From an uncultured Helicobacter sp. (GTDB taxonomy: Bacteria > Campylobacterota > Campylobacteria > Campylobacterales > UBA6016), in contig CAZMPN010000005.1 of NCBI GenBank assembly GCA_964568395.1, positions 29,897 to 93,896 on the forward strand: a stretch of 64,000 nucleotides of DNA. Reading direction: 5' to 3'. Shown here piece after piece: positions 1 through 64,000 of the stretch. The translations under genes and the position numbers were made by a program. A model generated the notes under the pieces. It saw only the letters and a list, made by a program, of their open reading frames with translations. It did not search any database and was not told the origin of the DNA. Numbering within the stretch: the first letter of the stretch is position 1; the number at the start of each line of letters is the position of its first letter.

Positions 1-264
1 GAACGCCGTTATCGCCTCGTCATACTTTTTTAGCTCCAGGGCGCATCTTCCGAGATAGAAGTTTACCTTAGCATCGTCCGGCTTTATTTCATACAGCTTA
101 TAAAAAGCGTCATACGCCTTTTCAAAACTAGACGAATTAAATATCTTGACCGCGGCTTCATAATCCGACTTATAGGCAGCCGTATCTACTTTTGCCGACA
201 ATGACGACGGGGCGCCGATTAGAATTATGCACGCCGCGACCGAAAACAATCCCTTTCTTAACAT
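1..264 (-). CDS. secreted TPR-repeat protein, N-terminal part (3' end runs off the window start)
   Basis: Not in the ORF track because it is open at the window edge. Manual minus-strand translation from the ATG at 264..262 gives MLRKGLFSVAACIILIGAPSSLSAKVDTAAYKSDYEAAVKIFNSSSFEKAYDAFYKLYEIKPDDAKVNFYLGRCALELKKYDEAITAF. The N-terminus is hydrophobic and signal-peptide-like, followed by TPR-like helices. It starts 1 nt after the stop of the upstream HD-GYP gene. Confidence 0.5.
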   Translation of the reverse strand, partial: MLRKGLFSVAACIILIGAPSSLSAKVDTAAYKSDYEAAVKIFNSSSFEKAYDAFYKLYEIKPDDAKVNFYLGRCALELKKYDEAITAF

Positions 265-265
265 C

Positions 266-1777
266 CTACTCATCCTTATGCTTATCTCTGATTTCCAAAA
301 TTGTATCCAAATTCCCAAAAAACGCATCAACGACCATCGGATCAAAATGCTCGCCCCGCTCTTCCCTGAAAAGAGCGTATATCTTCTCAAGCTCCCACGC
401 CTTCTTGTAGCATCTATCGGAGCCTAGCGCGTCGAACACGTCCGCCAAAGCGGTAATCCTTCCGAATATATGGATATCCTCGCCTTTAAGCCCCCTTGGA
501 TAACCGCGACCGTTCCATTTTTCATGGTGTTCGTATGCGACTACGGCGGCGGCGGATATTATCTTCCTGTTTGAATGCCTAAGCACTTCATATCCCATCG
601 TGGTATGGGTCTTCATGATATAGAACTCTTCGTCGGTCAGCTTGCCCGGTTTTTTGAGAATGGCGTCCTCTATGGCGACCTTGCCTATATCGTGCATCGG
701 AGACGCCATCCTTAAAAGCTCGGCCTCGGCCTCTGATAGTCCGCACCCCTTCGCAAGCACGTATGAATATTCCGCCACCCTCTTGACGTGATTCCCGGTC
801 TCTTTCGACCTAAATTCGCCGACCTCGCCCATCGTAAAGATGACCTCTTTTTGCGTATCCTCTATCTCTTTATGCAGACTGGCGAGCTCCACGGTATTTG
901 CGATATACGTCGCTACAAGATTTAGTTTTGCCACGTCGTCGTCCGAAAACTTCTCGTCGCTTGACAGCTTATTTATACACTGCAAAGCGCCCATGATTTC
1001 GTTTTCGCTGTTTTTGACGGGGATCGCGACTATGGATTTTGTCAAATAGCCGGTCTTTTTGTCTATCTCTGGATTAAATCTCTCGTCGGAGTACGGGTCG
1101 TTGCATATTACGGTCTGGGCGTTTTTGTAAGCGTACCCGGCAATTCCGGCGCCGTCGGGAATCGTAATGTTTGGTATTCCATGCGCCACTTTTGTCCAAA
1201 GCGTATTGCTCTCTTTATCGCCTATCCATATCGTAGCCCTGTCCGCCGCACTAAACTCTCTCGCCATATCGGCGAGTGCCACCAGCATCATCTCAGGCTC
1301 CCTCTGATCCGCTACGAAAGCGGCATATTTTAATATCAGATTTAGCGTAGCTTCCGAAGCCACCATATTTAGAGGAGCGTATGCGATCTTAAAAAAGTGG
1401 ATTAACGCCGATTCGTCGTATTTCGCCCCTTTCTTGAAAACGGCGAACGCCTCGCCGCCCTGCTCCAGCACCTTAAACCTGCTTATAAAAAAACCGCCCT
1501 CTATGCCCCTTGCGCCTACTTGGCATAAAAAATCGGAATCTATCGGAGCGTCATAGACCGTCTCTTCCCTTAGCCCCTGCAAGACGGAGAGTATCTCTTT
1601 GCCTATCTGGCAGTTTTTTTTTGGGTAGCATCCCTCTCCGTTAAACCTGCAGACGAAAAAATCGATCTCCCCACAGATTTCCATTTTTTTCAAATAATAT
1701 TTCAAATTTGAAAAAACCGCATCGAAACTTTTGGACATACCTATCTGGGAAGCCGCCTCCAGCAAAAGCGCATCCAT
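266..1777 (-). CDS. GAF domain-containing HD-GYP phosphohydrolase (putative cyclic-di-nucleotide phosphodiesterase/signalling protein)
   Basis: 503 aa. C-terminal HD-GYP signatures MHDIGKVAI and HHEKWNGRGYPRGL. Central GAF-like segment GIAGYAYKNAQTVICNDPYSDERFNPEIDKKTGYLTKSIVAIPV. Confidence 0.85.
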   Translation of the reverse strand: MDALLLEAASQIGMSKSFDAVFSNLKYYLKKMEICGEIDFFVCRFNGEGCYPKKNCQIGKEILSVLQGLREETVYDAPIDSDFLCQVGARGIEGGFFISRFKVLEQGGEAFAVFKKGAKYDESALIHFFKIAYAPLNMVASEATLNLILKYAAFVADQREPEMMLVALADMAREFSAADRATIWIGDKESNTLWTKVAHGIPNITIPDGAGIAGYAYKNAQTVICNDPYSDERFNPEIDKKTGYLTKSIVAIPVKNSENEIMGALQCINKLSSDEKFSDDDVAKLNLVATYIANTVELASLHKEIEDTQKEVIFTMGEVGEFRSKETGNHVKRVAEYSYVLAKGCGLSEAEAELLRMASPMHDIGKVAIEDAILKKPGKLTDEEFYIMKTHTTMGYEVLRHSNRKIISAAAVVAYEHHEKWNGRGYPRGLKGEDIHIFGRITALADVFDALGSDRCYKKAWELEKIYALFREERGEHFDPMVVDAFFGNLDTILEIRDKHKDE

Positions 1778-1825
1778 AGCAATACCTTAAACGCTAAATT
1801 TTTAACATTGTGCCATATCATCTGC

Positions 1826-1831
1826 TATAAT
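1826..1831 (+). promoter_or_regulatory. candidate -10 box (TATAAT) for the cNMP-binding protein gene, in the divergent intergenic region 1778..1918
   Basis: Exact TATAAT hexamer in a 141-nt AT-rich divergent spacer, about 88 nt upstream of the ATG at 1919. AAGG Shine-Dalgarno-like element at 1903..1906. No experimental support. Confidence 0.25.
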
Positions 1832-1918
1832 AAAATAAAGCCACAAAATTAAAACTTATTTAGATAACTTATACAAGAAGTTTAGTCCCAAATATTAACA
1901 AAAAGGTGCGCTAAAAGT

Positions 1919-2317
1919 ATGCTGCAAGAAAAAAAGTTCGATCCGAAAAAGCTGGCCGCGTACGGTTCTGTTAGAAAATTTATGCCCGGCGAAAAGATAG
2001 TAAGAGAGGGCGACAGCGGCGACGAGATGTTTATTATTCTGCAAGGCAAGGTCAGCATAGAGGTCGGCGATATTATCGTAGGCGAGATGGAGAGCGGCGA
2101 TTTTTTCGGCGAGATGAGCCTTATAGACAACGCCCCTAGAAGCGCCACGGTAACGGCTCAGGAGATAACGCTCCTATTTGCCATAAACGACAAAAATTTC
2201 GAGCGTATCATCGCATGGGAACCGACTATAGCGATACGTATTATGAAAAGCCTCTCCAAAAGGGTAAGGGAGCTTAATACCGAGATAAAAAATATTTTCG
2301 ACGGGCAAGGAGAGTAG
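1919..2317 (+). CDS. stand-alone cyclic nucleotide-binding (CAP-effector type) domain protein
   Basis: 132 aa. Phosphate-binding-cassette-like motif FFGEMSLIDNAPRSATVTA preceded by GDSGDEMFIILQGKV. No HTH or other output domain fits in this length. Confidence 0.8.
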   Translation: MLQEKKFDPKKLAAYGSVRKFMPGEKIVREGDSGDEMFIILQGKVSIEVGDIIVGEMESGDFFGEMSLIDNAPRSATVTAQEITLLFAINDKNFERIIAWEPTIAIRIMKSLSKRVRELNTEIKNIFDGQGE

Positions 2318-2318
2318 G

Positions 2319-3293
2319 TTATATTTTTTTCTCCCACTCATATGCGCTTTTACAGATAAGCTCCAGATCGTCATACTTTGGCTTCCAGGAGAGCGTCCTT
2401 AGTATCTTTGCATTGTCGGATACGAGTAGCGACGGGTCGCCCGCCCTTCTCTTCGAGATTTCCACTTCAAAATCCACCCCACTAACCTTTTTTACCGTAT
2501 CCACAACCTCTTTTACGCTATAGCCTCTGCCGTAGCCGCAGTTAAAGATGTCGCTCTTGCCGCCGTTTCCTAGATAATCGAGCGCAGATAGATGCGCCGA
2601 CGCCAAATCCTCTATGTGGATATAGTCCCTTATGCACGTACCGTCTTTCGTCGGATAATCTTCCCCGAATACGTACATCTTCTCTCTTTTGCCGCATGCG
2701 GCCTGGGAGGCTACCTTGATCAGGTGCGTAGCATTTGGAAATTTTTGTCCTATCCGCCCGTCGAGGGCTGCGCCTGCGACATTGAAATAACGCAAAACCA
2801 CAAATCTAAAACCGCTATGCGCTACGGCGGCGTCTTGAAGCACTTGTTCGCTCATAAGCTTGCTACGCCCATACGGATTTATCGGAGCCAGTTCGCTCGT
2901 CTCGCTCACAACGCCCTCTTTTGGCTCTCCGTAAACAGCCGCAGTAGAAGAAAAAACAAACCCTTTGACGCCGGATTTGACCGCCGAACTTATAAGGTTT
3001 GTGGTGTTTACCGTATTGTTCATATAGTATTTAAGCGGATTTTCGACCGATTCCGGAACTACGATACTGGCGGCAAAATGGATAATGGCGTCAAACTTCT
3101 CCTCTTTTAAAAACCTATCCACGAACGCGAAATCCGACAAGTCGGCCTTTACTAGCCTCCCAAACAATACCGAGTCCTCAAAGCCGGTGGAGAGGTTGTC
3201 CAGCACCACTAGTTCGCAGCCGCCTCTCTCTCCAAGCTGCTTTACGACATGGCTGCCGATATATCCGGCGCCCCCCGTTACCAGTATCTTCAA
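2319..3293 (-). CDS. galE: UDP-glucose 4-epimerase
   Basis: 324 aa. N-terminal Rossmann MKILVTGGAGYIGSH and SDR catalytic YGRSK (PINPYGRSKLMSEQ). Length and overall pattern are typical of GalE. Confidence 0.9.
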   Translation of the reverse strand: MKILVTGGAGYIGSHVVKQLGERGGCELVVLDNLSTGFEDSVLFGRLVKADLSDFAFVDRFLKEEKFDAIIHFAASIVVPESVENPLKYYMNNTVNTTNLISSAVKSGVKGFVFSSTAAVYGEPKEGVVSETSELAPINPYGRSKLMSEQVLQDAAVAHSGFRFVVLRYFNVAGAALDGRIGQKFPNATHLIKVASQAACGKREKMYVFGEDYPTKDGTCIRDYIHIEDLASAHLSALDYLGNGGKSDIFNCGYGRGYSVKEVVDTVKKVSGVDFEVEISKRRAGDPSLLVSDNAKILRTLSWKPKYDDLELICKSAYEWEKKI

Positions 3294-4429
3294 CCTTCAT
3301 CTCCTTCAATCAGCTTTTTGTATGTTTCAAGCGATTTCTCTTTCGAAAAAAACCTGGCTCTTGTCACGGCTTTTTGCCTATATTCGTCCCGAAGAGAGTC
3401 ATCTTCTATAATTTTCCTCATCGCAAGCGATAAAAACCTTGGATTGTCAAGGCTGGCAAGCAGTCCGAACTGGGCCTTCTCAAGCCCGCTTATAAGCATA
3501 TCCTTTCCTCCTGCGAGTATCTCCCTAGGGCCGCTCTTGCAATCGGTCGATACCACGGGGAGAGAACAGGCGAGCGCCTCTATAAGCACGGTCGGAAGCC
3601 CTTCTAGGCGCGAGCTCATAACGAAGCAGTCGGAAGCCGCAAAGTATTTGTACGGATTTTCGCAAAATCCCAAAAACTTTATCCTATCGTATAGCCCCAT
3701 CTCTACCGCCAAAAACTTCAGCTCTTTTTCAAGCTCTCCTGCGCCCAGAACGAGAAGTTTGCAAAAAGCGGGGAGGCTTTTGAACGCCTCGAACAGAAAC
3801 GGGAAATTCTTGCTCTCCACCAACCTTCCGGCCGTTACGAATACGAATCCATCCTCTTTTCCGACCTGCTCTTTAGACATGCTCTCTATCTTTTGGATGT
3901 CTATCGGATTGTATGCCACTTTTATTTTTTCCGGAGCTATTTTGAAATTTTGCGATAAATCCTCTTTTATTCCCTCCGACACAGCTGCTACCGCATTTAC
4001 CACTCTATAGGATACGCCAAGCAGTTTTTTTAGCATACGCTCGGCAAAGCTGTTGCCGTAATAGTTTGAAAGCGTGGTATGCTCGGTGGCTACGATGCGG
4101 ACAGCCGGGTTTAAGAGTTTCGATAGCGCGGAGATTATTATCGGTCTGGATAAAAACGCTATGACGACATCTACTCTGTTTTGCTTGCAATACGACGAAA
4201 AAACGGCGGCTAGGCGAAAAAGAGAGATCAGCTTTGAAAACGCTGAACTCTCTATATCGTGAGAAGAGAGGCTTACCGTTTTAATCCCGGCGGTATCGAA
4301 TTTTTGCAAAGGGCTAAGCGTAACTATCTCGACTTCATATTCGCCCTTTAGCCCGACGGCAAGCTCCAGCGCCGCTTTTTCGGCGCCTCCGCCGCCGAGA
4401 GAATAGGTAAAAATAGCGACTTTTTTCAC
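3290..4429 (-). CDS. glycosyltransferase, GT4 (GT-B) family
   Basis: 379 aa. N-terminal GGGGAEK motif and E-x7-E region SSRLEGLPTVLIEALACSLPVVSTD. 4-nt overlap with galE. Confidence 0.8.
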   Translation of the reverse strand: MKKVAIFTYSLGGGGAEKAALELAVGLKGEYEVEIVTLSPLQKFDTAGIKTVSLSSHDIESSAFSKLISLFRLAAVFSSYCKQNRVDVVIAFLSRPIIISALSKLLNPAVRIVATEHTTLSNYYGNSFAERMLKKLLGVSYRVVNAVAAVSEGIKEDLSQNFKIAPEKIKVAYNPIDIQKIESMSKEQVGKEDGFVFVTAGRLVESKNFPFLFEAFKSLPAFCKLLVLGAGELEKELKFLAVEMGLYDRIKFLGFCENPYKYFAASDCFVMSSRLEGLPTVLIEALACSLPVVSTDCKSGPREILAGGKDMLISGLEKAQFGLLASLDNPRFLSLAMRKIIEDDSLRDEYRQKAVTRARFFSKEKSLETYKKLIEGDEG

Positions 4430-4983
4430 GCTTTTGCCTTTACGCTGTTGCTCGATATCTTTGCGGCTGGAATTCCTCCGACGGTTATATAGGACTCCGT
4501 GACGTCATGCACTACTACGGCGTTCGCGGCTACCGTCACCCCCTCGCTTATGCGCACCGGGCCTATTATCTTCGCTCCTGGCCCTATGTAGCAGTTATCG
4601 CCTACGACGGGAGCATCAGGATTTTTGAGGTCTTCGCCGATCAACACCCCGCCTCCCGCTATCGTACAGTTTTTGCCGATCCTCGCCTTGCCGTTAATGA
4701 CGATGTCTCCGTAATGGCCTAGCTGCAGTCCGGGACCGCAAGAGTTTGGGGAGATACTAAACCCGAGCCTTATCGACTCTTTTTGAAACCTGTATCGTAT
4801 CCACAGCGTGCAAGGCTTCGAAAGGATCCCTTTTTTGCAGTTGAGACGGTATTCCAGGAGGCGAAGAAGCTTTTGATATTTCCAGATCGGGTGGAAAAAC
4901 CTATCCCGAAAGCTGCCTGTTACCCCAAGAGCCGCTTTATCCGCCGCTAGATATACCTCATAATCTGCCCTGCTTCTTATCAC
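4426..4983 (-). CDS. hexapeptide-repeat O-acetyltransferase (WcaB/serine acetyltransferase-like)
   Basis: 185 aa. Left-handed beta-helix repeats IGKNCTIAGGGVLIGED and VVGDNCYIGPGAKIIGPVRISEGVTVAANAVV. Confidence 0.75.
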   Translation of the reverse strand: MIRSRADYEVYLAADKAALGVTGSFRDRFFHPIWKYQKLLRLLEYRLNCKKGILSKPCTLWIRYRFQKESIRLGFSISPNSCGPGLQLGHYGDIVINGKARIGKNCTIAGGGVLIGEDLKNPDAPVVGDNCYIGPGAKIIGPVRISEGVTVAANAVVVHDVTESYITVGGIPAAKISSNSVKAKA

Positions 4984-6071
4984 ATAAGCTCCTTCTCGGT
5001 ATTCGAGACGGACGAGACGATACTGAAGCTATCTTTTATTCTCTCTCTGTTTGGTTTGGCCTCCGTCATCGCCCACTCCAGTTTTGCGGCAAGGTCGTTT
5101 GCGTCGCCGCTTTTGAATACCGCCCGCTCGTCGCCGACTATCAACCTCATATCGCCGGCGTCGCTAACGACGGCGGGCACGCCGCAGCTCATAGCTTCGG
5201 CAACGGTAAGCCCGAAAGCCTCTCCAAGGCTAGGCAGACAGAAGAGGTTTAGGGAGTTGTAAAAACCGCGTAGGTCAGAGACAAAACCGAGCCAGATAAA
5301 TCTACCCCTATACTCTCCCAAAATCTCTATGCACTCATCTCTGATAGATTCGTCTCCGCCGCCTGCGGCCACGAAAATAAGATTTTCATGTTTTTTTAGA
5401 AGCTCTTTTGCGGCATTGGCCAGCAGAGGGTAGCCCTTCATCCTGTCTATTCTGGCGGCCACTCCTATAACGAAGGCATCGGCGGCTACTCGGCGCTCTC
5501 TTCTGAACTCATCCCCCAAAGAAGGGTTTGGCGTAAAAAACTCGGTATCGACGCCGTTGTATACGACTACAGCGCGGCGCATATCATACCCTGCGGCCTC
5601 GTGATACTCGAAGGCTGAACGGCTGACGCATATTATCTTGTCGGCAAACCTTGAAAGAACTTTTTGAAGCCAAAATAAGAGCCTAAAGAAAAAACCGTAG
5701 GAGCGGTAATCCACGAACGCGGAGTGAAGCGTCCATACAAGTTTGTATCGTCTATTGGCAAGAGCTCTCGCCCAAAGCGAAAAAAGATTCATCTCGCCTA
5801 TATGCGAAAAGACGACGTCCGGCACAAATTCGTTGATTAGCCTCGCATATGAAAACAAAAAGCCGAAAATATCAAACCGCCCTTTTTTGCCGAGGTTTAC
5901 GTAGCGTATGCCATCTATTTGTTTTGCCTCATTTTCCATCGCGCCGCCGTACATCGTAGCAAGACAGACGTCAAAACGGTTTTTGTCGACACGCCGTACA
6001 AATTCGAGTACCTGTTTTTCCGCGCCTCCTATGTCAAGGCAGCGTATAACGATAAGAACTCTTGTCTTCAA
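4980..6071 (-). CDS. glycosyltransferase, GT4 family
   Basis: 363 aa. IGGAEKQV N-terminal motif and E-x7-E region PSLGEAFGLTVAEAMSCGVPAVVSD. Confidence 0.8.
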   Translation of the reverse strand: MKTRVLIVIRCLDIGGAEKQVLEFVRRVDKNRFDVCLATMYGGAMENEAKQIDGIRYVNLGKKGRFDIFGFLFSYARLINEFVPDVVFSHIGEMNLFSLWARALANRRYKLVWTLHSAFVDYRSYGFFFRLLFWLQKVLSRFADKIICVSRSAFEYHEAAGYDMRRAVVVYNGVDTEFFTPNPSLGDEFRRERRVAADAFVIGVAARIDRMKGYPLLANAAKELLKKHENLIFVAAGGGDESIRDECIEILGEYRGRFIWLGFVSDLRGFYNSLNLFCLPSLGEAFGLTVAEAMSCGVPAVVSDAGDMRLIVGDERAVFKSGDANDLAAKLEWAMTEAKPNRERIKDSFSIVSSVSNTEKELM

Positions 6072-6125
6072 GCTTTCCAGCTCATCTTGGATAAAATAAC
6101 AAAAAACAAAGTAAAGGCTTGAAGT

Positions 6126-7070
6126 TTGAGTCCGCTCATAAGTGTCGTAGTACCCGTATATAATGTGGAAAAATATCTGAGAAAGTGTACCCTCTCAATC
6201 ATTAATCAAACATACAAAAATCTAGAAATTATATGCATAAACGACGGCAGTACCGACGAGAGCGGAAAAATTTTAGATGCCGTCGCAGCCGAGGATAGCA
6301 GAATAAGAGTTATCCATCAGGAGAACAGAGGACTTATGAAGGTCAGAGCCAGAGGCATAGAAGAAGCCAAAGGGGAATACATAGCCTTTGTAGATTCCGA
6401 CGATTACTGCATGCCGAATATGATGGAGATACTCGTAGAGATTGCGCTTAAAAACGGCGCCCAGATAGCCGTATCCGGTTTTGAGGTAGTCGATCTGGAA
6501 GATAAAATATTATTTGCCGTAACTCCTGCCGAAAAGACGCTAAATAAAACGGAGGCGCTAAAAGCCCTGATTTTCGAAGACTATAGAGAGACCGGACTCT
6601 ACCCTGTATGGAACAAACTATACAAAAAAGAGCTGTTCAAAAACTACGCCCCATCAAAAACCGTAGTCAATCTAGGCGAAGACCAGTATATGAACCTAAT
6701 GATGATAGATAGCGCCGAAAAGATAGCGTTCGCTCCGGATATATGCTACGCATACGTGCAGCACGGCGCATCCATCATGAAAACACCGAAACTATCGCAT
6801 ATCGACGACTTTTTCGGACTATGGGAAGAAAAAGAGCGGTTTATAGACAAGCTGGAGCTTTTGAAGAGTAATAAAAAAGAGGTTTTTGAGGCATACTTCA
6901 CATCCATGCTAGATTTTTACGGGCTATGCTTTCATACGGCAAAAGATGAGCTCCTGCCGAAATTTAACGAAAAACTAAGCCGCGATCCGTTCTTTAAACT
7001 AAAAAACTTGCCGCTTACTCCGAGCTTTATAGCCAGATACGTAAAGTTCTTAGCTAGACGATATCTTTAG
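6126..7070 (+). CDS. glycosyltransferase, GT2 (GT-A) family; the only plus-strand gene in the locus
   Basis: 314 aa. TTG start with AAAGG 9-10 nt upstream. ISVVVPVYNVEKYL N-terminus and DSDD (FVDSDDY) motif. Confidence 0.8.
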   Translation: MSPLISVVVPVYNVEKYLRKCTLSIINQTYKNLEIICINDGSTDESGKILDAVAAEDSRIRVIHQENRGLMKVRARGIEEAKGEYIAFVDSDDYCMPNMMEILVEIALKNGAQIAVSGFEVVDLEDKILFAVTPAEKTLNKTEALKALIFEDYRETGLYPVWNKLYKKELFKNYAPSKTVVNLGEDQYMNLMMIDSAEKIAFAPDICYAYVQHGASIMKTPKLSHIDDFFGLWEEKERFIDKLELLKSNKKEVFEAYFTSMLDFYGLCFHTAKDELLPKFNEKLSRDPFFKLKNLPLTPSFIARYVKFLARRYL

Positions 7071-8288
7071 CGCGGTACGCAGCAAAAGCACAAACACGAA
7101 AGCTTCCGTAAACAGATAAACAAATGCCGCGCCCACCGAGTCAAAAGCCCCGACAAGCAAAACCGACAAAATAACAGAGACCACGGCTGTAATCGTATAA
7201 AGACTTCTTAAAAGTGGCGCCTTGCCTAAAGCCACTATGTAGTGGTTTGATAAAAGCATGCTGGCCACGACAAATACCGGCCCAAACGCCATGATTCTGA
7301 GTAGCTCGCCGCTTTTTTCAAAATGGCTCCCAAGAGCCAGTGCACTAATAAAATCAGCCGTTACGAATACGAAAATCGATATGACAGACATAGCGGATAC
7401 ACTCACAATAGCCGCTTTTTTTAAAAACAAAAACGCCTCTCCTTTGTCTTTGGAGGCTATGCGGCTAGCGTGCGGGAAAAGCGCGGAAGATATAGGGGTA
7501 AAAAGAGCCTGCATCGCCAAAATAATCTTTTGTGCGCCGACAAATTGCCCGGCTTCGCTTCTAACAGACAAAAATCCGACGGCAAAAGCCGGCAGGTTTA
7601 CATAGAAAGCGACCCATATATTTGCGCTAAAGAGCGGCCATGCGCCTTTGAGCGCCTCCTTCACAAAAGCCCTATCCGGTAATACAAAACCGATATTAAA
7701 TCTTCTGCAGACGTCTATATTCGCAAGTACGGCAAACGACACCCACGAGATACCGGCGCACAAAGGCACAAACAATAAATCTGAGGCCGAAGAGACGAAT
7801 ACAACGGTAGCCATGGCGGCAACGATTTGAGCCGAGATGCTAAAAACCAAAAACCAAAAACTTCTCTCCATTCCTTGATAGAGCCATCCGGGCATCAAAG
7901 TCTGCCCTGCAACCGCAAACCATAAAAATAGATAGAGATAAATAGACGAATCGGCAATTTTCGAAAATGCTAGCATAAACAAAAGAGAGATAAAAAGAAG
8001 CGACATCTTAACGCCTTGTATCGACGCCCAAAGTCTTGAGATGCGTTCATTGTCATGCCGACAAAGCGCGCTTTCCCTGACGCCCCACAGATAAAACCCG
8101 AAATCGGCGAAAATCTGTATATATGCCGCCACGGCCCATGCAACAGCCATCTCGCCGAAAGCATGGAGCCCGAGCGTCCTGGTAAGATAAGGAAGAAGCA
8201 AAAAAGGAACTGCGTATGATGCCAGCTGAAGAACCATTAGCCAGCTCGCATTGCCGGCTATGGATGATTTTGTAAGTCTTGAAAGCAC
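7050..8288 (-). CDS. wzx: Wzx-type O-unit/oligosaccharide flippase (MOP superfamily)
   Basis: 412 aa and highly hydrophobic throughout. N-terminus GNASWLMVLQLASYAVPFLLLPYLTRTLGLHAFGEMAVAW is typical of polysaccharide biosynthesis (Wzx) proteins. Confidence 0.7.
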   Translation of the reverse strand: MLSRLTKSSIAGNASWLMVLQLASYAVPFLLLPYLTRTLGLHAFGEMAVAWAVAAYIQIFADFGFYLWGVRESALCRHDNERISRLWASIQGVKMSLLFISLLFMLAFSKIADSSIYLYLFLWFAVAGQTLMPGWLYQGMERSFWFLVFSISAQIVAAMATVVFVSSASDLLFVPLCAGISWVSFAVLANIDVCRRFNIGFVLPDRAFVKEALKGAWPLFSANIWVAFYVNLPAFAVGFLSVRSEAGQFVGAQKIILAMQALFTPISSALFPHASRIASKDKGEAFLFLKKAAIVSVSAMSVISIFVFVTADFISALALGSHFEKSGELLRIMAFGPVFVVASMLLSNHYIVALGKAPLLRSLYTITAVVSVILSVLLVGAFDSVGAAFVYLFTEAFVFVLLLRTALKISSS

Positions 8289-8292
8289 TTTT

Positions 8293-9387
8293 TTAGTTTA
8301 GCGTCTTTTTAAGAGCAGCCACAACTTCGTCTTGCTCGGATTCGCCGAGGAATGCGCTAAACGGTAGGCTCATAATTTCGTTCGAAACTTTCTCGCATAT
8401 CGGGAAATCGCCGTTTTTGTATCCCAGCGACGCAAAACACTCTTGCAGATGAAGCGGTTTTGGGTAGTGCACCGCCGTCGGTACGCCGAGTTCGCCGAGC
8501 TTTTTCATCACCTCGTCCCTATTTTTTACGCGTACCGAGAACTGTCCGTAGACATTTGTTCTATCGTCTTTCGTAAAAGGAGTTATCAGGTTTACTTCTT
8601 TTAAAAGTTCAATATATCTGGCTCCAAGCTCCAATCTTTTTTTGACCTCCGCGTCAAAATACGGAAGCTTCACCCTAAGAACAGCAGCCTGAACGGCGTC
8701 AAGCCTGCCGTTAATACCGACGTATTTATGCACATATCTCTCTGTTTGTCCGTGTATTCTGATAGAGGCTATTTTCTTTGCCAGTTCGTCGTCATTTGTG
8801 AAAACAGCGCCGCCGTCACCGTAGCAACCCAGCGGCTTTGAAGGGAAAAAGCTCGTGCAGCCGATGCGCGAAAGGTTGCACGATTTTTTGCCCTTATACT
8901 CTGCGCCGAAGCTTTGTGCCGCATCTTCTATAACCGTGATATTATGTTTTGCGGCGATAGCGTTGATCTCATCCATATCCGCACACTGCCCATAAAGGCT
9001 GACAGGCATTATCGCCTTCGTTTTAGGCGTTATGGCGGCCTCTATTTTCGAAGGGTCTATGTTGTACGTCGGCTCGTCTATATCTACGAATACAGGCTTT
9101 GCGCCAAGCAAAGCTATAACTTCGGCCGTCGCTATAAAAGTAAAAGGCGTCGTAATCACTTCATCACCGGCTTTTATATCGAGAGCCATCAGGGCCAACA
9201 AAAGCGCATCTGTACCGCTCGCACAAGATATAGCATGCTTTGAGCCGGTATAGGCCTCAAGCTCCGCCTCCAAGCCGTCAACCTCTTTACCCATGATGAA
9301 CTGCCCGGAATTAAATACTCCGATAACCCTTTCGTCTATCTCTTTTTTATATGCCGCATACTGGGCTTTGAGGTTTATAAATTCCAT
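8293..9387 (-). CDS. DegT/DnrJ/EryC1/StrS (PglE/WecE-like) sugar aminotransferase
   Basis: 364 aa. SGTDALLLALMALDIKAGDEVITTPFTFIATAEV, and PLP-lysine region SFFPSKPLGCYGDGGA. Confidence 0.85.
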   Translation of the reverse strand: MEFINLKAQYAAYKKEIDERVIGVFNSGQFIMGKEVDGLEAELEAYTGSKHAISCASGTDALLLALMALDIKAGDEVITTPFTFIATAEVIALLGAKPVFVDIDEPTYNIDPSKIEAAITPKTKAIMPVSLYGQCADMDEINAIAAKHNITVIEDAAQSFGAEYKGKKSCNLSRIGCTSFFPSKPLGCYGDGGAVFTNDDELAKKIASIRIHGQTERYVHKYVGINGRLDAVQAAVLRVKLPYFDAEVKKRLELGARYIELLKEVNLITPFTKDDRTNVYGQFSVRVKNRDEVMKKLGELGVPTAVHYPKPLHLQECFASLGYKNGDFPICEKVSNEIMSLPFSAFLGESEQDEVVAALKKTLN

Positions 9388-9390
9388 TTT

Positions 9391-10407
9391 CTACTCTTTT
9401 GTCTGATATTTTTTAAAGTTTGATATATTCGTAAGATAAAAATAGGCGAACTGATAGAGCGCTATAAACAAAAGCACCAATCCGAATAAAACAATTCCCT
9501 TATTGTAGAACAGTAACGGTAAAATTTGGAAAGGCAGAAACGCCAATACCATCACCACGGCTGCCTTTGGGTTTGAGAGCCTAAGGGTTCTCATAACAAC
9601 CTGATGCAGATGCATCTTATCGGCTCCCATGGCTTTTTTGCCTACCGCAACCCTGCGACGCAACACCGAGAACAGTACTTCCCAAATAGGATATATAAGC
9701 ACGGCAAGGCAAAACCATGCGCTTACGCCATCGTGCTTATTTACGATGATTACGGAAAGTACGGCCAGCATAAATCCAAGAAAGTACGCCCCTCCGTCAC
9801 CCAAAAATATTTTTCCTTTTGGAAAATTTAACACCAAAAAACCAAGCGTTGCCGCCGCTAACGACAAGCAGACAAACACTATCTCGGCATCATTTAGGAT
9901 ATAAGAGAGAGCAGCAAACGACAAAAACGCAAACAACGACACACCGCCGGCGAGCCCGTTAAGACCGTCTATGATGTTTATCGCATTTGTCACGCCCACT
10001 ATAGCAAAAACAGTAAAGATAATGGCAAAAATATATGGAAACTCTATCCCAAAACCTATAGTCTTAAGATAAAATCCGCCGATCAAAACAAATAACACGG
10101 CTCCTACTGCCTGGATAAGAAGTCTTTGTCTTTGTGTGATGCGCCCAGTCAAATCCTCCAGTATTCCACTGGCAAAAGCAATCAATCCCGCAATAGCCGC
10201 GACAATACCAAACCCTGATAAAATTGAAAATATAGAAGCTATAAAAATACCGACTCCGCCGACTCTCGGAGTAGGCTCGTCGTGAAATCTTTGTGGCTTA
10301 TCGGACTCATGGCAGTCTATAAATAACTTATTTTTATGGGCTATTTTAATAAGCATATAGCTAGACAATAGAGCGGCCAAAAAAGCAATTAATAAAATAA
10401 TTTCCAA
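9391..10407 (-). CDS. polyprenyl-phosphate N-acetylhexosamine-1-phosphate transferase (MraY/WecA family), initiating enzyme
   Basis: 338 aa polytopic membrane protein with NAINIIDGLNGLAGG and LGDGGAYFLGF motifs. Confidence 0.8.
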   Translation of the reverse strand: MEIILLIAFLAALLSSYMLIKIAHKNKLFIDCHESDKPQRFHDEPTPRVGGVGIFIASIFSILSGFGIVAAIAGLIAFASGILEDLTGRITQRQRLLIQAVGAVLFVLIGGFYLKTIGFGIEFPYIFAIIFTVFAIVGVTNAINIIDGLNGLAGGVSLFAFLSFAALSYILNDAEIVFVCLSLAAATLGFLVLNFPKGKIFLGDGGAYFLGFMLAVLSVIIVNKHDGVSAWFCLAVLIYPIWEVLFSVLRRRVAVGKKAMGADKMHLHQVVMRTLRLSNPKAAVVMVLAFLPFQILPLLFYNKGIVLFGLVLLFIALYQFAYFYLTNISNFKKYQTKE

Positions 10408-10447
10408 ATTATGCGCCTTTTAAAAACTTTATTTTATATACCAAAGG
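10408..10447 (-). promoter_or_regulatory. 40-nt AT-rich intergenic gap; possible internal promoter/RBS region
   Basis: One of only four gaps longer than 35 nt in the locus. The minus strand reads GCCTTTGGTATATAAAATAAAGTTTTTAAAAGGCGCATAAT then ATG, and contains a TATAAA/TATATA -10-like element. Confidence 0.2.
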
Positions 10448-11566
10448 CTAAATGCTAGAGAGAATATTCTTATATTTTTGAATCACTATCTTCTCGTCAA
10501 ACATTTCAACCGCCATCTTCCTCCCCGCTTTGCCCATCTGCCTTCTTTTTTCGGCACATGCAGACATTACCATCTCCATTTTTTTTGCCAAATCCGCAAC
10601 ATCCCTTGGTTTGCATAAAAAACCGTTTACCCCGTTGACAACAATCTCTTTACAGCCCGGAACATCTGTTGCAACTATCGGTTTTTTCATACTTGCGGCT
10701 TCCAGCAGCGATCTTGGAACACCTTCCCTGTAGCTCGGCAAAACAACGCAATCACAGCTTGCTATATAAGGTCTTACGTCGTCACAGACACCCAAATAAT
10801 TTATAATCCCTTCGTCAACCCATTGCTGCACGGTATCTTTTTGAATCGCTTTCGGATTTTTTACATCCAAAGAGCCGAGCAGTGCGAATTCAGCTTCCGG
10901 ATATAGTAGTTTCAGGCTCTTTGCAGCCTCGATATACTCGCCTATACCCTTGTCCCACAAAACACGTCCGATTAACAAAAATCTTAGCTTGCCATCGTTA
11001 TTCGTATTATCAAGCTCACAAAACTTGTCAGTATTTACGCCGGATCCGGGCAATATGTCAACTTTTTTTGTCGTATCTATAATACCCAGCCGAACAAATT
11101 CACCAAAATCGTCGCTATTTTGAAACCAAACCTCATCTGCGTGTTTTAGCGAAGCACGATATAAAAAACACGCAATTTTTGAAATTATAGTATTGTTTAT
11201 AAACGCATAACCTAGGCCCGTAATAATCGATACGCTCTTAAGGCCTAAAAGTCCGGCGGCAAAACCGCCGTAAACGCACGGCTTTATCGTATAGTGGAAA
11301 ATTAGGTCAGGCTTTATTTTCGAGTATATTTTGAAATACTCAAAAAAAGATAACGAATCTTTTATCGGATTAGTGCCGTCATTATCGAGGCGAAGCTCAT
11401 AAAAATCAAACCCTTCGTCTTCTATGTAGCCGGTATAGTCGTCTCTCGGCGCCACGGCTACGACGTTATGTCCGGCATCCCTCAATGCTCTCATTGCCCC
11501 TAATCTAAAATTATATATATTCCAGGAGCTGTTTGCAGAAAATATAACCGTTTTTTTATCCGTCAT
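10448..11566 (-). CDS. glycosyltransferase, GT4 family
   Basis: 372 aa. E-x7-E region LPSYREGVPRSLLEAASMKKPIVATDVPGCKEIV. Confidence 0.75.
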   Translation of the reverse strand: MTDKKTVIFSANSSWNIYNFRLGAMRALRDAGHNVVAVAPRDDYTGYIEDEGFDFYELRLDNDGTNPIKDSLSFFEYFKIYSKIKPDLIFHYTIKPCVYGGFAAGLLGLKSVSIITGLGYAFINNTIISKIACFLYRASLKHADEVWFQNSDDFGEFVRLGIIDTTKKVDILPGSGVNTDKFCELDNTNNDGKLRFLLIGRVLWDKGIGEYIEAAKSLKLLYPEAEFALLGSLDVKNPKAIQKDTVQQWVDEGIINYLGVCDDVRPYIASCDCVVLPSYREGVPRSLLEAASMKKPIVATDVPGCKEIVVNGVNGFLCKPRDVADLAKKMEMVMSACAEKRRQMGKAGRKMAVEMFDEKIVIQKYKNILSSI

Positions 11567-12711
11567 GCCAATTGCCGTTCACAAAAATAAAGATATTCGT
11601 TCACACTAGATGTTTTTGATAATTCGATAGCCCTATTATACGAAGCTTTTGCATATTTCAAGCCGACGCTTTCATCAAAAACAACACTTTTAACGGCATT
11701 TGCCAAACTTTCACCATCATCTATCGCAACCAAAATACCGAAATCTGAGTACTCTATATCGCCTTTGCTCAAACAAGATGAGCGTCCATTGATAGATATA
11801 ATCTCCATAGGCCCAGTCTTACAATCTGTAGACACAATAGGAAGCCCGCAGGACATTGCCTCCACTAAAACATTTGGAAAGCCTTCGTATTTTGAAGAAA
11901 GCACAAAAACATCGGCACGAGCCATATACTTGAAAGGATTTTTTACTCTTCCGGCAAAATAAACCCTCTCAGACAAACCGTATCGAGAGATAAAATCCTC
12001 AAGATTCAATCTGTTTTCCCCGTCGCCCACGATAATCAAGCGAATATCTTGCGGCAGCAGCATCATAGCTTCCAAAATCATAATCTGATTTTTTTGGTCG
12101 TCCAATCTACCGACCGTAACTATATATTTATACCCATCTTCGAATATCCCACTATCAAGCTCCTCTTTTGACATTTCTTCTATCGCCGCAATATCAAACG
12201 GATTATAAACGACCTTTGAATTAACCGGTTTACCAAGAAAATTCTCCATGTCGGCAACCATTGCCTTTGATTTAAATATAAACATATCCGCAAAAGGGTA
12301 AAAAATCTTAATTAACGCAAGATTTATTATTTGGCTTTTAAAAAAATCGATAGATATAACCTCTACAGCATGAGTTTTATGCCTCGCGCCAAAAAGCTTT
12401 GCGGCGATATTTACGATATTTGCCCTAAACATATGCGACTGCACCAGCTCTATTTTATTTTTGAAAATGTATCTCGCAAGCCTAAATGCCAATATAGGCA
12501 AAAATAAAAGCTTCACGATTTTAGACTCTTTGCCGTCAAAATTACTAAGATAGGTTATTTTTATAGAGGGCGGTATCTTATAGAAAATATTTTTTTCTAT
12601 GCATACGAGTTCTACGTCGCAATCCATTGCGGCCGCAGCCGAAAGAATCACGGATACAACTCTCTCCGAGCCTCCGCCCCCCAAAGAGTTTATAAAAATA
12701 GCGCTCTTCAA
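11563..12711 (-). CDS. glycosyltransferase, GT4 family
   Basis: 382 aa. GGGGSERV N-terminal motif and LSSKYEGFPNVLVEAMSCGLPIVSTDCKTGPMEI. Confidence 0.8.
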   Translation of the reverse strand: MKSAIFINSLGGGGSERVVSVILSAAAAMDCDVELVCIEKNIFYKIPPSIKITYLSNFDGKESKIVKLLFLPILAFRLARYIFKNKIELVQSHMFRANIVNIAAKLFGARHKTHAVEVISIDFFKSQIINLALIKIFYPFADMFIFKSKAMVADMENFLGKPVNSKVVYNPFDIAAIEEMSKEELDSGIFEDGYKYIVTVGRLDDQKNQIMILEAMMLLPQDIRLIIVGDGENRLNLEDFISRYGLSERVYFAGRVKNPFKYMARADVFVLSSKYEGFPNVLVEAMSCGLPIVSTDCKTGPMEIISINGRSSCLSKGDIEYSDFGILVAIDDGESLANAVKSVVFDESVGLKYAKASYNRAIELSKTSSVNEYLYFCERQLA

Positions 12712-14345
12712 GACGTTCTCCGCATCTTAAGGCTCCACTCCGACAAAGCCCACTCTTTTAGCCCCAAAGAGCCGTTTTGGAAAATTGCCCTTTCGCCTAT
12801 ATTAAACCCAAATCCCATTTTCGGCCTATATAAAATAGAGGCGTCAATATCGTCTTTAAACGCCTCTTTTAATATTGCTTTGCCATATCTGTTTCGTTTG
12901 TCAAAAAGCCTGCCGACTTTATACTGTGGGGCTATTTTAAAAGCCGTCTCGACAAGCTTATAATCCAAAAACGGGGATCTTGCCTCAACCGAATTCGCCA
13001 TCGCACATACGTCGCCTATAAGCGTTATGGAGTGCGCATTTTCCAAAAAAAACGCGAAGGCATTGGAGTAATCTATAAAGTTTCTTTTCTCAAAAGCCCT
13101 GAAAAATTCATCGTATTCGGCAAACAAACTCTCCAAAACATCCTCTTTGGTCCTTGAGAGCCTTTTTCTCTTGAGGTCACTGTTTTTAAATAGCCCAAGC
13201 AACTTTGAGGCAAAAAAGGTCTTCGGATGTGAATCGTAGCCGTAGAAAAGCTCGTCTGCACCATTACCGTTTAATACGACTTTGATACCATCTTTTCGAA
13301 TGAGGGAATATAAAATATCGGCATAAACCATCGGCATAATCGCAAGAGGTTCTCCATATACCCCTATAATATTTGAAAGACCCGCTACCTGCGCATTATC
13401 AAAATGAAACTCTTCCAGCTCGACGCCCATAGACTTGGCGACTGCTCTCGCCCGCACAAGTTCCTCATCATCGGCGTTTGCCCCAAAAGCATACGCCTTA
13501 AAATCGATAGATAGTTCTCGTTTTAGCACATGAGCCACGATAGTCGAGTCTACCCCGCCTGATAAAAGCATTGAAATAGGCACGTCGGAAACGCTGGCAT
13601 ACGACACCGCCTCGACAACTCTATTTTTTAGCCCACCAGGCGTTATCTCTTCATAGTCACCTTCGATTTTCCAATAAAAGCCTGTTTTTTTAACTTCACC
13701 TGATTTAATCAGCATATAGCTGGCCGGTTTTAATTTTGAAACGCCCCTTATGACAGAAAAAGGATCCGGAATATGTCTAAAGTTTCCCATAGAATAAAGC
13801 TTGATAGCCTCTTCATTAATGGCAAACTCGATAATACCGCTATTTAAAAGCGCCGGGATTTCGGAGGCAAACAAAAACCCGTCTTTTGTTTTTGTATATA
13901 CGAATGGTTTTTCACCGACCCTGTCTCTAGCGCAAAAAAGAGTATCGTTTTTTTCGTCATATAAAGCGAATGCAAACATGCCCCGTAAATAAGAGAGCAT
14001 ACCCTCTCCGAACTCCTCATACAAACAAGGCAAAACCTCTGTATCGCTATTTGTTTCGAGTTTGTAGCCCCTTGACAAAAGCAGGCCGCGAAGTTCGCGG
14101 TAGTTGTATATCTCGCCGTTAAAAACTACCGTATAACCGTTTTTACAAAACGGCTGCGACGCTTTTTGGCTCAAATCTATAATACTAAGTCTATTATGTG
14201 CTAAAAATAGCTTTTTATCATCTGATAAAAAAAATCCGCTTCCATCCGGTCCCCTGTGACTCATGCCAAGAGAAGCAGACTCTAGGCTATTTTTCAGTCC
14301 ATCATCGATAGGCTTTTTTGAGAAATATCCGAAAATACTACACAT
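12708..14345 (-). CDS. asparagine synthetase B-like glutamine-dependent amidotransferase, paralog 1
   Basis: 545 aa. Ntn nucleophile Cys2 (MCSIFGYF), glutaminase region HNRLSIIDLS, and PP-loop LLSGGVDSTIVA. Confidence 0.8.
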   Translation of the reverse strand: MCSIFGYFSKKPIDDGLKNSLESASLGMSHRGPDGSGFFLSDDKKLFLAHNRLSIIDLSQKASQPFCKNGYTVVFNGEIYNYRELRGLLLSRGYKLETNSDTEVLPCLYEEFGEGMLSYLRGMFAFALYDEKNDTLFCARDRVGEKPFVYTKTKDGFLFASEIPALLNSGIIEFAINEEAIKLYSMGNFRHIPDPFSVIRGVSKLKPASYMLIKSGEVKKTGFYWKIEGDYEEITPGGLKNRVVEAVSYASVSDVPISMLLSGGVDSTIVAHVLKRELSIDFKAYAFGANADDEELVRARAVAKSMGVELEEFHFDNAQVAGLSNIIGVYGEPLAIMPMVYADILYSLIRKDGIKVVLNGNGADELFYGYDSHPKTFFASKLLGLFKNSDLKRKRLSRTKEDVLESLFAEYDEFFRAFEKRNFIDYSNAFAFFLENAHSITLIGDVCAMANSVEARSPFLDYKLVETAFKIAPQYKVGRLFDKRNRYGKAILKEAFKDDIDASILYRPKMGFGFNIGERAIFQNGSLGLKEWALSEWSLKMRRTS

Positions 14346-15267
14346 TTTTTACCAACAGTATGGATGTTGGGTAAAACTTCGCAAAACGCAAAAAACGATA
14401 CGCCAAAAAACTAAGCCCGATACGGCGCATAATTTTTAAAATTCCGCCGACAAAAGCGTATCTCCCGGACAACCTATACTCTCCGAAAAATATTTTTTTT
14501 AGCTTCCACTCTTCCGTTATGTTTGCGACTATCTCAAAGCCGTGCTTTTTAAAACTCTCTTCGAGTTCATTTGCGCTCATTAGATTGAGCCAATCAACAA
14601 ACGAGTGGGCATCGCGGTTTTTTAGCTTTCCTAGAAGTTTGCCTATTAGCTTTATCTGCGGCTTCGAGGGCTTAGGCAATGTAGGTATCGCAAGATGGGG
14701 CTCAAACGGAAACAGATAGTTTGGAGCCTCCACGACTATCAGCGCATCTTTTTTTATAACTCTTTTGAGGCTTGCGAGCATTGCTTCAAAATTCGCTTTC
14801 GAACCTAAATGTTCGACTATGTCTTTTAAAAAAACAACGTCGAAATAGGCGTCGTACATCTTAGGCAGTTGCTCAAGAGTAATAGCGTTACCCTCTATAA
14901 ACACGGCATTTTGCACGTTTTTATATTTTTTATAGCTATCGGCGAGAGATACTGCCTCTCTCTCCAAATCCACCCCCACGATATTGGCAAAATATGGCGC
15001 AAAGGAGAAAGAGATTGGGCCGCAACTGCATCCCAAATCAAGAGCGTTTTTGGACTTTAAATCCGCAAACTCCGGCACGAATTCCCGTAAAAACTCAAAA
15101 AATTCGGCGTGGAATTGCTCGTTTGAAAACATGGCGTCTAAATCTATATCATCAAACTCCCTATCCAAATGACCGTAAATATTTGTCTTTTTGGATAAAA
15201 ACGCTCTTAGCGACTCTTGCAATTTACCATTATCCATTTTTTGCAAACACCGTTTTGTAGACAACAT
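14338..15267 (-). CDS. class I SAM-dependent methyltransferase
   Basis: 309 aa. Motif I ALDLGCSCGP. An alternative start at 15237 (MDNGKLQ) would remove the 38-nt overlap with the upstream gene. Confidence 0.7.
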   Translation of the reverse strand: MLSTKRCLQKMDNGKLQESLRAFLSKKTNIYGHLDREFDDIDLDAMFSNEQFHAEFFEFLREFVPEFADLKSKNALDLGCSCGPISFSFAPYFANIVGVDLEREAVSLADSYKKYKNVQNAVFIEGNAITLEQLPKMYDAYFDVVFLKDIVEHLGSKANFEAMLASLKRVIKKDALIVVEAPNYLFPFEPHLAIPTLPKPSKPQIKLIGKLLGKLKNRDAHSFVDWLNLMSANELEESFKKHGFEIVANITEEWKLKKIFFGEYRLSGRYAFVGGILKIMRRIGLSFLAYRFLRFAKFYPTSILLVKNV

Positions 15268-16615
15268 TACAAGCTTTCAGACAGATAAATACTGCATATA
15301 AAATAGCTATAGACAAGGCAATGCCCACAAGCTGCTGCAAGAGCCCTAGAATAAACCCACTTCTTATAATATTGAACGCTTCACCGAAAAACCACAAAAA
15401 TAGCGCAAGAGACAGCGTACTTGTAAGTTTAAATTTATTTAGAAATCCGTAAAACGCCCCCGTTAGGAGAGGAAATAATATAAGCCCTACGATACCGAAA
15501 GACAAAGCCGCATATCCTACAAAACCGAGCGGGAACCTGCCACAGTTAAAACCAGATTGAGCATACAGCTCCGGGTAAATTAAATTTTGAAACAGCATAT
15601 CGCCATATATATCTGGCTTGCTCGGCCAGAGCGCACGAGGAATATATGAGGCAAAAATATCAGCTAAAGATTGGAAACCTACTATTCCAAGCGGATGCTC
15701 TTCTAATGGGTATTTAAAAATTGCATTACTACTGTGCCAGAAAGAGTCAAAAGAGCTAACAAAAACATATAATATTCGACCTACTTCATAAATTGAAAAC
15801 TCTCTAGACGTTTTATTAAATAAAGTTTCATAGACTATGCCTTGATTAAACCTAAGGATTATTAATATGGTAATAATCCCGAGCCCGCCAAAAACAATAT
15901 GCCTATTATTTATATGTCCCTTGATATACAAAAGAAGCAAAAAAAGCATAATCGGCATAACAAAATATCTTCTGCTGCCATCCAAAAAATTAAATATCAA
16001 CATATTTACACAAATTATTGTTATCGCATACACTATAAAAAGTTTTTTTTGTGGCTCCAAAAATAATCTAGCAATCAACAAGACTATACAAAACCAAATA
16101 AAAAATGAGAATAAAAAAACTATATACCCCTTGCCGTAAAAAAACGATAACTGCCCAGTAGGTAATCCAGAGCTAAACCTTAAGTAAAAAACATAAGCTA
16201 CTATTTTTAAAAGCGTAACAACGGCAAGGGTGAGCAATAAAATTTTGGAATCAAATAAGGTATTAATGCGTGCGGTCGTATCTCTTAAGAAAATATTACC
16301 GATAAAGCTCGAGCTGCTGGATGCCATAAATCCATAAAAAAATATCAAAAACACTACGGTTGCCAAAAATACAACAAAAATGTCGTTTAAATAGCTATAT
16401 GGATAATCAGCAAATCTACCCATGCCAGACACCTGCAATACATAGAAACAAAATGGAAAAGACAAAAAATAAAGCAGTGAGAATATATAGAGTGGATTTG
16501 AGAAATCTATTCCAAACCCCCTATTTGGAGAAGGGTTTTTGCGCACATACCACGCAAGGGGGAGAAGCATCGCAATTGTAGCTATCGCAAAAGCTGCAAA
16601 AGGCGACAAAATCAC
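15230..16615 (-). CDS. Wzy-like oligosaccharide repeat-unit polymerase (polytopic membrane protein)
   Basis: 461 aa. More than 10 predicted hydrophobic segments, very AT-rich, no soluble domain. Located inside a Wzx-containing locus. Family assignment is by context only. Confidence 0.5.
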   Translation of the reverse strand: MILSPFAAFAIATIAMLLPLAWYVRKNPSPNRGFGIDFSNPLYIFSLLYFLSFPFCFYVLQVSGMGRFADYPYSYLNDIFVVFLATVVFLIFFYGFMASSSSSFIGNIFLRDTTARINTLFDSKILLLTLAVVTLLKIVAYVFYLRFSSGLPTGQLSFFYGKGYIVFLFSFFIWFCIVLLIARLFLEPQKKLFIVYAITIICVNMLIFNFLDGSRRYFVMPIMLFLLLLYIKGHINNRHIVFGGLGIITILIILRFNQGIVYETLFNKTSREFSIYEVGRILYVFVSSFDSFWHSSNAIFKYPLEEHPLGIVGFQSLADIFASYIPRALWPSKPDIYGDMLFQNLIYPELYAQSGFNCGRFPLGFVGYAALSFGIVGLILFPLLTGAFYGFLNKFKLTSTLSLALFLWFFGEAFNIIRSGFILGLLQQLVGIALSIAILYAVFICLKACNVVYKTVFAKNG

Positions 16616-18366
16616 TTTTTCTCCAACAGATAGTTCTCAATCGCCATAAATTTTAGGCCGCTGTTTTCAAACGTAAAGATGGCTTGTTCTATCGTAGCAA
16701 CAAGCGGATACCCGTGCAGATTGAAAGACGTATTCATCACGCCGCCAATTCCGGTCAGCTCTCTAAATTTTGATATTAAAGCATGGTACTCCGAATTTGT
16801 ATCTTTTTTTACTATTTGCGCACGGAGCGTCTTGTCAGCCTGGTGCGTAGCGGCTCTGAGATGTTTCCTGCCCAGCTCCGTAGAGTCAAAAGCAAGTATC
16901 ATATACGGCGCATCCGTATTTTTCGGATTTATAAAGTAATCTTTCGCACACTCTTCCAAAATAGAAGGAGCAAACGGCATCCAAAAGTCTCTTTGCTTGA
17001 TCATGTCGTTAACTTCAAAAAAGCTCTCCAGACTGCTAGGATTACCCAAAATCGCTCTATTGCCGAGGCTTCTGGCACCCCACTCCGCCCTACCTTTAAA
17101 CCTCGCGACTATCTTAAACCCGGCGAGTATTTCCGCTATTTTGGACTCCATATCTTCGATATAAGAAACCGTATATTTGTTTTCAACTCCTTGTTCGTCT
17201 ATGTATCTTTTGACATCGTCGTTTGAAAACTTCGGCCCCATATATACGTCTTTAAAAGGCATCGTATTTTCGTTGTGTTTTGCGGCTACATAAAAAGCGG
17301 CGCCGAAAGGATTCGACTCATCTCCGCAAGAAGGCATAAAGTGGCACTCTGCCACCTGAGGCATCTCCATAATTTTCTTGTTCATTTTGACGTTCATAAA
17401 CACTCCACCGCCAAAATAAACGTTATTAATTCCGGTTTTTTCTATCGCATTGGCGACCCATCTAACAACCATATCTTCGAGTAGCATTTGAGCGGCGGCG
17501 GCTATATTGTCAAATCTCTCGCCGACGGCATTTTTCTTCAAATAGGTGTCAAATCTGTTCGTAGGCACGCTTGTTTCGAAGCTAAGGCCGTCTTTTGAAA
17601 GCCAAATCACGTCTTTATAGATTTTCTCGTACACCTTTGCCGCATACTTCTCTTTTGCGTAAGGAGCAAGCCCCATGACCTTATATTCATGCTCCAGCAC
17701 CTTCATGCCCAAAAATCTGGTCGTATTGGAGTATATGCTTCCCAGAGAACACATAGAAGGGCTGCTTGCTATTTGGCGTATTTCGCCGTTTTCGTATACG
17801 CTGACAGTAGAGCTATCGTGATCTCCCGATCCGTCGGCCGTAAAGATAAGGGCTTTTTTGTTTTTGTTTTTGCAAAGCGAATAAAAAGCGGAATATGCGT
17901 GGCAGGTATGATGATCCACTTTCACGACCTTGGAGTATTCGAGCCCACACTCTTTTAAAAGTTTTTTAAACTCCGCCTCTCCAGCGTTTGCAAGCTTTTT
18001 TGCCCTTTGCGCGTCAAGCCATATAAAAAGTTTTGGCGCAAACTTGAAAAATCTATACTGTGCAAACGCGTAAAGCGACTTTAAGAGCTCTTTTGCAAAA
18101 CCGCCCCTATCCAACTGCTGGTTTTCACGGAATAGATATTTTGTGGCCATCGACGGAAAAATCATGCTGGATGAGTTTGCGATGACGTCTATCTCGTTCG
18201 GGCTTATGCAAAATTCTTTCAATATCCACTCTATCGCATCTTTTGGAAACGCGGACGAATTTTTAACATTGTCGAATTTCTCCTGGCTAACCGCCCCCAA
18301 TATGGCGCCGTCTTTATATAGGGCTACCGTAGCGTTATGCCCGAGCTGCAAAGCCAATATTATCAC
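16612..18366 (-). CDS. carbamoyltransferase (NodU/CmcH family)
   Basis: 584 aa. N-terminus ILALQLGHNATVALYKDGAILGAVSQEKF, plus HHTCHAYSAFY and the family-typical length. Confidence 0.8.
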   Translation of the reverse strand: MIILALQLGHNATVALYKDGAILGAVSQEKFDNVKNSSAFPKDAIEWILKEFCISPNEIDVIANSSSMIFPSMATKYLFRENQQLDRGGFAKELLKSLYAFAQYRFFKFAPKLFIWLDAQRAKKLANAGEAEFKKLLKECGLEYSKVVKVDHHTCHAYSAFYSLCKNKNKKALIFTADGSGDHDSSTVSVYENGEIRQIASSPSMCSLGSIYSNTTRFLGMKVLEHEYKVMGLAPYAKEKYAAKVYEKIYKDVIWLSKDGLSFETSVPTNRFDTYLKKNAVGERFDNIAAAAQMLLEDMVVRWVANAIEKTGINNVYFGGGVFMNVKMNKKIMEMPQVAECHFMPSCGDESNPFGAAFYVAAKHNENTMPFKDVYMGPKFSNDDVKRYIDEQGVENKYTVSYIEDMESKIAEILAGFKIVARFKGRAEWGARSLGNRAILGNPSSLESFFEVNDMIKQRDFWMPFAPSILEECAKDYFINPKNTDAPYMILAFDSTELGRKHLRAATHQADKTLRAQIVKKDTNSEYHALISKFRELTGIGGVMNTSFNLHGYPLVATIEQAIFTFENSGLKFMAIENYLLEKK

Positions 18367-19619
18367 TTAACTCTTCTCCATGAATACGCTTGAAGCAAAA
18401 CGCCAAGCGTCAAAAAATAACAAATATATCCAGCAAAAACAGAGGCCTCATGCAGAGACTCTAAAAAATAGTAAGCAGACGCAAATTTGACGCCTATCCC
18501 GGCAAAAGATAAGAAAAACAGAAATTTATATCCGCCGTCGCTAAAAACAAACGAGCTATCTACTTTTTCCGCTAACATAAAAATCATAGCCAATGAAGCA
18601 AACGCAAAATAGTCGATGTTTGCGCCACTCCACCCAGTCCATAGCAAGACTATATCTTTTCCTGCAAAAGTATACAAAATTCCAGCCAACAAACCGGCCG
18701 CCAAAACGGCTATTTTTTGTAACAGATATGCTTTTTTTCTACTTTTAAGTTCGCCGGATACGCCCATTTTCACCATAAAAGGCTGCGAAACTTCCGGTAT
18801 TTTAGAAAGAAGTATCACAAGAAATCCGGGGATTTGCCAGATAACCGCATAATAGGCTGCATACTCGGCTTTACCGCAATATGCTAGAAAAACCGCATCG
18901 AGTCCGAAGCTCAAAAGAGAAATAGAGTAAAAAAAGTTCCACTTCCCGACTTTGCCCAAAAAATCGGACACAACCTCTTTTGTTATCATGCCTACCTTGG
19001 GCAGCGCTATCTTTTTTGAAACAGCAAGGGCTACGCATAGAGTAAAAACGGATATAAAAAGGGCGGCGAAAGGAACGGCCAAGCTATTCGAAAAATAAAG
19101 CCCGACCAAAGACGCAATCAAAAACAGTGCGGCTTGCACGCTTCTTAGAATATTTGCCGCAGACTGTTCGTTAAGCGCGGTAAGATTGGCGAAATAGCCT
19201 TGAAGCGGATAGTTAAACAGAAAGTAAAATGCCAAAACAATAATACATATAGCTATTATTTTATCATTCACAAACATTACGTATAAGCTTGCCAAAACGA
19301 ACAAAATAACGCCGTATAGGACGTATGCGCCGTAGACGAGAGATTCGGCGGATTTAAGCTTATTGTTTTGCGTAGACGCTTTGTAGCCGCCTATTGCCAC
19401 GATAGCCGCGCCGCCTATCCATCCTATGCCTATGGCCGCATATTGGCTAACGGAATAAATAGCCGTGTAGACGCCAAAGTTTCTGGCCCCTAGGATATTC
19501 AAAAAAAGAGGAGTCAGTATAAACCCGGAGATAGCCAAAACAAACACCCACAAATACGAGGATGCCAATGCCTTTAAGTAATGGCTTCTCAAATAGAGTT
19601 CCTCAGATTTTTTAGCCAT
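18363..19619 (-). CDS. second Wzx/MOP-like polysaccharide transporter (polytopic membrane protein)
   Basis: 418 aa and hydrophobic throughout. N-terminus LKALASSYLWVFVLAISGFILTPLFLNILGARNFGVYTAIYSV resembles flippase N-termini. Assignment is tentative. Confidence 0.45.
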   Translation of the reverse strand: MAKKSEELYLRSHYLKALASSYLWVFVLAISGFILTPLFLNILGARNFGVYTAIYSVSQYAAIGIGWIGGAAIVAIGGYKASTQNNKLKSAESLVYGAYVLYGVILFVLASLYVMFVNDKIIAICIIVLAFYFLFNYPLQGYFANLTALNEQSAANILRSVQAALFLIASLVGLYFSNSLAVPFAALFISVFTLCVALAVSKKIALPKVGMITKEVVSDFLGKVGKWNFFYSISLLSFGLDAVFLAYCGKAEYAAYYAVIWQIPGFLVILLSKIPEVSQPFMVKMGVSGELKSRKKAYLLQKIAVLAAGLLAGILYTFAGKDIVLLWTGWSGANIDYFAFASLAMIFMLAEKVDSSFVFSDGGYKFLFFLSFAGIGVKFASAYYFLESLHEASVFAGYICYFLTLGVLLQAYSWRRVK

Positions 19620-20713
19620 ATCTCTTCGCCAAACCTCTCCTCATACAGCCTGGCACTGCCCTCTTGCCATACCAAAACGCTATCGGCGGCCTCTATTATC
19701 GCCTCTTTCAAAGACGAGACTAGGGAGTCATATATGATATCGCCATTTAAGTATTTGTTATTGAACTCCATCAGGTGCATCTTCAAAGGAGAAACTATCT
19801 CTTTGCCGTAATAGTTTTGAGGTTCTAAAATAGGATGCTCCAAAAGCCTTCCGTTGATACCACCCTCTATAAGCTCTGGAGTGGCGTAAACATTGACGCC
19901 TATTACGCCCATGCCGTAAGATATAGCTTCCAAAAAAGCCATACCGAAAGACTCGTATAGACTAGGCAATACGAAAACGTCCATATGCGGATATAGCTCT
20001 TCCAAAAGCTTAGAGCGCGGCATCGGCTCATAAAACATTATTCTTTCGTCTTTAGCGTATCTATCGATAATTTCAGGCGGAGTTGTTGAAACGAAGTGGA
20101 GTCTTATATTTCTGTTTTTTACCGAACTAAATGCCTCTAGCAGCTCCAATCCGCCTTTATTTCTAAAGCTAAGACCCACAAAAATAAAATTGAGCTTCCC
20201 CTCATTGTTTCTTTGTTTTTTTGGTCTTCTTTTGACGAATGGATATAAAACACTGCTCTTATCCTCAAAACGTCCGCCAAACTCTTCCAAAAAATTTCTT
20301 CTGGCGGCGTCAGATATAAAGTTTAGGCTGTCTGCTTTTTCCAAAAATAGCGATGCCACCCCTTTATACAGACGAAATGCATCGTAGTTGTAGTAAGAGA
20401 GGCAGTATGGGTTATCCATCTCTATCGTATATGCTGTAGCCGGATTTAGCGGTAGATACCCCCATACGTAAGAATGCTCGGCATTTCGATGCTCTGGCGG
20501 CAAAAAACCCACGTTTAAAAGAGGGGTATTGGATAGAATTTTATTTTTGAGCCGCCCCTTATAGCTAGAGTATGAAGAGTAATTTTTTGCCGAAGAGTTG
20601 AAGCGTGATATATCCGGATAGATCGAGTCTACTATTTTGTCGGCGTTTACAGCTGTATCTATCTGACGCTCTCTGGCACCGTTTTTGACATGGAAAAAAA
20701 CTTTTTTATCCAT
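19589..20713 (-). CDS. glycosyltransferase, GT4 family
   Basis: 374 aa. E-x7-E region LPSLYESFGMAFLEAISYGMGVIGVN. Confidence 0.7.
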   Translation of the reverse strand: MDKKVFFHVKNGARERQIDTAVNADKIVDSIYPDISRFNSSAKNYSSYSSYKGRLKNKILSNTPLLNVGFLPPEHRNAEHSYVWGYLPLNPATAYTIEMDNPYCLSYYNYDAFRLYKGVASLFLEKADSLNFISDAARRNFLEEFGGRFEDKSSVLYPFVKRRPKKQRNNEGKLNFIFVGLSFRNKGGLELLEAFSSVKNRNIRLHFVSTTPPEIIDRYAKDERIMFYEPMPRSKLLEELYPHMDVFVLPSLYESFGMAFLEAISYGMGVIGVNVYATPELIEGGINGRLLEHPILEPQNYYGKEIVSPLKMHLMEFNNKYLNGDIIYDSLVSSLKEAIIEAADSVLVWQEGSARLYEERFGEEIWLKNLRNSI

Positions 20714-21509
20714 TCTTGCCGTCCGTTTTTTGCATTTTTGACGCTACAAAATAATAGCAAACCCTCGCCAGTTTGCCTATAAGCACGCTAGGCGAGTTCA
20801 TGAGATACTCTTTGTAGAAGATCGAAATATCTTTTTTGAATACCAGATAGAGTCTATTTAGATTGTGTTTTTTGTAGCTCAACCTATCCGTTCCAGTATC
20901 GTTGTATATCCTGACTACGTCGCTGCAAAAAAATGCTTTTTGTTCTTTAATGATAGAACCCCAAACAATACCTTCTCCGCCGGATATATCCTCGTAAAAA
21001 GGAGTTTTTATAAACACCTCTCTTTTGACTACCGGAAGGTACTCGCCTTTCGTCTTTGAGCCTTTAATATACTCTTTGAAATTAACGAAACCTTCAAAAG
21101 ACGGGTTCGAAGACATCGGCACGCCTTGCTCGTTTAAGCAAGAGAAAAAAATAAGACCGCCTTTGTCCGCTTGGATATCTATATATTTTTTGATACGCAA
21201 AAAAGCGTCGCTCGTGAAAGTATCGTCGGAATCTTGAAAAACTATCCACTCGCCTTTAGCCGCGCGTGCGCCGCAGTTTTTTGCGGCATTGGCGCCAAGA
21301 TTTGAGCCGGTATCCATATAGATGATTTTTTGAGAGTCGATATACGGCCTTAAAATCTCTTTCGTCCCATCCGTAGAACCGTCGTCGACGACTATTATCT
21401 CGCCGTCCTCCAAAAACTGCAACGAGCTTTCTATGGAATTTTTGATACAGTATCCGCGGTTATATGTAGGAATTACGACGCTAAATTTCAAAGCCACTTC
21501 TCCCGCCAC
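20706..21509 (-). CDS. glycosyltransferase, GT2 family
   Basis: 267 aa. FSVVIPTYNRGYCI and QDSDD motifs. Confidence 0.8.
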   Translation of the reverse strand: MAGEVALKFSVVIPTYNRGYCIKNSIESSLQFLEDGEIIVVDDGSTDGTKEILRPYIDSQKIIYMDTGSNLGANAAKNCGARAAKGEWIVFQDSDDTFTSDAFLRIKKYIDIQADKGGLIFFSCLNEQGVPMSSNPSFEGFVNFKEYIKGSKTKGEYLPVVKREVFIKTPFYEDISGGEGIVWGSIIKEQKAFFCSDVVRIYNDTGTDRLSYKKHNLNRLYLVFKKDISIFYKEYLMNSPSVLIGKLARVCYYFVASKMQKTDGKNG

Positions 21510-23407
21510 ATCTCGAAACTAAGAAGCAGCCAAAATTTACCGGCATTTACAGGTTTACCCGCATAGTAATCTTGCAGCATCCGTCTTACGTAGAGCGCGT
21601 CAAAAAGCCCGCTCTCCTCAAGCCTCTCTTTTGACAGATAGTACTCATATAGATCTTTTAGCTCATTTTTAAACCATGAGTGAATAGGCACCCCAAATCC
21701 CTGTTTTGGCCTATCGACAAGTCCCCTAGGAACATGTCTGTATAGTATCTGGCGAAGCGGGTATTTGTTTTGTCCATTTTTCATCTTCAAAGAAGAGGGC
21801 ATGGCTAGCGCGAATTCTATAATTTTCGGATCCAAAAACGGCTCACGCCCCTCCAAGCTTACCCCCATGGTCGCCCTATCCACTTTAACCAAAATATCGT
21901 CACTCATATACGTCTGCATATCCTGCATCATCATAGCATTTAAGACATCTCCGCCTTCCTCAAAATAAAGCTGCGGCTGTCTATCCATCCACGGCAACAA
22001 ATCATTAAGTTCGCTTGCAAACCAATAGCTTTTGGATATATCGAAAACATCCATCACGCTTTTCGCAGACATAGTATTTGCAAGCTTGACGTATTTGTCT
22101 TTGAAGTTCGTAACCCGACTATTTTTTGGCAATAAAGAGTGGATAAACGAAGCTGCCGATTCGGTATTTTTTGACAATAAAAGAGGCGCAATAGCGCCGC
22201 GGATAGATAACGGCACTCTTTGGAGCATATTAGACAGCTTAATACTAGGCGCATAGTTGCTATAGCCACCGAATAACTCGTCCGCACCGTCCGCCGATAG
22301 GCAAACACCGACATGCCCTCTGGCAAGCTTTGAGACTAGATACGTCGGAATGGCGGAACTATCGCCGAAAGGCTCATCATATAGAGTCGGCAAGGCCGAG
22401 ATGATATCGTAAGCGTCTCTCGGCTCGCAATAAAGTTCGGTGTGCTCCGTTTTAAGATATGAGGCCACCTCTTTCGCATAAGGCGCCTCATTGTATTTTT
22501 GCTCATGAAAGCCTATCGTGAACGTCTTTAGTGGTTTTGGCGAAACTCTTTGAAGCAGCGCCGCAACAAGTGAGCTGTCAACGCCTCCACTCAAAAATAC
22601 GCCAAGCGGGATATCTGATACGAGCCTAAGAGCAAAGCTATCGGAAAGTATCGATTCCAGCTCATCCAGAATAGACTCTTCGCTTCTTGCGTCCCAAATA
22701 CTCCTGTTTTCCAAGCCGTCTTCGTAAAATTGTCTAGCGTCCCAGTATCTGCGCACATCTAACGTGGCACCATCAAATACGGCGTAGCATCCGGCATCAA
22801 GCTTATGGACGTTCTCGTATATCGACAGCGGCGAAGGAATATAACCGTATTTGAAAAAGTACGGTAACGCATTTTTATTCAGCTCTTTTTTGAATCCATG
22901 CAAGGCGCATATGGCTTTGAGCTCGCTAGCAAACATGAGAGTGTTATTTTGAAGAGTATAATAGAGGGGCTTTACGCCGACCCTATCCCTGCATAACGCA
23001 AGCTTTTGCGTCCTATCGTCCCAGATTGCAAAAGCCCACATTCCGCGAAACCTCTGCAGACAATTCACGCCCCATTTATGGTAGGCCTTTAGAACGACTT
23101 CCGTATCGGAATGCGAATCAAAAGTGTAGCCTAGGCCGATAAGCTCTTTTTTTATATCAGCGAAGTTGTATACCTCACCGTTAAACACTATCGCGAAACC
23201 GTCAAATCTCATAGGCTGGTGGGCGGCTTGCGTCAAATCTATAATGGAAAGCCTGGTGTGCCCAAGCCCCACGCTACCGATACCGCACTTGCTAAAAAAT
23301 ACGCCTATATCATCAGGTCCTCTATGGCGAAGCGTAGCTGTCATCTGCCGCAGTGACGTTTCGTTAAATCCTAAACAAGCACCGGCAAATCCGGCAATTC
23401 CACACAT
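21488..23407 (-). CDS. asparagine synthetase B-like glutamine-dependent amidotransferase, paralog 2
   Basis: 639 aa. MCGIAGF (Cys2), HTRLSIIDL, and PP-loop FLSGGVDSSLVAA. Confidence 0.85.
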   Translation of the reverse strand: MCGIAGFAGACLGFNETSLRQMTATLRHRGPDDIGVFFSKCGIGSVGLGHTRLSIIDLTQAAHQPMRFDGFAIVFNGEVYNFADIKKELIGLGYTFDSHSDTEVVLKAYHKWGVNCLQRFRGMWAFAIWDDRTQKLALCRDRVGVKPLYYTLQNNTLMFASELKAICALHGFKKELNKNALPYFFKYGYIPSPLSIYENVHKLDAGCYAVFDGATLDVRRYWDARQFYEDGLENRSIWDARSEESILDELESILSDSFALRLVSDIPLGVFLSGGVDSSLVAALLQRVSPKPLKTFTIGFHEQKYNEAPYAKEVASYLKTEHTELYCEPRDAYDIISALPTLYDEPFGDSSAIPTYLVSKLARGHVGVCLSADGADELFGGYSNYAPSIKLSNMLQRVPLSIRGAIAPLLLSKNTESAASFIHSLLPKNSRVTNFKDKYVKLANTMSAKSVMDVFDISKSYWFASELNDLLPWMDRQPQLYFEEGGDVLNAMMMQDMQTYMSDDILVKVDRATMGVSLEGREPFLDPKIIEFALAMPSSLKMKNGQNKYPLRQILYRHVPRGLVDRPKQGFGVPIHSWFKNELKDLYEYYLSKERLEESGLFDALYVRRMLQDYYAGKPVNAGKFWLLLSFEMWREKWL

Positions 23408-23413
23408 ATTTTG

Positions 23414-24811
23414 CTAGTCTACTTCTCGTTTAAAATCATCCTCTATTCGGACTATATCATCTTCGCCAACATATTCGCCTACTTGCACCTCTATCATCAC
23501 AAGGTCTATAATGCCTGGATTCTCCAGCCTATGCACCTCTCCAGCTTTTATATAAGTAGATTCATTTGCTTGTATTGTAATTTCTTTGTCGCCGTTTTGG
23601 ACTTTTGCCGTTCCACTCACAACGACCCAATGCTCATTTCTATGGAAGTGCTTTTGAAGACTAAGTCTTTTGCCTGGAGTAACAACTATACTTTTTATTT
23701 TATAACCAATCCCCTCTTCCAAAACCGTATATGTTCCCCACGGTCTATGAACAGTCAGGTGTATATTATGAAGTTCACTATCTTGCCCTTTTAGCTTTGC
23801 GACTACGTTTTTTACCTGTTGACCGCATCCCTGCCGCGCTACAAGAAGCGCATCTGGCGTATCCACTATCATAATACCCTCGAGTCCAATGGTGGCTATC
23901 TGGCGATCGCTTTCTATTATAAGGTTGTTTTTGGAATCTATATTTATAGCGGACGAATATGTATTGCCATCGTCATCCTTGCCAAGTTCCGCATAAAGAG
24001 ACTCGAAGCTGCCGACATCACTCCACCCCATGTCGCAAGGCACTACTTTAACAAGAGAGCTTTTTTCCATAACCGCATAGTCTATGCTATCCTCCGGAAT
24101 GGCCTTCATATCTTCAAGGCGTATTTTTGATTTATCGTCATCACGCACAGCATTTTGATATGCCGTGCGGCTGGCTTCATAGATATCAGGGGAATATTTT
24201 TTTAGCTCATCCAGAAAGACGCCCGCTTTGAAACAGAACATCCCGCTATTCCAATAAAAATTGCCTTTTTTGATGTACTCTTCAGCAGTTACGGCATCAG
24301 GCTTTTCCTTGAAACTAAGCACGTCACTGCCGTTTGACTCTATATACCCGTATCCCGTTTCCGCATAGGTCGGTCTTATCCCAAATGTCACGATATACCC
24401 ATCTTTTGCAAAGGCAGCCGCCTTGGAGACAGCCTCTTTGTACGCGGCTTCATTCTTTATTAGGTGGTCAGATGAACTAACAAGCAGTATCTCATCAGCG
24501 GCTACCCCAAAAGCTGCTATGGCAATGGCTGGGGCAGTATTGCGCCCAATCGGCTCCAGCAGGAAAGATAAAGAATGGGCATCTATCTCTTCTGCCTGAT
24601 CTAAAGCCAAAAAGAGCTGTTCCGAGTTTGAAACAATTAAAGTTTTGTCACACAAACCTTTATTTCTAAGTATTGTTTTTTGAAAAAGCGAACTGCCGTC
24701 AAAAAGCTTTACAAACTGCTTTGGCATCAGCGTTCTTGAAATCGGCCAAAGCCTAGTGCCGCTACCGCCTGAAAGTATTACATTTGTCAAACTAGACTCC
24801 CAAGATACCAC
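23414..24811 (-). CDS. manC: bifunctional mannose-1-phosphate guanylyltransferase / mannose-6-phosphate isomerase
   Basis: 465 aa. [12 protein letters not shown] nucleotidyltransferase motif and C-terminal cupin [13 protein letters not shown]...[24 protein letters not shown]. Confidence 0.9.
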
Positions 24812-25758
24812 CCATAAGCACCGCGAATCCCATCCGCAAGCCCTATCTTATGTCTCCAGCCAAGAGTATGCAGCCTGCTTACGTCAGATAGCTTTCTCAT
24901 TGTTCCATCCGGTTTATCAGTATTAAATTCAAGCTCGCCATTGAAGCCGACTATATCTTTTATCAGGTAAGCCAGTTCGCCTATACTTATCTCCTCACCA
25001 CTGCCTATATTTATATGCGTATTACGTATCTCTTTTTTATCTTTTGAAACGTCCGCAAAATCAATATTCTCCATTACAAACACGCAAGCGTCCGCCATAT
25101 CCGATGAATGCAAAAACTCTCGCCTAGGCTTTCCGCTGCCCCAAATTTCTACACTTTTAGCCTCATTTATCTTTGCCTCATGCATTTTTCTAATTAGCGC
25201 AGGAAGAACATGTGAGTTTTGAAGGTCAAAGTTATCGTTTGGACCATATAGATTTGTCGGCATAACGGAGATAAAGTTCGTACCATATTGCAGATTATAA
25301 CTTTCGCACATTTTTATGCCGGCTATTTTGGCTATTGCATAAGGCTCATTCGTATACTCAAGAGGCGAAGTTAGCAAGCTCTCCTCGCTTATCGGCTGAG
25401 GAGCCTCCTTTGGATAGATACATGTGCTTCCCAGAAATAATAGTTTTTTAACGCCGTTTAGGTAGCTTTGGTGAATAACGTTATTTTGGATTTGTAAATT
25501 TTCATAGATAAACTCTGCCCGAAAAGTATTGTTGGCAACAATGCCTCCAACTTTTGCGGCAGCCAAAAAAACATACTCCGGCTTCTCTGTCTTAAAAAAT
25601 TCTGCCACCGCTGCTTGATCCAACAGATCAAGCTCGCTATGGGTTTTTCCGACAATATTTGTATAGCCTTTTGATTTTAGGTTTTCTACTATTGCACTTC
25701 CAACAAGACCACGATGCCCAGCAACATAAATCTTTGAGTCTTTTTTCATACTACTCAA
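24787..25758 (-). CDS. fcl: GDP-L-fucose synthase (GDP-4-keto-6-deoxymannose 3,5-epimerase/4-reductase)
   Basis: 323 aa. [15 protein letters not shown] Rossmann and YAIAK catalytic motif. Sits immediately downstream of gmd. Confidence 0.85.
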
Positions 25759-26866
25759 AATACCTTAGTGTCTTATACCCTGCTTCTTGCAAAAATTTAT
25801 CTTTTTGCATAAGTTTTATATCACTTGCCATCATATCTTTAACAAGCGCTGGAAGATCGTATTTAGGACTCCAGCCTAGTTTTGTTTTTGATTTAGTAGG
25901 ATCCCCAAGAAGCAAGTCAACTTCAGTAGGACGGAAATATTTAGGATCCACAGAGACTATTTCTTTGCCAATTTCTACTTGAAATTCAGGGTTTGTGCAA
26001 GACGCAACATAACCCTTCTCGTCAATGCCTTCACCTTTAAATTCTATCGTTATGCCTACTTCCGCAAAAGCCATCCTTACAAACTCACGAACCTCAGTCG
26101 TAATTCCGGTTGCAATTACAAAATCCTCTGGATTTTCTTGCTGAAGTATCAGATACATTGCCTCCACATAGTCCTTCGCATGTCCCCAGTCTCTTTTTGC
26201 CGATAGATTCCCAAGATATAGCTTATCTTGAAGTCCAAGAGCTATTTTTGCGGCAGCCCTTGTGATTTTGCGTGTTACAAAAGTTTCACCCCTGATAGGA
26301 GATTCGTGATTAAAGAGTATTCCATTGCAAGCAAACATACCGTATGCTTCACGGTAATTTACGGTAATCCAATACGCATACATCTTGGCTACAGCATATG
26401 GGCTTCTCGGATAAAATGGTGTAGTCTCGTTTTGCGGCACAGCCTGAACAAGACCGTACAACTCGGATGTGCTCGCCTGATAGATTTTTGTTTTTTGTGT
26501 AAGCCCAAGAAGTCTAACTGCCTCCAAAATACGAAGAGTTCCTATGCCGTCAGCGTTAGCCGTGTACTCTGGCGTCTCAAAAGATACATGCACATGACTC
26601 ATGGCTGCAAGATTATATATTTCATCAGGCTGCACTTCCTGAATAATTCTTATAAGATTCGTGCTATCCGTCAAATCCCCATGATGAAGCTTGAATTTTA
26701 CATTGCTCTCATGCGGATCTTGATATAGATGGTCTATTCTATCGGTATTAAAAAGAGAGCTCCTTCTCTTTATGCCGTGTACCTCATACCCTTTTTTCAG
26801 CAAAAATTCAGCCAAATAGGCGCCGTCCTGCCCCGTAATTCCTGTTATTAAAGCTACTTTTGTCAT
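25751..26866 (-). CDS. gmd: GDP-mannose 4,6-dehydratase
   Basis: 371 aa. [56 protein letters not shown] and YAVAK, all classic Gmd motifs. Confidence 0.95.
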
Positions 26867-27957
26867 TAAAAATCCAAATCTTTTAAAATTTCAACTATTC
26901 TAATCCCTGTTTTGCCATCCCATAAATATGGAACTGAGGAAGTTTTATATTTACCGTATTCTATGTCTTTACAACTTTCGATAATCTTATCTATGTTTAT
27001 TAATAAATTAGAACCTATCTTTACCGTAACCGGCCTTTCCGTATTGTCTCTAAGCGTCAAGCACGGTTTTTTGAGATACGTAGTCTCTTCCTGAACACCC
27101 CCGCTATCCGTTATGACATACTTACAGTGAAACACGAGGTTCATAAAATCCATATATCCCAGAGGCTCGCAAAGCACTATATTTTCATCCGCCAAAAGCT
27201 CGGAATATCCGAAATTTTCTATATTTTTTCTAGTTCTAGGATGGATAGGAAAAACTATTTTTCTGTGTTTTGCAACCTCTTTTATAGCCAAAAGCAACTC
27301 TTTTAATTTATTTGCGTCGTCCACGTTTGAAGGCCTATGAAGCGTCATAACTATATATTCGCCGTCGTCTAGATTCATTTTTTGATAGCTACTGGCGGCT
27401 TCTATTTTACCCCTCATCATCTCGAGAGAATCGATCATAATATTTCCGACAAGAGCGATTTTGCTCTTGTCTATGCCGGAATTTAGCAGGTTTTGATCTG
27501 CATCGGCGGACGGCGTCCAAAAATAATCCACTATAGCGTCCGTCACCATACGGTTTATCTCTTCAGGCATCGTCATATCAAAGCTTCTAAGCCCTGCTTC
27601 CAGATGTGCCACCGGCAAAAGGAGTTTTTTTGCGGTTATGGCGCATGCCATCGTAGCGTTCACGTCGCCGACGACGATCACTAGATCCGGTCTCTCTTTT
27701 AGGCAAAGCGCCTCATACTCTATCATTACTTTACCAACCTGCTCCGCATGGCTACCACCGCCTATACCTAAATGAAAATGCGGAGTCGGGAGCTGCAAAT
27801 CGTCAAAAAATGCATCCGACATATTTTTATCGTAATGTTGACCCGTATGCACTATAAAAGGCTCAAACTCTTGATGTTTTTTTAATTCGTGATAAAGCGG
27901 CGCTATCTTCATAAAATTCGGTCTTGCCGCCGCTATCAGATGTATTTTTTTAGCCAT
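26866..27957 (-). CDS. wecB: UDP-N-acetylglucosamine 2-epimerase, non-hydrolysing (WecB/FnlC family)
   Basis: 363 aa. [46 protein letters not shown] and DSGGVQEE motifs. Confidence 0.8.
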
Positions 27958-29161
27958 TGGCTACCTCTCTTATTATCTCCAACATATCTGCCGCCAGTTT
28001 TTTGCGGTCATAATCGGCAGCGAGCCGCAAGCCGCCTTCCTGCATTTTTTTATATGCCGCTTCGTCGCTCAAAACTGCCAGCTTTTGTATAAAATCGCTC
28101 TCGTTTTCAGGCTCAAAATATACTCCGGCGCCATAGGCATCTACAATCTCTCTGGCCTGTCCGTCCACACCAAGAAATATAGGTTTTTGCATTGCGGCGT
28201 TTTCAAAAATCTTTGACGGAATTACCGTTTTGAACGTATCACTTTTTTTGAGCGGTACAAGAGCAGCGTCCGTTACAGAGATATACGAAGGAATTTCGGA
28301 TTTTAGCACAGGCTCTAAAAAAGTAGCGTTTTTCACGCCTAGCTCTTCGGCTATTTTTAGCGCCTCTTTTTTCATGGCGCCATCTCCGATAAAGAGAAAA
28401 TGGTATCGATCGTCTTTTATTTTTGAAATCGTTCGAACGACAAAATCAAGGCTGTGTGCCATCCCGTGAGTGCCTATGTATCCGATAACGAATTTGCCCT
28501 CGATTCCCAGTTTTTTAGCCAAAGCATCATCTTTGTGGACGGGAGCGAATAGCTCCATATTTGCGCCGTTGGTTACAATCTCTATTTTATCCGCGTCAAT
28601 CCCTCTTTTGATAAGGTTTGTTTTGAAGGCCGCGGTTACGGCCACTACTTTTGCCGAGTTTTTATATAGCCAAAGTTCTATTTTTTCCAAAAAGTCCAGA
28701 ATTTTCTCTTTTTTTATGGCGCCTACCGTTCGTATGGACTCCGGCCATAGGTCTCTGAGCTCGAATATCCAAGGCTTTCTCTTAAAAAATGAGAGTGCGC
28801 ATCCGCTCCAAGCCGTAAAAAACTGCGGAGACGTCGCAACGATAACATCGGTTTTGACAAACAGCCCGGCAACAAAGGACGTAAAGGCAAAGCTCAAATA
28901 GTCAAGCACCCTTTTTACAAACCCCTCGTTTGAAGTGATATAGCTCCAAACCCTAATAACCTTAATACCGTCTATATATTCAACGCTATAAAGCGAGTTT
29001 TTATACCCGTCATACACTCTGCCCTGCGGAAAATTCGGTGCACATGTAATTACTGTTACATCTTCGCCTTTTATGGCCCACTCTTTCGCATGTTCATACG
29101 TTCTAGATGCCGGAGCGTTCACCTCCGGGAAAAAGTTGTCCGTCAAAAATAGTATTTTCAT
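27950..29161 (-). CDS. glycosyltransferase, WbuB-like GT4
   Basis: 403 aa. MKILFLTDNFFPEVNAPASRTYEHAKEWAIKGEDVTVITCAPNFPQG is the typical WbuB-family N-terminus. Confidence 0.8.
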   Translation of the reverse strand: MKILFLTDNFFPEVNAPASRTYEHAKEWAIKGEDVTVITCAPNFPQGRVYDGYKNSLYSVEYIDGIKVIRVWSYITSNEGFVKRVLDYLSFAFTSFVAGLFVKTDVIVATSPQFFTAWSGCALSFFKRKPWIFELRDLWPESIRTVGAIKKEKILDFLEKIELWLYKNSAKVVAVTAAFKTNLIKRGIDADKIEIVTNGANMELFAPVHKDDALAKKLGIEGKFVIGYIGTHGMAHSLDFVVRTISKIKDDRYHFLFIGDGAMKKEALKIAEELGVKNATFLEPVLKSEIPSYISVTDAALVPLKKSDTFKTVIPSKIFENAAMQKPIFLGVDGQAREIVDAYGAGVYFEPENESDFIQKLAVLSDEAAYKKMQEGGLRLAADYDRKKLAADMLEIIREVANG

Positions 29162-30732
29162 ACCGAAATTTCCGTATGAAGCGTATTGTAAAATTCCACG
29201 ATTACGACCTTGGCGGAGCTTCTTTTATTAAATCCGGACGCAAAGCTATAATCTTCTATTTTAATACTCTTTGCACCGTTAAAATGTATGTTTATTTTAT
29301 CCACACTTACTTTATCACCACTTCTTTGAGGTTCTAAATCCGGCGCAAAATGCAAAAACGCAACACCATTATCTCCGCCTTTGAGTATATCCGTAATAAC
29401 GAACGAACTGTCCAAAAACAAAAACTCTCTTTCGTGTATTACGCCGATTTCTTTATACCCGTCGTGCGAAGCGGTAATTTTATTTTGTTTTTCTATAAGC
29501 GAGATTATCTTTGCCCTTTTGCCCACCCTAAAACCGCCCCATACTTCGCTCTGTTCAAAACCGCCGACCATCACTGTATTGTGCGAAGCGGTCGAGCGCT
29601 CTGCAGTACGTAGCTCTCCGGGCTCGTACGTACTAGTTCCCGCATCTACGATCAGTCGTTTGCCGCCTACGCAAAGTTCAAAATTGAACGTATCGCTATG
29701 CGCATGGCCAGGAATATAATCAGGTCCGATATTGCCTATATCTACTGCCGCCTCATAATTACCGTTTTCAAACTTGCGGTATCCGCTATCCTTGAGAGGC
29801 ACTACGATCTTTTGAACACCCAGCCTTTCCGCATACCCAGACAGCTCTTCAGATGATGGCGCTATACCTTCGGCGCTATCGTTAAAATGCGGCGTTTCGC
29901 CGTTTTTGAAGCTCATATTCTCAAGCCAGCCAAGCATTAAACCGGCTTTCATCCTAAATAGCCCCAGCAGTTCGCCGTTTTTATAGCCGTTGTTTTTGAT
30001 AAGATTTAGACAGTCAAGCACTCTTTGCAGCATTATTTTGTGATACATAGGGCTAAGCTCGAAGTGTCCACCGTCTTTTAGTATCTGCTCCTCTAGCTCG
30101 GCTTCAAGTATATTTTTCGCTAAAGCGTAAAACTCTTCGTCTTCGAAATAATAAGCCGCAAACAAAAGCGAAAATCCGTTTTCCAAAAGATGGTTGCCTA
30201 GCAGGTGGTATTCAATGCTGCGGCTTAATATCTTGTACTGCGCATACAAAGAAGCGTCCAGTCCGGCATCCGATATGCCATTAACAGAGAAAAACTTTAT
30301 CCAATTGATACCGCGAAGAGAGATAGGATAAGGCTCTATGGCATTTTTGAGCACGGGAAGCTCCCCGCAAAAATCGTTTATGAGCCTAAGCCCCTCGTCT
30401 TTTTGCATCCCATTTTGCAACAGAAAATCAAAGTAGTTTAGATTGTAAGTCCATAGTTTTCCAAATGCCGAGTAATCCCACTCTATGCCGCCGTTAAAGC
30501 TTTTTTGCAAATTCAAAAACAAAAAGCTATTACGCCCAATGTAGCTTTTTGGAGAGCTCATCGGCTCATCCAGTAGAAGTTTTTTGCCGCTTGCCGGTAT
30601 CAGCAAAAGCGATTTTATTCCAAAAACGGCATATAGCTTTTTTCTAGCTAGATAAAAAAGCCTATAAGCTATCTGTTTTGTCCGCAGATATCTAACGGTG
30701 TCCAGTAAAAGCCGAAACTTTTTAAATTTCAA
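29158..30732 (-). CDS. heparinase II/III-like (alginate-lyase fold) protein
   Basis: 524 aa. N-terminus LLDTVRYLRTKQIAYRLFYLARKK and C-terminal GHAHSDTFNFEL...ASHNT resemble heparinase II/III family proteins found in LPS loci. No signal peptide is evident. Confidence 0.65.
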   Translation of the reverse strand: MKFKKFRLLLDTVRYLRTKQIAYRLFYLARKKLYAVFGIKSLLLIPASGKKLLLDEPMSSPKSYIGRNSFLFLNLQKSFNGGIEWDYSAFGKLWTYNLNYFDFLLQNGMQKDEGLRLINDFCGELPVLKNAIEPYPISLRGINWIKFFSVNGISDAGLDASLYAQYKILSRSIEYHLLGNHLLENGFSLLFAAYYFEDEEFYALAKNILEAELEEQILKDGGHFELSPMYHKIMLQRVLDCLNLIKNNGYKNGELLGLFRMKAGLMLGWLENMSFKNGETPHFNDSAEGIAPSSEELSGYAERLGVQKIVVPLKDSGYRKFENGNYEAAVDIGNIGPDYIPGHAHSDTFNFELCVGGKRLIVDAGTSTYEPGELRTAERSTASHNTVMVGGFEQSEVWGGFRVGKRAKIISLIEKQNKITASHDGYKEIGVIHEREFLFLDSSFVITDILKGGDNGVAFLHFAPDLEPQRSGDKVSVDKINIHFNGAKSIKIEDYSFASGFNKRSSAKVVIVEFYNTLHTEISV

Positions 30733-40628: not shown

Positions 40629-41532
40629 TCAAAAACCAATATGCATATCCCTTTAACCCATCCGCAAGAGATATGGTTATATTCCAATTTGGCAAATCAA
40701 TATTTGAAATATCCGCCGTATAATACTTAGGATCCCCGATCTTGATATGCCCATTAAAAACAATCTTTACATCAGGCCTTAAGTAGTCCCTTAGCATATG
40801 CAAAATATCTGATACAGTGCGCCCCATACCACTTCCGCCGTTTACTATCATTGGCCTATCGCTGCTAGCTACCGCATATATTAGACTGACCGCATCGTCT
40901 ATATGGATAAAGTCTCTAGTTTCATCTCCTGTACCCCAAAATTCAGCAGAACCTTCTGCAGAAACTATTTTATTGCAAGCATCCCAAAGTAGTTGTTTTT
41001 TTAAACCGTTGCCATAAATAGAGAAAAATCTAACAACCGAGACATTTATTTTATACTCCCTAGCGTATTGCAGACAAAGCTCTTCAGCCATTTTTTTATG
41101 CAAGCCATAAGGAGATACTGGACACAAAGGATCCGATGTTTTAATGGGAGTGTTATCGTGAAGACCATGAACTGCAGGACTGGACGGATATACAAGCTTT
41201 GCTTTTGGAGCATAAATTCTCATATACTCTAGAACAGCCGCTGTACTCTCTACGGTTTTTTTAAAATCCAAAAATGGCTCTTGTACCGAAAATCCAACGG
41301 AACCGCTACCGCCTGAGTGGATTATGATATTTGGCATCTCCGGTAATCTATGCAACGACGGCAACGAAACATCGGAATCAAGCCACCAATCGAAACCAAG
41401 CTTCATATATTCATTAGAGCCCCATGCGCCATGACCTAAGCCAAAAACAGTAAAACCTTGTTCTTTGAAATATTTGGCACAGTTTCTACCCAGAAAACCG
41501 TAGCCGCCAGTAATTAAAACAATTTTACTCAT
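40615..41532 (-). CDS. NAD-dependent sugar epimerase/dehydratase (extended SDR)
   Basis: 305 aa. KIVLITGGYGFLGRN Rossmann and catalytic YGLHK. Confidence 0.8.
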   Translation of the reverse strand: MSKIVLITGGYGFLGRNCAKYFKEQGFTVFGLGHGAWGSNEYMKLGFDWWLDSDVSLPSLHRLPEMPNIIIHSGGSGSVGFSVQEPFLDFKKTVESTAAVLEYMRIYAPKAKLVYPSSPAVHGLHDNTPIKTSDPLCPVSPYGLHKKMAEELCLQYAREYKINVSVVRFFSIYGNGLKKQLLWDACNKIVSAEGSAEFWGTGDETRDFIHIDDAVSLIYAVASSDRPMIVNGGSGMGRTVSDILHMLRDYLRPDVKIVFNGHIKIGDPKYYTADISNIDLPNWNITISLADGLKGYAYWFLNDKQ

Positions 41533-42308
41533 TTGTTCTGCATACCATCTATCATCAAATGCATATCAGTAACTGTTTTACTCTCCAGATTAAACAAGCG
41601 GCTCAAGCCAGTTTTTCTAATAATCTTTGCAAATAAAAATATTTTTTGCGGTATTGGCTTTTTAGAAAAAATGTGTAGATTCGAGCCATTTGATACAAAA
41701 TTAAGACTATTCTGTTTTGCTATAAACTCTAGAGTTTTCATTGAAAAAATAGATATGTGCTGACCATGCTCAAGACAGTAATACCACCATTTATCAGGAG
41801 ATGGAATATCTTGTGGCAGTAGCTCGGTAGAAAACAGTATGGTATCACTTATCCCTAGTATGGTTTTTATCTCATCTAGCGGGTTTAAAAAATGCTCAAA
41901 ATTTTCAAAAGAGGTAACCACATCGTATCTGGAGTTATTAATATCCCCTTCAAATCCTCTAGCCAGAAGATTTTTTGCATATTTGTCATACCAATAAAAA
42001 TCAAACCCTTTGTCGCGCATAAGTCTTGTAAATATGCCGTATCCACCGCCAAAATCCAAAAATTTACCTTTCGGATTAGATAAGATACTCAGAATAATTT
42101 TTGAAACGTCGGCAAAATAGTTGTTTCTAGCCATTACACCGGTATCAGAAATACTAATCGCATCTGAATATGCCTCTTCTAGCCAATAAGGCTCCTCGGT
42201 TTGCATAAATCCACATTCATCACAGCAGTAATACTGTATTTTATGCCTTCCCAGAATAACAGCTTTATATAAAGGCTTTGTTTGAGCACCGCATATATTA
42301 CAATTCAC
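41529..42308 (-). CDS. SAM methyltransferase with N-terminal Cys4 zinc ribbon
   Basis: 259 aa. GTG start with GGAGG 9 nt upstream. CNICG...CCDECG zinc ribbon and FLDFGGGYG motif I. Confidence 0.7.
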   Translation of the reverse strand: MNCNICGAQTKPLYKAVILGRHKIQYYCCDECGFMQTEEPYWLEEAYSDAISISDTGVMARNNYFADVSKIILSILSNPKGKFLDFGGGYGIFTRLMRDKGFDFYWYDKYAKNLLARGFEGDINNSRYDVVTSFENFEHFLNPLDEIKTILGISDTILFSTELLPQDIPSPDKWWYYCLEHGQHISIFSMKTLEFIAKQNSLNFVSNGSNLHIFSKKPIPQKIFLFAKIIRKTGLSRLFNLESKTVTDMHLMIDGMQNK

Positions 42309-42357
42309 GCCAAAGCCTCCATATCAATAAAAAGAAATTGCGAACCAAGCTATAAGC

Positions 42358-42927
42358 CTATCTTTCCGCAGGCGAAATTTCCCTTATCAATCTGGCGGGA
42401 TTGCCGGCCCAAATCGTATAAGGCTCAATATTTTTTGTCACAACACTCCCTGCTCCGACAACAGCGCCTTCGCCTATCTCCACCCCTTTTAAAATAATGG
42501 AGTTAGCACCAATCCAGCACCCTTTTCCAAGAATAACACACTTACTCTTTGTGGTAGTCCAGTCATGGCCACAATTATCGCGCCAATCAGACAAGTCTTT
42601 TTTTCTTAGACTGTAACTTATGCTATGATTGTCACTGTCCATAATCAAGCAATTACTTGCCACCAACACATCATCATATATGGCTATGCTTTTCACACAA
42701 TCTATTACGCTGCCGCCGCCTACAAAAACATTGTTTCCTATTGTGAGAGTGGCTTCTTCGGTCTCTGTAACGATAGTGCCTTGAATCAGAGAATCATTGC
42801 CTATATTTATTTTGGCACCATCTTTTCTTTTATTGACGGAGCCGACTATTTGAGTATTAATACCCAATTTATCTATATGTTTTTTATTGCGTCTCTCGCG
42901 CAACCATAACTTTAAAGCGGCAACCAA
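42358..42927 (-). CDS. hexapeptide-repeat O-acetyltransferase (maltose/galactoside acetyltransferase-like)
   Basis: 189 aa. GKGCWIGANSIILKGVEIGEGAVVGAGSVVTKNIEPYTIWAGNPARLIREI. Confidence 0.8.
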   Translation of the reverse strand: MVAALKLWLRERRNKKHIDKLGINTQIVGSVNKRKDGAKINIGNDSLIQGTIVTETEEATLTIGNNVFVGGGSVIDCVKSIAIYDDVLVASNCLIMDSDNHSISYSLRKKDLSDWRDNCGHDWTTTKSKCVILGKGCWIGANSIILKGVEIGEGAVVGAGSVVTKNIEPYTIWAGNPARLIREISPAER

Positions 42928-42939
42928 ACCAAAGCCCCG

Positions 42940-43647
42940 CTACTTATAGCAAAGAAACCATTTTCCAACCGAAACCTGATCGCTCCAGCCAGAATCAATT
43001 ACATATACATCTTTATAAACAGAGCGGTATTTTTCAAGCCACCACTCTACGCTATTATTATGAAAACTCTGCAATGTTTTCATCCATCCTTCATCTTTAC
43101 CGCTTCTAGATACTGGTATCATATGAAAAGACGCTACTTTTGCAACCCTGTGAGCCTCAGAGAGCAAATCCAATATCCCTTGCTCTGTAAAATGTTCTAG
43201 AGAGCCTATAGTATAGGCATAGTCAAACGAATTGTCAGAATAGTCCATTTTAGTTGCATCACATACCGTAAGCCTATAATCCTCTATACCTCTATCCTTT
43301 GCTTTACCTATCAAAACATCAGATATATCGCATCCGTAAAGCTCTATGCTTTTATTATCAGCCAAAATTTCCATTGTCTTTCCGGTTCCGCATGCAATAT
43401 CAAGAACGCGACCCTTGCAATTGATCATTAAAAACTGTATCTCATTCCAAACATGCCCGATACCCCATGTTTCTAGTATGGCAGCCATCTCCGGGGTCCA
43501 ATACACATCTAGATCTTGGCTTTTAACATCCGAAGAGTTGCTTTTTTCTTTAGGAATAACTCTTCTTATTTTTCCTTTTAGCCATTTTAATGCGCCGCAA
43601 GGATTGATTGGATTGCAAAGTATTTTTGTAATGCTATTATTCATCAT
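42940..43647 (-). CDS. class I SAM-dependent methyltransferase
   Basis: 235 aa. Motif I VLDIACGTGKTMEIL. Confidence 0.75.
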   Translation of the reverse strand: MMNNSITKILCNPINPCGALKWLKGKIRRVIPKEKSNSSDVKSQDLDVYWTPEMAAILETWGIGHVWNEIQFLMINCKGRVLDIACGTGKTMEILADNKSIELYGCDISDVLIGKAKDRGIEDYRLTVCDATKMDYSDNSFDYAYTIGSLEHFTEQGILDLLSEAHRVAKVASFHMIPVSRSGKDEGWMKTLQSFHNNSVEWWLEKYRSVYKDVYVIDSGWSDQVSVGKWFLCYK

Positions 43648-44591
43648 GTTCCTATATTATCAGAATGTGCTTTAAAGCCTTTAACTGTGCCTGCCAGATA
43701 CATAAAGAAGCTCTTTATTTTTTCAAATATTTTACCGCCCAGACTATTTTTTTTCTTCCTTAATGCATGCGCGACAATATCGCGTATATGTTTTTTTTCA
43801 AAAACATCGTCTGTTAGGCTATAGTCAAACGGAACAAGTTCTTGCTCTATATATCCATCTCCGCAATGGGTTCCACTCCCGTCATATCCTATATTGCGAA
43901 CAAGTCTCTCTGCCGGGAAAAGCGTCAATCCATTTTTCAAGAAAATAGACATATACCAAAAAATAGCCCAGGAATTTATTTTCCCATCCAATTGAAGCTT
44001 AGACATTGAGACATAATCATAACTATCGTCAAAGTTAAAATCTCTAATTTTACTTTCATCGCTTATAACACGCTTCAGGATTTCAGAATCTCTTGAGAAA
44101 ATAGACCATTTTCCACGCCACGTAGCCCAACTCCAAGAACTTGTGATCGATAGAAAATAGGTCGATTCAGGAACTCTGCCGCCATCTGCAAAAGAATAAC
44201 CGGTAACAGCATAGACACTCTGCTCGTTTTCGTACTTATCCAATGCCTCATTCATAAAACATAAAAAATTACTACTTGTTAGTAAGTCGTCTTCCAGGAC
44301 AATAACTTTGCCAGCACTATTAACTACGTCTGTAACACCGTCTATTATATTGCTTGCTAGGCCGAAATTTATATCTCTTTCGACAACGAAAATATTTTTA
44401 AATCCGGATATCTCTTTTATAAATTGTCTAACTTCTTTTACTAGCGGCTCAGCATCTTTGTTTTTGGCTCCGTCGGAGTAAATATACAGGTCTGTTTGTT
44501 CAGCCAATGCATTTTTTAGAAGAGATTCTATTGTTTTTCTAGTGTGCTCTGGACGATTGTAGACAAACAAAACAACAGGAGCTAAATTCAA
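43644..44591 (-). CDS. GT-A fold glycosyltransferase (GT2-like)
   Basis: 315 aa. APVVLFVYNRPEHTRKTIESL N-terminus and acidic LEDD motif (VIVLEDDLL). Confidence 0.6.
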   Translation of the reverse strand: MNLAPVVLFVYNRPEHTRKTIESLLKNALAEQTDLYIYSDGAKNKDAEPLVKEVRQFIKEISGFKNIFVVERDINFGLASNIIDGVTDVVNSAGKVIVLEDDLLTSSNFLCFMNEALDKYENEQSVYAVTGYSFADGGRVPESTYFLSITSSWSWATWRGKWSIFSRDSEILKRVISDESKIRDFNFDDSYDYVSMSKLQLDGKINSWAIFWYMSIFLKNGLTLFPAERLVRNIGYDGSGTHCGDGYIEQELVPFDYSLTDDVFEKKHIRDIVAHALRKKKNSLGGKIFEKIKSFFMYLAGTVKGFKAHSDNIGT

Positions 44592-44596
44592 ACTGT

Positions 44597-45268
44597 TTAA
44601 ATCCTCTTAAAAAATACGGTATTAAAAGTTTTTGCAAAAATCATATAGCCATTTTTTTGCATATAGGCCGTAGTCTCCGAGCTGATAATCTGGTCAAAAG
44701 TCGTGCCCAAAACCTCAATCAATACAATCTCTGGTCTATATTTATCCCAATCGTTTGAGTTTAAGACTTGAAAATCAAGCCCCTCCACATCTATGGACAA
44801 AAAGTCTATTTTTTGTCCGGCAGGCATAAACTCATCTAAAATACTCACCAAAGTTCTTGTTCGAAGCTCTTTTGTGCCAATAATTTTATATTGCCGAAGT
44901 CCGTTTCTGCTATCAGAAAGCTCTTTTGAAAAACCGTTCAACGCCGGTTCGTTGAATATATAGTATGTCAGAACTTCGTCTTTATCGGATACTGGAATTT
45001 CCAGATTAATATCCAAGGGTCTGTCTCTCTCAAACACGGCCATACTACCTGGCATAGCGTCTATATTTATTCCTCGCCATCCCCTTCTATAAAAAAAATA
45101 GGTATTTGAAAATCGCTTCGGATGATGTGCGCCAACATCTATATAGAAGCCCTCTTTTTTGTTTTCAAATATTCTATTAAGAACCATATCTTCGCCCTCT
45201 TGCGAATAACACAGGGAACCAAATGGCCAAAGCGTCTTAAAAATCTGTTTTTTAAAATTTCTAATCAT
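44597..45268 (-). CDS. FkbM-family SAM methyltransferase
   Basis: 223 aa. FYIDVGAHHP and LSIDVEGLDFQVL motifs. Confidence 0.8.
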   Translation of the reverse strand: MIRNFKKQIFKTLWPFGSLCYSQEGEDMVLNRIFENKKEGFYIDVGAHHPKRFSNTYFFYRRGWRGINIDAMPGSMAVFERDRPLDINLEIPVSDKDEVLTYYIFNEPALNGFSKELSDSRNGLRQYKIIGTKELRTRTLVSILDEFMPAGQKIDFLSIDVEGLDFQVLNSNDWDKYRPEIVLIEVLGTTFDQIISSETTAYMQKNGYMIFAKTFNTVFFKRI

Positions 45269-45974
45269 GTGTTTTATATTGCAATACTACAGCACAATCA
45301 TATGAGATATTCAACTCTGGATCATAAACAAAACTAGGCTTCATTCTAGAAATGTCAATCAAATCAACCGATGAATTTAGCGTATTGGCTCTCGGCGAGC
45401 CTTCTGGAATTTTCCCACTTATTTTTTGCTCATAGTTTGATTCTATACCTATGCCCAAAAAGCCATTTGGTTTTAAAATTCGTTTACATTCATCAATCAC
45501 TAACCCTGGATTGGAACTATAGCTAATCATCCATCCAAGAAGTACAGCATCAAATGTATCATCTTGATATATTGTCGCATGTATATCGCCAACATCAATA
45601 TAGCTGCTATAAGAAAATAAATCTAAACCAATTGTATTTTTTAGACCAAGCGCCTTAGCCCAAAAAATATCATCCTCTGTTCTTGGTCCAACTATTAAAA
45701 TTTTAGGCTCTTTTCTATCGCGTACCAACATCAATGTTGGATATAGCAATAAACCCATTCTACCGCTCATTCCAAAAGTAGCTTTTAAGTTATCGAGAGC
45801 CTGCATGTTATATTCAACTGTTCTTTGACCGATATTTTTACTTGAATAAGATGTCAGCCTCATCTTATTTTTTAAAACAAAAAAACGAATAAGACAAAAA
45901 TAATATCTAATGATGTCAATTCTTAATAGCTGTATTAAGAAATTATTAATTTTTATTCTATATTTTGTAAACAA
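45261..45974 (-). CDS. class I SAM-dependent methyltransferase (start uncertain)
   Basis: KILIVGPRTEDD...FDAVLLGWMISYSSNPGLVIDECKRILKPNGFLGI. The track start is a TTG at 45974 with GAAAGG upstream. An alternative ATG at 45863 would leave a 135-nt very AT-rich spacer. Confidence 0.6.
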   Translation of the reverse strand: MFTKYRIKINNFLIQLLRIDIIRYYFCLIRFFVLKNKMRLTSYSSKNIGQRTVEYNMQALDNLKATFGMSGRMGLLLYPTLMLVRDRKEPKILIVGPRTEDDIFWAKALGLKNTIGLDLFSYSSYIDVGDIHATIYQDDTFDAVLLGWMISYSSNPGLVIDECKRILKPNGFLGIGIESNYEQKISGKIPEGSPRANTLNSSVDLIDISRMKPSFVYDPELNISYDCAVVLQYKTHD

Positions 45975-45998
45975 ATTAAACCTTTCTTTTAATCAGTG

Positions 45999-47126
45999 TC
46001 AATGACCCTGATTCATGTATTTTGCGAAGACTCTTGGATAATCAGCAATAGCTTGCTTTAGTTCAGGACAGATATCTTTTGGGAAGTTATGCCTATCATA
46101 TCCGCCACCAAACAAAGAATCACTAAAATTCATTTGAAACAAAATCCTATGATCCTTCAAAAGATACTTACCCTTATGAAGCCCTCTTGTATCGACGGCT
46201 ACGATTGTACCTTTCTTGCCGACAACCTCAATAATGTCTTCTTTTTTATAATACTGCTCAACCTCGTGATCCTCAACCCTTGCATATCCTCTTTTTAGTA
46301 GTTCCGCCGGTATGCCTCCTGTTTTGTGGGAACCCCTAACATAACAATGAGGACCTCTTTCTGTGTCCATATCCGAGAGATAGAAAAAAACCTTAATCCA
46401 CTTAATGCGATCCATATCAAAATGCCACTTTGTAGCAGACATGGAATTTGATTCTTTAACAAAATCGGTATGTATCCAATATCCGAGAACGTCAGATACA
46501 GGCTGGCTCTTGAAATACTCTTGCGCTAAAGCTATAAGAGACATATCTGCCAAGAATTTTTGAACCCTTGTGTTGTTAAGCAATACGTCTGGGTAATAAT
46601 CATATCTTATTGCCTTTTTATTGTTTGGATCATATATCTCTTGAATCTCTTTGTGCATATCATATGTTTTTGGATTTGCTTCCACGGGGCGCAAATGAGC
46701 AGGTTGAGTCCTAGGTATCTCTAATAGTTCTTCTATAATATCATCGCTAAGCTTGTGGTCAAAAAGATAGAAGCCGTCTTCTTCGATTTTTGAACATATA
46801 TCCTGAAGTTTTTGCTTGTCTAAGTCGCCCAATACCCCAGAAACTTTTTCCGGCATTTGGTATGGAGGATGATTTAGTTTTACTAATTCGTGAAAGAAAT
46901 CGTTTGAGGCACCCTGCGTGTCACAAAATAATCTGATCAGAGACTGGTATGCTTCCGGCGGAGTGGTATGGTTGCCGCTTTTCCAATACCGCTCAACCCC
47001 ATCTATAACAGTTCTGACATGCGGCCATATTTCTTGTACTTTGTTTGTGCTATGTCTAGGATCCCCTTTTCGAATACCTCTATTTTTTAGATATTTTTTG
47101 ACACGCTTTACGGTTTTGCTATACAT
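45999..47126 (-). CDS. PhyH-family Fe(II)/2-oxoglutarate-dependent dioxygenase
   Basis: 375 aa. H-x-D in WHFDMD, followed by GPHCYVRGSH and a distal GLHKG, consistent with the 2-His-1-carboxylate jelly-roll pattern of phytanoyl-CoA dioxygenase-like proteins. Confidence 0.65.
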   Translation of the reverse strand: MYSKTVKRVKKYLKNRGIRKGDPRHSTNKVQEIWPHVRTVIDGVERYWKSGNHTTPPEAYQSLIRLFCDTQGASNDFFHELVKLNHPPYQMPEKVSGVLGDLDKQKLQDICSKIEEDGFYLFDHKLSDDIIEELLEIPRTQPAHLRPVEANPKTYDMHKEIQEIYDPNNKKAIRYDYYPDVLLNNTRVQKFLADMSLIALAQEYFKSQPVSDVLGYWIHTDFVKESNSMSATKWHFDMDRIKWIKVFFYLSDMDTERGPHCYVRGSHKTGGIPAELLKRGYARVEDHEVEQYYKKEDIIEVVGKKGTIVAVDTRGLHKGKYLLKDHRILFQMNFSDSLFGGGYDRHNFPKDICPELKQAIADYPRVFAKYMNQGH

Positions 47127-48991
47127 GATGCCTCCTTCAAAAATTTCGTTAAATTTGAATGTAACTTACCTTTTACAACATTCTTTGCAGATAACCTACT
47201 GCAAATACCGCCAACAGTTTCTCTCCCAAACTTTTTTAAGTTTGAGAAAAGCCTACCCCTCACTCTTTCATTCGCAAATATACCATTATGTATATCTCTT
47301 AACGACTCCTTTACAAGTTTTTTCAGATTAAAGTATAACTCAATCTTCTTTGAATATAAGGAATGATGAACTTCATTTAACATTTTGATGATTATTTTCG
47401 TCTCCGCATCCTCATCGACCCCTTCAAAAACCGATTCATCAATTAAATCACCATAGTTTGTCGCGCCAGATTCGATAAATGCGCAAATATTTTTTTGCAC
47501 AGCAATCGTCTTTGGTTTTTTTGCAACATCCAAATATTTACGGATAGGCTCTCCTGGCTGCATCTTGAACGCATCGCTGATATCAAACGTAGTAAGAGAA
47601 AACTTAAATGCAAGCCATCTATATGCCAGCCGAATTCTCTCAAAACTCCAGCCAGACTCCAATGCCCTATCGATTGCCAAAAAATACTCTTCTTTTGTGT
47701 CGACTTTAATATCCAAATCTATTGGATACGTATTCCATTCATTCGCATAAGATAGCACCGGTAATCCCAAAAGTGACATCTCGAGACCGCTGCTAGAAAA
47801 ACCGTTCAAAATAACATCCGCATACTCTGCCAAATCATATATGGAAAGATTGTCTGCTGGCCAATTGACCCTAATATTTGACGGTAGATTACTTAGTGCC
47901 TCTTCATACAGAATAGCATTTTTAGATTTTTGTTTTTCTCGATGATTTGGAAACTCTCTCGGATGAGTCCTTACTATTAAAAATAAATCCGGCCTATTTT
48001 TAAAAAAATCAATTAATCCCTTAATCCATTCTAGCTGATCGACAAATATTTTCCCATGGCAAGTATCAAACTCTCCTACGGCATAAGAAGCAATGATTTC
48101 ATCATATGAACTCATCATGGCGACTGCTATTTTTTGAGAGCGAGAGATACCGAAATATTTCAATATGTCGACATTGGACTGCTTCGCCTTAGAATACGAT
48201 AAAAACGTTCTGGACTGTATCTGACTCAATATATGAGGCAGTGCTTTTGCAAGCATTTTCCCTGGAAACGGCTTATTTTTTACTTTATTCCATGCTTCAA
48301 ACTGCGTATACCAATGCGTAAGGTTGTATCCTTTTACCATTATAAATCCTTGATAAAAGGCAGCCAAATTATCCCAAGCAGTCATACTGTAAGACGGTAT
48401 ATCTCTCTGTTTGGCACAAAAATTAAATACGTTATTTGAAGAGTATGTATTGCTATAAATAACTATCCTGTCAGGCTTTATAGCATCCAATATTTTCGGT
48501 GCCGCACAAGCAACATAAAAAGCATTTTTAAGCCATACGACATACGATGCCCACTCATCCGGATGACTCATATCTAAATTATTTTTTTTATACTGCAACA
48601 TTGTTTCATAAGTAGCAAGCCTGCCCAGCGGGATACCGGCATACTGAAAATCGTAGTAATTTTCGTGGCTAATTTTGTTTATTTGCGTATCCACAAACTC
48701 TTTATCTTCATTTGTCAAATAGGTACTTATATCGAAACCGTCAAAATTAAAACCTTTTTTTATAAGTTCTTTATTTTCATTACATATTCTGCATATTCTT
48801 TGCTTCGCATCAATTGGAGAGTCTATAGATAGCCCATTTGCTCTCATGCTTATACATATACTACTAAGCATCTCTCCGCATGTTACATATGTTATCTCAT
48901 GGCCTCCTTGCTTCAAGGCATCTGCAGCCAAAGCCTCCGGGAAGGCATGCTGCCAAATTGCAGAATAAGGAGCAAATAGCAAAATCCTCAT
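47108..48991 (-). CDS. uncharacterised large protein, possible GT-B-like (capsule-synthesis/KpsS-like) transferase
   Basis: About 627 aa from the ATG at 48991 (ATGA overlap with the GNAT stop); the track start is 49015. MRILLFAPYS...GHEITYV looks like a GT-B N-terminus, and LIVRTHPRE...ADVILNGFSSSGLEMSLLGLPVL looks like a GT-B C-half. I recognise no named family. The C-terminus has a duplicated basic motif. Confidence 0.4.
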   Translation of the reverse strand: MRILLFAPYSAIWQHAFPEALAADALKQGGHEITYVTCGEMLSSICISMRANGLSIDSPIDAKQRICRICNENKELIKKGFNFDGFDISTYLTNEDKEFVDTQINKISHENYYDFQYAGIPLGRLATYETMLQYKKNNLDMSHPDEWASYVVWLKNAFYVACAAPKILDAIKPDRIVIYSNTYSSNNVFNFCAKQRDIPSYSMTAWDNLAAFYQGFIMVKGYNLTHWYTQFEAWNKVKNKPFPGKMLAKALPHILSQIQSRTFLSYSKAKQSNVDILKYFGISRSQKIAVAMMSSYDEIIASYAVGEFDTCHGKIFVDQLEWIKGLIDFFKNRPDLFLIVRTHPREFPNHREKQKSKNAILYEEALSNLPSNIRVNWPADNLSIYDLAEYADVILNGFSSSGLEMSLLGLPVLSYANEWNTYPIDLDIKVDTKEEYFLAIDRALESGWSFERIRLAYRWLAFKFSLTTFDISDAFKMQPGEPIRKYLDVAKKPKTIAVQKNICAFIESGATNYGDLIDESVFEGVDEDAETKIIIKMLNEVHHSLYSKKIELYFNLKKLVKESLRDIHNGIFANERVRGRLFSNLKKFGRETVGGICSRLSAKNVVKGKLHSNLTKFLKEASCIAKP

Positions 48992-49551
48992 GCTTGCGGC
49001 TCTTTGTTTAAGCACTCCAAATATTCATTTGCTATAATGGAATACTCTAGCATATTGTGAAATGAACCATTTTTATATACCGCCAATCTCCTGATCCCCT
49101 CTTGTTTCATGCCAAGTTTTTGCGCAACTTTTTGCATACCTATGTTTCCCTCCAACGTTCCGCAATAAACCCTGTTTAAATTTAACTCTAAAAAAGCATG
49201 TCTTAACAAGGCACTCAGTGCCTCAACGGCATAGCCACGCCCCCAGTTTTGTTTACTTCCAAGTAAAATGTTTAAACTGGCGCTTCTATTTAAAAGATCT
49301 ATATCGCCTATTGAAACATTGCCTATATGAAGCATGCTATCTCTTAAATGCAAAGCAAGGGCAATAATATTTTTATTATTAGTCACATACTCAATATATT
49401 TAAATGCGGCATCTTTAGTATAGGGGAAATAGCGATGCCCGTTAAAGCGACACACTTCTGGATCGTTGAGCCATCCTATATAGTCATCGGTTATATGGGC
49501 AACATTCAATGGGCAAAGCTCTAATCTTTCAGTACTAATAAAACTGTTCAT
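48988..49551 (-). CDS. GNAT N-acetyltransferase (RimJ/RimL-like)
   Basis: 187 aa. ERLELCPL N-terminus, and WGRGYAVEALSALLRHAF (GNAT motif A region). Confidence 0.8.
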   Translation of the reverse strand: MNSFISTERLELCPLNVAHITDDYIGWLNDPEVCRFNGHRYFPYTKDAAFKYIEYVTNNKNIIALALHLRDSMLHIGNVSIGDIDLLNRSASLNILLGSKQNWGRGYAVEALSALLRHAFLELNLNRVYCGTLEGNIGMQKVAQKLGMKQEGIRRLAVYKNGSFHNMLEYSIIANEYLECLNKEPQA

Positions 49552-49552
49552 A

Positions 49553-50791
49553 CTACTTCAACTCATTAATATTTTCGCATACTTTCTGATATGCATTTAT
49601 AACATCTTGCATATCGTCTTTCGATATCGAAGATTTTGTAAAGTCATGCAAAAATAATTTATTGGCATACATATCCTCTACAATAGGTAGTTTTAAGTCG
49701 CAACCAAAAATTGGAAGTCTGTAGAGTGGTTTTGTGTATCCACACCAAACCTGAACGCCGTCGCTCTCATAGCCCTCAACCACGTCAAGCTCGGCGCAAA
49801 CCGCATCCACAAACCTCTCCCTTGTTACTCCGGCTTTCTCTTTTAAAAATCTAAACCCTTGAATATAATAAGCATGCGTACGGTCATTTCCAATAGTCGT
49901 TGTTTCTATAAAATCAAATTTCGTCAGAACGTCGTCGTATGTTTTTGCATACTCCTGCCTTAGAGAAAGCTCTTTATCTAATCTATCTTGAAGCTGGACA
50001 GAGGCTATTGCAGCCTGAACTTCAGTAATCCTAAAATTAAATCCGTAAATATTTTTCAAATCTAATCTACCCATGCCTTCCACTACCGCCTCAGAGTGAT
50101 TCCTTAAAAGCTGGAGCCTAATCGCAAGCTCATCATTGTCGGTTACGCAAACCCCTCCCTCTCCGGACTGTATATGTTTATGCACGTTTAGACTAAATAC
50201 ACCTATATCGCCTATAGTCCCGGCTTTTTTGCCTTTATATATAGCGCCCGGGGACTGTGAAGCATCCTCAATAACTTTAATATTATTTTCTTTCGCTACG
50301 GCCATTATCTCGTCCATATCTGCTGGGCAGCCAAAGATATGGACAACTATGATAGCTTTTGTTTTTGGCGTAATTTTACTTTTAATGCTCTCTGGAGTTA
50401 TATTGTAGTGATTAGGGTCTATGTCTGCGAATACAGGAACGGCACCCCACATTAAAGGCGCAGTTGCGGATACGGACATAGAATATGGGCTAACTATAAC
50501 TTCATCGCCATTTTTAATATCTAGCGCCCCAAGCGCTATTTGAATTGCAGATGAAGCCGAGTTTACAGACACGGAATGCTTGCAGCCGAAATATTTAGAC
50601 CACTTGGTTTCAAAATCCTGGACTTCAATTCCGCCATAAAACTGTTTTTCATCCCATGATCCTATAAAGCCGGATAGTACACCCCTGTCTAATACTCTGT
50701 TAGCGGCAGCTTTTTCTGCTTCACCTATCGTATTATATGCTTTAAATTTTCTTCTTCTAACGGCCTCGCCACCATTTATCGCCAATTTCAT
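49553..50791 (-). CDS. DegT/DnrJ/EryC1/StrS-family sugar aminotransferase (long form)
   Basis: 412 aa. NSASSAIQIALGALDIKNGDEVIVSPYSM, and putative PLP-lysine region FSLNVHKHIQSGEGG. Confidence 0.85.
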   Translation of the reverse strand: MKLAINGGEAVRRRKFKAYNTIGEAEKAAANRVLDRGVLSGFIGSWDEKQFYGGIEVQDFETKWSKYFGCKHSVSVNSASSAIQIALGALDIKNGDEVIVSPYSMSVSATAPLMWGAVPVFADIDPNHYNITPESIKSKITPKTKAIIVVHIFGCPADMDEIMAVAKENNIKVIEDASQSPGAIYKGKKAGTIGDIGVFSLNVHKHIQSGEGGVCVTDNDELAIRLQLLRNHSEAVVEGMGRLDLKNIYGFNFRITEVQAAIASVQLQDRLDKELSLRQEYAKTYDDVLTKFDFIETTTIGNDRTHAYYIQGFRFLKEKAGVTRERFVDAVCAELDVVEGYESDGVQVWCGYTKPLYRLPIFGCDLKLPIVEDMYANKLFLHDFTKSSISKDDMQDVINAYQKVCENINELK

Positions 50792-50792
50792 A

Positions 50793-51767
50793 TCAAACTC
50801 CCTTCAATTCAGAAAAACTTCTTATTTTTATGATTTCTTTATGCGGAAAGACTATTCTTTTTGTGCCATACTCCGGTACAAAACTATAGGTAGCTTTTCC
50901 AAGCATTTGAGATATTACGAGGCCAGCGCTTTCTATTCCGAAAACTATCCTTGAGTTCATAATCTGCCGCACTAACTCAGTTTTTCCGTCGACGACAATC
51001 TCTATATCGTTATCGTATCTTATTTTATTCAAAATATTCTCCGCAAAAACCTGTTCGACATGGTTTGGATGAAATCTAACAACTATCTTCGAAATACCTA
51101 TATTCTTAAGCAAATCAATACTATTCATCATTTCCGTAAACACATCAAACTCGTCAAAGTTGTATATTTTAAGACCATTATTTAATTTTTTATTATCGTC
51201 CGACAGAGGATCCGCAATATACAATAGAGTATTATTGTGATTGCTCGATTCAAGTCTGCTCGCACACTCAAGTATATCCCTGTAATACTCATTCTCTATA
51301 TAGATAACTTTTTCACCGTAAAGTTTCTCGGCAATGCCAAAAGCATATTTATCGCCAACGAATATGTGCTTTGGCATATAATCCGGATAGCTACTTTTAG
51401 AATCAACCCCACTGTGCGGTATATAAAAATTATCAAAATTTACCCAGTGATCCAAAAATACGCCATTATCTATTCCGTATTTATTTGCCATTAATATGGC
51501 TTCTCTCTCGAAATCAGGAACTAGGCTTCTGCCCGCGAGCACAAAGTCGCCCGCCCCTAAACTGCTTATTTCATCAAAATTATTTTTAATTTCTATCTCG
51601 CCAACTTTGTCTTTAAAGATATTTTTAGCTGGCCCGTCCAAGCAAAAACTTATATCTTGATAGAATATTTTATTTTTAACCAGAGAAGAAATAATTTGCG
51701 CAGCGCCGGCTTCATAGCATACGACTACTAGCTTTTTAACTCCATTTTTAAATGGATATGGAAGCAT
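50793..51767 (-). CDS. hypothetical protein (no recognisable family)
   Basis: 324 aa intact ORF, tightly packed between an aminotransferase (1-nt gap) and an oxidoreductase (20-nt overlap). Alternating beta/alpha-like pattern but no motif I can name. Confidence 0.5.
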   Translation of the reverse strand: MLPYPFKNGVKKLVVVCYEAGAAQIISSLVKNKIFYQDISFCLDGPAKNIFKDKVGEIEIKNNFDEISSLGAGDFVLAGRSLVPDFEREAILMANKYGIDNGVFLDHWVNFDNFYIPHSGVDSKSSYPDYMPKHIFVGDKYAFGIAEKLYGEKVIYIENEYYRDILECASRLESSNHNNTLLYIADPLSDDNKKLNNGLKIYNFDEFDVFTEMMNSIDLLKNIGISKIVVRFHPNHVEQVFAENILNKIRYDNDIEIVVDGKTELVRQIMNSRIVFGIESAGLVISQMLGKATYSFVPEYGTKRIVFPHKEIIKIRSFSELKGV

Positions 51768-52704
51768 TTTTTATATACTCACAAATTTCAGTAGTAGCCA
51801 CGGCATCTTCAACGTCGCAATATTCATCTTCGCGCAAAAGCATACCCTCTACATGCTCCACAACATGTTTCATATATACGTTCATCTGAGGATATCTAAT
51901 GTTATCGGCTTCTTTTAATGTTTTTAGCTCCGGGAAAAGCGGGTCTTGAACAGATTCAAAAAATTTTGCCTTAAACCCCCAATCATATATACAATATCTT
52001 TTCCTATTACATACAATATCCAATTCTCCAAGCGAATAGTCAATATTTTTATGCGTTACAAAATACACACTAAAACCGTCATACTTCATTATAAAATGTG
52101 CCGCATAATCATTATCAGTTTTTTGTCTATCTAAAACAATAACGGAAGAAGGTTTTTTGAAAAAAAATAGCATTAGATTAATAAAATGCGACGCATTGGT
52201 AAATAACCCGTTAGTATAGTGCACTATAACACTAGATACATCGCCAGCACTAAAAAGACTATTTTTTAGCTCCACAAAGCAAGGCTCAACACGCCGCATA
52301 TAATTTATATATAATTTAATTCCGTTCGCAGCAGCTATGCTTTTTATCTTAAGAGCTTCTTCAACACTGGACGATATAGGCTTTTCAACAATAACGAGTT
52401 TAGGCTTGAACTTTAAAATATCCAAAAATACAGGCAGTCTAACATGTGTCGGGGTGCATATCGAGATGACATCTACAGAGTTGCAATAATTAAAAGCATC
52501 ATCAATATTGGCAAAAGCTTTCTTGCCAGAAAAAATCTCAAATTCATCTCTTCTGTTTTTTTCACTGTCCACACCGCCTACAAGATCAAAAGAGGCGTTG
52601 TTTAAAAATGCCTTAGTATGCGAGAATATCTCATCTTCACTACCGCTCAAATCAAAACCGAGAGCTATTTTACCAAGTCCGACAATTAAGACTTTGTGCT
52701 TCAT
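51748..52704 (-). CDS. Gfo/Idh/MocA-family NAD(P)-dependent sugar oxidoreductase
   Basis: 318 aa. KVLIVGLGKIALGF Rossmann and EKP motif (VIVEKPIS). Confidence 0.75.
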   Translation of the reverse strand: MKHKVLIVGLGKIALGFDLSGSEDEIFSHTKAFLNNASFDLVGGVDSEKNRRDEFEIFSGKKAFANIDDAFNYCNSVDVISICTPTHVRLPVFLDILKFKPKLVIVEKPISSSVEEALKIKSIAAANGIKLYINYMRRVEPCFVELKNSLFSAGDVSSVIVHYTNGLFTNASHFINLMLFFFKKPSSVIVLDRQKTDNDYAAHFIMKYDGFSVYFVTHKNIDYSLGELDIVCNRKRYCIYDWGFKAKFFESVQDPLFPELKTLKEADNIRYPQMNVYMKHVVEHVEGMLLREDEYCDVEDAVATTEICEYIKNASISI

Positions 52705-53408
52705 AAAGCACCCGTTCGTCTTAACTCTTCGACTAAGTCATGGCTATTAAAATTAGGATTTTTATCATGTAGTTTAGGCAAAATCGATTTTATGAACCTT
52801 AAATCCTCAGGGGTATCAAGCGTCAATCTTAAATCGGGATATCTTAGCGAGTCTGGCGGCAGAAGTGTTAAATGACTATATTGGTCAGGCCTATTTCTAA
52901 AATACCAGCTAACATGCTCTCTGTCGTCAGATGTTTGCCCAAGCCTATCGGCTTCCTCTAGAAGGTCAACGCTAAAAACCTGCACATCCAAACCGTCTGG
53001 ATAGCCGTTAGGTTCAAAGTTTTTTGCATAATCGCATTTGTTATATATATAAAGCCCAACTACCTGCGATATAATATCCGGATCTACGAAAGGACAGTCT
53101 CCGTGCAGCTCAACTACAACATCGGCATTATAACTTTTTGCCGCTCCAAGCACCCTGCCCAACACATCATCTTCTGACCCTCTAAAACAACCAACGCCGA
53201 TTTTATTCGCCAATTCTTCTATAGGGTCATCTGTTCTGTTTGTTGTCGTCGCAAATACCACCTCGTCAACCATAGAGGATCTGCGTATTCTATTTGCTAT
53301 ATATTCTAAGAAGCTTACACCGTCTACGGCTTCCATAAGAACTTTGCCAGGAAGCCTCGTAGATGTCATTCTGCACTCTATGGTTGCAACAACCTTTTTA
53401 GCTTGCAT
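52701..53408 (-). CDS. SpsF/FlmC-type cytidylyltransferase (CMP-nonulosonate synthetase-like)
   Basis: 235 aa. ATIECRMTSTRLPGKVL N-terminus is typical of the CTP_transf_3 SpsF subgroup. Confidence 0.75.
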   Translation of the reverse strand: MQAKKVVATIECRMTSTRLPGKVLMEAVDGVSFLEYIANRIRRSSMVDEVVFATTTNRTDDPIEELANKIGVGCFRGSEDDVLGRVLGAAKSYNADVVVELHGDCPFVDPDIISQVVGLYIYNKCDYAKNFEPNGYPDGLDVQVFSVDLLEEADRLGQTSDDREHVSWYFRNRPDQYSHLTLLPPDSLRYPDLRLTLDTPEDLRFIKSILPKLHDKNPNFNSHDLVEELRRTGAL

Positions 53409-53410
53409 AA

Positions 53411-54355
53411 CTATATAAGGCCTTTGTCTTTATAGAAAGTTACCCTGCTATAAAAATTATAATCTAGATCCAAAATATGCACATATTCGAGCATTTTGAT
53501 ACTTTCATTGTGCCATCTGATAAAGAAATTCAAAACATCGTCCGAATTATCTTTTGGAAAATCAATATTTTTATCATTAACTTTCTTTGCAATAATATTT
53601 ACTATTTCTTGATCCCAATAGTTGTTAGTTTTAACCACTTTAAACCCGCACTTATTCAAAAAGCCCTGAAGACTTTTGATGCTAAAAAGATATGGGTGAA
53701 CATCGCCCGGCTGTTTGCCAAAATACAATCCCATGGGCTTTGTAAATGGCAGCAGGACTCTTGCACTCATTTGCAAATAGACGTATCCATCATCATTCAA
53801 ACATGCCCATGCCGCTTCCAGCATATCCGTAGCAGATTGAGAATTTTGCAATGTCCATAGTATTGTTGCTATATCTGCGTTTGGTCTTGCATTGTTAGCA
53901 ATAATCTCATTTTGATAATAATCCTCTATTGTTCCGAGATAGTTATCTATGCCATTTTTCAGCATCAAATCATGGTTTGTCTTAGACGATTCAACCCCTT
54001 TAACTTCGGCGCCATATTTACGTATCATTTCCAAAAACTGTCCATCACCAGCGCCTATATCGATAACCTTTTTGCCTGACAATCCCAAATGTAAATCCAA
54101 AAATTCAGCCGCATAGGTGTGTCTTGCTTTGAAATAAGGATTTCTGGCAACATAGTTACCTTTATTAAACATCTCCTCTTCCCAATATTTTGCAAGCTCT
54201 TCCGGTGTTCTTCTATATTTAAAGTAAACAAGACCGCAACCTTTGCAAACGTGATACGGCACACCACCTGTATATTTTCTTATATACGGCAACTCAACAG
54301 CCTCATCGTGCCCACATAGCTCGCACTGCAATATTTCTTTACCAAATTCGCTCAT
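53411..54355 (-). CDS. SAM methyltransferase with N-terminal Cys4 zinc ribbon
   Basis: 314 aa. CELCG...CKGCG ribbon and motif I VIDIGAGDGQFLEMI. Confidence 0.7.
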   Translation of the reverse strand: MSEFGKEILQCELCGHDEAVELPYIRKYTGGVPYHVCKGCGLVYFKYRRTPEELAKYWEEEMFNKGNYVARNPYFKARHTYAAEFLDLHLGLSGKKVIDIGAGDGQFLEMIRKYGAEVKGVESSKTNHDLMLKNGIDNYLGTIEDYYQNEIIANNARPNADIATILWTLQNSQSATDMLEAAWACLNDDGYVYLQMSARVLLPFTKPMGLYFGKQPGDVHPYLFSIKSLQGFLNKCGFKVVKTNNYWDQEIVNIIAKKVNDKNIDFPKDNSDDVLNFFIRWHNESIKMLEYVHILDLDYNFYSRVTFYKDKGLI

Positions 54356-55113
54356 TCTCTCACCTCTACTTTTTTATTCTTCAAATACTGTTTTGCGCTT
54401 TTAATGCTTGATTCCGTAAAATGGAATATATTGGTCGTGCATGCAGCATCTGCCCCACAATTAAAAGCATCGGCAAAATGCTGCCAACTCCCCGCGCCTC
54501 CACACACAACCAAAGGTATATTAATTTTACAAGACGATGTTTTTATCATCTCAAGATCATACCCATCCAGCATACCGTCTTTATCTATAGAGTTTAAAAA
54601 TATCTCGCCAGCCCCATGCTGTTCAGCTTTTTGAATCCACTCAACAAGATTAGTTCCGGTATTGGTTTTTCCGTCATTAATAAAAACAACATATTCATTA
54701 TCAAGCTTTTTAACGTCTATCGAAACAACTACGCATTGAGAACCATATTTTTGGGCAATTTCAGTTATAAGACCTGGGTTTGCAAAAGCATTAGAATTAA
54801 TAACTATCTTATCGGCACCGTTTTTCAGATATTTTTCCGCATCTTCTATGTTTGCCACTCTACCACCAACACTAAGGGGAACGAAACAATTTTTAGATAT
54901 TTTGCGGACAACGGTCAAGAAATCTTCAAACTCTTGCTTATTCTCATCTTCTCTAGAAATATCAAGCATCACAATTTCGTCTACCGACCATGTATCTATG
55001 AAGTTATGCGTATATATATTGTTTGGAACAAAATTTCTAGTTCTATACAAAACCCCTTTATTAAAAAGAAGGGCAATTACAACTCTTTTTTTTAACACCT
55101 CAGCACATTCCAA
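54352..55113 (-). CDS. HisF-like imidazole glycerol phosphate synthase cyclase-subunit paralog (WbuZ / Cj1314c-like)
   Basis: 253 aa TIM-barrel pattern: PLSVGGRV, GADKIVINSNAF, VVVSIDVKK, GAGEIFLNSIDKDGMLDGYDLEMI, PLVVCGGAGS. Confidence 0.85.
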   Translation of the reverse strand: MECAEVLKKRVVIALLFNKGVLYRTRNFVPNNIYTHNFIDTWSVDEIVMLDISREDENKQEFEDFLTVVRKISKNCFVPLSVGGRVANIEDAEKYLKNGADKIVINSNAFANPGLITEIAQKYGSQCVVVSIDVKKLDNEYVVFINDGKTNTGTNLVEWIQKAEQHGAGEIFLNSIDKDGMLDGYDLEMIKTSSCKINIPLVVCGGAGSWQHFADAFNCGADAACTTNIFHFTESSIKSAKQYLKNKKVEVRE

Positions 55114-55720
55114 TAAAGTTTTCTAAGATTTTCAATCCGTCTCTTTGGCTTTTCTCTGGGTGAAACTGTAACCCAACTATATTGTCCTTTCTTATACCTG
55201 CAACAAAATCTATCCCATATGAAGAACTTGCTATTGCATTATCCTTGTTTGATGGCACAAAATGGTAACTGTGGACGAAATATACTATTGGCTTTTGAAG
55301 ATTTTGAAAAACTGGATCACGCTCATCCACGCTCAACTCATTCCAGCCCATATGTATTTTGCGCATCTTGCCTCCGAAATCACCAAAAGGCTCCACGCTT
55401 CCGCCAATAAGCCCGAGGCCGTCATGCTCTCCGAATTCATAGCTCTTTGAGGCCAAAAGCTGCATACCAAGGCATATTCCAAGAAACGGTTTTTTGAGCT
55501 TATTGGCATATTCTTGAATTGTATCGGTAAGCCCAAATTCTCGTAAATTTTTCATGCCGTCACCGAACGCTCCAACACCAGGGAGAATGGCGCCGCTTGA
55601 AGCAAAAATCTCATCTTTGTTTCTTGTCAAAATTGCACTATGCCCTATTTTTTCGATAGCGCCAATAACCGATGCGACATTTCCGATTCCATAATCTATA
55701 ACTGCTATTTGTTTTTGCAT
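55100..55720 (-). CDS. HisH-like class I glutamine amidotransferase paralog (WbuY / Cj1315c-like)
   Basis: 206 aa. IAVIDYGIGN, nucleophile elbow GICLGMQLL, and FHPEKS. Confidence 0.85.
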   Translation of the reverse strand: MQKQIAVIDYGIGNVASVIGAIEKIGHSAILTRNKDEIFASSGAILPGVGAFGDGMKNLREFGLTDTIQEYANKLKKPFLGICLGMQLLASKSYEFGEHDGLGLIGGSVEPFGDFGGKMRKIHMGWNELSVDERDPVFQNLQKPIVYFVHSYHFVPSNKDNAIASSSYGIDFVAGIRKDNIVGLQFHPEKSQRDGLKILENFIGMC

Positions 55721-55726
55721 TTGTGT

Positions 55727-56836
55727 TTAAAGCGGACTTCTAAGTTTCCATCGACCATTATCTAAATGCCAAAGCTCTTTATTTCTGTGCTTATCGACAA
55801 TATCATCAAATTCTGCTTCGGTCAAACTTAGATACTCTAGTACTTCCTTCAGGTGTCGCCTAGGAAACTCGCCGTCATATTTTCTGCAAAGTTCCAACCC
55901 TTCCTCTCTATCCAAATGCCCATTTTGTATCATTCTGCTGGCATCCCTAATAGCCCTGCCGAAACCAAACTTTACATACTGCATATAGTAATACAAATCG
56001 TCGATTTTATCATCAAGACTATCATGTCTTGTAAAAGTACCTTCGGATCTACCGCACGGACTCTCTTGAAAATCTATATGTTTTTTTACATACTCATAGT
56101 TAGACCATTGATCCCACTTGAAAAAATAACTCATATATACAGCTTTAACGCCGGCTTTTTGCACATCCTCCAAATCAGGATAAATATAGTGATTCAAGTC
56201 TTTCTCGCTAACCACATCATCAACCCAATTTCTAGGATCATCGCCTATCATATTTTCCAAAACTTCCGAAAAATCCCTTATCATATCTGATTTATCGTGC
56301 AGTTTATTGCCGCCGTATTCCGTTTCGCCATGCTCAGAGTAAAATACAAGAGGTATTTTATAGTTTGTGGCAACCCTAATAAGAGGACAATTAACGCCTG
56401 CATCCCAGTGAACCTTAGGGTTGCCTCTTTCTATGAAAAATCTCCTGGCGAGATGTCTAGAAACTTTAATATTTGTTGCGATAAACACGCTATCAAATCC
56501 ATGTTCAAGCAAAATACGCCTATTGTGCTCCCCAACCTCGGTTGGCATAAGAGGATTGAACGTTACGAGCAAAGGATTCATATTATATTCTGTTTTTAGC
56601 TTTATAGCATTGGCGGTGCTATCCTTCCCTCCGCTCCACGGAATAATACAATCCCAATATCCATCATCCCTTCTATGCGCATCCAATAGCGCCTTAAGTT
56701 CATTTTCTCTTTCTTGCCAGTCTATAATTTTATTTTTCATTGTTTCAGCATAATTGCAAGCATTACAAACGCCGTTTTCATCAAAAACAACTCTTGGCCT
56801 AGTGTTTGGCATAAGGCACTTTTTACAATATTTCAT
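55727..56836 (-). CDS. N-acetyl sugar amidotransferase, PP-loop ATPase (WbuX / WbpG / PseA-like)
   Basis: 369 aa. MKYCKKCLMPNTRPRVVFDENGVCNACNY zinc-ribbon N-terminus and PP-loop PWSGGKDS. Confidence 0.85.
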   Translation of the reverse strand: MKYCKKCLMPNTRPRVVFDENGVCNACNYAETMKNKIIDWQERENELKALLDAHRRDDGYWDCIIPWSGGKDSTANAIKLKTEYNMNPLLVTFNPLMPTEVGEHNRRILLEHGFDSVFIATNIKVSRHLARRFFIERGNPKVHWDAGVNCPLIRVATNYKIPLVFYSEHGETEYGGNKLHDKSDMIRDFSEVLENMIGDDPRNWVDDVVSEKDLNHYIYPDLEDVQKAGVKAVYMSYFFKWDQWSNYEYVKKHIDFQESPCGRSEGTFTRHDSLDDKIDDLYYYMQYVKFGFGRAIRDASRMIQNGHLDREEGLELCRKYDGEFPRRHLKEVLEYLSLTEAEFDDIVDKHRNKELWHLDNGRWKLRSPL

Positions 56837-56888
56837 ATTACTCGTCTTTGTTTTTTTAATTATAAAAGTATTAAATTATATAGCATCG
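56837..56888 (-). promoter_or_regulatory. 52-nt AT-rich gap with minus-strand TATAAT (56880..56875); candidate internal promoter for the amidotransferase module
   Basis: The minus strand reads GCGATGCTATATAATTTAATACTTTTATAATTAAAAAAACAAAGACGAGTAAT then ATG. The TATAAT lies about 39 nt upstream of the start. Sequence only. Confidence 0.25.
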
Positions 56889-57728
56889 CTACTTATTTAT
56901 ACAGAACTCGACAGCCCTAATTTTCATATCAATCGTATCAAAAACAATATCTTCTTTTTTAAGTCTAGATTCGTCAAATACAATTTCTGCTTTCCAAATA
57001 ACAATTTTACTGCCATCTGGCAAATACGCAAATGCTCCAGGATAAGGCTTTGTAAGGGCTCTTATAAAGTTATATACGTCCAGTGCGCTTCTTTTAAAAT
57101 CTATCTCGCCGTCAGCAGGCGTTCGTTTCGGATAGGCAGGGTAATTTCTTGATGGGTTGTGAAGTCTTAATGCGGTACCGTTTGCAATTTTTGGCAAAAA
57201 TTCCACTATAAGGTCCGCACCCGCTTTGGCTGATTTTTTATAAACCGTATTGCAATCATCATTCAGCATGATAGGAAAGGCTTTTTGCGCGATTATATCT
57301 CCAGCATCTGCATCTTCGGTTAGATAAAACATTGTTATTCCTGTTTCTTTCTCCCCGGCTATAATAGCCCAATTTACAGGCGCCCTGCCTCTATATTTCG
57401 GGAGTAACGATGAATGAAAACCTATGGTTCCAAGCTTTGGAATATCAAGTATCTCTTTACAAACAAGTCTTTGCCATCCGCATACTATTATTAAATCAGG
57501 ATTGATAGATTTTATTTTTTCTATATATTCAGGCTCATTGAGATTCTTTACTCTTACCAGTGTGCTTTCGTGAGCATTAGCCAGAGGCTCAAAGTCTATA
57601 AAACCGGATGTCTGTTCTTTTTTATCAAAATCTAGCGTGAATATCGCATCAACGGCAAATCCTGCATCATAGACGGCCTCCAAAACTGTATACCCTATCT
57701 CAACGGAACCTATAAAAACCAACTTCAA
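56889..57728 (-). CDS. formyltransferase (Fmt/ArnA N-domain-like sugar N-formyltransferase)
   Basis: 279 aa. HSSLLPKYRGRAPVNWAI folate-dependent formyltransferase signature. Shorter than housekeeping Fmt and embedded in the sugar pathway. Confidence 0.8.
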   Translation of the reverse strand: MKLVFIGSVEIGYTVLEAVYDAGFAVDAIFTLDFDKKEQTSGFIDFEPLANAHESTLVRVKNLNEPEYIEKIKSINPDLIIVCGWQRLVCKEILDIPKLGTIGFHSSLLPKYRGRAPVNWAIIAGEKETGITMFYLTEDADAGDIIAQKAFPIMLNDDCNTVYKKSAKAGADLIVEFLPKIANGTALRLHNPSRNYPAYPKRTPADGEIDFKRSALDVYNFIRALTKPYPGAFAYLPDGSKIVIWKAEIVFDESRLKKEDIVFDTIDMKIRAVEFCINK

Positions 57729-57729
57729 T

Positions 57730-58401
57730 TTATAAGCTCCCTACACCTATTTTTCTGACCAGCTTAAAAGGCTCCGCGTATTCAACGCCTACGGTTAATC
57801 CCCAATAGTTTGCATGCACTCTTAGAGCCTCGGGGCTTCTTGGATGCGGGTAAGGCCTGCATTCGCTGGGATATCTTTTCATAGCTTCTATTTTGGCGTC
57901 AATCTCATCTTTTATATCCACAAAAATATTAGGCACAAACATTTTTGCCAAATCCGTCATATTCCATTCGGTAGACGATGGCACATTATACGAATACACC
58001 TCTTTCACTACTTGGCCAACTATCGGTCTTGTAGCAGTAAAAGTCGCTTCGGCGAGTATCTGATGGTCCTTGTTTAGATCGTTTGCAAAATGCGTAAAAA
58101 CTCTATGCGGCTTCAGGCTTGCAATATATGCTTCGATGGACTGAATAATATTACTCAAAGGTATGGTTTCCAGTTTTTGGTTTGGAAAGCTCTCAAAAAA
58201 AAGCTCTTTAGTACCAATTAACCTATTCGCATCTTTCGCATTCTGCCTAAGCTTCTCTTCCATATCTCCTGAGTATCTACCGTCGGCACCCCCAGTCATT
58301 ATTACTACAAAAAAATCCTCTCTAGAGGATAGTTTTTTTATAATGCCGCCGCAGCCAAGTATTTCATCGTCAGGATGCGCCGCTATAATTAAATTAGTCA
58401 T
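57730..58401 (-). CDS. PIG-L/LmbE-family N-deacetylase
   Basis: 223 aa. IAAHPDDEILGCGG signature at the N-terminus and a later HxxH-type region (DLNKDHQIL). Confidence 0.85.
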   Translation of the reverse strand: MTNLIIAAHPDDEILGCGGIIKKLSSREDFFVVIMTGGADGRYSGDMEEKLRQNAKDANRLIGTKELFFESFPNQKLETIPLSNIIQSIEAYIASLKPHRVFTHFANDLNKDHQILAEATFTATRPIVGQVVKEVYSYNVPSSTEWNMTDLAKMFVPNIFVDIKDEIDAKIEAMKRYPSECRPYPHPRSPEALRVHANYWGLTVGVEYAEPFKLVRKIGVGSL

Positions 58402-59182
58402 TATTCCACCTATGCAAAACAGTGATTGTTTTATTTATTTTTTTAAAGCCGTTTTTGATATAGAAATTTAATGCAGAAATATTTTTTGCTTGCGTTTCAG
58501 TATAAATATTTCTATTTTTAAGTGTGTCAAGCACATGACACATCATGATGCTTCCGATATTTTTACCCCTAAAATTATCCAATACAGACACAAAAAAAAC
58601 TGTAGATTTTTCATCGCAACAGTTAACAAGAATAGTGCCGCACGGCATCCCTCCTGATAGCGCAACAAACATTTTATGATTGCTATCTATTTCATAGTTT
58701 TTAAGATAGCTCACCCATAGTTCATCGGCTTTATTGTTCTGTATGTTTATATCAGTGTGAAATCTTGTTAGCTCAAATACCGATCCTAATTGATCATATG
58801 GAAGGCCTGCATTTACGGCCTTCTCCTCAATTCTTATATCTGAATCTTTATGCCAAATTAATTCATTGGCGTCAAACTTTAACTCTATCTCGGTGTCAAC
58901 ATAATAAAAACCGCATTTTTGCAAAAAATAAACTATTTCATAGTTTGATTGGGTGTCTATTTTTGCGCTAATAAAAGCACCCCTAAACTTGCTTTCAATT
59001 TCTTCGGCCAATTCTTCAGATGGCTCAAAATTTGATTTTGAAACATCTAATAAAAAACAAGGTTTATTAAAAAAAGAGCTATCCCATTCCAAATATTTGA
59101 AGTAAATATACTTAGCCCTCTTTGCTACAAGTTCTTTAAAAGCGGATGCCGATTCGCTATCTTGATAATCTATAAAAATCAC
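58394..59182 (-). CDS. GNAT-family N-acetyltransferase (PseH-like position)
   Basis: 262 aa. C-terminal GNAT core VSVLDNFRGKNIGSIMMCHVL...ALNFYIKNGFKK. Lies directly downstream of the PseG-like gene. Confidence 0.6.
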   Translation of the reverse strand: MIFIDYQDSESASAFKELVAKRAKYIYFKYLEWDSSFFNKPCFLLDVSKSNFEPSEELAEEIESKFRGAFISAKIDTQSNYEIVYFLQKCGFYYVDTEIELKFDANELIWHKDSDIRIEEKAVNAGLPYDQLGSVFELTRFHTDINIQNNKADELWVSYLKNYEIDSNHKMFVALSGGMPCGTILVNCCDEKSTVFFVSVLDNFRGKNIGSIMMCHVLDTLKNRNIYTETQAKNISALNFYIKNGFKKINKTITVLHRWNND

Positions 59183-60156
59183 AAAATTTCCCTTATGCTA
59201 TCAGACAAGATATTGGCTTCAAAAATATCTTTTGTAAACATCGGCTTAAATGTATCTACCGCCAAATTAAGCTCTTGGGCATCAAAGCTTTTAAATCCAA
59301 TATACTTCGCCTGATTCTCACTCTCAAAATATTTACATCTTGCCACTTGGTGTTCGTAGGTAGCTATAAGGGCACACGGGGTTTTGGAGGCAACCAGCTC
59401 CGATGACGTAAGCCCGCCTGCGCCTATTGCAAAATCGCAAGCTAAATACTCCGATAGCATATCCTTAACATTTACCTTTATCTCGTACTTTATACCTCTT
59501 TTGTTCAAGTCATCTTCAAGTTTAGCTTTCTTTTCGTATCCCGCCCCAACAATAATAACCAACTCTCTGCCTTCGCAACCTATGGCATGCGCAACTTTTG
59601 ACGTAAAATCAAACTCATCTGCTCCGCCCATAGCTATTAATATTTTTTTTCTAGCGGCCGAGTATTTCCTATTTTTTATATCATCGGAATAAAAAGCCTT
59701 CGCCAGTATTACATATTTTGGGCCAAGTAAAAATTTGGTATTGGGAAACTTATTTATATCGTAGTATTTATAGGCATCAACATCCCAATTAATTACCAAT
59801 TTTATGGATTCTGGTATAAAACCGTCAAAATTTACACACAACGTTGGAATATTATTATTTAATCCAATATACTCAGTAAGCTTTCGCTCAGTAATCTCAA
59901 AAAAAAGCATATCTATGCCGTATTCGTCAATTAGCATATTAATAGCCGCCACATCCTCTTCAACACCCGCATCTTCATTAAGCCAGAATACATTTTTAGG
60001 CTTACGTTGTTCAACGATTCCCTTGGCTGCTGCGGTTTGTTGCGTCAAAAAAAAACAATCAAATTCCGACAAATATTCACTAAGCGTAATAAGAGACATT
60101 AAATCGCCTATTCCTATGGATGGTTTTGCATCTGCACGGAATAGTATTTTTTTCAT
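59179..60156 (-). CDS. PseG-like nucleotide-sugar hydrolase (GT28 C-terminal-like, GT-B fold)
   Basis: 325 aa. MKKILFRADAKPSIGIGDLMS matches the PseG-type N-terminal pattern (FRxDxxxxIGxG), and the C-half has GGADEF...AIGAGGLTSSELVASKTP. 1-nt overlap with the synthase gene. Confidence 0.6.
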   Translation of the reverse strand: MKKILFRADAKPSIGIGDLMSLITLSEYLSEFDCFFLTQQTAAAKGIVEQRKPKNVFWLNEDAGVEEDVAAINMLIDEYGIDMLFFEITERKLTEYIGLNNNIPTLCVNFDGFIPESIKLVINWDVDAYKYYDINKFPNTKFLLGPKYVILAKAFYSDDIKNRKYSAARKKILIAMGGADEFDFTSKVAHAIGCEGRELVIIVGAGYEKKAKLEDDLNKRGIKYEIKVNVKDMLSEYLACDFAIGAGGLTSSELVASKTPCALIATYEHQVARCKYFESENQAKYIGFKSFDAQELNLAVDTFKPMFTKDIFEANILSDSIREIL

Positions 60157-61211
60157 TAAAGTATAACGCTCCAGTTTATAGGATCCTCGAAAGCTATATC
60201 GCTTTTTGCGGTTATTGTATTGGCTTCAAAAAGACTAATATACTTAGGCTCAAGACCTGGTCTTTTTTTCCCGGGTCTTAAAATACTTAAATCTTCAACC
60301 TTTATGATCTCTCCTTTTTTAATATTTCTTCTCGCAAAAAGAGTCATGTAGCAAAAATCTCTAAGATATTTTTCGTGCTCATGGCATATTTTGGCACTTG
60401 AGCCATATATTATGCTATCCAAATAGACAGAGTTATTTTCATATTTTTCTCTTGCAGTGTTAATATCGGCAACCATTTTTGAAAGCTCATCCGGTTCAAG
60501 AGCAAAAAAGTGATCTGGTCCACTCATCTTTTTATCCAATGTAATATGCTTTTCTATTACGGTAGCACCCATATATACTGCCTGTATAGGAGCATCGGAA
60601 ATCTCAAAAGTATGATCTGAATAGCCTATTGCAACCTCAGGAAATGCATATTTAAGGGTATTTAAAACACCCATATTTACTTCATTAAGAGGTGTGGGAT
60701 ATTTGATAGAACAGTGAAGAAGGGTTATATCGTTATGATATTTCTGGACGCACCTTACGGCCTCTTCAGTTTCGGCCAGCGTTGAACCCCCGGTACTCAT
60801 AATAATCGGAAGTTTGGTTTTTGCGGCAGCCTCTATTAAAGGTAGATTGGTTATTGTGTATGATGAAAGCTTAATTATTTTCATACCTTTTTTGACCAAA
60901 TACTCCAAACCTTCAATGTCAAAAACAGATGCCATAAAATCAATATTTTTTGATTCACAGTAAGGCATGATAGTGTCAAGCCATTCTGGCGGCAACTCAA
61001 AAGCCTTAACTGCGCTATGTATATCATAACTATATTCTTTATCGGCATCTTTCCAGTCCAGCTTGCCAGCAGTGGTAGGGTACATACCGTTCGCGGTAAA
61101 AAACTGAAACTTTGCGGCGTGGCATCCTGCGTCAACACTCGCATCTATCATTTTTAAACAGTTCTCCAAAGAACCGTTAAAATTTATTCCTATCTCGGCA
61201 ATAATATACAT
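60156..61211 (-). CDS. nonulosonic acid synthase (NeuB/PseI/LegI family)
   Basis: 351 aa. MYIIAEIGINFNGSLE...AAKFQ TIM-barrel N-terminus, GYSDHT, and C-terminal SAF-like EDLSILRPG. Confidence 0.9.
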   Translation of the reverse strand: MYIIAEIGINFNGSLENCLKMIDASVDAGCHAAKFQFFTANGMYPTTAGKLDWKDADKEYSYDIHSAVKAFELPPEWLDTIMPYCESKNIDFMASVFDIEGLEYLVKKGMKIIKLSSYTITNLPLIEAAAKTKLPIIMSTGGSTLAETEEAVRCVQKYHNDITLLHCSIKYPTPLNEVNMGVLNTLKYAFPEVAIGYSDHTFEISDAPIQAVYMGATVIEKHITLDKKMSGPDHFFALEPDELSKMVADINTAREKYENNSVYLDSIIYGSSAKICHEHEKYLRDFCYMTLFARRNIKKGEIIKVEDLSILRPGKKRPGLEPKYISLFEANTITAKSDIAFEDPINWSVIL

Positions 61212-62869
61212 TATTTAACTCCGTATGCCTTTTTCCAATCATCTAAAACCATATTCTTATAGGCATCCCTATTATATTTGCCTTTTTTATCCCACTCAAA
61301 CCACTTATTTACAGGCGCAGAAAAGCCTCTCTTGTCTATACGATCGCATATTTCTTTTGGAATAAACTTTCTGGCCACTTCTTTAAGCGCCCACTTTGTA
61401 ATACCGTCTTTTATTTTGTATTTAGATGACATCGAAAAAGCAAACTGCACAAGACGATAATCCAAAAACGGTGAACGGTTTTCTATGCTAAATGCCATAG
61501 ATAGTCTATCGGCCATCTGTAAAAGCACCTGCATTGTGCTGTAAAAATCGTTTAGCCCCATGGCATGGACTACATCTTTTTGCATCTTATCAAAATAAAA
61601 TCCGATACTTTCGTTCAAAAACTTGAGCACCTTCGCATCATAAGGATTTTCGCATCTATTGACTAGTTTTGTATATCTATCTACAGGGGAACCATAATAT
61701 CTATTTATCAGATAGCTATACTGTTTCATAGCCTCCAATGAGTGTATCTGTTCATCGTGGTGCAAAAGGTGATATCTATGGTATCCCCCAAAGACCTCAT
61801 CGGCGCCATCGCCTGCCATCATCACCTTGACACCATCTTTTTTTACTCTCTCTAGAAGCATCCACAGCGTAAAACTCGTCCATGTGCAAGGCGTATCAAG
61901 ATGATAGGCTATCTGCTCTCTGGTACGTAAAAAATCTTCTTTATTTGGCTCAACGACGATAAGCTCTTTTTTTATCTGCTTTGCTACCAGTCTCGCGTAG
62001 TCCAGTTCATTAAAATCATCATAATCGTAATGCGCCGTATAAAGATAATCAGGCTTTGCAATACATGCGACCAAAGAGCTGTCTATACCGCCGCTCACAA
62101 AAGCCCCGAAACTGTGGGCGCAGTTTTTGGTTCTAAGAAGAATAGAATCCTCGACAAGCTCGGCAAGAGAGCTTACAATCTTGTTTTCATCGTCAGGTAG
62201 CTCTATTAGATTATCCCATATTTTCCAATAGCTTTTAATGCTGGCTTTGCCGTTTTTGACATGTATATATTCGCCTGGCTCAAGCAGATAGACGTCCTTA
62301 AAAAGAGTCTCTTTGCCGGTAGTAAATTCATACGCCTTATAAGAAACGGCCTTATCGTTAAACTTTGGTTCTATGAGCCCTATGAGCGACTTTATCTCAC
62401 TAGCAAAAGCAAAAAAATCTTTTCCTTTTACATAATAAAGCGGTTTTTCTCCCACCTTGTCTCTAACTATAAATGTTTCGTTCTTCTTTTTATCATGTAC
62501 CGCAAAAGCGTACATCCCATTATATTCTTTAAATGCGTCTACGCCTTTGTCCACGAAACTAACCATTGCAGTCTCTGTATCAGACCCCGTCTTAAAAGCA
62601 TATTTGCCGAGATTTTTTCTTATCTCTTCATGGTTATATATTTCACCATTATAGACTATCGCAAAATTACCGCTACTATCTTCATAGGGGATATGGTGCT
62701 CAACGGTGTCTATAATAGATAAGCGTACCATCCCTATAGTAGCATCGCCATATGTTGCCAACCCGGACTGGTCTGGGCCCCTATGGACACCCTTGTCGAG
62801 CATGTTCTGGACTATCGTCTTTGTATCATAATCCCTATTTTTACTAATAAAACCAGCTATACCACACAT
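61211..62869 (-). CDS. asparagine synthetase B-like glutamine-dependent amidotransferase, paralog 4
   Basis: 552 aa. MCGIAGF (Cys2), MVRLSIID, and PP-loop FVSGGIDSSLVAC. Confidence 0.85.
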   Translation of the reverse strand: MCGIAGFISKNRDYDTKTIVQNMLDKGVHRGPDQSGLATYGDATIGMVRLSIIDTVEHHIPYEDSSGNFAIVYNGEIYNHEEIRKNLGKYAFKTGSDTETAMVSFVDKGVDAFKEYNGMYAFAVHDKKKNETFIVRDKVGEKPLYYVKGKDFFAFASEIKSLIGLIEPKFNDKAVSYKAYEFTTGKETLFKDVYLLEPGEYIHVKNGKASIKSYWKIWDNLIELPDDENKIVSSLAELVEDSILLRTKNCAHSFGAFVSGGIDSSLVACIAKPDYLYTAHYDYDDFNELDYARLVAKQIKKELIVVEPNKEDFLRTREQIAYHLDTPCTWTSFTLWMLLERVKKDGVKVMMAGDGADEVFGGYHRYHLLHHDEQIHSLEAMKQYSYLINRYYGSPVDRYTKLVNRCENPYDAKVLKFLNESIGFYFDKMQKDVVHAMGLNDFYSTMQVLLQMADRLSMAFSIENRSPFLDYRLVQFAFSMSSKYKIKDGITKWALKEVARKFIPKEICDRIDKRGFSAPVNKWFEWDKKGKYNRDAYKNMVLDDWKKAYGVK

Positions 62870-64000
62870 TATTTAAGCAACGCCTTTAGCCTACCGTCGC
62901 CAACCTCATGGTAGATTGTCGTTGAAGAAAATGACAAATGTCTCAGAATACCAACCCCGTCAATAACTATTTTTGCACCATATATGCCATTTTCATTTAT
63001 ATTTTTTTGCGTCAGGTAACTATAATCCTGATTCGACCCCATAACAACATAGCCTTCCGTAAAGTCCGCTTTATTTTTCATATTATTAAATTTTGCAAAA
63101 GGCAAAATATCGGCCATTTCTTTTTTTGTAAAGTATGGATCATGGGCAAAGACTTTTATCCCAATGTTATTTAAATATTCTGCCAAAAGCACAGCCGCAG
63201 ACGCTCTAATATCTTTTCTTGCGCCTTCTGCAGAAAGCCCCATGATTGTTACGGAAGAGATGTTTTTCTGTTTGAGAATATCCGCATAAAACAACACCGT
63301 AGCCATATTTACAGCTTGTGCTTCTTTTATGATTGATAAATAATCGCCATTTTGTCCGGCAAACACATGGTCAATATGTAGCATATGCCTATGGTTTAGA
63401 AGATTTAGGCCACCTCTCTTTGTTGAAAGATCTAGATTTTTTACTATTGCCGACGATACTTCATTCACGTTTATATCTGGATACGCAAAAGAAAGTTGTG
63501 TAAAAAAAGCTTCTGCGCTATATTTGAGACAGTTTTTGGCATTTTCGTATACTTCGGCTTCTTCTATGCTACTTAAAGTCTCAAATTTTATTCCTAAAAT
63601 ATCAAAAAACTCAGAAATAATTTCAAAAGAACTTTTGTCATTGGCCGCTATTATCCTGTTTTCGCTCCCAATCAAAAACTCTTCTACGCTCCAATCACTC
63701 CTAAATGCTGACGCAAAATAACACTTGGCCCCTTTTTTCTTTAAAGGTTTAATAAAATAGTTTTGAACAGTTCCGACTTTTTCTGCAGACTGAAAAATAA
63801 CTAAAGAACCGGATAAGTTGTTTATATACTGCGTAAATATGTCAACAAGTTTACTATATGCCTCCTGCTTAGAGTAATCTCCGCCGAAAGCGGGGAGTGC
63901 TATAATGTGGACATTAGACTCAAACATTTTTGAGTAATTATCAACAAACGCAACATTATTTAAATCAATTTTTGGAACATCGTTACTTTTGGACCATGCT
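62869..64000 (-). CDS. divergent UDP-glucose/GDP-mannose dehydrogenase-family protein, 5' end off window
   Basis: The track ORF starts at the ATG at 63927, but the frame stays open to the window edge (AWSKSNDVPKIDLNNVAFVDNYSK precedes it). The central-domain-like SIEEAEVYENAKNCLKYSAEAF and C-domain-like IMGLSAEGARKDIRASAAVLLAEYLNNIGIKVFAHDPY fit this family. Confidence 0.5.
   Translation of the reverse strand, partial: AWSKSNDVPKIDLNNVAFVDNYSKMFESNVHIIALPAFGGDYSKQEAYSKLVDIFTQYINNLSGSLVIFQSAEKVGTVQNYFIKPLKKKGAKCYFASAFRSDWSVEEFLIGSENRIIAANDKSSFEIISEFFDILGIKFETLSSIEEAEVYENAKNCLKYSAEAFFTQLSFAYPDINVNEVSSAIVKNLDLSTKRGGLNLLNHRHMLHIDHVFAGQNGDYLSIIKEAQAVNMATVLFYADILKQKNISSVTIMGLSAEGARKDIRASAAVLLAEYLNNIGIKVFAHDPYFTKKEMADILPFAKFNNMKNKADFTEGYVVMGSNQDYSYLTQKNINENGIYGAKIVIDGVGILRHLSFSSTTIYHEVGDGRLKALLK

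Follow-up and report, generated by a model that had tools for sequence, protein, structure and literature searches.

The four AsnB-type genes and their locus

The analyzed window is a stretch of DNA of 64,000 nucleotides which holds most of a surface glycan locus of about 66 kb. The locus is almost entirely co-directional and forms a low-GC mosaic (GC content 0.32–0.46 versus 0.47–0.52 in the flanks). Four open reading frames on the minus strand, here termed A1 to A4, encode AsnB-type amidotransferases (Table 1). Translation of the reverse strand yielded proteins of 545, 639, 613 and 552 amino acids for A1 to A4, respectively, in agreement with the original prediction. Read on the plus strand, the same intervals are interrupted by numerous stop codons. 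The predicted N-termini carrying Cys2 were MCSIFG for A1, MCGIAG for A2 and A4, and MCAILG for A3. The predicted PP-loops were likewise found, with SGGVDS in A1 (residues 262–267) and A2 (273–278) and SGGIDS in A3 (255–260) and A4 (259–264). The neighboring genes were also as described before: a methyltransferase and a GT4 gene for A1, manC and a GT2 gene for A2, a bi-domain oxidoreductase gene for A3, and a UDPG_MGDP_dh-like and a NeuB gene for A4.

The start and stop codons of each copy overlap or abut the adjoining genes. The stop of A1 and the start of the following GT4 gene overlap by 4 nt, and A4 shares one base (62869) with the dehydrogenase-like reading frame. Judged from the sequence, all four copies are operonic and translationally coupled to glycan genes. 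The dehydrogenase-like reading frame runs past the end of the window; thus, the locus continues outside. A sister strain has kept all four AsnB genes on a 498-kb contig. There the locus extends about 4 kb beyond the window end, and this part contains no fifth AsnB gene.

Table 1: Features of the locus (positions in the window)
Feature	Positions	Strand	Evidence or remark
Two GT4 and a WecA/WbpL-type initiating transferase	9391..12711	-	Pfam; downstream of A1
A1, AsnB-type amidotransferase, 545 aa	12708..14345	-	translation, Pfam, NCBIfam
A2-A1 block: GT2, GT4, Wzx flippase, carbamoyltransferase, membrane protein, methyltransferase	14338..21509	-	Pfam
Carbamoyltransferase of the A2-A1 block	16612-18366	-	Pfam
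A2, AsnB-type amidotransferase, long form, 639 aa	21488..23407	-	top TIGR03108 score of the four
A3 cassette partners as a whole	26866..32866		
UDP-GlcNAc 2-epimerase of the A3 cassette	26866-27957	-	Pfam
GT4 of the A3 cassette	27950-29161	-	Pfam
Heparinase II/III-like	29158-30732	-	Pfam
Bi-domain oxidoreductase (ADH_zinc+GFO/IDH/MocA), 714 aa	30722-32866	-	Pfam
A3, AsnB-type amidotransferase, 613 aa, first gene of conserved cassette	32878..34719	-	translation, Pfam, NCBIfam
PIG-L deacetylase, formyltransferase, WbuX, HisH, HisF	54352..58401	-	Pfam
GNAT	58394-59182	-	downstream of A4
PseG-like hydrolase	59179-60156	-	downstream of A4
NeuB-family synthase	60156-61211	-	Pfam NeuB 3.7e-73; directly downstream of A4
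A4, AsnB-type amidotransferase, 552 aa, last gene of five-gene module	61211..62869	-	translation, Pfam, NCBIfam
UGDH-family dehydrogenase-like gene, cut by window end	62869..64000	-	no in-frame stop to 63999

One copy per locus had been regarded as the norm. Copies were counted within about 20 kb in 63 AsnB-centered loci, each at least 15 kb long. A single copy was indeed the majority situation, but 16 of the 63 loci carried two to four copies, four being found in one of them. Four copies are a high number, though not an exceptional one for a locus of 66 kb. The locus belongs to a common pattern, of which it is an extreme example, and does not constitute a new type of system.

Catalytic residues and divergence of the paralogs

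All four proteins matched GATase_7/GATase_6 and Asn_synthase (Pfam, E 1e-30 to 1e-105). The XrtA/PEP-CTERM amidotransferase model TIGR03108 (eps_aminotran_1), which is related to WbpS, was the best specific NCBIfam model for A2 (535 bits) and A3 (472 bits) and matched them end to end. A1 and A4 scored 278–290 bits, and none of the four reached the cut-off of 817 bits. The TIGR03108 family consists of AsnB homologues of exopolysaccharide loci, where sometimes several copies occur; unlike such loci, the window contains no exosortase or PEP-CTERM genes.

E. coli AsnB and human ASNS (PDB 1ct9, 6gq3), which share fold and chemistry with the paralogs, were among the best solved-structure matches. 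The top match for A2 and A4 was the hydroxyamidotransferase TsnB9 (PDB 7ylz). An adenylating PP-loop domain is common to the paralogs, TsnB9, beta-lactam synthetase/CarA and the lasso-peptide cyclases. However, beta-lactam synthetase/CarA matched weakly (E 1e-4 to 1e-11), the paralogs scored far below the cut-offs of the lasso-cyclase/macrolactam models, and the locus offers no precursor-peptide or natural-product context. Moreover, these specialized enzymes are not known to possess a working Cys nucleophile, whereas the paralogs keep theirs.

In E. coli AsnB numbering, the residues C1, R49, N74, G75, E76, D98, D351, E352, Y357, K429 and K449 and the motif SGGxDS are kept in all four proteins and their families. 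The original prediction of four catalytically competent enzymes therefore stands for the nucleophile, the glutamine-binding residues and the PP-loop. It has to be qualified at the position of Glu348, which aligned with Asp in A2 to A4 but with Asn in A1. Glu348 of AsnB is reportedly required for acyl-adenylate formation. Since the relatives of A1 commonly have Asn, Asp, His or Ala here, the replacement argues for mechanistic variation rather than inactivity. The Asn is invariant in the A1 family and widespread among its relatives; GNGADE is invariant across a 17-sequence alignment of this family. The acceptor loop (AsnB 314–332) is wholly different from that of AsnB. It is family-specific and strictly conserved within each family, with the signatures LDTPCTWTSFTLWMLL in A4 and FDEPFGNPT in A3.

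The paralogs share only 30–34% pairwise identity, which excludes recent tandem duplication. Each occupies a deep clade of its own, apart from the other three and containing its own set of orthologues, some of them from other phyla. By these measures the four paralogs clearly appear intact, non-redundant and anciently diverged. The A1 family is the rarest, as only 4–6 of about 20,900 family representatives belong to the A1 clade, and the nearest homologues outside A1's own cluster are at most 48–49% identical.

Conserved gene modules around the paralogs

A3 lies upstream of the bi-domain oxidoreductase gene, and its orthologues (55–69% identity) occur in Campylobacter, Aliarcobacter, Arenibacter, Eudoraea and Pseudoalteromonas. 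The gene order of the cassette is kept in the loci L004 and L157 (Pseudoalteromonas sp. A25; Campylobacter hyointestinalis). The C. hyointestinalis partners show 65/46/62/31% identity (for bi-domain oxidoreductase, heparinase-like protein, GT4 and 2-epimerase, respectively), and there a UDP-sugar 6-dehydrogenase gene ends the cassette. In L005 and L157 (Arenibacter, C. hyointestinalis), such a gene lies beside the cassette or the A3 orthologue.

A2 and A1 enclose a block of glycan genes, the membrane protein of which has 461 aa. A comparable block was found on the metagenome contig L007, where an A2 orthologue (50% identity) is paired with an A1-family gene and accompanied by two GT4, two methyltransferase genes and a carbamoyltransferase gene. 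In L006 an A1-like gene occurs together with methyltransferase, GT2, GT4 and carbamoyltransferase genes.

A4 belongs to an invariant unit of cytidylyltransferase, radical-SAM/SPASM, DegT, Cys-less UGDH-like and AsnB-type genes, which was found wherever a locus extended far enough upstream (L002, L003, L010–L017, L156). A4 is always located inside this sugar module, even where the module stands alone. The orthologues, with 65–93% identity, derive from Campylobacterota, Desulfobacterota, Nitrospirota, Gammaproteobacteria and Omnitrophota. NeuB, PseG-like and GNAT genes usually follow the unit (L002, L003, L009, L011, L012, L013). The full-length orthologue of the dehydrogenase-like protein has 438–440 aa and an N-terminal GxGxxG motif. 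It scored 71 bits with TIGR03026 (cut-off 190), and in an alignment with 4r16 the catalytic Cys and Lys-Asp were absent.

With its PseC-like aminotransferase, NeuB/PseI-like synthase, PseG-like hydrolase, GNAT and CTP_transf_3 cytidylyltransferases, the A4 neighborhood resembles the Pse/Leg/Neu pathways. In contrast to PseC, PseH, PseG, PseI and PseF, every component stays below the equivalog cut-offs, including those of the NCBIfam NeuB, PseI and PseG models. A PseB/LegB-type 4,6-dehydratase is absent from the neighborhood, and the pathways as described lack the radical-SAM/SPASM, Cys-less UGDH-like and AsnB-type proteins of the A4 module. A literature search yielded no paper tying AsnB to nonulosonate genes except for T. 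forsythia. The most promising lead is the A4 module. The adjacent group from PIG-L deacetylase to HisF serves N-formyl and acetamidino tailoring and is separate from the AsnB paralogs.

Proposed amide formation

The expectation that AsnB homologues of glycan loci amidate carboxylates is backed by genetic precedent. Knockout evidence for acid-to-amide conversion has been reported for WbpS of P. aeruginosa O6, WbqG of E. coli O121 and PGN_1234/WbpS of P. gingivalis (PMC7468200), and wbpS of H. pullorum adds a further such case, again of uronamide formation (PMC6025236). TIGR03108 is reportedly the model best matched by WbpS, WbqG and PGN_1234 (PMC7468200). The paralogs share with these proteins the two-domain architecture and the location next to glycosyltransferases in an O-antigen/glycan cluster. 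A2 and A3 also have the long form (~610–640 aa) with the highest TIGR03108 scores, and A3 orthologues adjoin UDP-sugar 6-dehydrogenases. In contrast, A1 and A4 are short forms, and all four paralogs stay below the TIGR03108 cut-off. Furthermore, the window as a whole lacks a gene for a canonical UDP-sugar 6-dehydrogenase (PF03721/PF00984), whether of the wbpO/wbpP type, the wecC type or another. This absence and the Cys-less A4 partner count against uronic-acid substrates here. Of the four distinct conversions originally predicted, the distinctness is upheld by identities, clades and loops, whereas the missing uronate-forming dehydrogenase weakens the assignment of substrates. Uronamide formation by A2 and A3 is plausible on the WbpS/WbqG precedent.

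The evidence from the locus covers intactness, non-redundancy, module membership and conservation; we infer the amide-forming chemistry and every substrate of A1 to A4. Each paralog, within its own conserved module, probably converts an acid group of a sugar to an amide. The locus of this Sulfuricurvum-like Campylobacterales MAG would be a composite of several horizontally mobile modules, and four of these would each have brought their own anciently diverged AsnB-family enzyme forming amides on a different acceptor. We assign this reading a probability of about 0.6. Following family chemistry, the N-terminal class-II (Ntn, Cys2) glutaminase domain would hydrolyze glutamine at Cys2 and the ammonia would be channeled to the C-terminal PP-loop adenylating domain. 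At this site a sugar carboxylate, or one on a sugar-borne substituent, would react via an acyl-adenylate to give the primary amide. The A3 acceptor would most likely be a hexuronate of the ManNAcA type, supplied by the pair of 2-epimerase and dehydrogenase found in the orthologous cassettes. A2 and A1 may act on repeat-unit sugars assembled by the neighboring block of GT2/GT4, methyltransferase and carbamoyltransferase genes, and A4 on an intermediate formed in a divergent pathway of the CMP-ulosonate/nonulosonate type.

The nonulosonate-type gene set around A4 also fits the formation of an amidine (acetamidino) group instead of a carboxamide. At least one paralog would then take an N-acetyl amino sugar or nonulosonate as its substrate, with glutamine-derived ammonia attacking the activated acetamido carbonyl. 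The AsnB homologue Tanf_01265 of T. forsythia, encoded in a cluster asnB-wecC-wecB, has been suggested as the enzyme that forms the 5-acetamidino group of Pse (PMC6120980), and sister-clade AsnB genes adjoin a WbuX-like gene in L003, L010, L011 and L013. However, the T. forsythia role is a proposal, and wecC and wecB (UDP-ManNAcA synthesis) fit a uronamide equally well. The window already contains a dedicated WbuX-HisH-HisF machinery, with WbuX above its cut-off (TIGR03573, 341 versus 203 bits). Pseudoalteromonas carries WbuX/HisH/HisF in addition to its A3 orthologue, implying another function for A3. We know of no AsnB-family enzyme that forms amidines and consider this explanation unlikely.

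It is unlikely that one copy, most plausibly A2 or A4, is a real asparagine synthetase or a peptidoglycan-amidating AsnB placed here by chance or co-regulation. In favor of such a role, Bacillus, Lactobacillus and Corynebacterium use AsnB homologues for mDAP amidation, the conservation of A4 orthologues between phyla (65–75%) is unusually high, and all four paralogs (373–476 bits, A2 476) pass the equivalog cut-off of TIGR01536, "asparagine synthase (glutamine-hydrolyzing)" (267 bits). Nevertheless, none of the four clusters with E. coli-type housekeeping AsnB, and with PRK09431 they score 230–277 bits, far below the cut-off of 499. K376, D384 and R387, which we take to be the proposed aspartate-binding residues of AsnB, are not conserved in the paralogs, in a region where the alignment is weak. 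The invariable sugar module of A4 and the coupling of all four to glycan genes point to glycan biosynthesis as well. A better housekeeping candidate is the separate AsnB of 601 aa encoded beside metK in a S. kujiense-like genome.

That the copies are redundant or partly decaying remnants of acquired modules, with fewer than four distinct reactions, would agree with the low-GC mosaic, the UDP-sugar dehydrogenase of the C. hyointestinalis cassette missing from the window and the Asn of A1, but is unlikely given four full-length reading frames with every other catalytic residue intact, the family-wide Asn variant, the excluded recent duplication, strong purifying conservation of each family across phyla and the retention of all four genes in the sister strain.

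Sequence features and divergence of the AsnB paralogs

The four AsnB-type genes, designated A1 to A4, were identified by ORF listing and translation at exactly the coordinates of the original prediction. Each begins with an MC start and contains SGGVDS or SGGIDS, so that the predicted Cys2 and PP-loop were recovered in all reverse-strand translations, while the plus-strand translations were riddled with stop codons. GATase_6/7 and Asn_synthase Pfam domains were found in each protein. The scores for TIGR01536, the model for asparagine synthase (glutamine-hydrolyzing), were 373, 476, 412 and 384 bits for A1, A2, A3 and A4, respectively, all above the cut-off of 267 bits. For PRK09431 (E. coli-type AsnB) the scores of 230–277 bits remained below the cut-off of 499 bits. 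The XrtA/PEP-CTERM amidotransferase model TIGR03108 was the top match for A2 (535 bits) and for A3 (472 bits) and gave 278 bits for A1 and 290 bits for A4; its cut-off of 817 bits was reached by none of them, and Pfam and NCBIfam scans of the window ORFs detected no exosortase. The lasso-peptide cyclase and macrolactam models NF033535 (cut-off 525 bits) and NF033561 (cut-off 300 bits) yielded 153–230 and 31–72 bits, matches of the paralogs to BLS and CarA in the PDB were weak, and no natural-product genes were found around A1–A4, whose neighbours are glycan genes only. The NCBIfam scan gave no match of A1–A4 to the WbuX/PseA-type model TIGR03573, which represents a different family. By every sequence criterion tested A1–A4 are members of the AsnB family and, judged by the model cut-offs, they are neither E. 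coli-type asparagine synthetases nor enzymes of the lasso-peptide/beta-lactam or XrtA type.

The paralogs share only 30–34% pairwise identity. Neighbour-joining analysis of 94 AsnB-family sequences placed each of them at the head of a separate deep clade together with its orthologues, and E. coli-type AsnB and its relatives in a distant group far from A1–A4. Because of this low identity and the separate clades, recent tandem duplication, which the original prediction had itself set as a possible refutation, is ruled out, and the proposal of four distinct, nonredundant paralogs was borne out. Few unassigned genes are as common in bacterial surface-polysaccharide loci as those of AsnB-type amidotransferases, which are routinely misnamed "asparagine synthase". 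The locus shows that the glycan AsnB homologues comprise several deeply separated, module-specific families, up to four of which are combined in one locus; these families provide a practical split of the AsnB family for annotation.

The catalytic competence predicted for all four proteins was supported for the glutaminase site and the PP-loop. C1 was invariant in all four family alignments, and R49, N74, G75, E76 and D98 (E. coli AsnB numbering) were conserved in A1–A4 and their families, as were the PP-loop, D351, E352, Y357, K429 and K449. However, Glu348, which we take to be the general base of AsnB, has given way to Asp in the families of A2, A3 and A4 and, without exception, to Asn in that of A1. 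Among the best 150 A1-related representatives this position was occupied by N (53), D (33), A (8), H (7) or E (3). The exchange is thus a widespread trait of glycan-associated AsnB proteins and no evidence of decay, and an inactive A1 was rejected as an explanation. The equivalents of K376, D384 and R387, presumably the Asp-binding residues of AsnB, were not conserved in A1–A4, in a region where the alignment is weak. The loop aligned with AsnB residues 314–332 (ETYDVTTIRAS), which we assume to contact the acyl-adenylate, is family-specific and strictly conserved inside each family, with the signatures EPl.LLq in A1, YDEPFGDSSAIPTY in A2, FDEPFGNPT in A3 and LDTPCTWTSFTLWMLL in A4. Such a pattern would be expected of distinct acceptor pockets.

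Coordinates of the AsnB paralogs and associated features. Positions refer to the window unless a comparison locus (L number) is named: L002, S. kujiense-like genome; L004, Pseudoalteromonas sp. A25; L007, metagenome contig with A2-family and A1-family genes; L157, C. hyointestinalis; L003, L010–L017 and L156, further A4-module loci.
Feature	Window	Strand	Comparison loci	Remarks
A1	12708–14345	-		545 aa, starts MCSIFG
A2	21488–23407	-		639 aa, starts MCGIAG
A3	32878–34719	-		613 aa, starts MCAILG
A4	61211–62869	-		552 aa, starts MCGIAG
GT2	6126–7070	+		Pfam E 1.6e-39; sole plus-strand gene of the locus
NodU/CmcH-type carbamoyltransferase with A1 family	16612–18366		L006 15561–17300; L007 8245–9999	
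A3 cassette partners	26866–32866		L157 11858–19070; L004 14411–19349	
A4 module	61211–64000 and ~4 kb past the end		L156 5974–11659; L002, L003, L010–L017	order conserved
Dehydrogenase-like gene adjoining A4	62869–64000 (partial)	-	L002 8679–10001	UGDH family
AsnB of A4 sister clade			L003 16996–18924; L010 13087–14946; L011 13765–15636; L013 15166–17049	

Locus organization and copy number

Pfam and NCBIfam scans revealed a near-gapless array of minus-strand genes from the window end down to approximately position 7050. In transcription order it consists of the UGDH-like gene, truncated at the end of the window, A4, NeuB, PseG-like and GNAT genes; PIG-L, formyltransferase and WbuX-HisH-HisF genes; methyltransferase, cytidylyltransferase, GFO oxidoreductase, DegT, GNAT, PhyH and several methyltransferase and glycosyltransferase genes; A3, a bi-domain oxidoreductase, a heparinase II/III-like gene, GT4 and UDP-GlcNAc 2-epimerase; gmd, fcl and manC; A2, GT2, GT4, Wzx, carbamoyltransferase, membrane protein and methyltransferase genes; and A1, two GT4, a WecA-like transferase, DegT and Wzx. 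A1–A4 each overlap or abut neighbouring genes. The plus-strand GT2 gene breaks the co-directional array at a possible module junction, and further minus-strand glycan genes extend beyond it down to position 2319. The GC content is 0.32–0.46 within the locus and 0.47–0.52 in the flanks, with an increase below ~9400, in keeping with the mosaic make-up of glycan loci. A promoter and terminator scan of positions 1–20000 was uninformative, with matches about equal to the shuffled expectation.

ORFs lacking a Pfam match were observed in sugar-biosynthesis runs at 47108–49015 (635 aa) and 50793–51767 (324 aa); a hydrophobic 461-aa ORF of this kind at 15230–16615 may be Wzy-like. The PhyH-family gene (Fe/2-oxoglutarate dioxygenase-like, 45999–47126) lies amid at least six methyltransferase genes and hints at an unusual hydroxylation or tailoring.

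The exact proteins are encoded on an NCBI MAG contig of 107.5 kb. The locus edge beyond the window was recovered via a sister-strain variant. A 498-kb Logan contig represents a close sister strain and contains all four AsnB paralogs. There the locus starts ~4 kb past the window end with an ABC transporter, followed by cytidylyltransferase, radical-SAM/SPASM, DegT, the dehydrogenase-like gene and A4; a cation ATPase gene on the opposite strand marks the boundary, and no fifth AsnB gene occurs in this stretch. The nearest named relatives are Sulfuricurvum kujiense and "Helicobacteraceae"/Campylobacterales MAGs. Exact-sequence context look-ups for A4, the dehydrogenase-like ORF and an HD-GYP ORF returned no match.

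In order to assess the copy number, AsnB-type ORFs were counted in 63 loci, each with an AsnB-family gene at its centre and a length of 15 kb or more. Among 42 loci, mostly from species-representative genomes, one contained none, 31 one, seven two and three three copies; the 21 metagenome loci contained one (15 loci), two (4), three (1) or four copies (1). A single copy per locus, assumed to be the norm in the original prediction, is indeed the majority state (46 of 63), but four copies are less exceptional than was supposed, as about a quarter of the loci were multi-copy. Several of these are clearly glycan loci. Four AsnB-type ORFs were found in 15.5 kb of locus L087 (6151–21665), three AsnB genes in 16 kb of L003 and at least two in 12 kb of C. 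hyointestinalis. Three or four such ORFs within 8–18 kb also occur in L026 (3454–11902) and L096 (1179–19022), L026 with a tandem pair at 7970–9874 and 9968–11902. The density of four copies in ~66 kb is not unusual, and their number is above average but precedented. The observation itself is solid; as a headline, four copies set against a norm of one is weaker than it first looked. None of the findings overturns current understanding, and A1–A4 extend the known AsnB family at above-average copy number.

Gene context and proposed reactions of A1, A2 and A3

In AsnB-family enzymes Cys2 hydrolyses glutamine, the ammonia is channelled to the PP-loop domain, where a carboxylate is adenylated, and the nitrogen captures the activated intermediate. 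We infer amide-forming chemistry for A1–A4 by analogy. Genetic precedents come from glycan loci: P. gingivalis deleted for PGN_1234 lacks the T9SS linking sugar in its glucuronamide form (PMC7468200), and the same paper refers to WbqG as necessary for GalNAcAN in E. coli O121 and reports TIGR03108 as the best match of WbpS, WbqG and PGN_1234. Knockouts of H. pullorum wbpO and wbpS were made to find out whether these genes contribute to the HexNAcA/HexNAcAN residues in the N-glycan (PMC6025236). T. forsythia carries an asnB-wecC-wecB cluster (PMC6120980). Based on this genetics of AsnB homologues, A3 most likely amidates a hexuronate, and A2 probably does so as well. Conversion of a carboxylate into a neutral amide alters the surface charge and would therefore bear on cation binding and on recognition by phages and the immune system.

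Orthologues of A3 with 55–69% identity were found in Campylobacter hyointestinalis, C. iguaniorum, Aliarcobacter, Arenibacter, Eudoraea and Pseudoalteromonas. A 714-aa bi-domain oxidoreductase (ADH_zinc and GFO/IDH/MocA), a heparinase II/III-like protein and a GT4 are common to the MAG, C. hyointestinalis and Pseudoalteromonas. The gene after GT4 encodes a UDP-GlcNAc 2-epimerase in the MAG and C. hyointestinalis, whereas it encodes an SDR-type epimerase in Pseudoalteromonas. In C. hyointestinalis the order is A3, bi-domain oxidoreductase, heparinase-like gene, GT4, 2-epimerase and then UDP-sugar 6-dehydrogenase. In Pseudoalteromonas sp. A25 the A3 orthologue heads the cassette too, with WbuX-HisH-HisF inserted, and in Arenibacter it directly follows a UDP-sugar 6-dehydrogenase gene. 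As the C. hyointestinalis cassette pairs a 2-epimerase with a dehydrogenase, the acceptor of A3 is most likely a ManNAcA-type hexuronate; this cassette is also a tractable experimental system. Speculatively, the heparinase-like protein, which has a lyase fold but is encoded in a biosynthetic locus, might act as a uronate C5-epimerase. Literature searches on AsnB with heparinase-like genes, on O-antigen amidation and on Glu348 yielded nothing usable.

A1 is the rarest paralog, with 4–6 of ~20,900 family representatives in its clade. In three of three contexts seen it lay near carbamoyltransferase, SAM methyltransferase and GT4 genes, and a functional link to the carbamoyltransferase is possible on these three cases. 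On the metagenome contig L007 a carbamoyltransferase-type block is bordered, as in the window, by one gene of the A2 family (50% identity) and one of the A1 family (46%). A metagenome scan using the A1-family alignment and the patterns FNGEIYN and ARDRxGEKP gave no A1 orthologues among the matches listed, only relatives of ~30% identity; the patterns are too generic for A1, and the loci found were reused as a background sample for copy number.

Despite four putative carboxylate-amidating enzymes, no canonical UDP-sugar 6-dehydrogenase (PF03721/PF00984) was found anywhere in window positions 1–64000. In this respect the window differs from WbpS/WbqG-type systems, although the enzyme is present in the Arenibacter and C. 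hyointestinalis loci (A3) and in L007 (A2/A1 block). Consequently, the uronate source would have to be located elsewhere in the genome, which is the main weakness of the uronamide reading.

Amidine formation has been proposed for an AsnB homologue of T. forsythia (PMC6120980). For A1–A4 the same reaction is less probable, since the window already contains a complete WbuX/HisH/HisF set (54352–56836), with WbuX scoring 341 bits at a TIGR03573 cut-off of 203 bits. A role as housekeeping asparagine synthetase or peptidoglycan amidase is unlikely because of the clade placement of A1–A4, their distinct acceptor loops and their operon coupling. Redundancy or decay of the paralogs is contradicted by their divergence, their family-wide conservation and the retention of all four in the sister strain.

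The five-gene module of A4

The most interesting by-product of the analysis is the module to which A4 belongs. Orthologues of A4, 65–93% identical, occur in Campylobacterota, Desulfobacterota, Nitrospirota (Ca. Magnetominusculus), a gammaproteobacterial MAG and Omnitrophota. Wherever the upstream sequence sufficed, the gene order CTP_transf_3 (KdsB-like), radical-SAM/SPASM (twitch), PseC/ArnB-like DegT, UGDH-like and AsnB was invariant. In most loci NeuB, PseG-like and GNAT genes come after the module; in Ca. Magnetominusculus the five-gene unit stands alone among unrelated genes, without NeuB. All components of the module scored below the Pse/Leg/Neu/Kds equivalog cut-offs, and no description of it was found in the searchable literature.

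The UGDH-like protein upstream of A4 retains the N-terminal Rossmann motif GxGxxG, and the UGDH motif GGHC-LPKD is aligned with LLNHKNILH. Since the catalytic Cys and Lys-Asp are missing, a classical four-electron oxidation to a uronic acid is unlikely for this protein, and its pairing with A4 as a classical uronate-then-amide couple was downgraded.

The partner genes suggest that A4 acts inside a divergent CMP-ulosonate or CMP-nonulosonate pathway and not in late uronate decoration. In a wider and doubtful proposal, the radical-SAM enzyme would oxidize a secondary alcohol and the DegT protein would transaminate the product, by analogy with BtrN/BtrS, which we take as the model for these two steps; the UGDH-like/AsnB pair would then make the carboxamide. 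The module would either feed the divergent NeuB/PseG/PseH set or stand alone. This proposal, that the A4 family represents an undescribed autonomous five-gene pathway, with its order kept in at least five phyla, for a new CMP-activated ulosonic or nonulosonic acid with an extra amino group and a carboxamide, has roughly one chance in five of being right. If true, AsnB-type chemistry would be part of nonulosonate biosynthesis itself. The cross-phylum module offers a second tractable system.

Downstream of the NeuB, PseG-like and GNAT genes the PIG-L, formyltransferase and WbuX-HisH-HisF genes (54352–58401) suggest that a nonulosonate or amino sugar is furnished with N-formyl and acetamidino groups; genes for PIG-L and a formyltransferase also come after the A4 module in L011 and L012. 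In S. kujiense L002 two ORFs of 365 and 590 aa without Pfam match lie inside a sugar-biosynthesis run (12282–15148). The sister group of A4 in the tree is another AsnB-type clade, absent from the window; in other organisms its members are found downstream of the A4 module, beside a WbuX-like gene. Finally, the S. kujiense-like genome carries a separate 601-aa AsnB-type gene (L002 1602–3407, minus strand), divergent from the adjacent metK and just outside the glycan locus, which is a candidate for the housekeeping enzyme.

Follow-up and report, generated by a model that had tools for sequence, protein, structure and literature searches.

A PIG-L deacetylase/formyltransferase pair beside a WecD-like acetyltransferase in a Helicobacter nonulosonate operon: candidate genes for acetyl-to-formyl exchange on a sialic acid-like sugar

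Gene organization of the locus

Three tightly packed genes in a 64,000-nucleotide stretch of DNA from an uncultured Helicobacter sp. (the window, by which the whole of that stretch is meant) encode a GNAT-family protein (GNAT262), a PIG-L/LmbE-family deacetylase and a formyltransferase assigned here to class A (Table 1). An open reading frame check of the window reproduced the layout given in a sequence-only reading of this DNA, with all three genes on the minus strand, an 8-nt overlap between the GNAT and PIG-L genes (58394–58401) and a single nucleotide (57729) between the PIG-L and formyltransferase genes; the two motifs quoted in that reading are likewise present in the translations, as residues 8–13 of the PIG-L protein (AHPDDE) and residues 105–120 of the formyltransferase (HSSLLPKYRGRAPVNW). 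The GNAT262 gene starts within the end of the PseG-like gene before it, with a 4-nt overlap, and all proteins of the trio score above the Pfam gathering thresholds. No promoter- or terminator-like signals above shuffled expectation were found between 55 and 61.5 kb, which is consistent with a single operon.

Table 1. Genes of the trio and its surroundings in the window
Feature	Position	Strand	Length (aa)	Basis
GNAT262, two-domain WecD-like N-acetyltransferase	58394–59182	(-)	262	Pfam, fold, synteny
PIG-L/LmbE-family metal-dependent N-deacetylase	57730–58401	(-)	223	Pfam PF02585, motifs, synteny
Class A formyltransferase, ArnA-FT-like, N- and C-terminal domains	56889–57728	(-)	279	Pfam and NCBIfam
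PseG-like UDP-sugar hydrolase, GT28-C fold	59179–60156	(-)		TIGR03590 PseG E 7.8e-30, under cut-off
NeuB-family nonulosonate synthase	60156–61211	(-)		Pfam NeuB 246 bits and SAF
AsnB-type glutamine amidotransferase, conserved core	61211–62869	(-)		TIGR01536, 384 bits
Divergent NDP-sugar dehydrogenase-like core gene	62869–64000	(-)		Pfam UDPG_MGDP_dh_C
WbuX	55727–56836	(-)		TIGR03573, 340.6 bits vs cut-off 203.2
HisH	55100–55720	(-)		TIGR01855, 210 bits vs cut-off 105.4
HisF/WbuZ	54352–55113	(-)		WbuZ 240.9 bits, under cut-off 299.7
SAM methyltransferase	53411–54355	(-)		Pfam Methyltransf_23
CMP-sugar synthetase (CMP-transferase), second sub-block	52701–53408	(-)		
Gfo/Idh/MocA oxidoreductase, second sub-block	51748–52704	(-)		
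324-aa protein, no assigned family, second sub-block	50793–51767	(-)	324	
PseC-like aminotransferase, second sub-block	49553–50791	(-)		
PseH-like GNAT187, second sub-block	48988–49551	(-)		

The assignment of the trio to nonulosonate biosynthesis, already made in the sequence-only reading, is borne out by the operon context: NeuB, the PseG-like hydrolase, the WbuX/HisH/HisF amidotransferase set, the CMP-transferase and the PseC-like aminotransferase are all encoded in the window. The NeuB-family gene matches both the NeuB and the PseI models of NCBIfam, in each case under the equivalog cut-off. Among the related loci compared here (numbered with the prefix L), the AsnB-type gene is conserved beside NeuB in L001, L002, L005 and L168–L171, and the methyltransferase also adjoins WbuX/HisH/HisF in L005, L006, L008 and L169. 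A second sub-block on the same strand (48988–53408) comprises five genes, from the CMP-sugar synthetase to GNAT187, the latter being homologous to a GNAT domain that is fused to PIG-L in other organisms. Since no recognisable PseB/LegB dehydratase was found in the operon core, the identity of the sugar scaffold is uncertain, and since the operon contains a second aminotransferase and a second GNAT (48988–50791), its nitrogen bookkeeping is not closed. Truncation of the dehydrogenase-like gene was considered, as its segment 62869–63927 encodes 352 aa versus about 437 aa in homologs (435–438 aa); however, the frame is open to base 64000, which places the cut at the end of the window.

The acetyltransferase GNAT262

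GNAT262 matches the Pfam models Acetyltransf_1 (42.1 bits; gathering threshold 20.7) and Acetyltransf_7 (42.3; 27) and also Acetyltransf_10. A sequence search of the PDB returned only generic, weak GNAT matches, and the likeness to WecD is visible from the predicted structure: the AlphaFold2 model (pLDDT 94) has WecD (2fs5) as its top PDB fold match (E 6.5e-13, TM 0.74). GNAT262 thus shares the two-domain WecD fold. Its own sequence scores far under both relevant equivalog cut-offs, with a weak full-length match to the WecD model NF008212 (48.9 against 219) and 23.5 against 93.1 for PseH (TIGR03585); its family is a separate and small one, for which 34 clusters were found. WecD and PseH acetylate the 4-amino group of nucleotide-linked 4-amino-4,6-dideoxyhexoses, the substrate of WecD being dTDP-Fuc4N.

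All related loci conserve the PseG-like gene upstream of the GNAT slot, and GNAT262 comes directly after this gene in each of its contexts, whether PIG-L and the formyltransferase are present or not; the canonical gene order is PseG-PseH, so that GNAT262 sits after PseG as PseH does. Fold and synteny together suggest that GNAT262 serves as the pathway's core acetyltransferase, in the position of PseH. In the more distant relatives L168, L170 and L171, the GNAT follows the PseG-like gene and neither PIG-L nor the formyltransferase is present; the order in L170 (GNAT262-GT635-PhyH-MT237) is that of the window minus 48988–58401, a stretch that is absent between GNAT262 and GT635. Because the GNAT family is retained in these loci, the acetyl group added by GNAT262 is unlikely to be transient.

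The PIG-L deacetylase

The PIG-L protein matches PF02585 over residues 4–123 with 77.4 bits (gathering threshold 28.2). Without exception, 16 diverse homologs keep residues H9, D11, D12, D112 and H113 as well as the family-specific PHPRS motif, and the metal-binding and catalytic residues align with the HPDD and HPDH motifs of TT1542, diacetylchitobiose deacetylase being aligned as well; the first His of HPDH corresponds to an invariant Asn110 in the subfamily of the window protein. Its PDB relatives are diacetylchitobiose and GlcNAc-malate deacetylases. To our knowledge, every PIG-L enzyme characterised so far takes the 2-N-acetyl group off a GlcNAc glycoside.

The founding members of the family act on GlcNAc-PI, GlcNAc-inositol and GlcNAc-malate, and the top NCBIfam match of the window protein is BshB1 (TIGR04001). 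It could therefore be argued that PIG-L acts on an unrelated GlcNAc conjugate, for instance GlcNAc on a lipid or a precursor of the thiol-cofactor type, and only happens to lie among the nonulosonate genes, a reading also favoured by homologs of about 41% identity on P. megaterium plasmids (pBM600), which have a GT4 and an ATP-grasp gene but not NeuB as neighbours, and by the adjacency of PIG-L to a phosphoglycosyl transferase in L093 and L114. The plasmid genes do indicate that members of the subfamily also occur outside nonulosonate pathways. For the window, however, this explanation is highly improbable: the BshB1 score of 63.6 is far under the equivalog cut-off of 182.5 (BshB2, TIGR04000: 33.1 against 195.25), the gene is translationally coupled within the nonulosonate operon, NeuB lies within 8 kb in 53 of the 79 PIG-L loci analysed, from many phyla and archaea, and in Candidatus Kuenenia stuttgartiensis the modifications are already present on the CMP-sugar. 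The fusions formed by the subfamily point the same way, joining PIG-L to a formyltransferase (P0227), to FolD (P0183, which adjoins NeuB and a formyltransferase-like gene) and, in eight cases, to GNATs of the PseH type; FolD is the maker of the formyl donor. Given these fusions and the NeuB linkage, a GlcNAc-lipid is an unlikely substrate.

The subfamily comprises 641 clusters at 50% identity (E ≤ 1e-30) and has more than 522 genome matches across many bacterial phyla and archaea; with NeuB near two-thirds of the analysed loci, the remove-and-replace logic can no longer be called uncommon, as the sequence-only reading had it. In L005 and L006, PIG-L orthologs 82% identical to that of the window (84% by BLASTP) have no formyltransferase partner; the place after them is taken by genes for a GNAT, an acyl carrier protein, a FabD-like acyltransferase and a PP-loop ATPase. 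Such an exchangeable slot after PIG-L would fit re-acylation of the freed amine by the product of whichever gene follows. A PIG-L match on S. meliloti pSymB was considered as part of the rkp-3 pseudaminic acid region and set aside, as an aminotransferase but no NeuB was found close by; like the pBM600 gene, it is a subfamily member outside a nonulosonate pathway.

The formyltransferase

The formyltransferase exceeds the Pfam gathering thresholds for Formyl_trans_N (115.4 against 26.1) and Formyl_trans_C (42.2 against 21.1), the latter match covering only profile positions 3–52 of 100, and the folate motif SLLPxxRG of formyltransferases is present within HSSLLPKYRGRAPVNW. On the evidence of the window, housekeeping Fmt is an unlikely identity: the protein scores 144.7 against the equivalog cut-off of 201.5 (TIGR00460), its C-terminal domain is shortened, and its class is almost always paired with PIG-L.

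The closest solved and characterised homolog is the formyltransferase domain of ArnA, the top PDB match (E 7e-43), whose substrate is UDP-Ara4N. The likeness to ArnA/ArnD extends to folate-dependent N-formylation of a UDP-amino sugar and to the pairing with an amidohydrolase; in the Arn pathway, however, the formyl group is transient and is taken off by a CE4 enzyme rather than by PIG-L. The C-terminal decarboxylase domain of ArnA is absent from the window protein, which scores 221.2 against NF005998, far under the cut-off of 777, and covers profile positions 1–258 of 649. The Asn-x-His ... Asp triad, Asn102-His104-Asp140 in ArnA, is incomplete in the window protein (G103-F104-H105 ... D141): His105 and Asp141 are kept, and Gly103 aligns with N102 of ArnA. 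Gly at this position is invariant in class A orthologs of bacteria and haloarchaea, and the donor or mechanism of the window enzyme could depart from the standard one.

Canonical formyltransferases of class C (VioF-like, N-x-H) are found together with the Asn-less PIG-L partners in L009, L021, L025 and L175. This coexistence suggests that the two types have separate tasks. A bolder reading, which we regard as doubtful, is that PIG-L and the Asn-less formyltransferases (classes A, D and possibly B) constitute a mechanistically distinct, portable acetyl-to-formyl editor of UDP-GlcNAc-derived diamino sugars that dispenses with the catalytic Asn of canonical sugar and GAR formyltransferases. The editor would act on an undescribed, dehydratase-free nonulosonate scaffold, which could for example be a triamino or carboxamide-bearing nonulosonate, built by a radical-SAM/SPASM enzyme, the second aminotransferase, the divergent NDP-sugar dehydrogenase and the AsnB amidotransferase.

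Pairing of the genes and recurrence of the trio

A class A locus was defined by a score of at least 190 bits in a formyltransferase-centred scan. PIG-L is directly adjacent in 18 of the 19 evaluable class A loci versus 3 of the 22 loci with weaker, ArnA-like matches, so that PIG-L and the class A formyltransferase form a near-obligate pair. The pair is defined in the present analysis by the class A signature G-[FCM]-H and direct PIG-L adjacency, and the window has both. The complete trio occurs in the same order on independent contigs (L002/L003, L088, L089 and L169), with component proteins 66–81% identical to those of the window; this recurrence argues that the trio is not a chance juxtaposition. 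Most loci with the PIG-L/formyltransferase pair, however, have no GNAT of the GNAT262 type, and the pair is independent of the GNAT. The best explanation, in which we place moderate confidence as a whole, is that the trio consists of one core enzyme, GNAT262, and a portable two-gene cassette for N-acyl editing, of which PIG-L is the invariant centre.

These distributions bear on whether an acyl group serves as a transient protecting group, either because PIG-L removes the acetyl added by the GNAT, as the sequence-only reading had proposed, or because a formyl group drives an unfavourable transamination and is later removed by PIG-L, as a deformylase, to leave a free amine. That a formyltransferase is almost always accompanied by an amidohydrolase mirrors ArnA/ArnD, and free-amine nonulosonates occur in Kuenenia. 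Nevertheless, we consider transient protection improbable in either form. The first runs counter to the independent occurrence of GNAT262 and PIG-L, that is, to the GNAT-only loci L168, L170 and L171 and to the many pairs with no GNAT of this type. Against the second, the CMP-nonulosonate of Kuenenia retains its formyl group and has no acetyl group, which calls for a deacetylase and not a deformylase; in addition, PIG-L is often fused to or beside acetyltransferases rather than formyltransferases, L114 has a separate CE4 (ArnD-type) deacetylase, and the PIG-L of L005 and L006 has no formyltransferase partner.

Proposed pathway

N5 of pseudaminic and legionaminic acid-type sugars comes pre-acetylated from UDP-GlcNAc, and there is no other way to vary this inherited N2/N5 acetyl group. 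Deacetylation followed by formylation is the best reading of the PIG-L/formyltransferase pair, in agreement with the remove-and-replace logic first proposed, and comparative genomics favours the alternative, also raised in the sequence-only reading, in which acetylation and deacetylation concern different nitrogens. The most probable scheme is that the GNAT acetylates one nitrogen while PIG-L and the formyltransferase swap acetyl for formyl on the other, on the way from UDP-GlcNAc to a sialic acid-like sugar.

In this pathway, GNAT262 would acetylate the amine made by the aminotransferase (hexose N4, the future N7), as fold and synteny suggest; PIG-L, as a metallo-amidase, would remove the UDP-GlcNAc-derived acetyl at hexose N2 (the future N5); and the class A formyltransferase would formylate the freed amine with N10-formyl-tetrahydrofolate. 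WbuX/HisH/HisF, judging by their families, would then turn the remaining acetamido group into an acetamidino group, which the adjacent methyltransferase may methylate. PseA/WbuX-type enzymes convert an N-acetyl group that is already present and require no deacetylase, which disfavours the earlier suggestion that acetimidoyl is put on after deacetylation. These steps would yield a 5-formamido-7-acetamido(-idino) nonulosonate, which would be activated as the CMP-sugar, and the enzymes could act at the level of the UDP-sugar, the free hexose, the free nonulosonate or the CMP-nonulosonate.

We infer the regiochemistry of the acetyl/formyl swap; homology alone does not assign the formyltransferase to N2/N5, because the ArnA and WecD relatives act on 4-amino sugar nucleotides. 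With ArnA-like regiochemistry, formyl would be placed on the aminotransferase-made 4-amine (the future N7), and PIG-L would free N2/N5, which would either stay unsubstituted or receive a new acyl group from a GNAT, perhaps one other than acetyl. The closest characterised relative, the ArnA formyltransferase domain, does act on a UDP-4-amino sugar. The bacillosamine-type loci L093 and L114, in which the PIG-L/formyltransferase pair lies with a dehydratase, an aminotransferase and a phosphoglycosyl transferase and no acetyltransferase is visible, fit formylation of the new 4-amine equally well; fusions of PIG-L to PseH-like GNATs are common, and the Kuenenia product has one formyl group and one free amine. 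Even so, formylation at N7 is the unlikelier regiochemistry for the window: the transaminase-derived amine already has its own core enzyme in GNAT262, which is kept in relatives that lack the formyltransferase, the coexistence of class C with Asn-less enzymes suggests that the two divide the labour, and the Halorubrum sugar bears its formyl at N5 (PMC6137143).

Comparison with known systems

The link of a deacetylase and a formyltransferase to formylated, free-amine nonulosonates has already been made in a 2026 preprint on Ca. Kuenenia stuttgartiensis, which has CMP-nonulosonates with one formyl group and one free amine and a Leg-type cluster that contains both enzymes, the enzyme families not being stated (SugarBase preprint, bioRxiv 10.64898/2026.04.20.719630). 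As in the window, the two genes lie among those for an aminotransferase, NeuB and a CMP-transferase, and the modifications precede glycan assembly, as the CMP-nonulosonates already carry the formyl group and the free amine. In contrast, no acetyltransferase is reported for Kuenenia and the free amine is kept, whereas the window adds the core GNAT, the second GNAT and the acetamidino-forming set; from these additions, a fully N-acylated product would be expected.

The glycans of Halorubrum sp. PV6 have 5-N-formyl-legionaminic acid as their terminal sugar; in its cluster, the gene for a formyltransferase of about 317 aa precedes that for a NeuD-like acetyltransferase, HrrPV6_1052 not being described (PMC6137143). 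The formyl at N5 matches the swap model. Halorubrum sp. LN27 has a class A formyltransferase of 314 aa, which shares 39% identity with that of the window and has a G-M-H motif, next to PIG-L and a PglD/NeuD-like acetyltransferase, with no NeuB within 9 kb; from this synteny, we infer a PIG-L gene in Halorubrum sp. PV6. The LN27 and Halorussus loci group an acetyltransferase, PIG-L and a class A formyltransferase as the window does, but in these haloarchaeal systems, PV6 included, the acetyltransferase is of the hexapeptide-repeat PglD/NeuD type rather than a GNAT, and the route is of the Leg type (NeuC/LegG) as opposed to the PseG-like hydrolase of the window.

The same logic of deacetylation and re-acylation of a UDP-GlcNAc-derived nitrogen is found in LpxC/LpxD, MshB-MshC-MshD, BshB and eukaryotic NDST, of which MshB and BshB are members of the PIG-L superfamily; their substrates and partner enzymes, however, are unlike those of the window, whose PIG-L is under the BshB1 and BshB2 cut-offs.

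Implications

In nature, N5 of many nonulosonates bears a formyl, hydroxybutyryl or other group or is a free amine, and no characterised enzyme for N5 acyl exchange was found in the literature searched, nor any biochemistry of nonulosonate-linked PIG-L or of these formyltransferase classes, neither of which is mentioned in a 2026 survey of Clostridium pseudaminic acid. The window itself is a modest result, a further member of a widespread, predictable module whose design is not unusual; together with its relatives, it nominates a candidate N5 editor composed of a PIG-L deacetylase and exchangeable acyl-transfer partners. Nonulosonate surface sugars influence surface charge and how cells are recognized by phages and by the immune system, and a defined cassette for editing them would serve the chemoenzymatic synthesis of nonulosonate variants. 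The relatives include cultured organisms, namely Picosynechococcus sp. NIES-970 and haloarchaea.

Genomic context of the trio

The entire 64-kb window is a single long minus-strand surface-polysaccharide locus that includes glycosyltransferases, two flippases, a WecA-like transferase, GDP-mannose genes and several AsnB-type amidotransferases. The sequence-only reading had described three tightly packed genes, encoding a 262-aa GNAT (GNAT262), a PIG-L deacetylase and a formyltransferase, and their positions, packing and quoted motifs were confirmed; all three also pass the Pfam gathering thresholds (see table). The trio is preceded by genes for a PseG-like hydrolase, NeuB, an AsnB-type amidotransferase and a divergent NDP-sugar dehydrogenase, and is followed by WbuX/HisH/HisF (an acetamidino-forming set), a methyltransferase, a CMP-sugar synthetase, a Gfo/Idh/MocA oxidoreductase, an unknown protein, a PseC-like aminotransferase and a PseH-like GNAT (GNAT187). 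The neighbours on both sides thus bear out the assignment of the trio to the biosynthesis of a nonulosonate (NulO), a sialic-acid-like sugar. Truncation of the dehydrogenase was considered and rejected, as the gene is merely cut by the window end. The gene order is identical in L169, a 498-kb contig of a close relative (GNAT 81% identical), which also shows the genes past the window end: an ABC transporter, a CMP-transferase, a radical-SAM/SPASM enzyme and a second aminotransferase, and then the dehydrogenase-like gene itself. A promoter and terminator scan of 55–61.5 kb detected no signal above shuffled expectation. The G+C content is ~0.40–0.50 in positions 1–36000 and ~0.35–0.39 in the NulO half (36000–64000), a drop that may point to mosaicism or horizontal acquisition.

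Coordinates of the features discussed, in the window and in compared loci
Feature	Source	Coordinates	Strand	Remarks
AsnB-type glutamine amidotransferase (1 of 4)	window	12708-14345
NodU-like carbamoyltransferase	window	16612-18366
AsnB-type glutamine amidotransferase (2 of 4)	window	21488-23407
AsnB-type glutamine amidotransferase (3 of 4)	window	32878-34719
635-aa protein (GT635)	window	47108-49015		weak match (E 5e-5) to a BFO_1060-family glycosyltransferase domain
Second sub-block	window	48988-53408		CMP-transferase, Gfo/Idh/MocA oxidoreductase, unknown 324-aa protein, PseC-like aminotransferase, PseH-like GNAT
Formyltransferase (class A)	window	56889-57728	-	1 nt after PIG-L; passes Pfam gathering thresholds
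PIG-L	window	57730-58401	-	8-nt overlap with GNAT; passes Pfam gathering threshold
GNAT262	window	58394-59182	-	passes Pfam gathering threshold
Conserved core	window	59179-64000		continues beyond the window end
AsnB-type glutamine amidotransferase (4 of 4)	window	61211-62869
Conserved core	L169	2287-10004
Segment compared with window	L170	8989-11764
Class D formyltransferase-like gene	L024	9273-10001
Class D formyltransferase-like gene	L172	368-1048
Class D formyltransferase-like gene	L176	7306-8004
PIG-L homolog locus without NeuB	L177	7986-12180

The PIG-L subfamily and its formyltransferase neighbors

The superfamily metal/catalytic residues of PIG-L (H9, D11, D12, D112 and H113) are conserved without exception in 16 homologs with identities as low as 46%, as is a subfamily-specific PHPRS motif, and full-length alignments are obtained with TT1542, diacetylchitobiose deacetylase and BshB. 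The protein falls far under the cut-offs for the bacillithiol enzyme BshB. A word-indexed search gave ~2,900 subfamily matches and an exhaustive search 641 clusters at 50% identity (E<=1e-30); more than 522 matches are in GTDB species genomes, including Omnitrophota, Planctomycetota, Acidobacteriota, Nitrospirota, Clostridia, Bacillus, Helicobacter, candidate-phyla-radiation bacteria, Woesearchaeota and Methanoregula. In 79 PIG-L loci, in which ORFs were called and labeled by phmmer with the window proteins as queries, the genes within 8 kb of PIG-L included NeuB (53 loci), an aminotransferase (48), a CMP-transferase (38) and a PseG-like gene (36), and a Formyl_trans_N-like gene directly adjoined PIG-L in 36. 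Homologs of 34–41% identity also occur in contexts without NeuB: on Priestia plasmids (L177, P. megaterium pBM600) the neighbors are a GT4 gene, an ATP-grasp enzyme and a phosphotransferase, with spore-coat genes nearby, and on S. meliloti pSymB (L174) the neighbor is an aminotransferase; the substrate range of the subfamily is therefore wider than NulOs.

The nearest match of the window formyltransferase is the ArnA formyltransferase domain (E 7e-43), and the protein lies under both the Fmt and the ArnA equivalog cut-offs. In the alignment, ArnA His104 and Asp140 correspond to His105 and Asp141, and the catalytic Asn102 is replaced by Gly103, which is invariant in all examined bacterial and haloarchaeal orthologs; the absence of the catalytic Asn is a conserved family trait. 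The formyltransferase-like proteins at PIG-L loci sort into four motif classes: class A, the window's type (G-[FCM]-H); class B (N-x-x-x-H); class C, with the canonical N-x-H, which matches the dTDP-4-amino-4,6-dideoxyglucose formyltransferase model (E 2e-38); and class D (C-F-H-M-T-D). Those that touch PIG-L mostly belong to the Asn-less classes. Class D, the commonest PIG-L neighbor (upstream of PIG-L in 25 of the 79 loci), comprises proteins of ~230 aa with the motif C-F-H-M-T-D-(V/L)-P-Y-G-R-G-G-S-P-L-Q-N-L-I and without the catalytic Asn (loci L009–L087), which deposited records label 'methionyl-tRNA formyltransferase'.

When metagenome contigs were scanned reciprocally around class A formyltransferases, PIG-L was directly adjacent in 18/19 strong loci (>=190 bits, with sufficient flanking DNA), as against 3/22 weaker, ArnA-like matches. 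Outside NulO clusters, the pair was found in bacillosamine-type clusters, in the order aminotransferase, PglF-like dehydratase, Wzy, formyltransferase, PIG-L, PglC-like phosphoglycosyl transferase, CE4 deacetylase, flippase and glycosyltransferase at L114, and aminotransferase, phosphoglycosyl transferase, PIG-L, formyltransferase and PglF-like dehydratase at L093. The pair thus looks like a mobile unit; in the annotated neighborhoods it accompanies UDP-GlcNAc-derived 2,4-diamino-2,4,6-trideoxyhexose pathways, which the NulO pathways extend.

Twelve of the top 150 PIG-L subfamily representatives are about double the normal length. Ten of these were scanned: eight join PIG-L to an Acetyltransf_3 GNAT, in either order, one joins a formyltransferase (N- and C-terminal domains) to PIG-L, and one joins PIG-L to FolD, which makes 10-formyl-THF, in a gene adjoining NeuB and a class D formyltransferase-like gene. 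The GNAT domain fused to PIG-L is a full-length homolog of GNAT187 (E 4e-19), not of GNAT262. Since deacetylase and acetyltransferase occur on one polypeptide, their co-occurrence, a seeming paradox in the sequence-only reading, is a recurrent design and no peculiarity of this operon.

GNAT262 as a core gene and the exchangeable slots

GNAT262 consists of an N-terminal domain of ~150 residues and a GNAT domain, and its confident AlphaFold2 model (pLDDT 94) best matches, over both domains, WecD, the dTDP-4-amino-4,6-dideoxygalactose acetyltransferase (2fs5, E 6.5e-13, TM 0.74). The family is small (34 clusters), and a PseG-like gene always precedes GNAT262, including in L168 (Desulfobacter), L170 (Sulfuricurvum) and a third genome (L171), where neither PIG-L nor the formyltransferase is present. 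In L170, the order PseG-like gene, GNAT262, GT635, PhyH-like gene and MT237 is that of the window minus 48988–58401; compared with L170, the window carries an extra eleven-gene, 9.4-kb block, from PIG-L to GNAT187, between GNAT262 and GT635, which suggests that tailoring genes are gained or lost as modules. The PIG-L orthologs of L005 and L006 are 82% identical to that of the window (84% by BLASTP) and have other neighbors: a NodU-like carbamoyltransferase occupies the GNAT slot before PIG-L, and a GNAT, an acyl carrier protein, a PP-loop ATPase and a FabD-like acyltransferase stand in the formyltransferase's place. From these comparisons, the slot before PIG-L is the 'PseH' slot of the pathway, and the slot after it holds the acyl-transfer machinery, of whatever type, that would decorate the amine exposed by PIG-L. 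The trio is a core-pathway GNAT joined to a widespread deacetylase/formyltransferase editing cassette. The observation of the sequence-only reading stands and its interpretation holds in part: the remove-and-replace step is retained, but removal of an acetyl supplied by the GNAT is not supported, as GNAT262 belongs to the core and is found without the cassette.

Proposed order of N-acyl editing

In Pse/Leg-type routes, N5 of the NulO derives from the 2-acetamido nitrogen of UDP-GlcNAc. N7 enters as the amine from the PseC/LegC aminotransferase, and the acyl group on N7 depends on the acyltransferase; changing the N5 acetyl is possible only through its removal. The proposed order is therefore GNAT262, PIG-L, formyltransferase and WbuX/HisH/HisF. 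GNAT262 would acetylate the new, aminotransferase-made amine. PIG-L would take off the acetyl inherited from UDP-GlcNAc, an assignment made because, to our knowledge, every characterized PIG-L enzyme acts on GlcNAc glycosides by removing their 2-N-acetyl group. The class A formyltransferase would formylate the nitrogen freed by PIG-L, and WbuX/HisH/HisF, with the co-conserved methyltransferase, would turn the acetamido group that remains into an (N-methyl)acetamidino group. We infer the N5-versus-N7 regiochemistry of this editing. ArnA and WecD, the closest characterized counterparts of the two acyltransferases, both use 4-amino sugar nucleotides as substrates; at those bacillosamine-type loci that lack an acetyltransferase, formylation of the 4-amine by the formyltransferase would be equally plausible.

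Removing the inherited GlcNAc acetyl and re-acylating the same nitrogen is a classical logic (LpxC/LpxD, MshB, NDST). A 2026 preprint already proposes it for NulOs (bioRxiv 10.64898/2026.04.20.719630). The glycans of Halorubrum sp. PV6 terminate in 5-N-formyl-legionaminic acid, and its cluster carries a ~317-aa formyltransferase beside a NeuD-like acetyltransferase, followed by gene 1052 (HrrPV6_1052; GenBank MH673034 / CP030064) and LegI (PMC6137143). In Halorubrum sp. LN27, a class A formyltransferase (314 aa, G-M-H; 39% identical to that of the window), a PglD/NeuD-like acetyltransferase and PIG-L (38% identical) are side by side, and a Halorussus plasmid carries neuB, PIG-L, neuC and a class A formyltransferase together. 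Ca. Kuenenia makes CMP-NulOs that bear a single formyl group and a single free amine, and its Leg-type cluster (NZ_LT934425.1) includes a deacetylase and a formyltransferase (bioRxiv 10.64898/2026.04.20.719630); as the edited groups are already on the CMP-NulOs, such editing comes before glycan assembly. The PV6 sugar and the Kuenenia CMP-NulOs fit the proposed mechanism. An Arn-like cycle of formylation and subsequent deformylation would account for the near-obligate pair, but it fits poorly with the Kuenenia product, the PIG-L/GNAT fusions and the loci in which PIG-L lacks a formyltransferase partner. In the cultured cyanobacterium Picosynechococcus sp. NIES-970, plasmid1 (relevant genes NIES970_27370 to NIES970_27400) bears a classical PseB-PseC-PseF-PseG-PseH set; before its NeuB gene, an LmbE-like gene and one for a class D formyltransferase are inserted. 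A literature search found no description of the pairing, the Asn-less classes, the fusions (with FolD, formyltransferase or PseH-like GNATs) or the interchangeable acyl slot; these family-level patterns are directly testable.

The NulO scaffold and the second sub-block

The conserved core, seen in the window, L168, L169, L170 and L171, comprises a CMP-transferase, a radical-SAM/SPASM enzyme, an aminotransferase, the divergent NDP-sugar dehydrogenase, an AsnB amidotransferase, NeuB, the PseG-like hydrolase and GNAT262. No PseB/LegB-type 4,6-dehydratase was recognizable in this block, and the edited scaffold is possibly neither a typical Pse nor a typical Leg. If radical-SAM oxidation preceded transamination, and C6 oxidation preceded amidation, the result would be a NulO scaffold for which no described counterpart was recognized. 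The window operon has two aminotransferases, two GNATs and two CMP-transferases, with only one NeuB. The second sub-block, which has no NeuB of its own and whose 324-aa protein had no family match, may serve to install a third amino group on the CMP-sugar or to produce another sugar. GT635 directly follows the NulO genes in L169 and L170 as well, and is a candidate NulO transferase.
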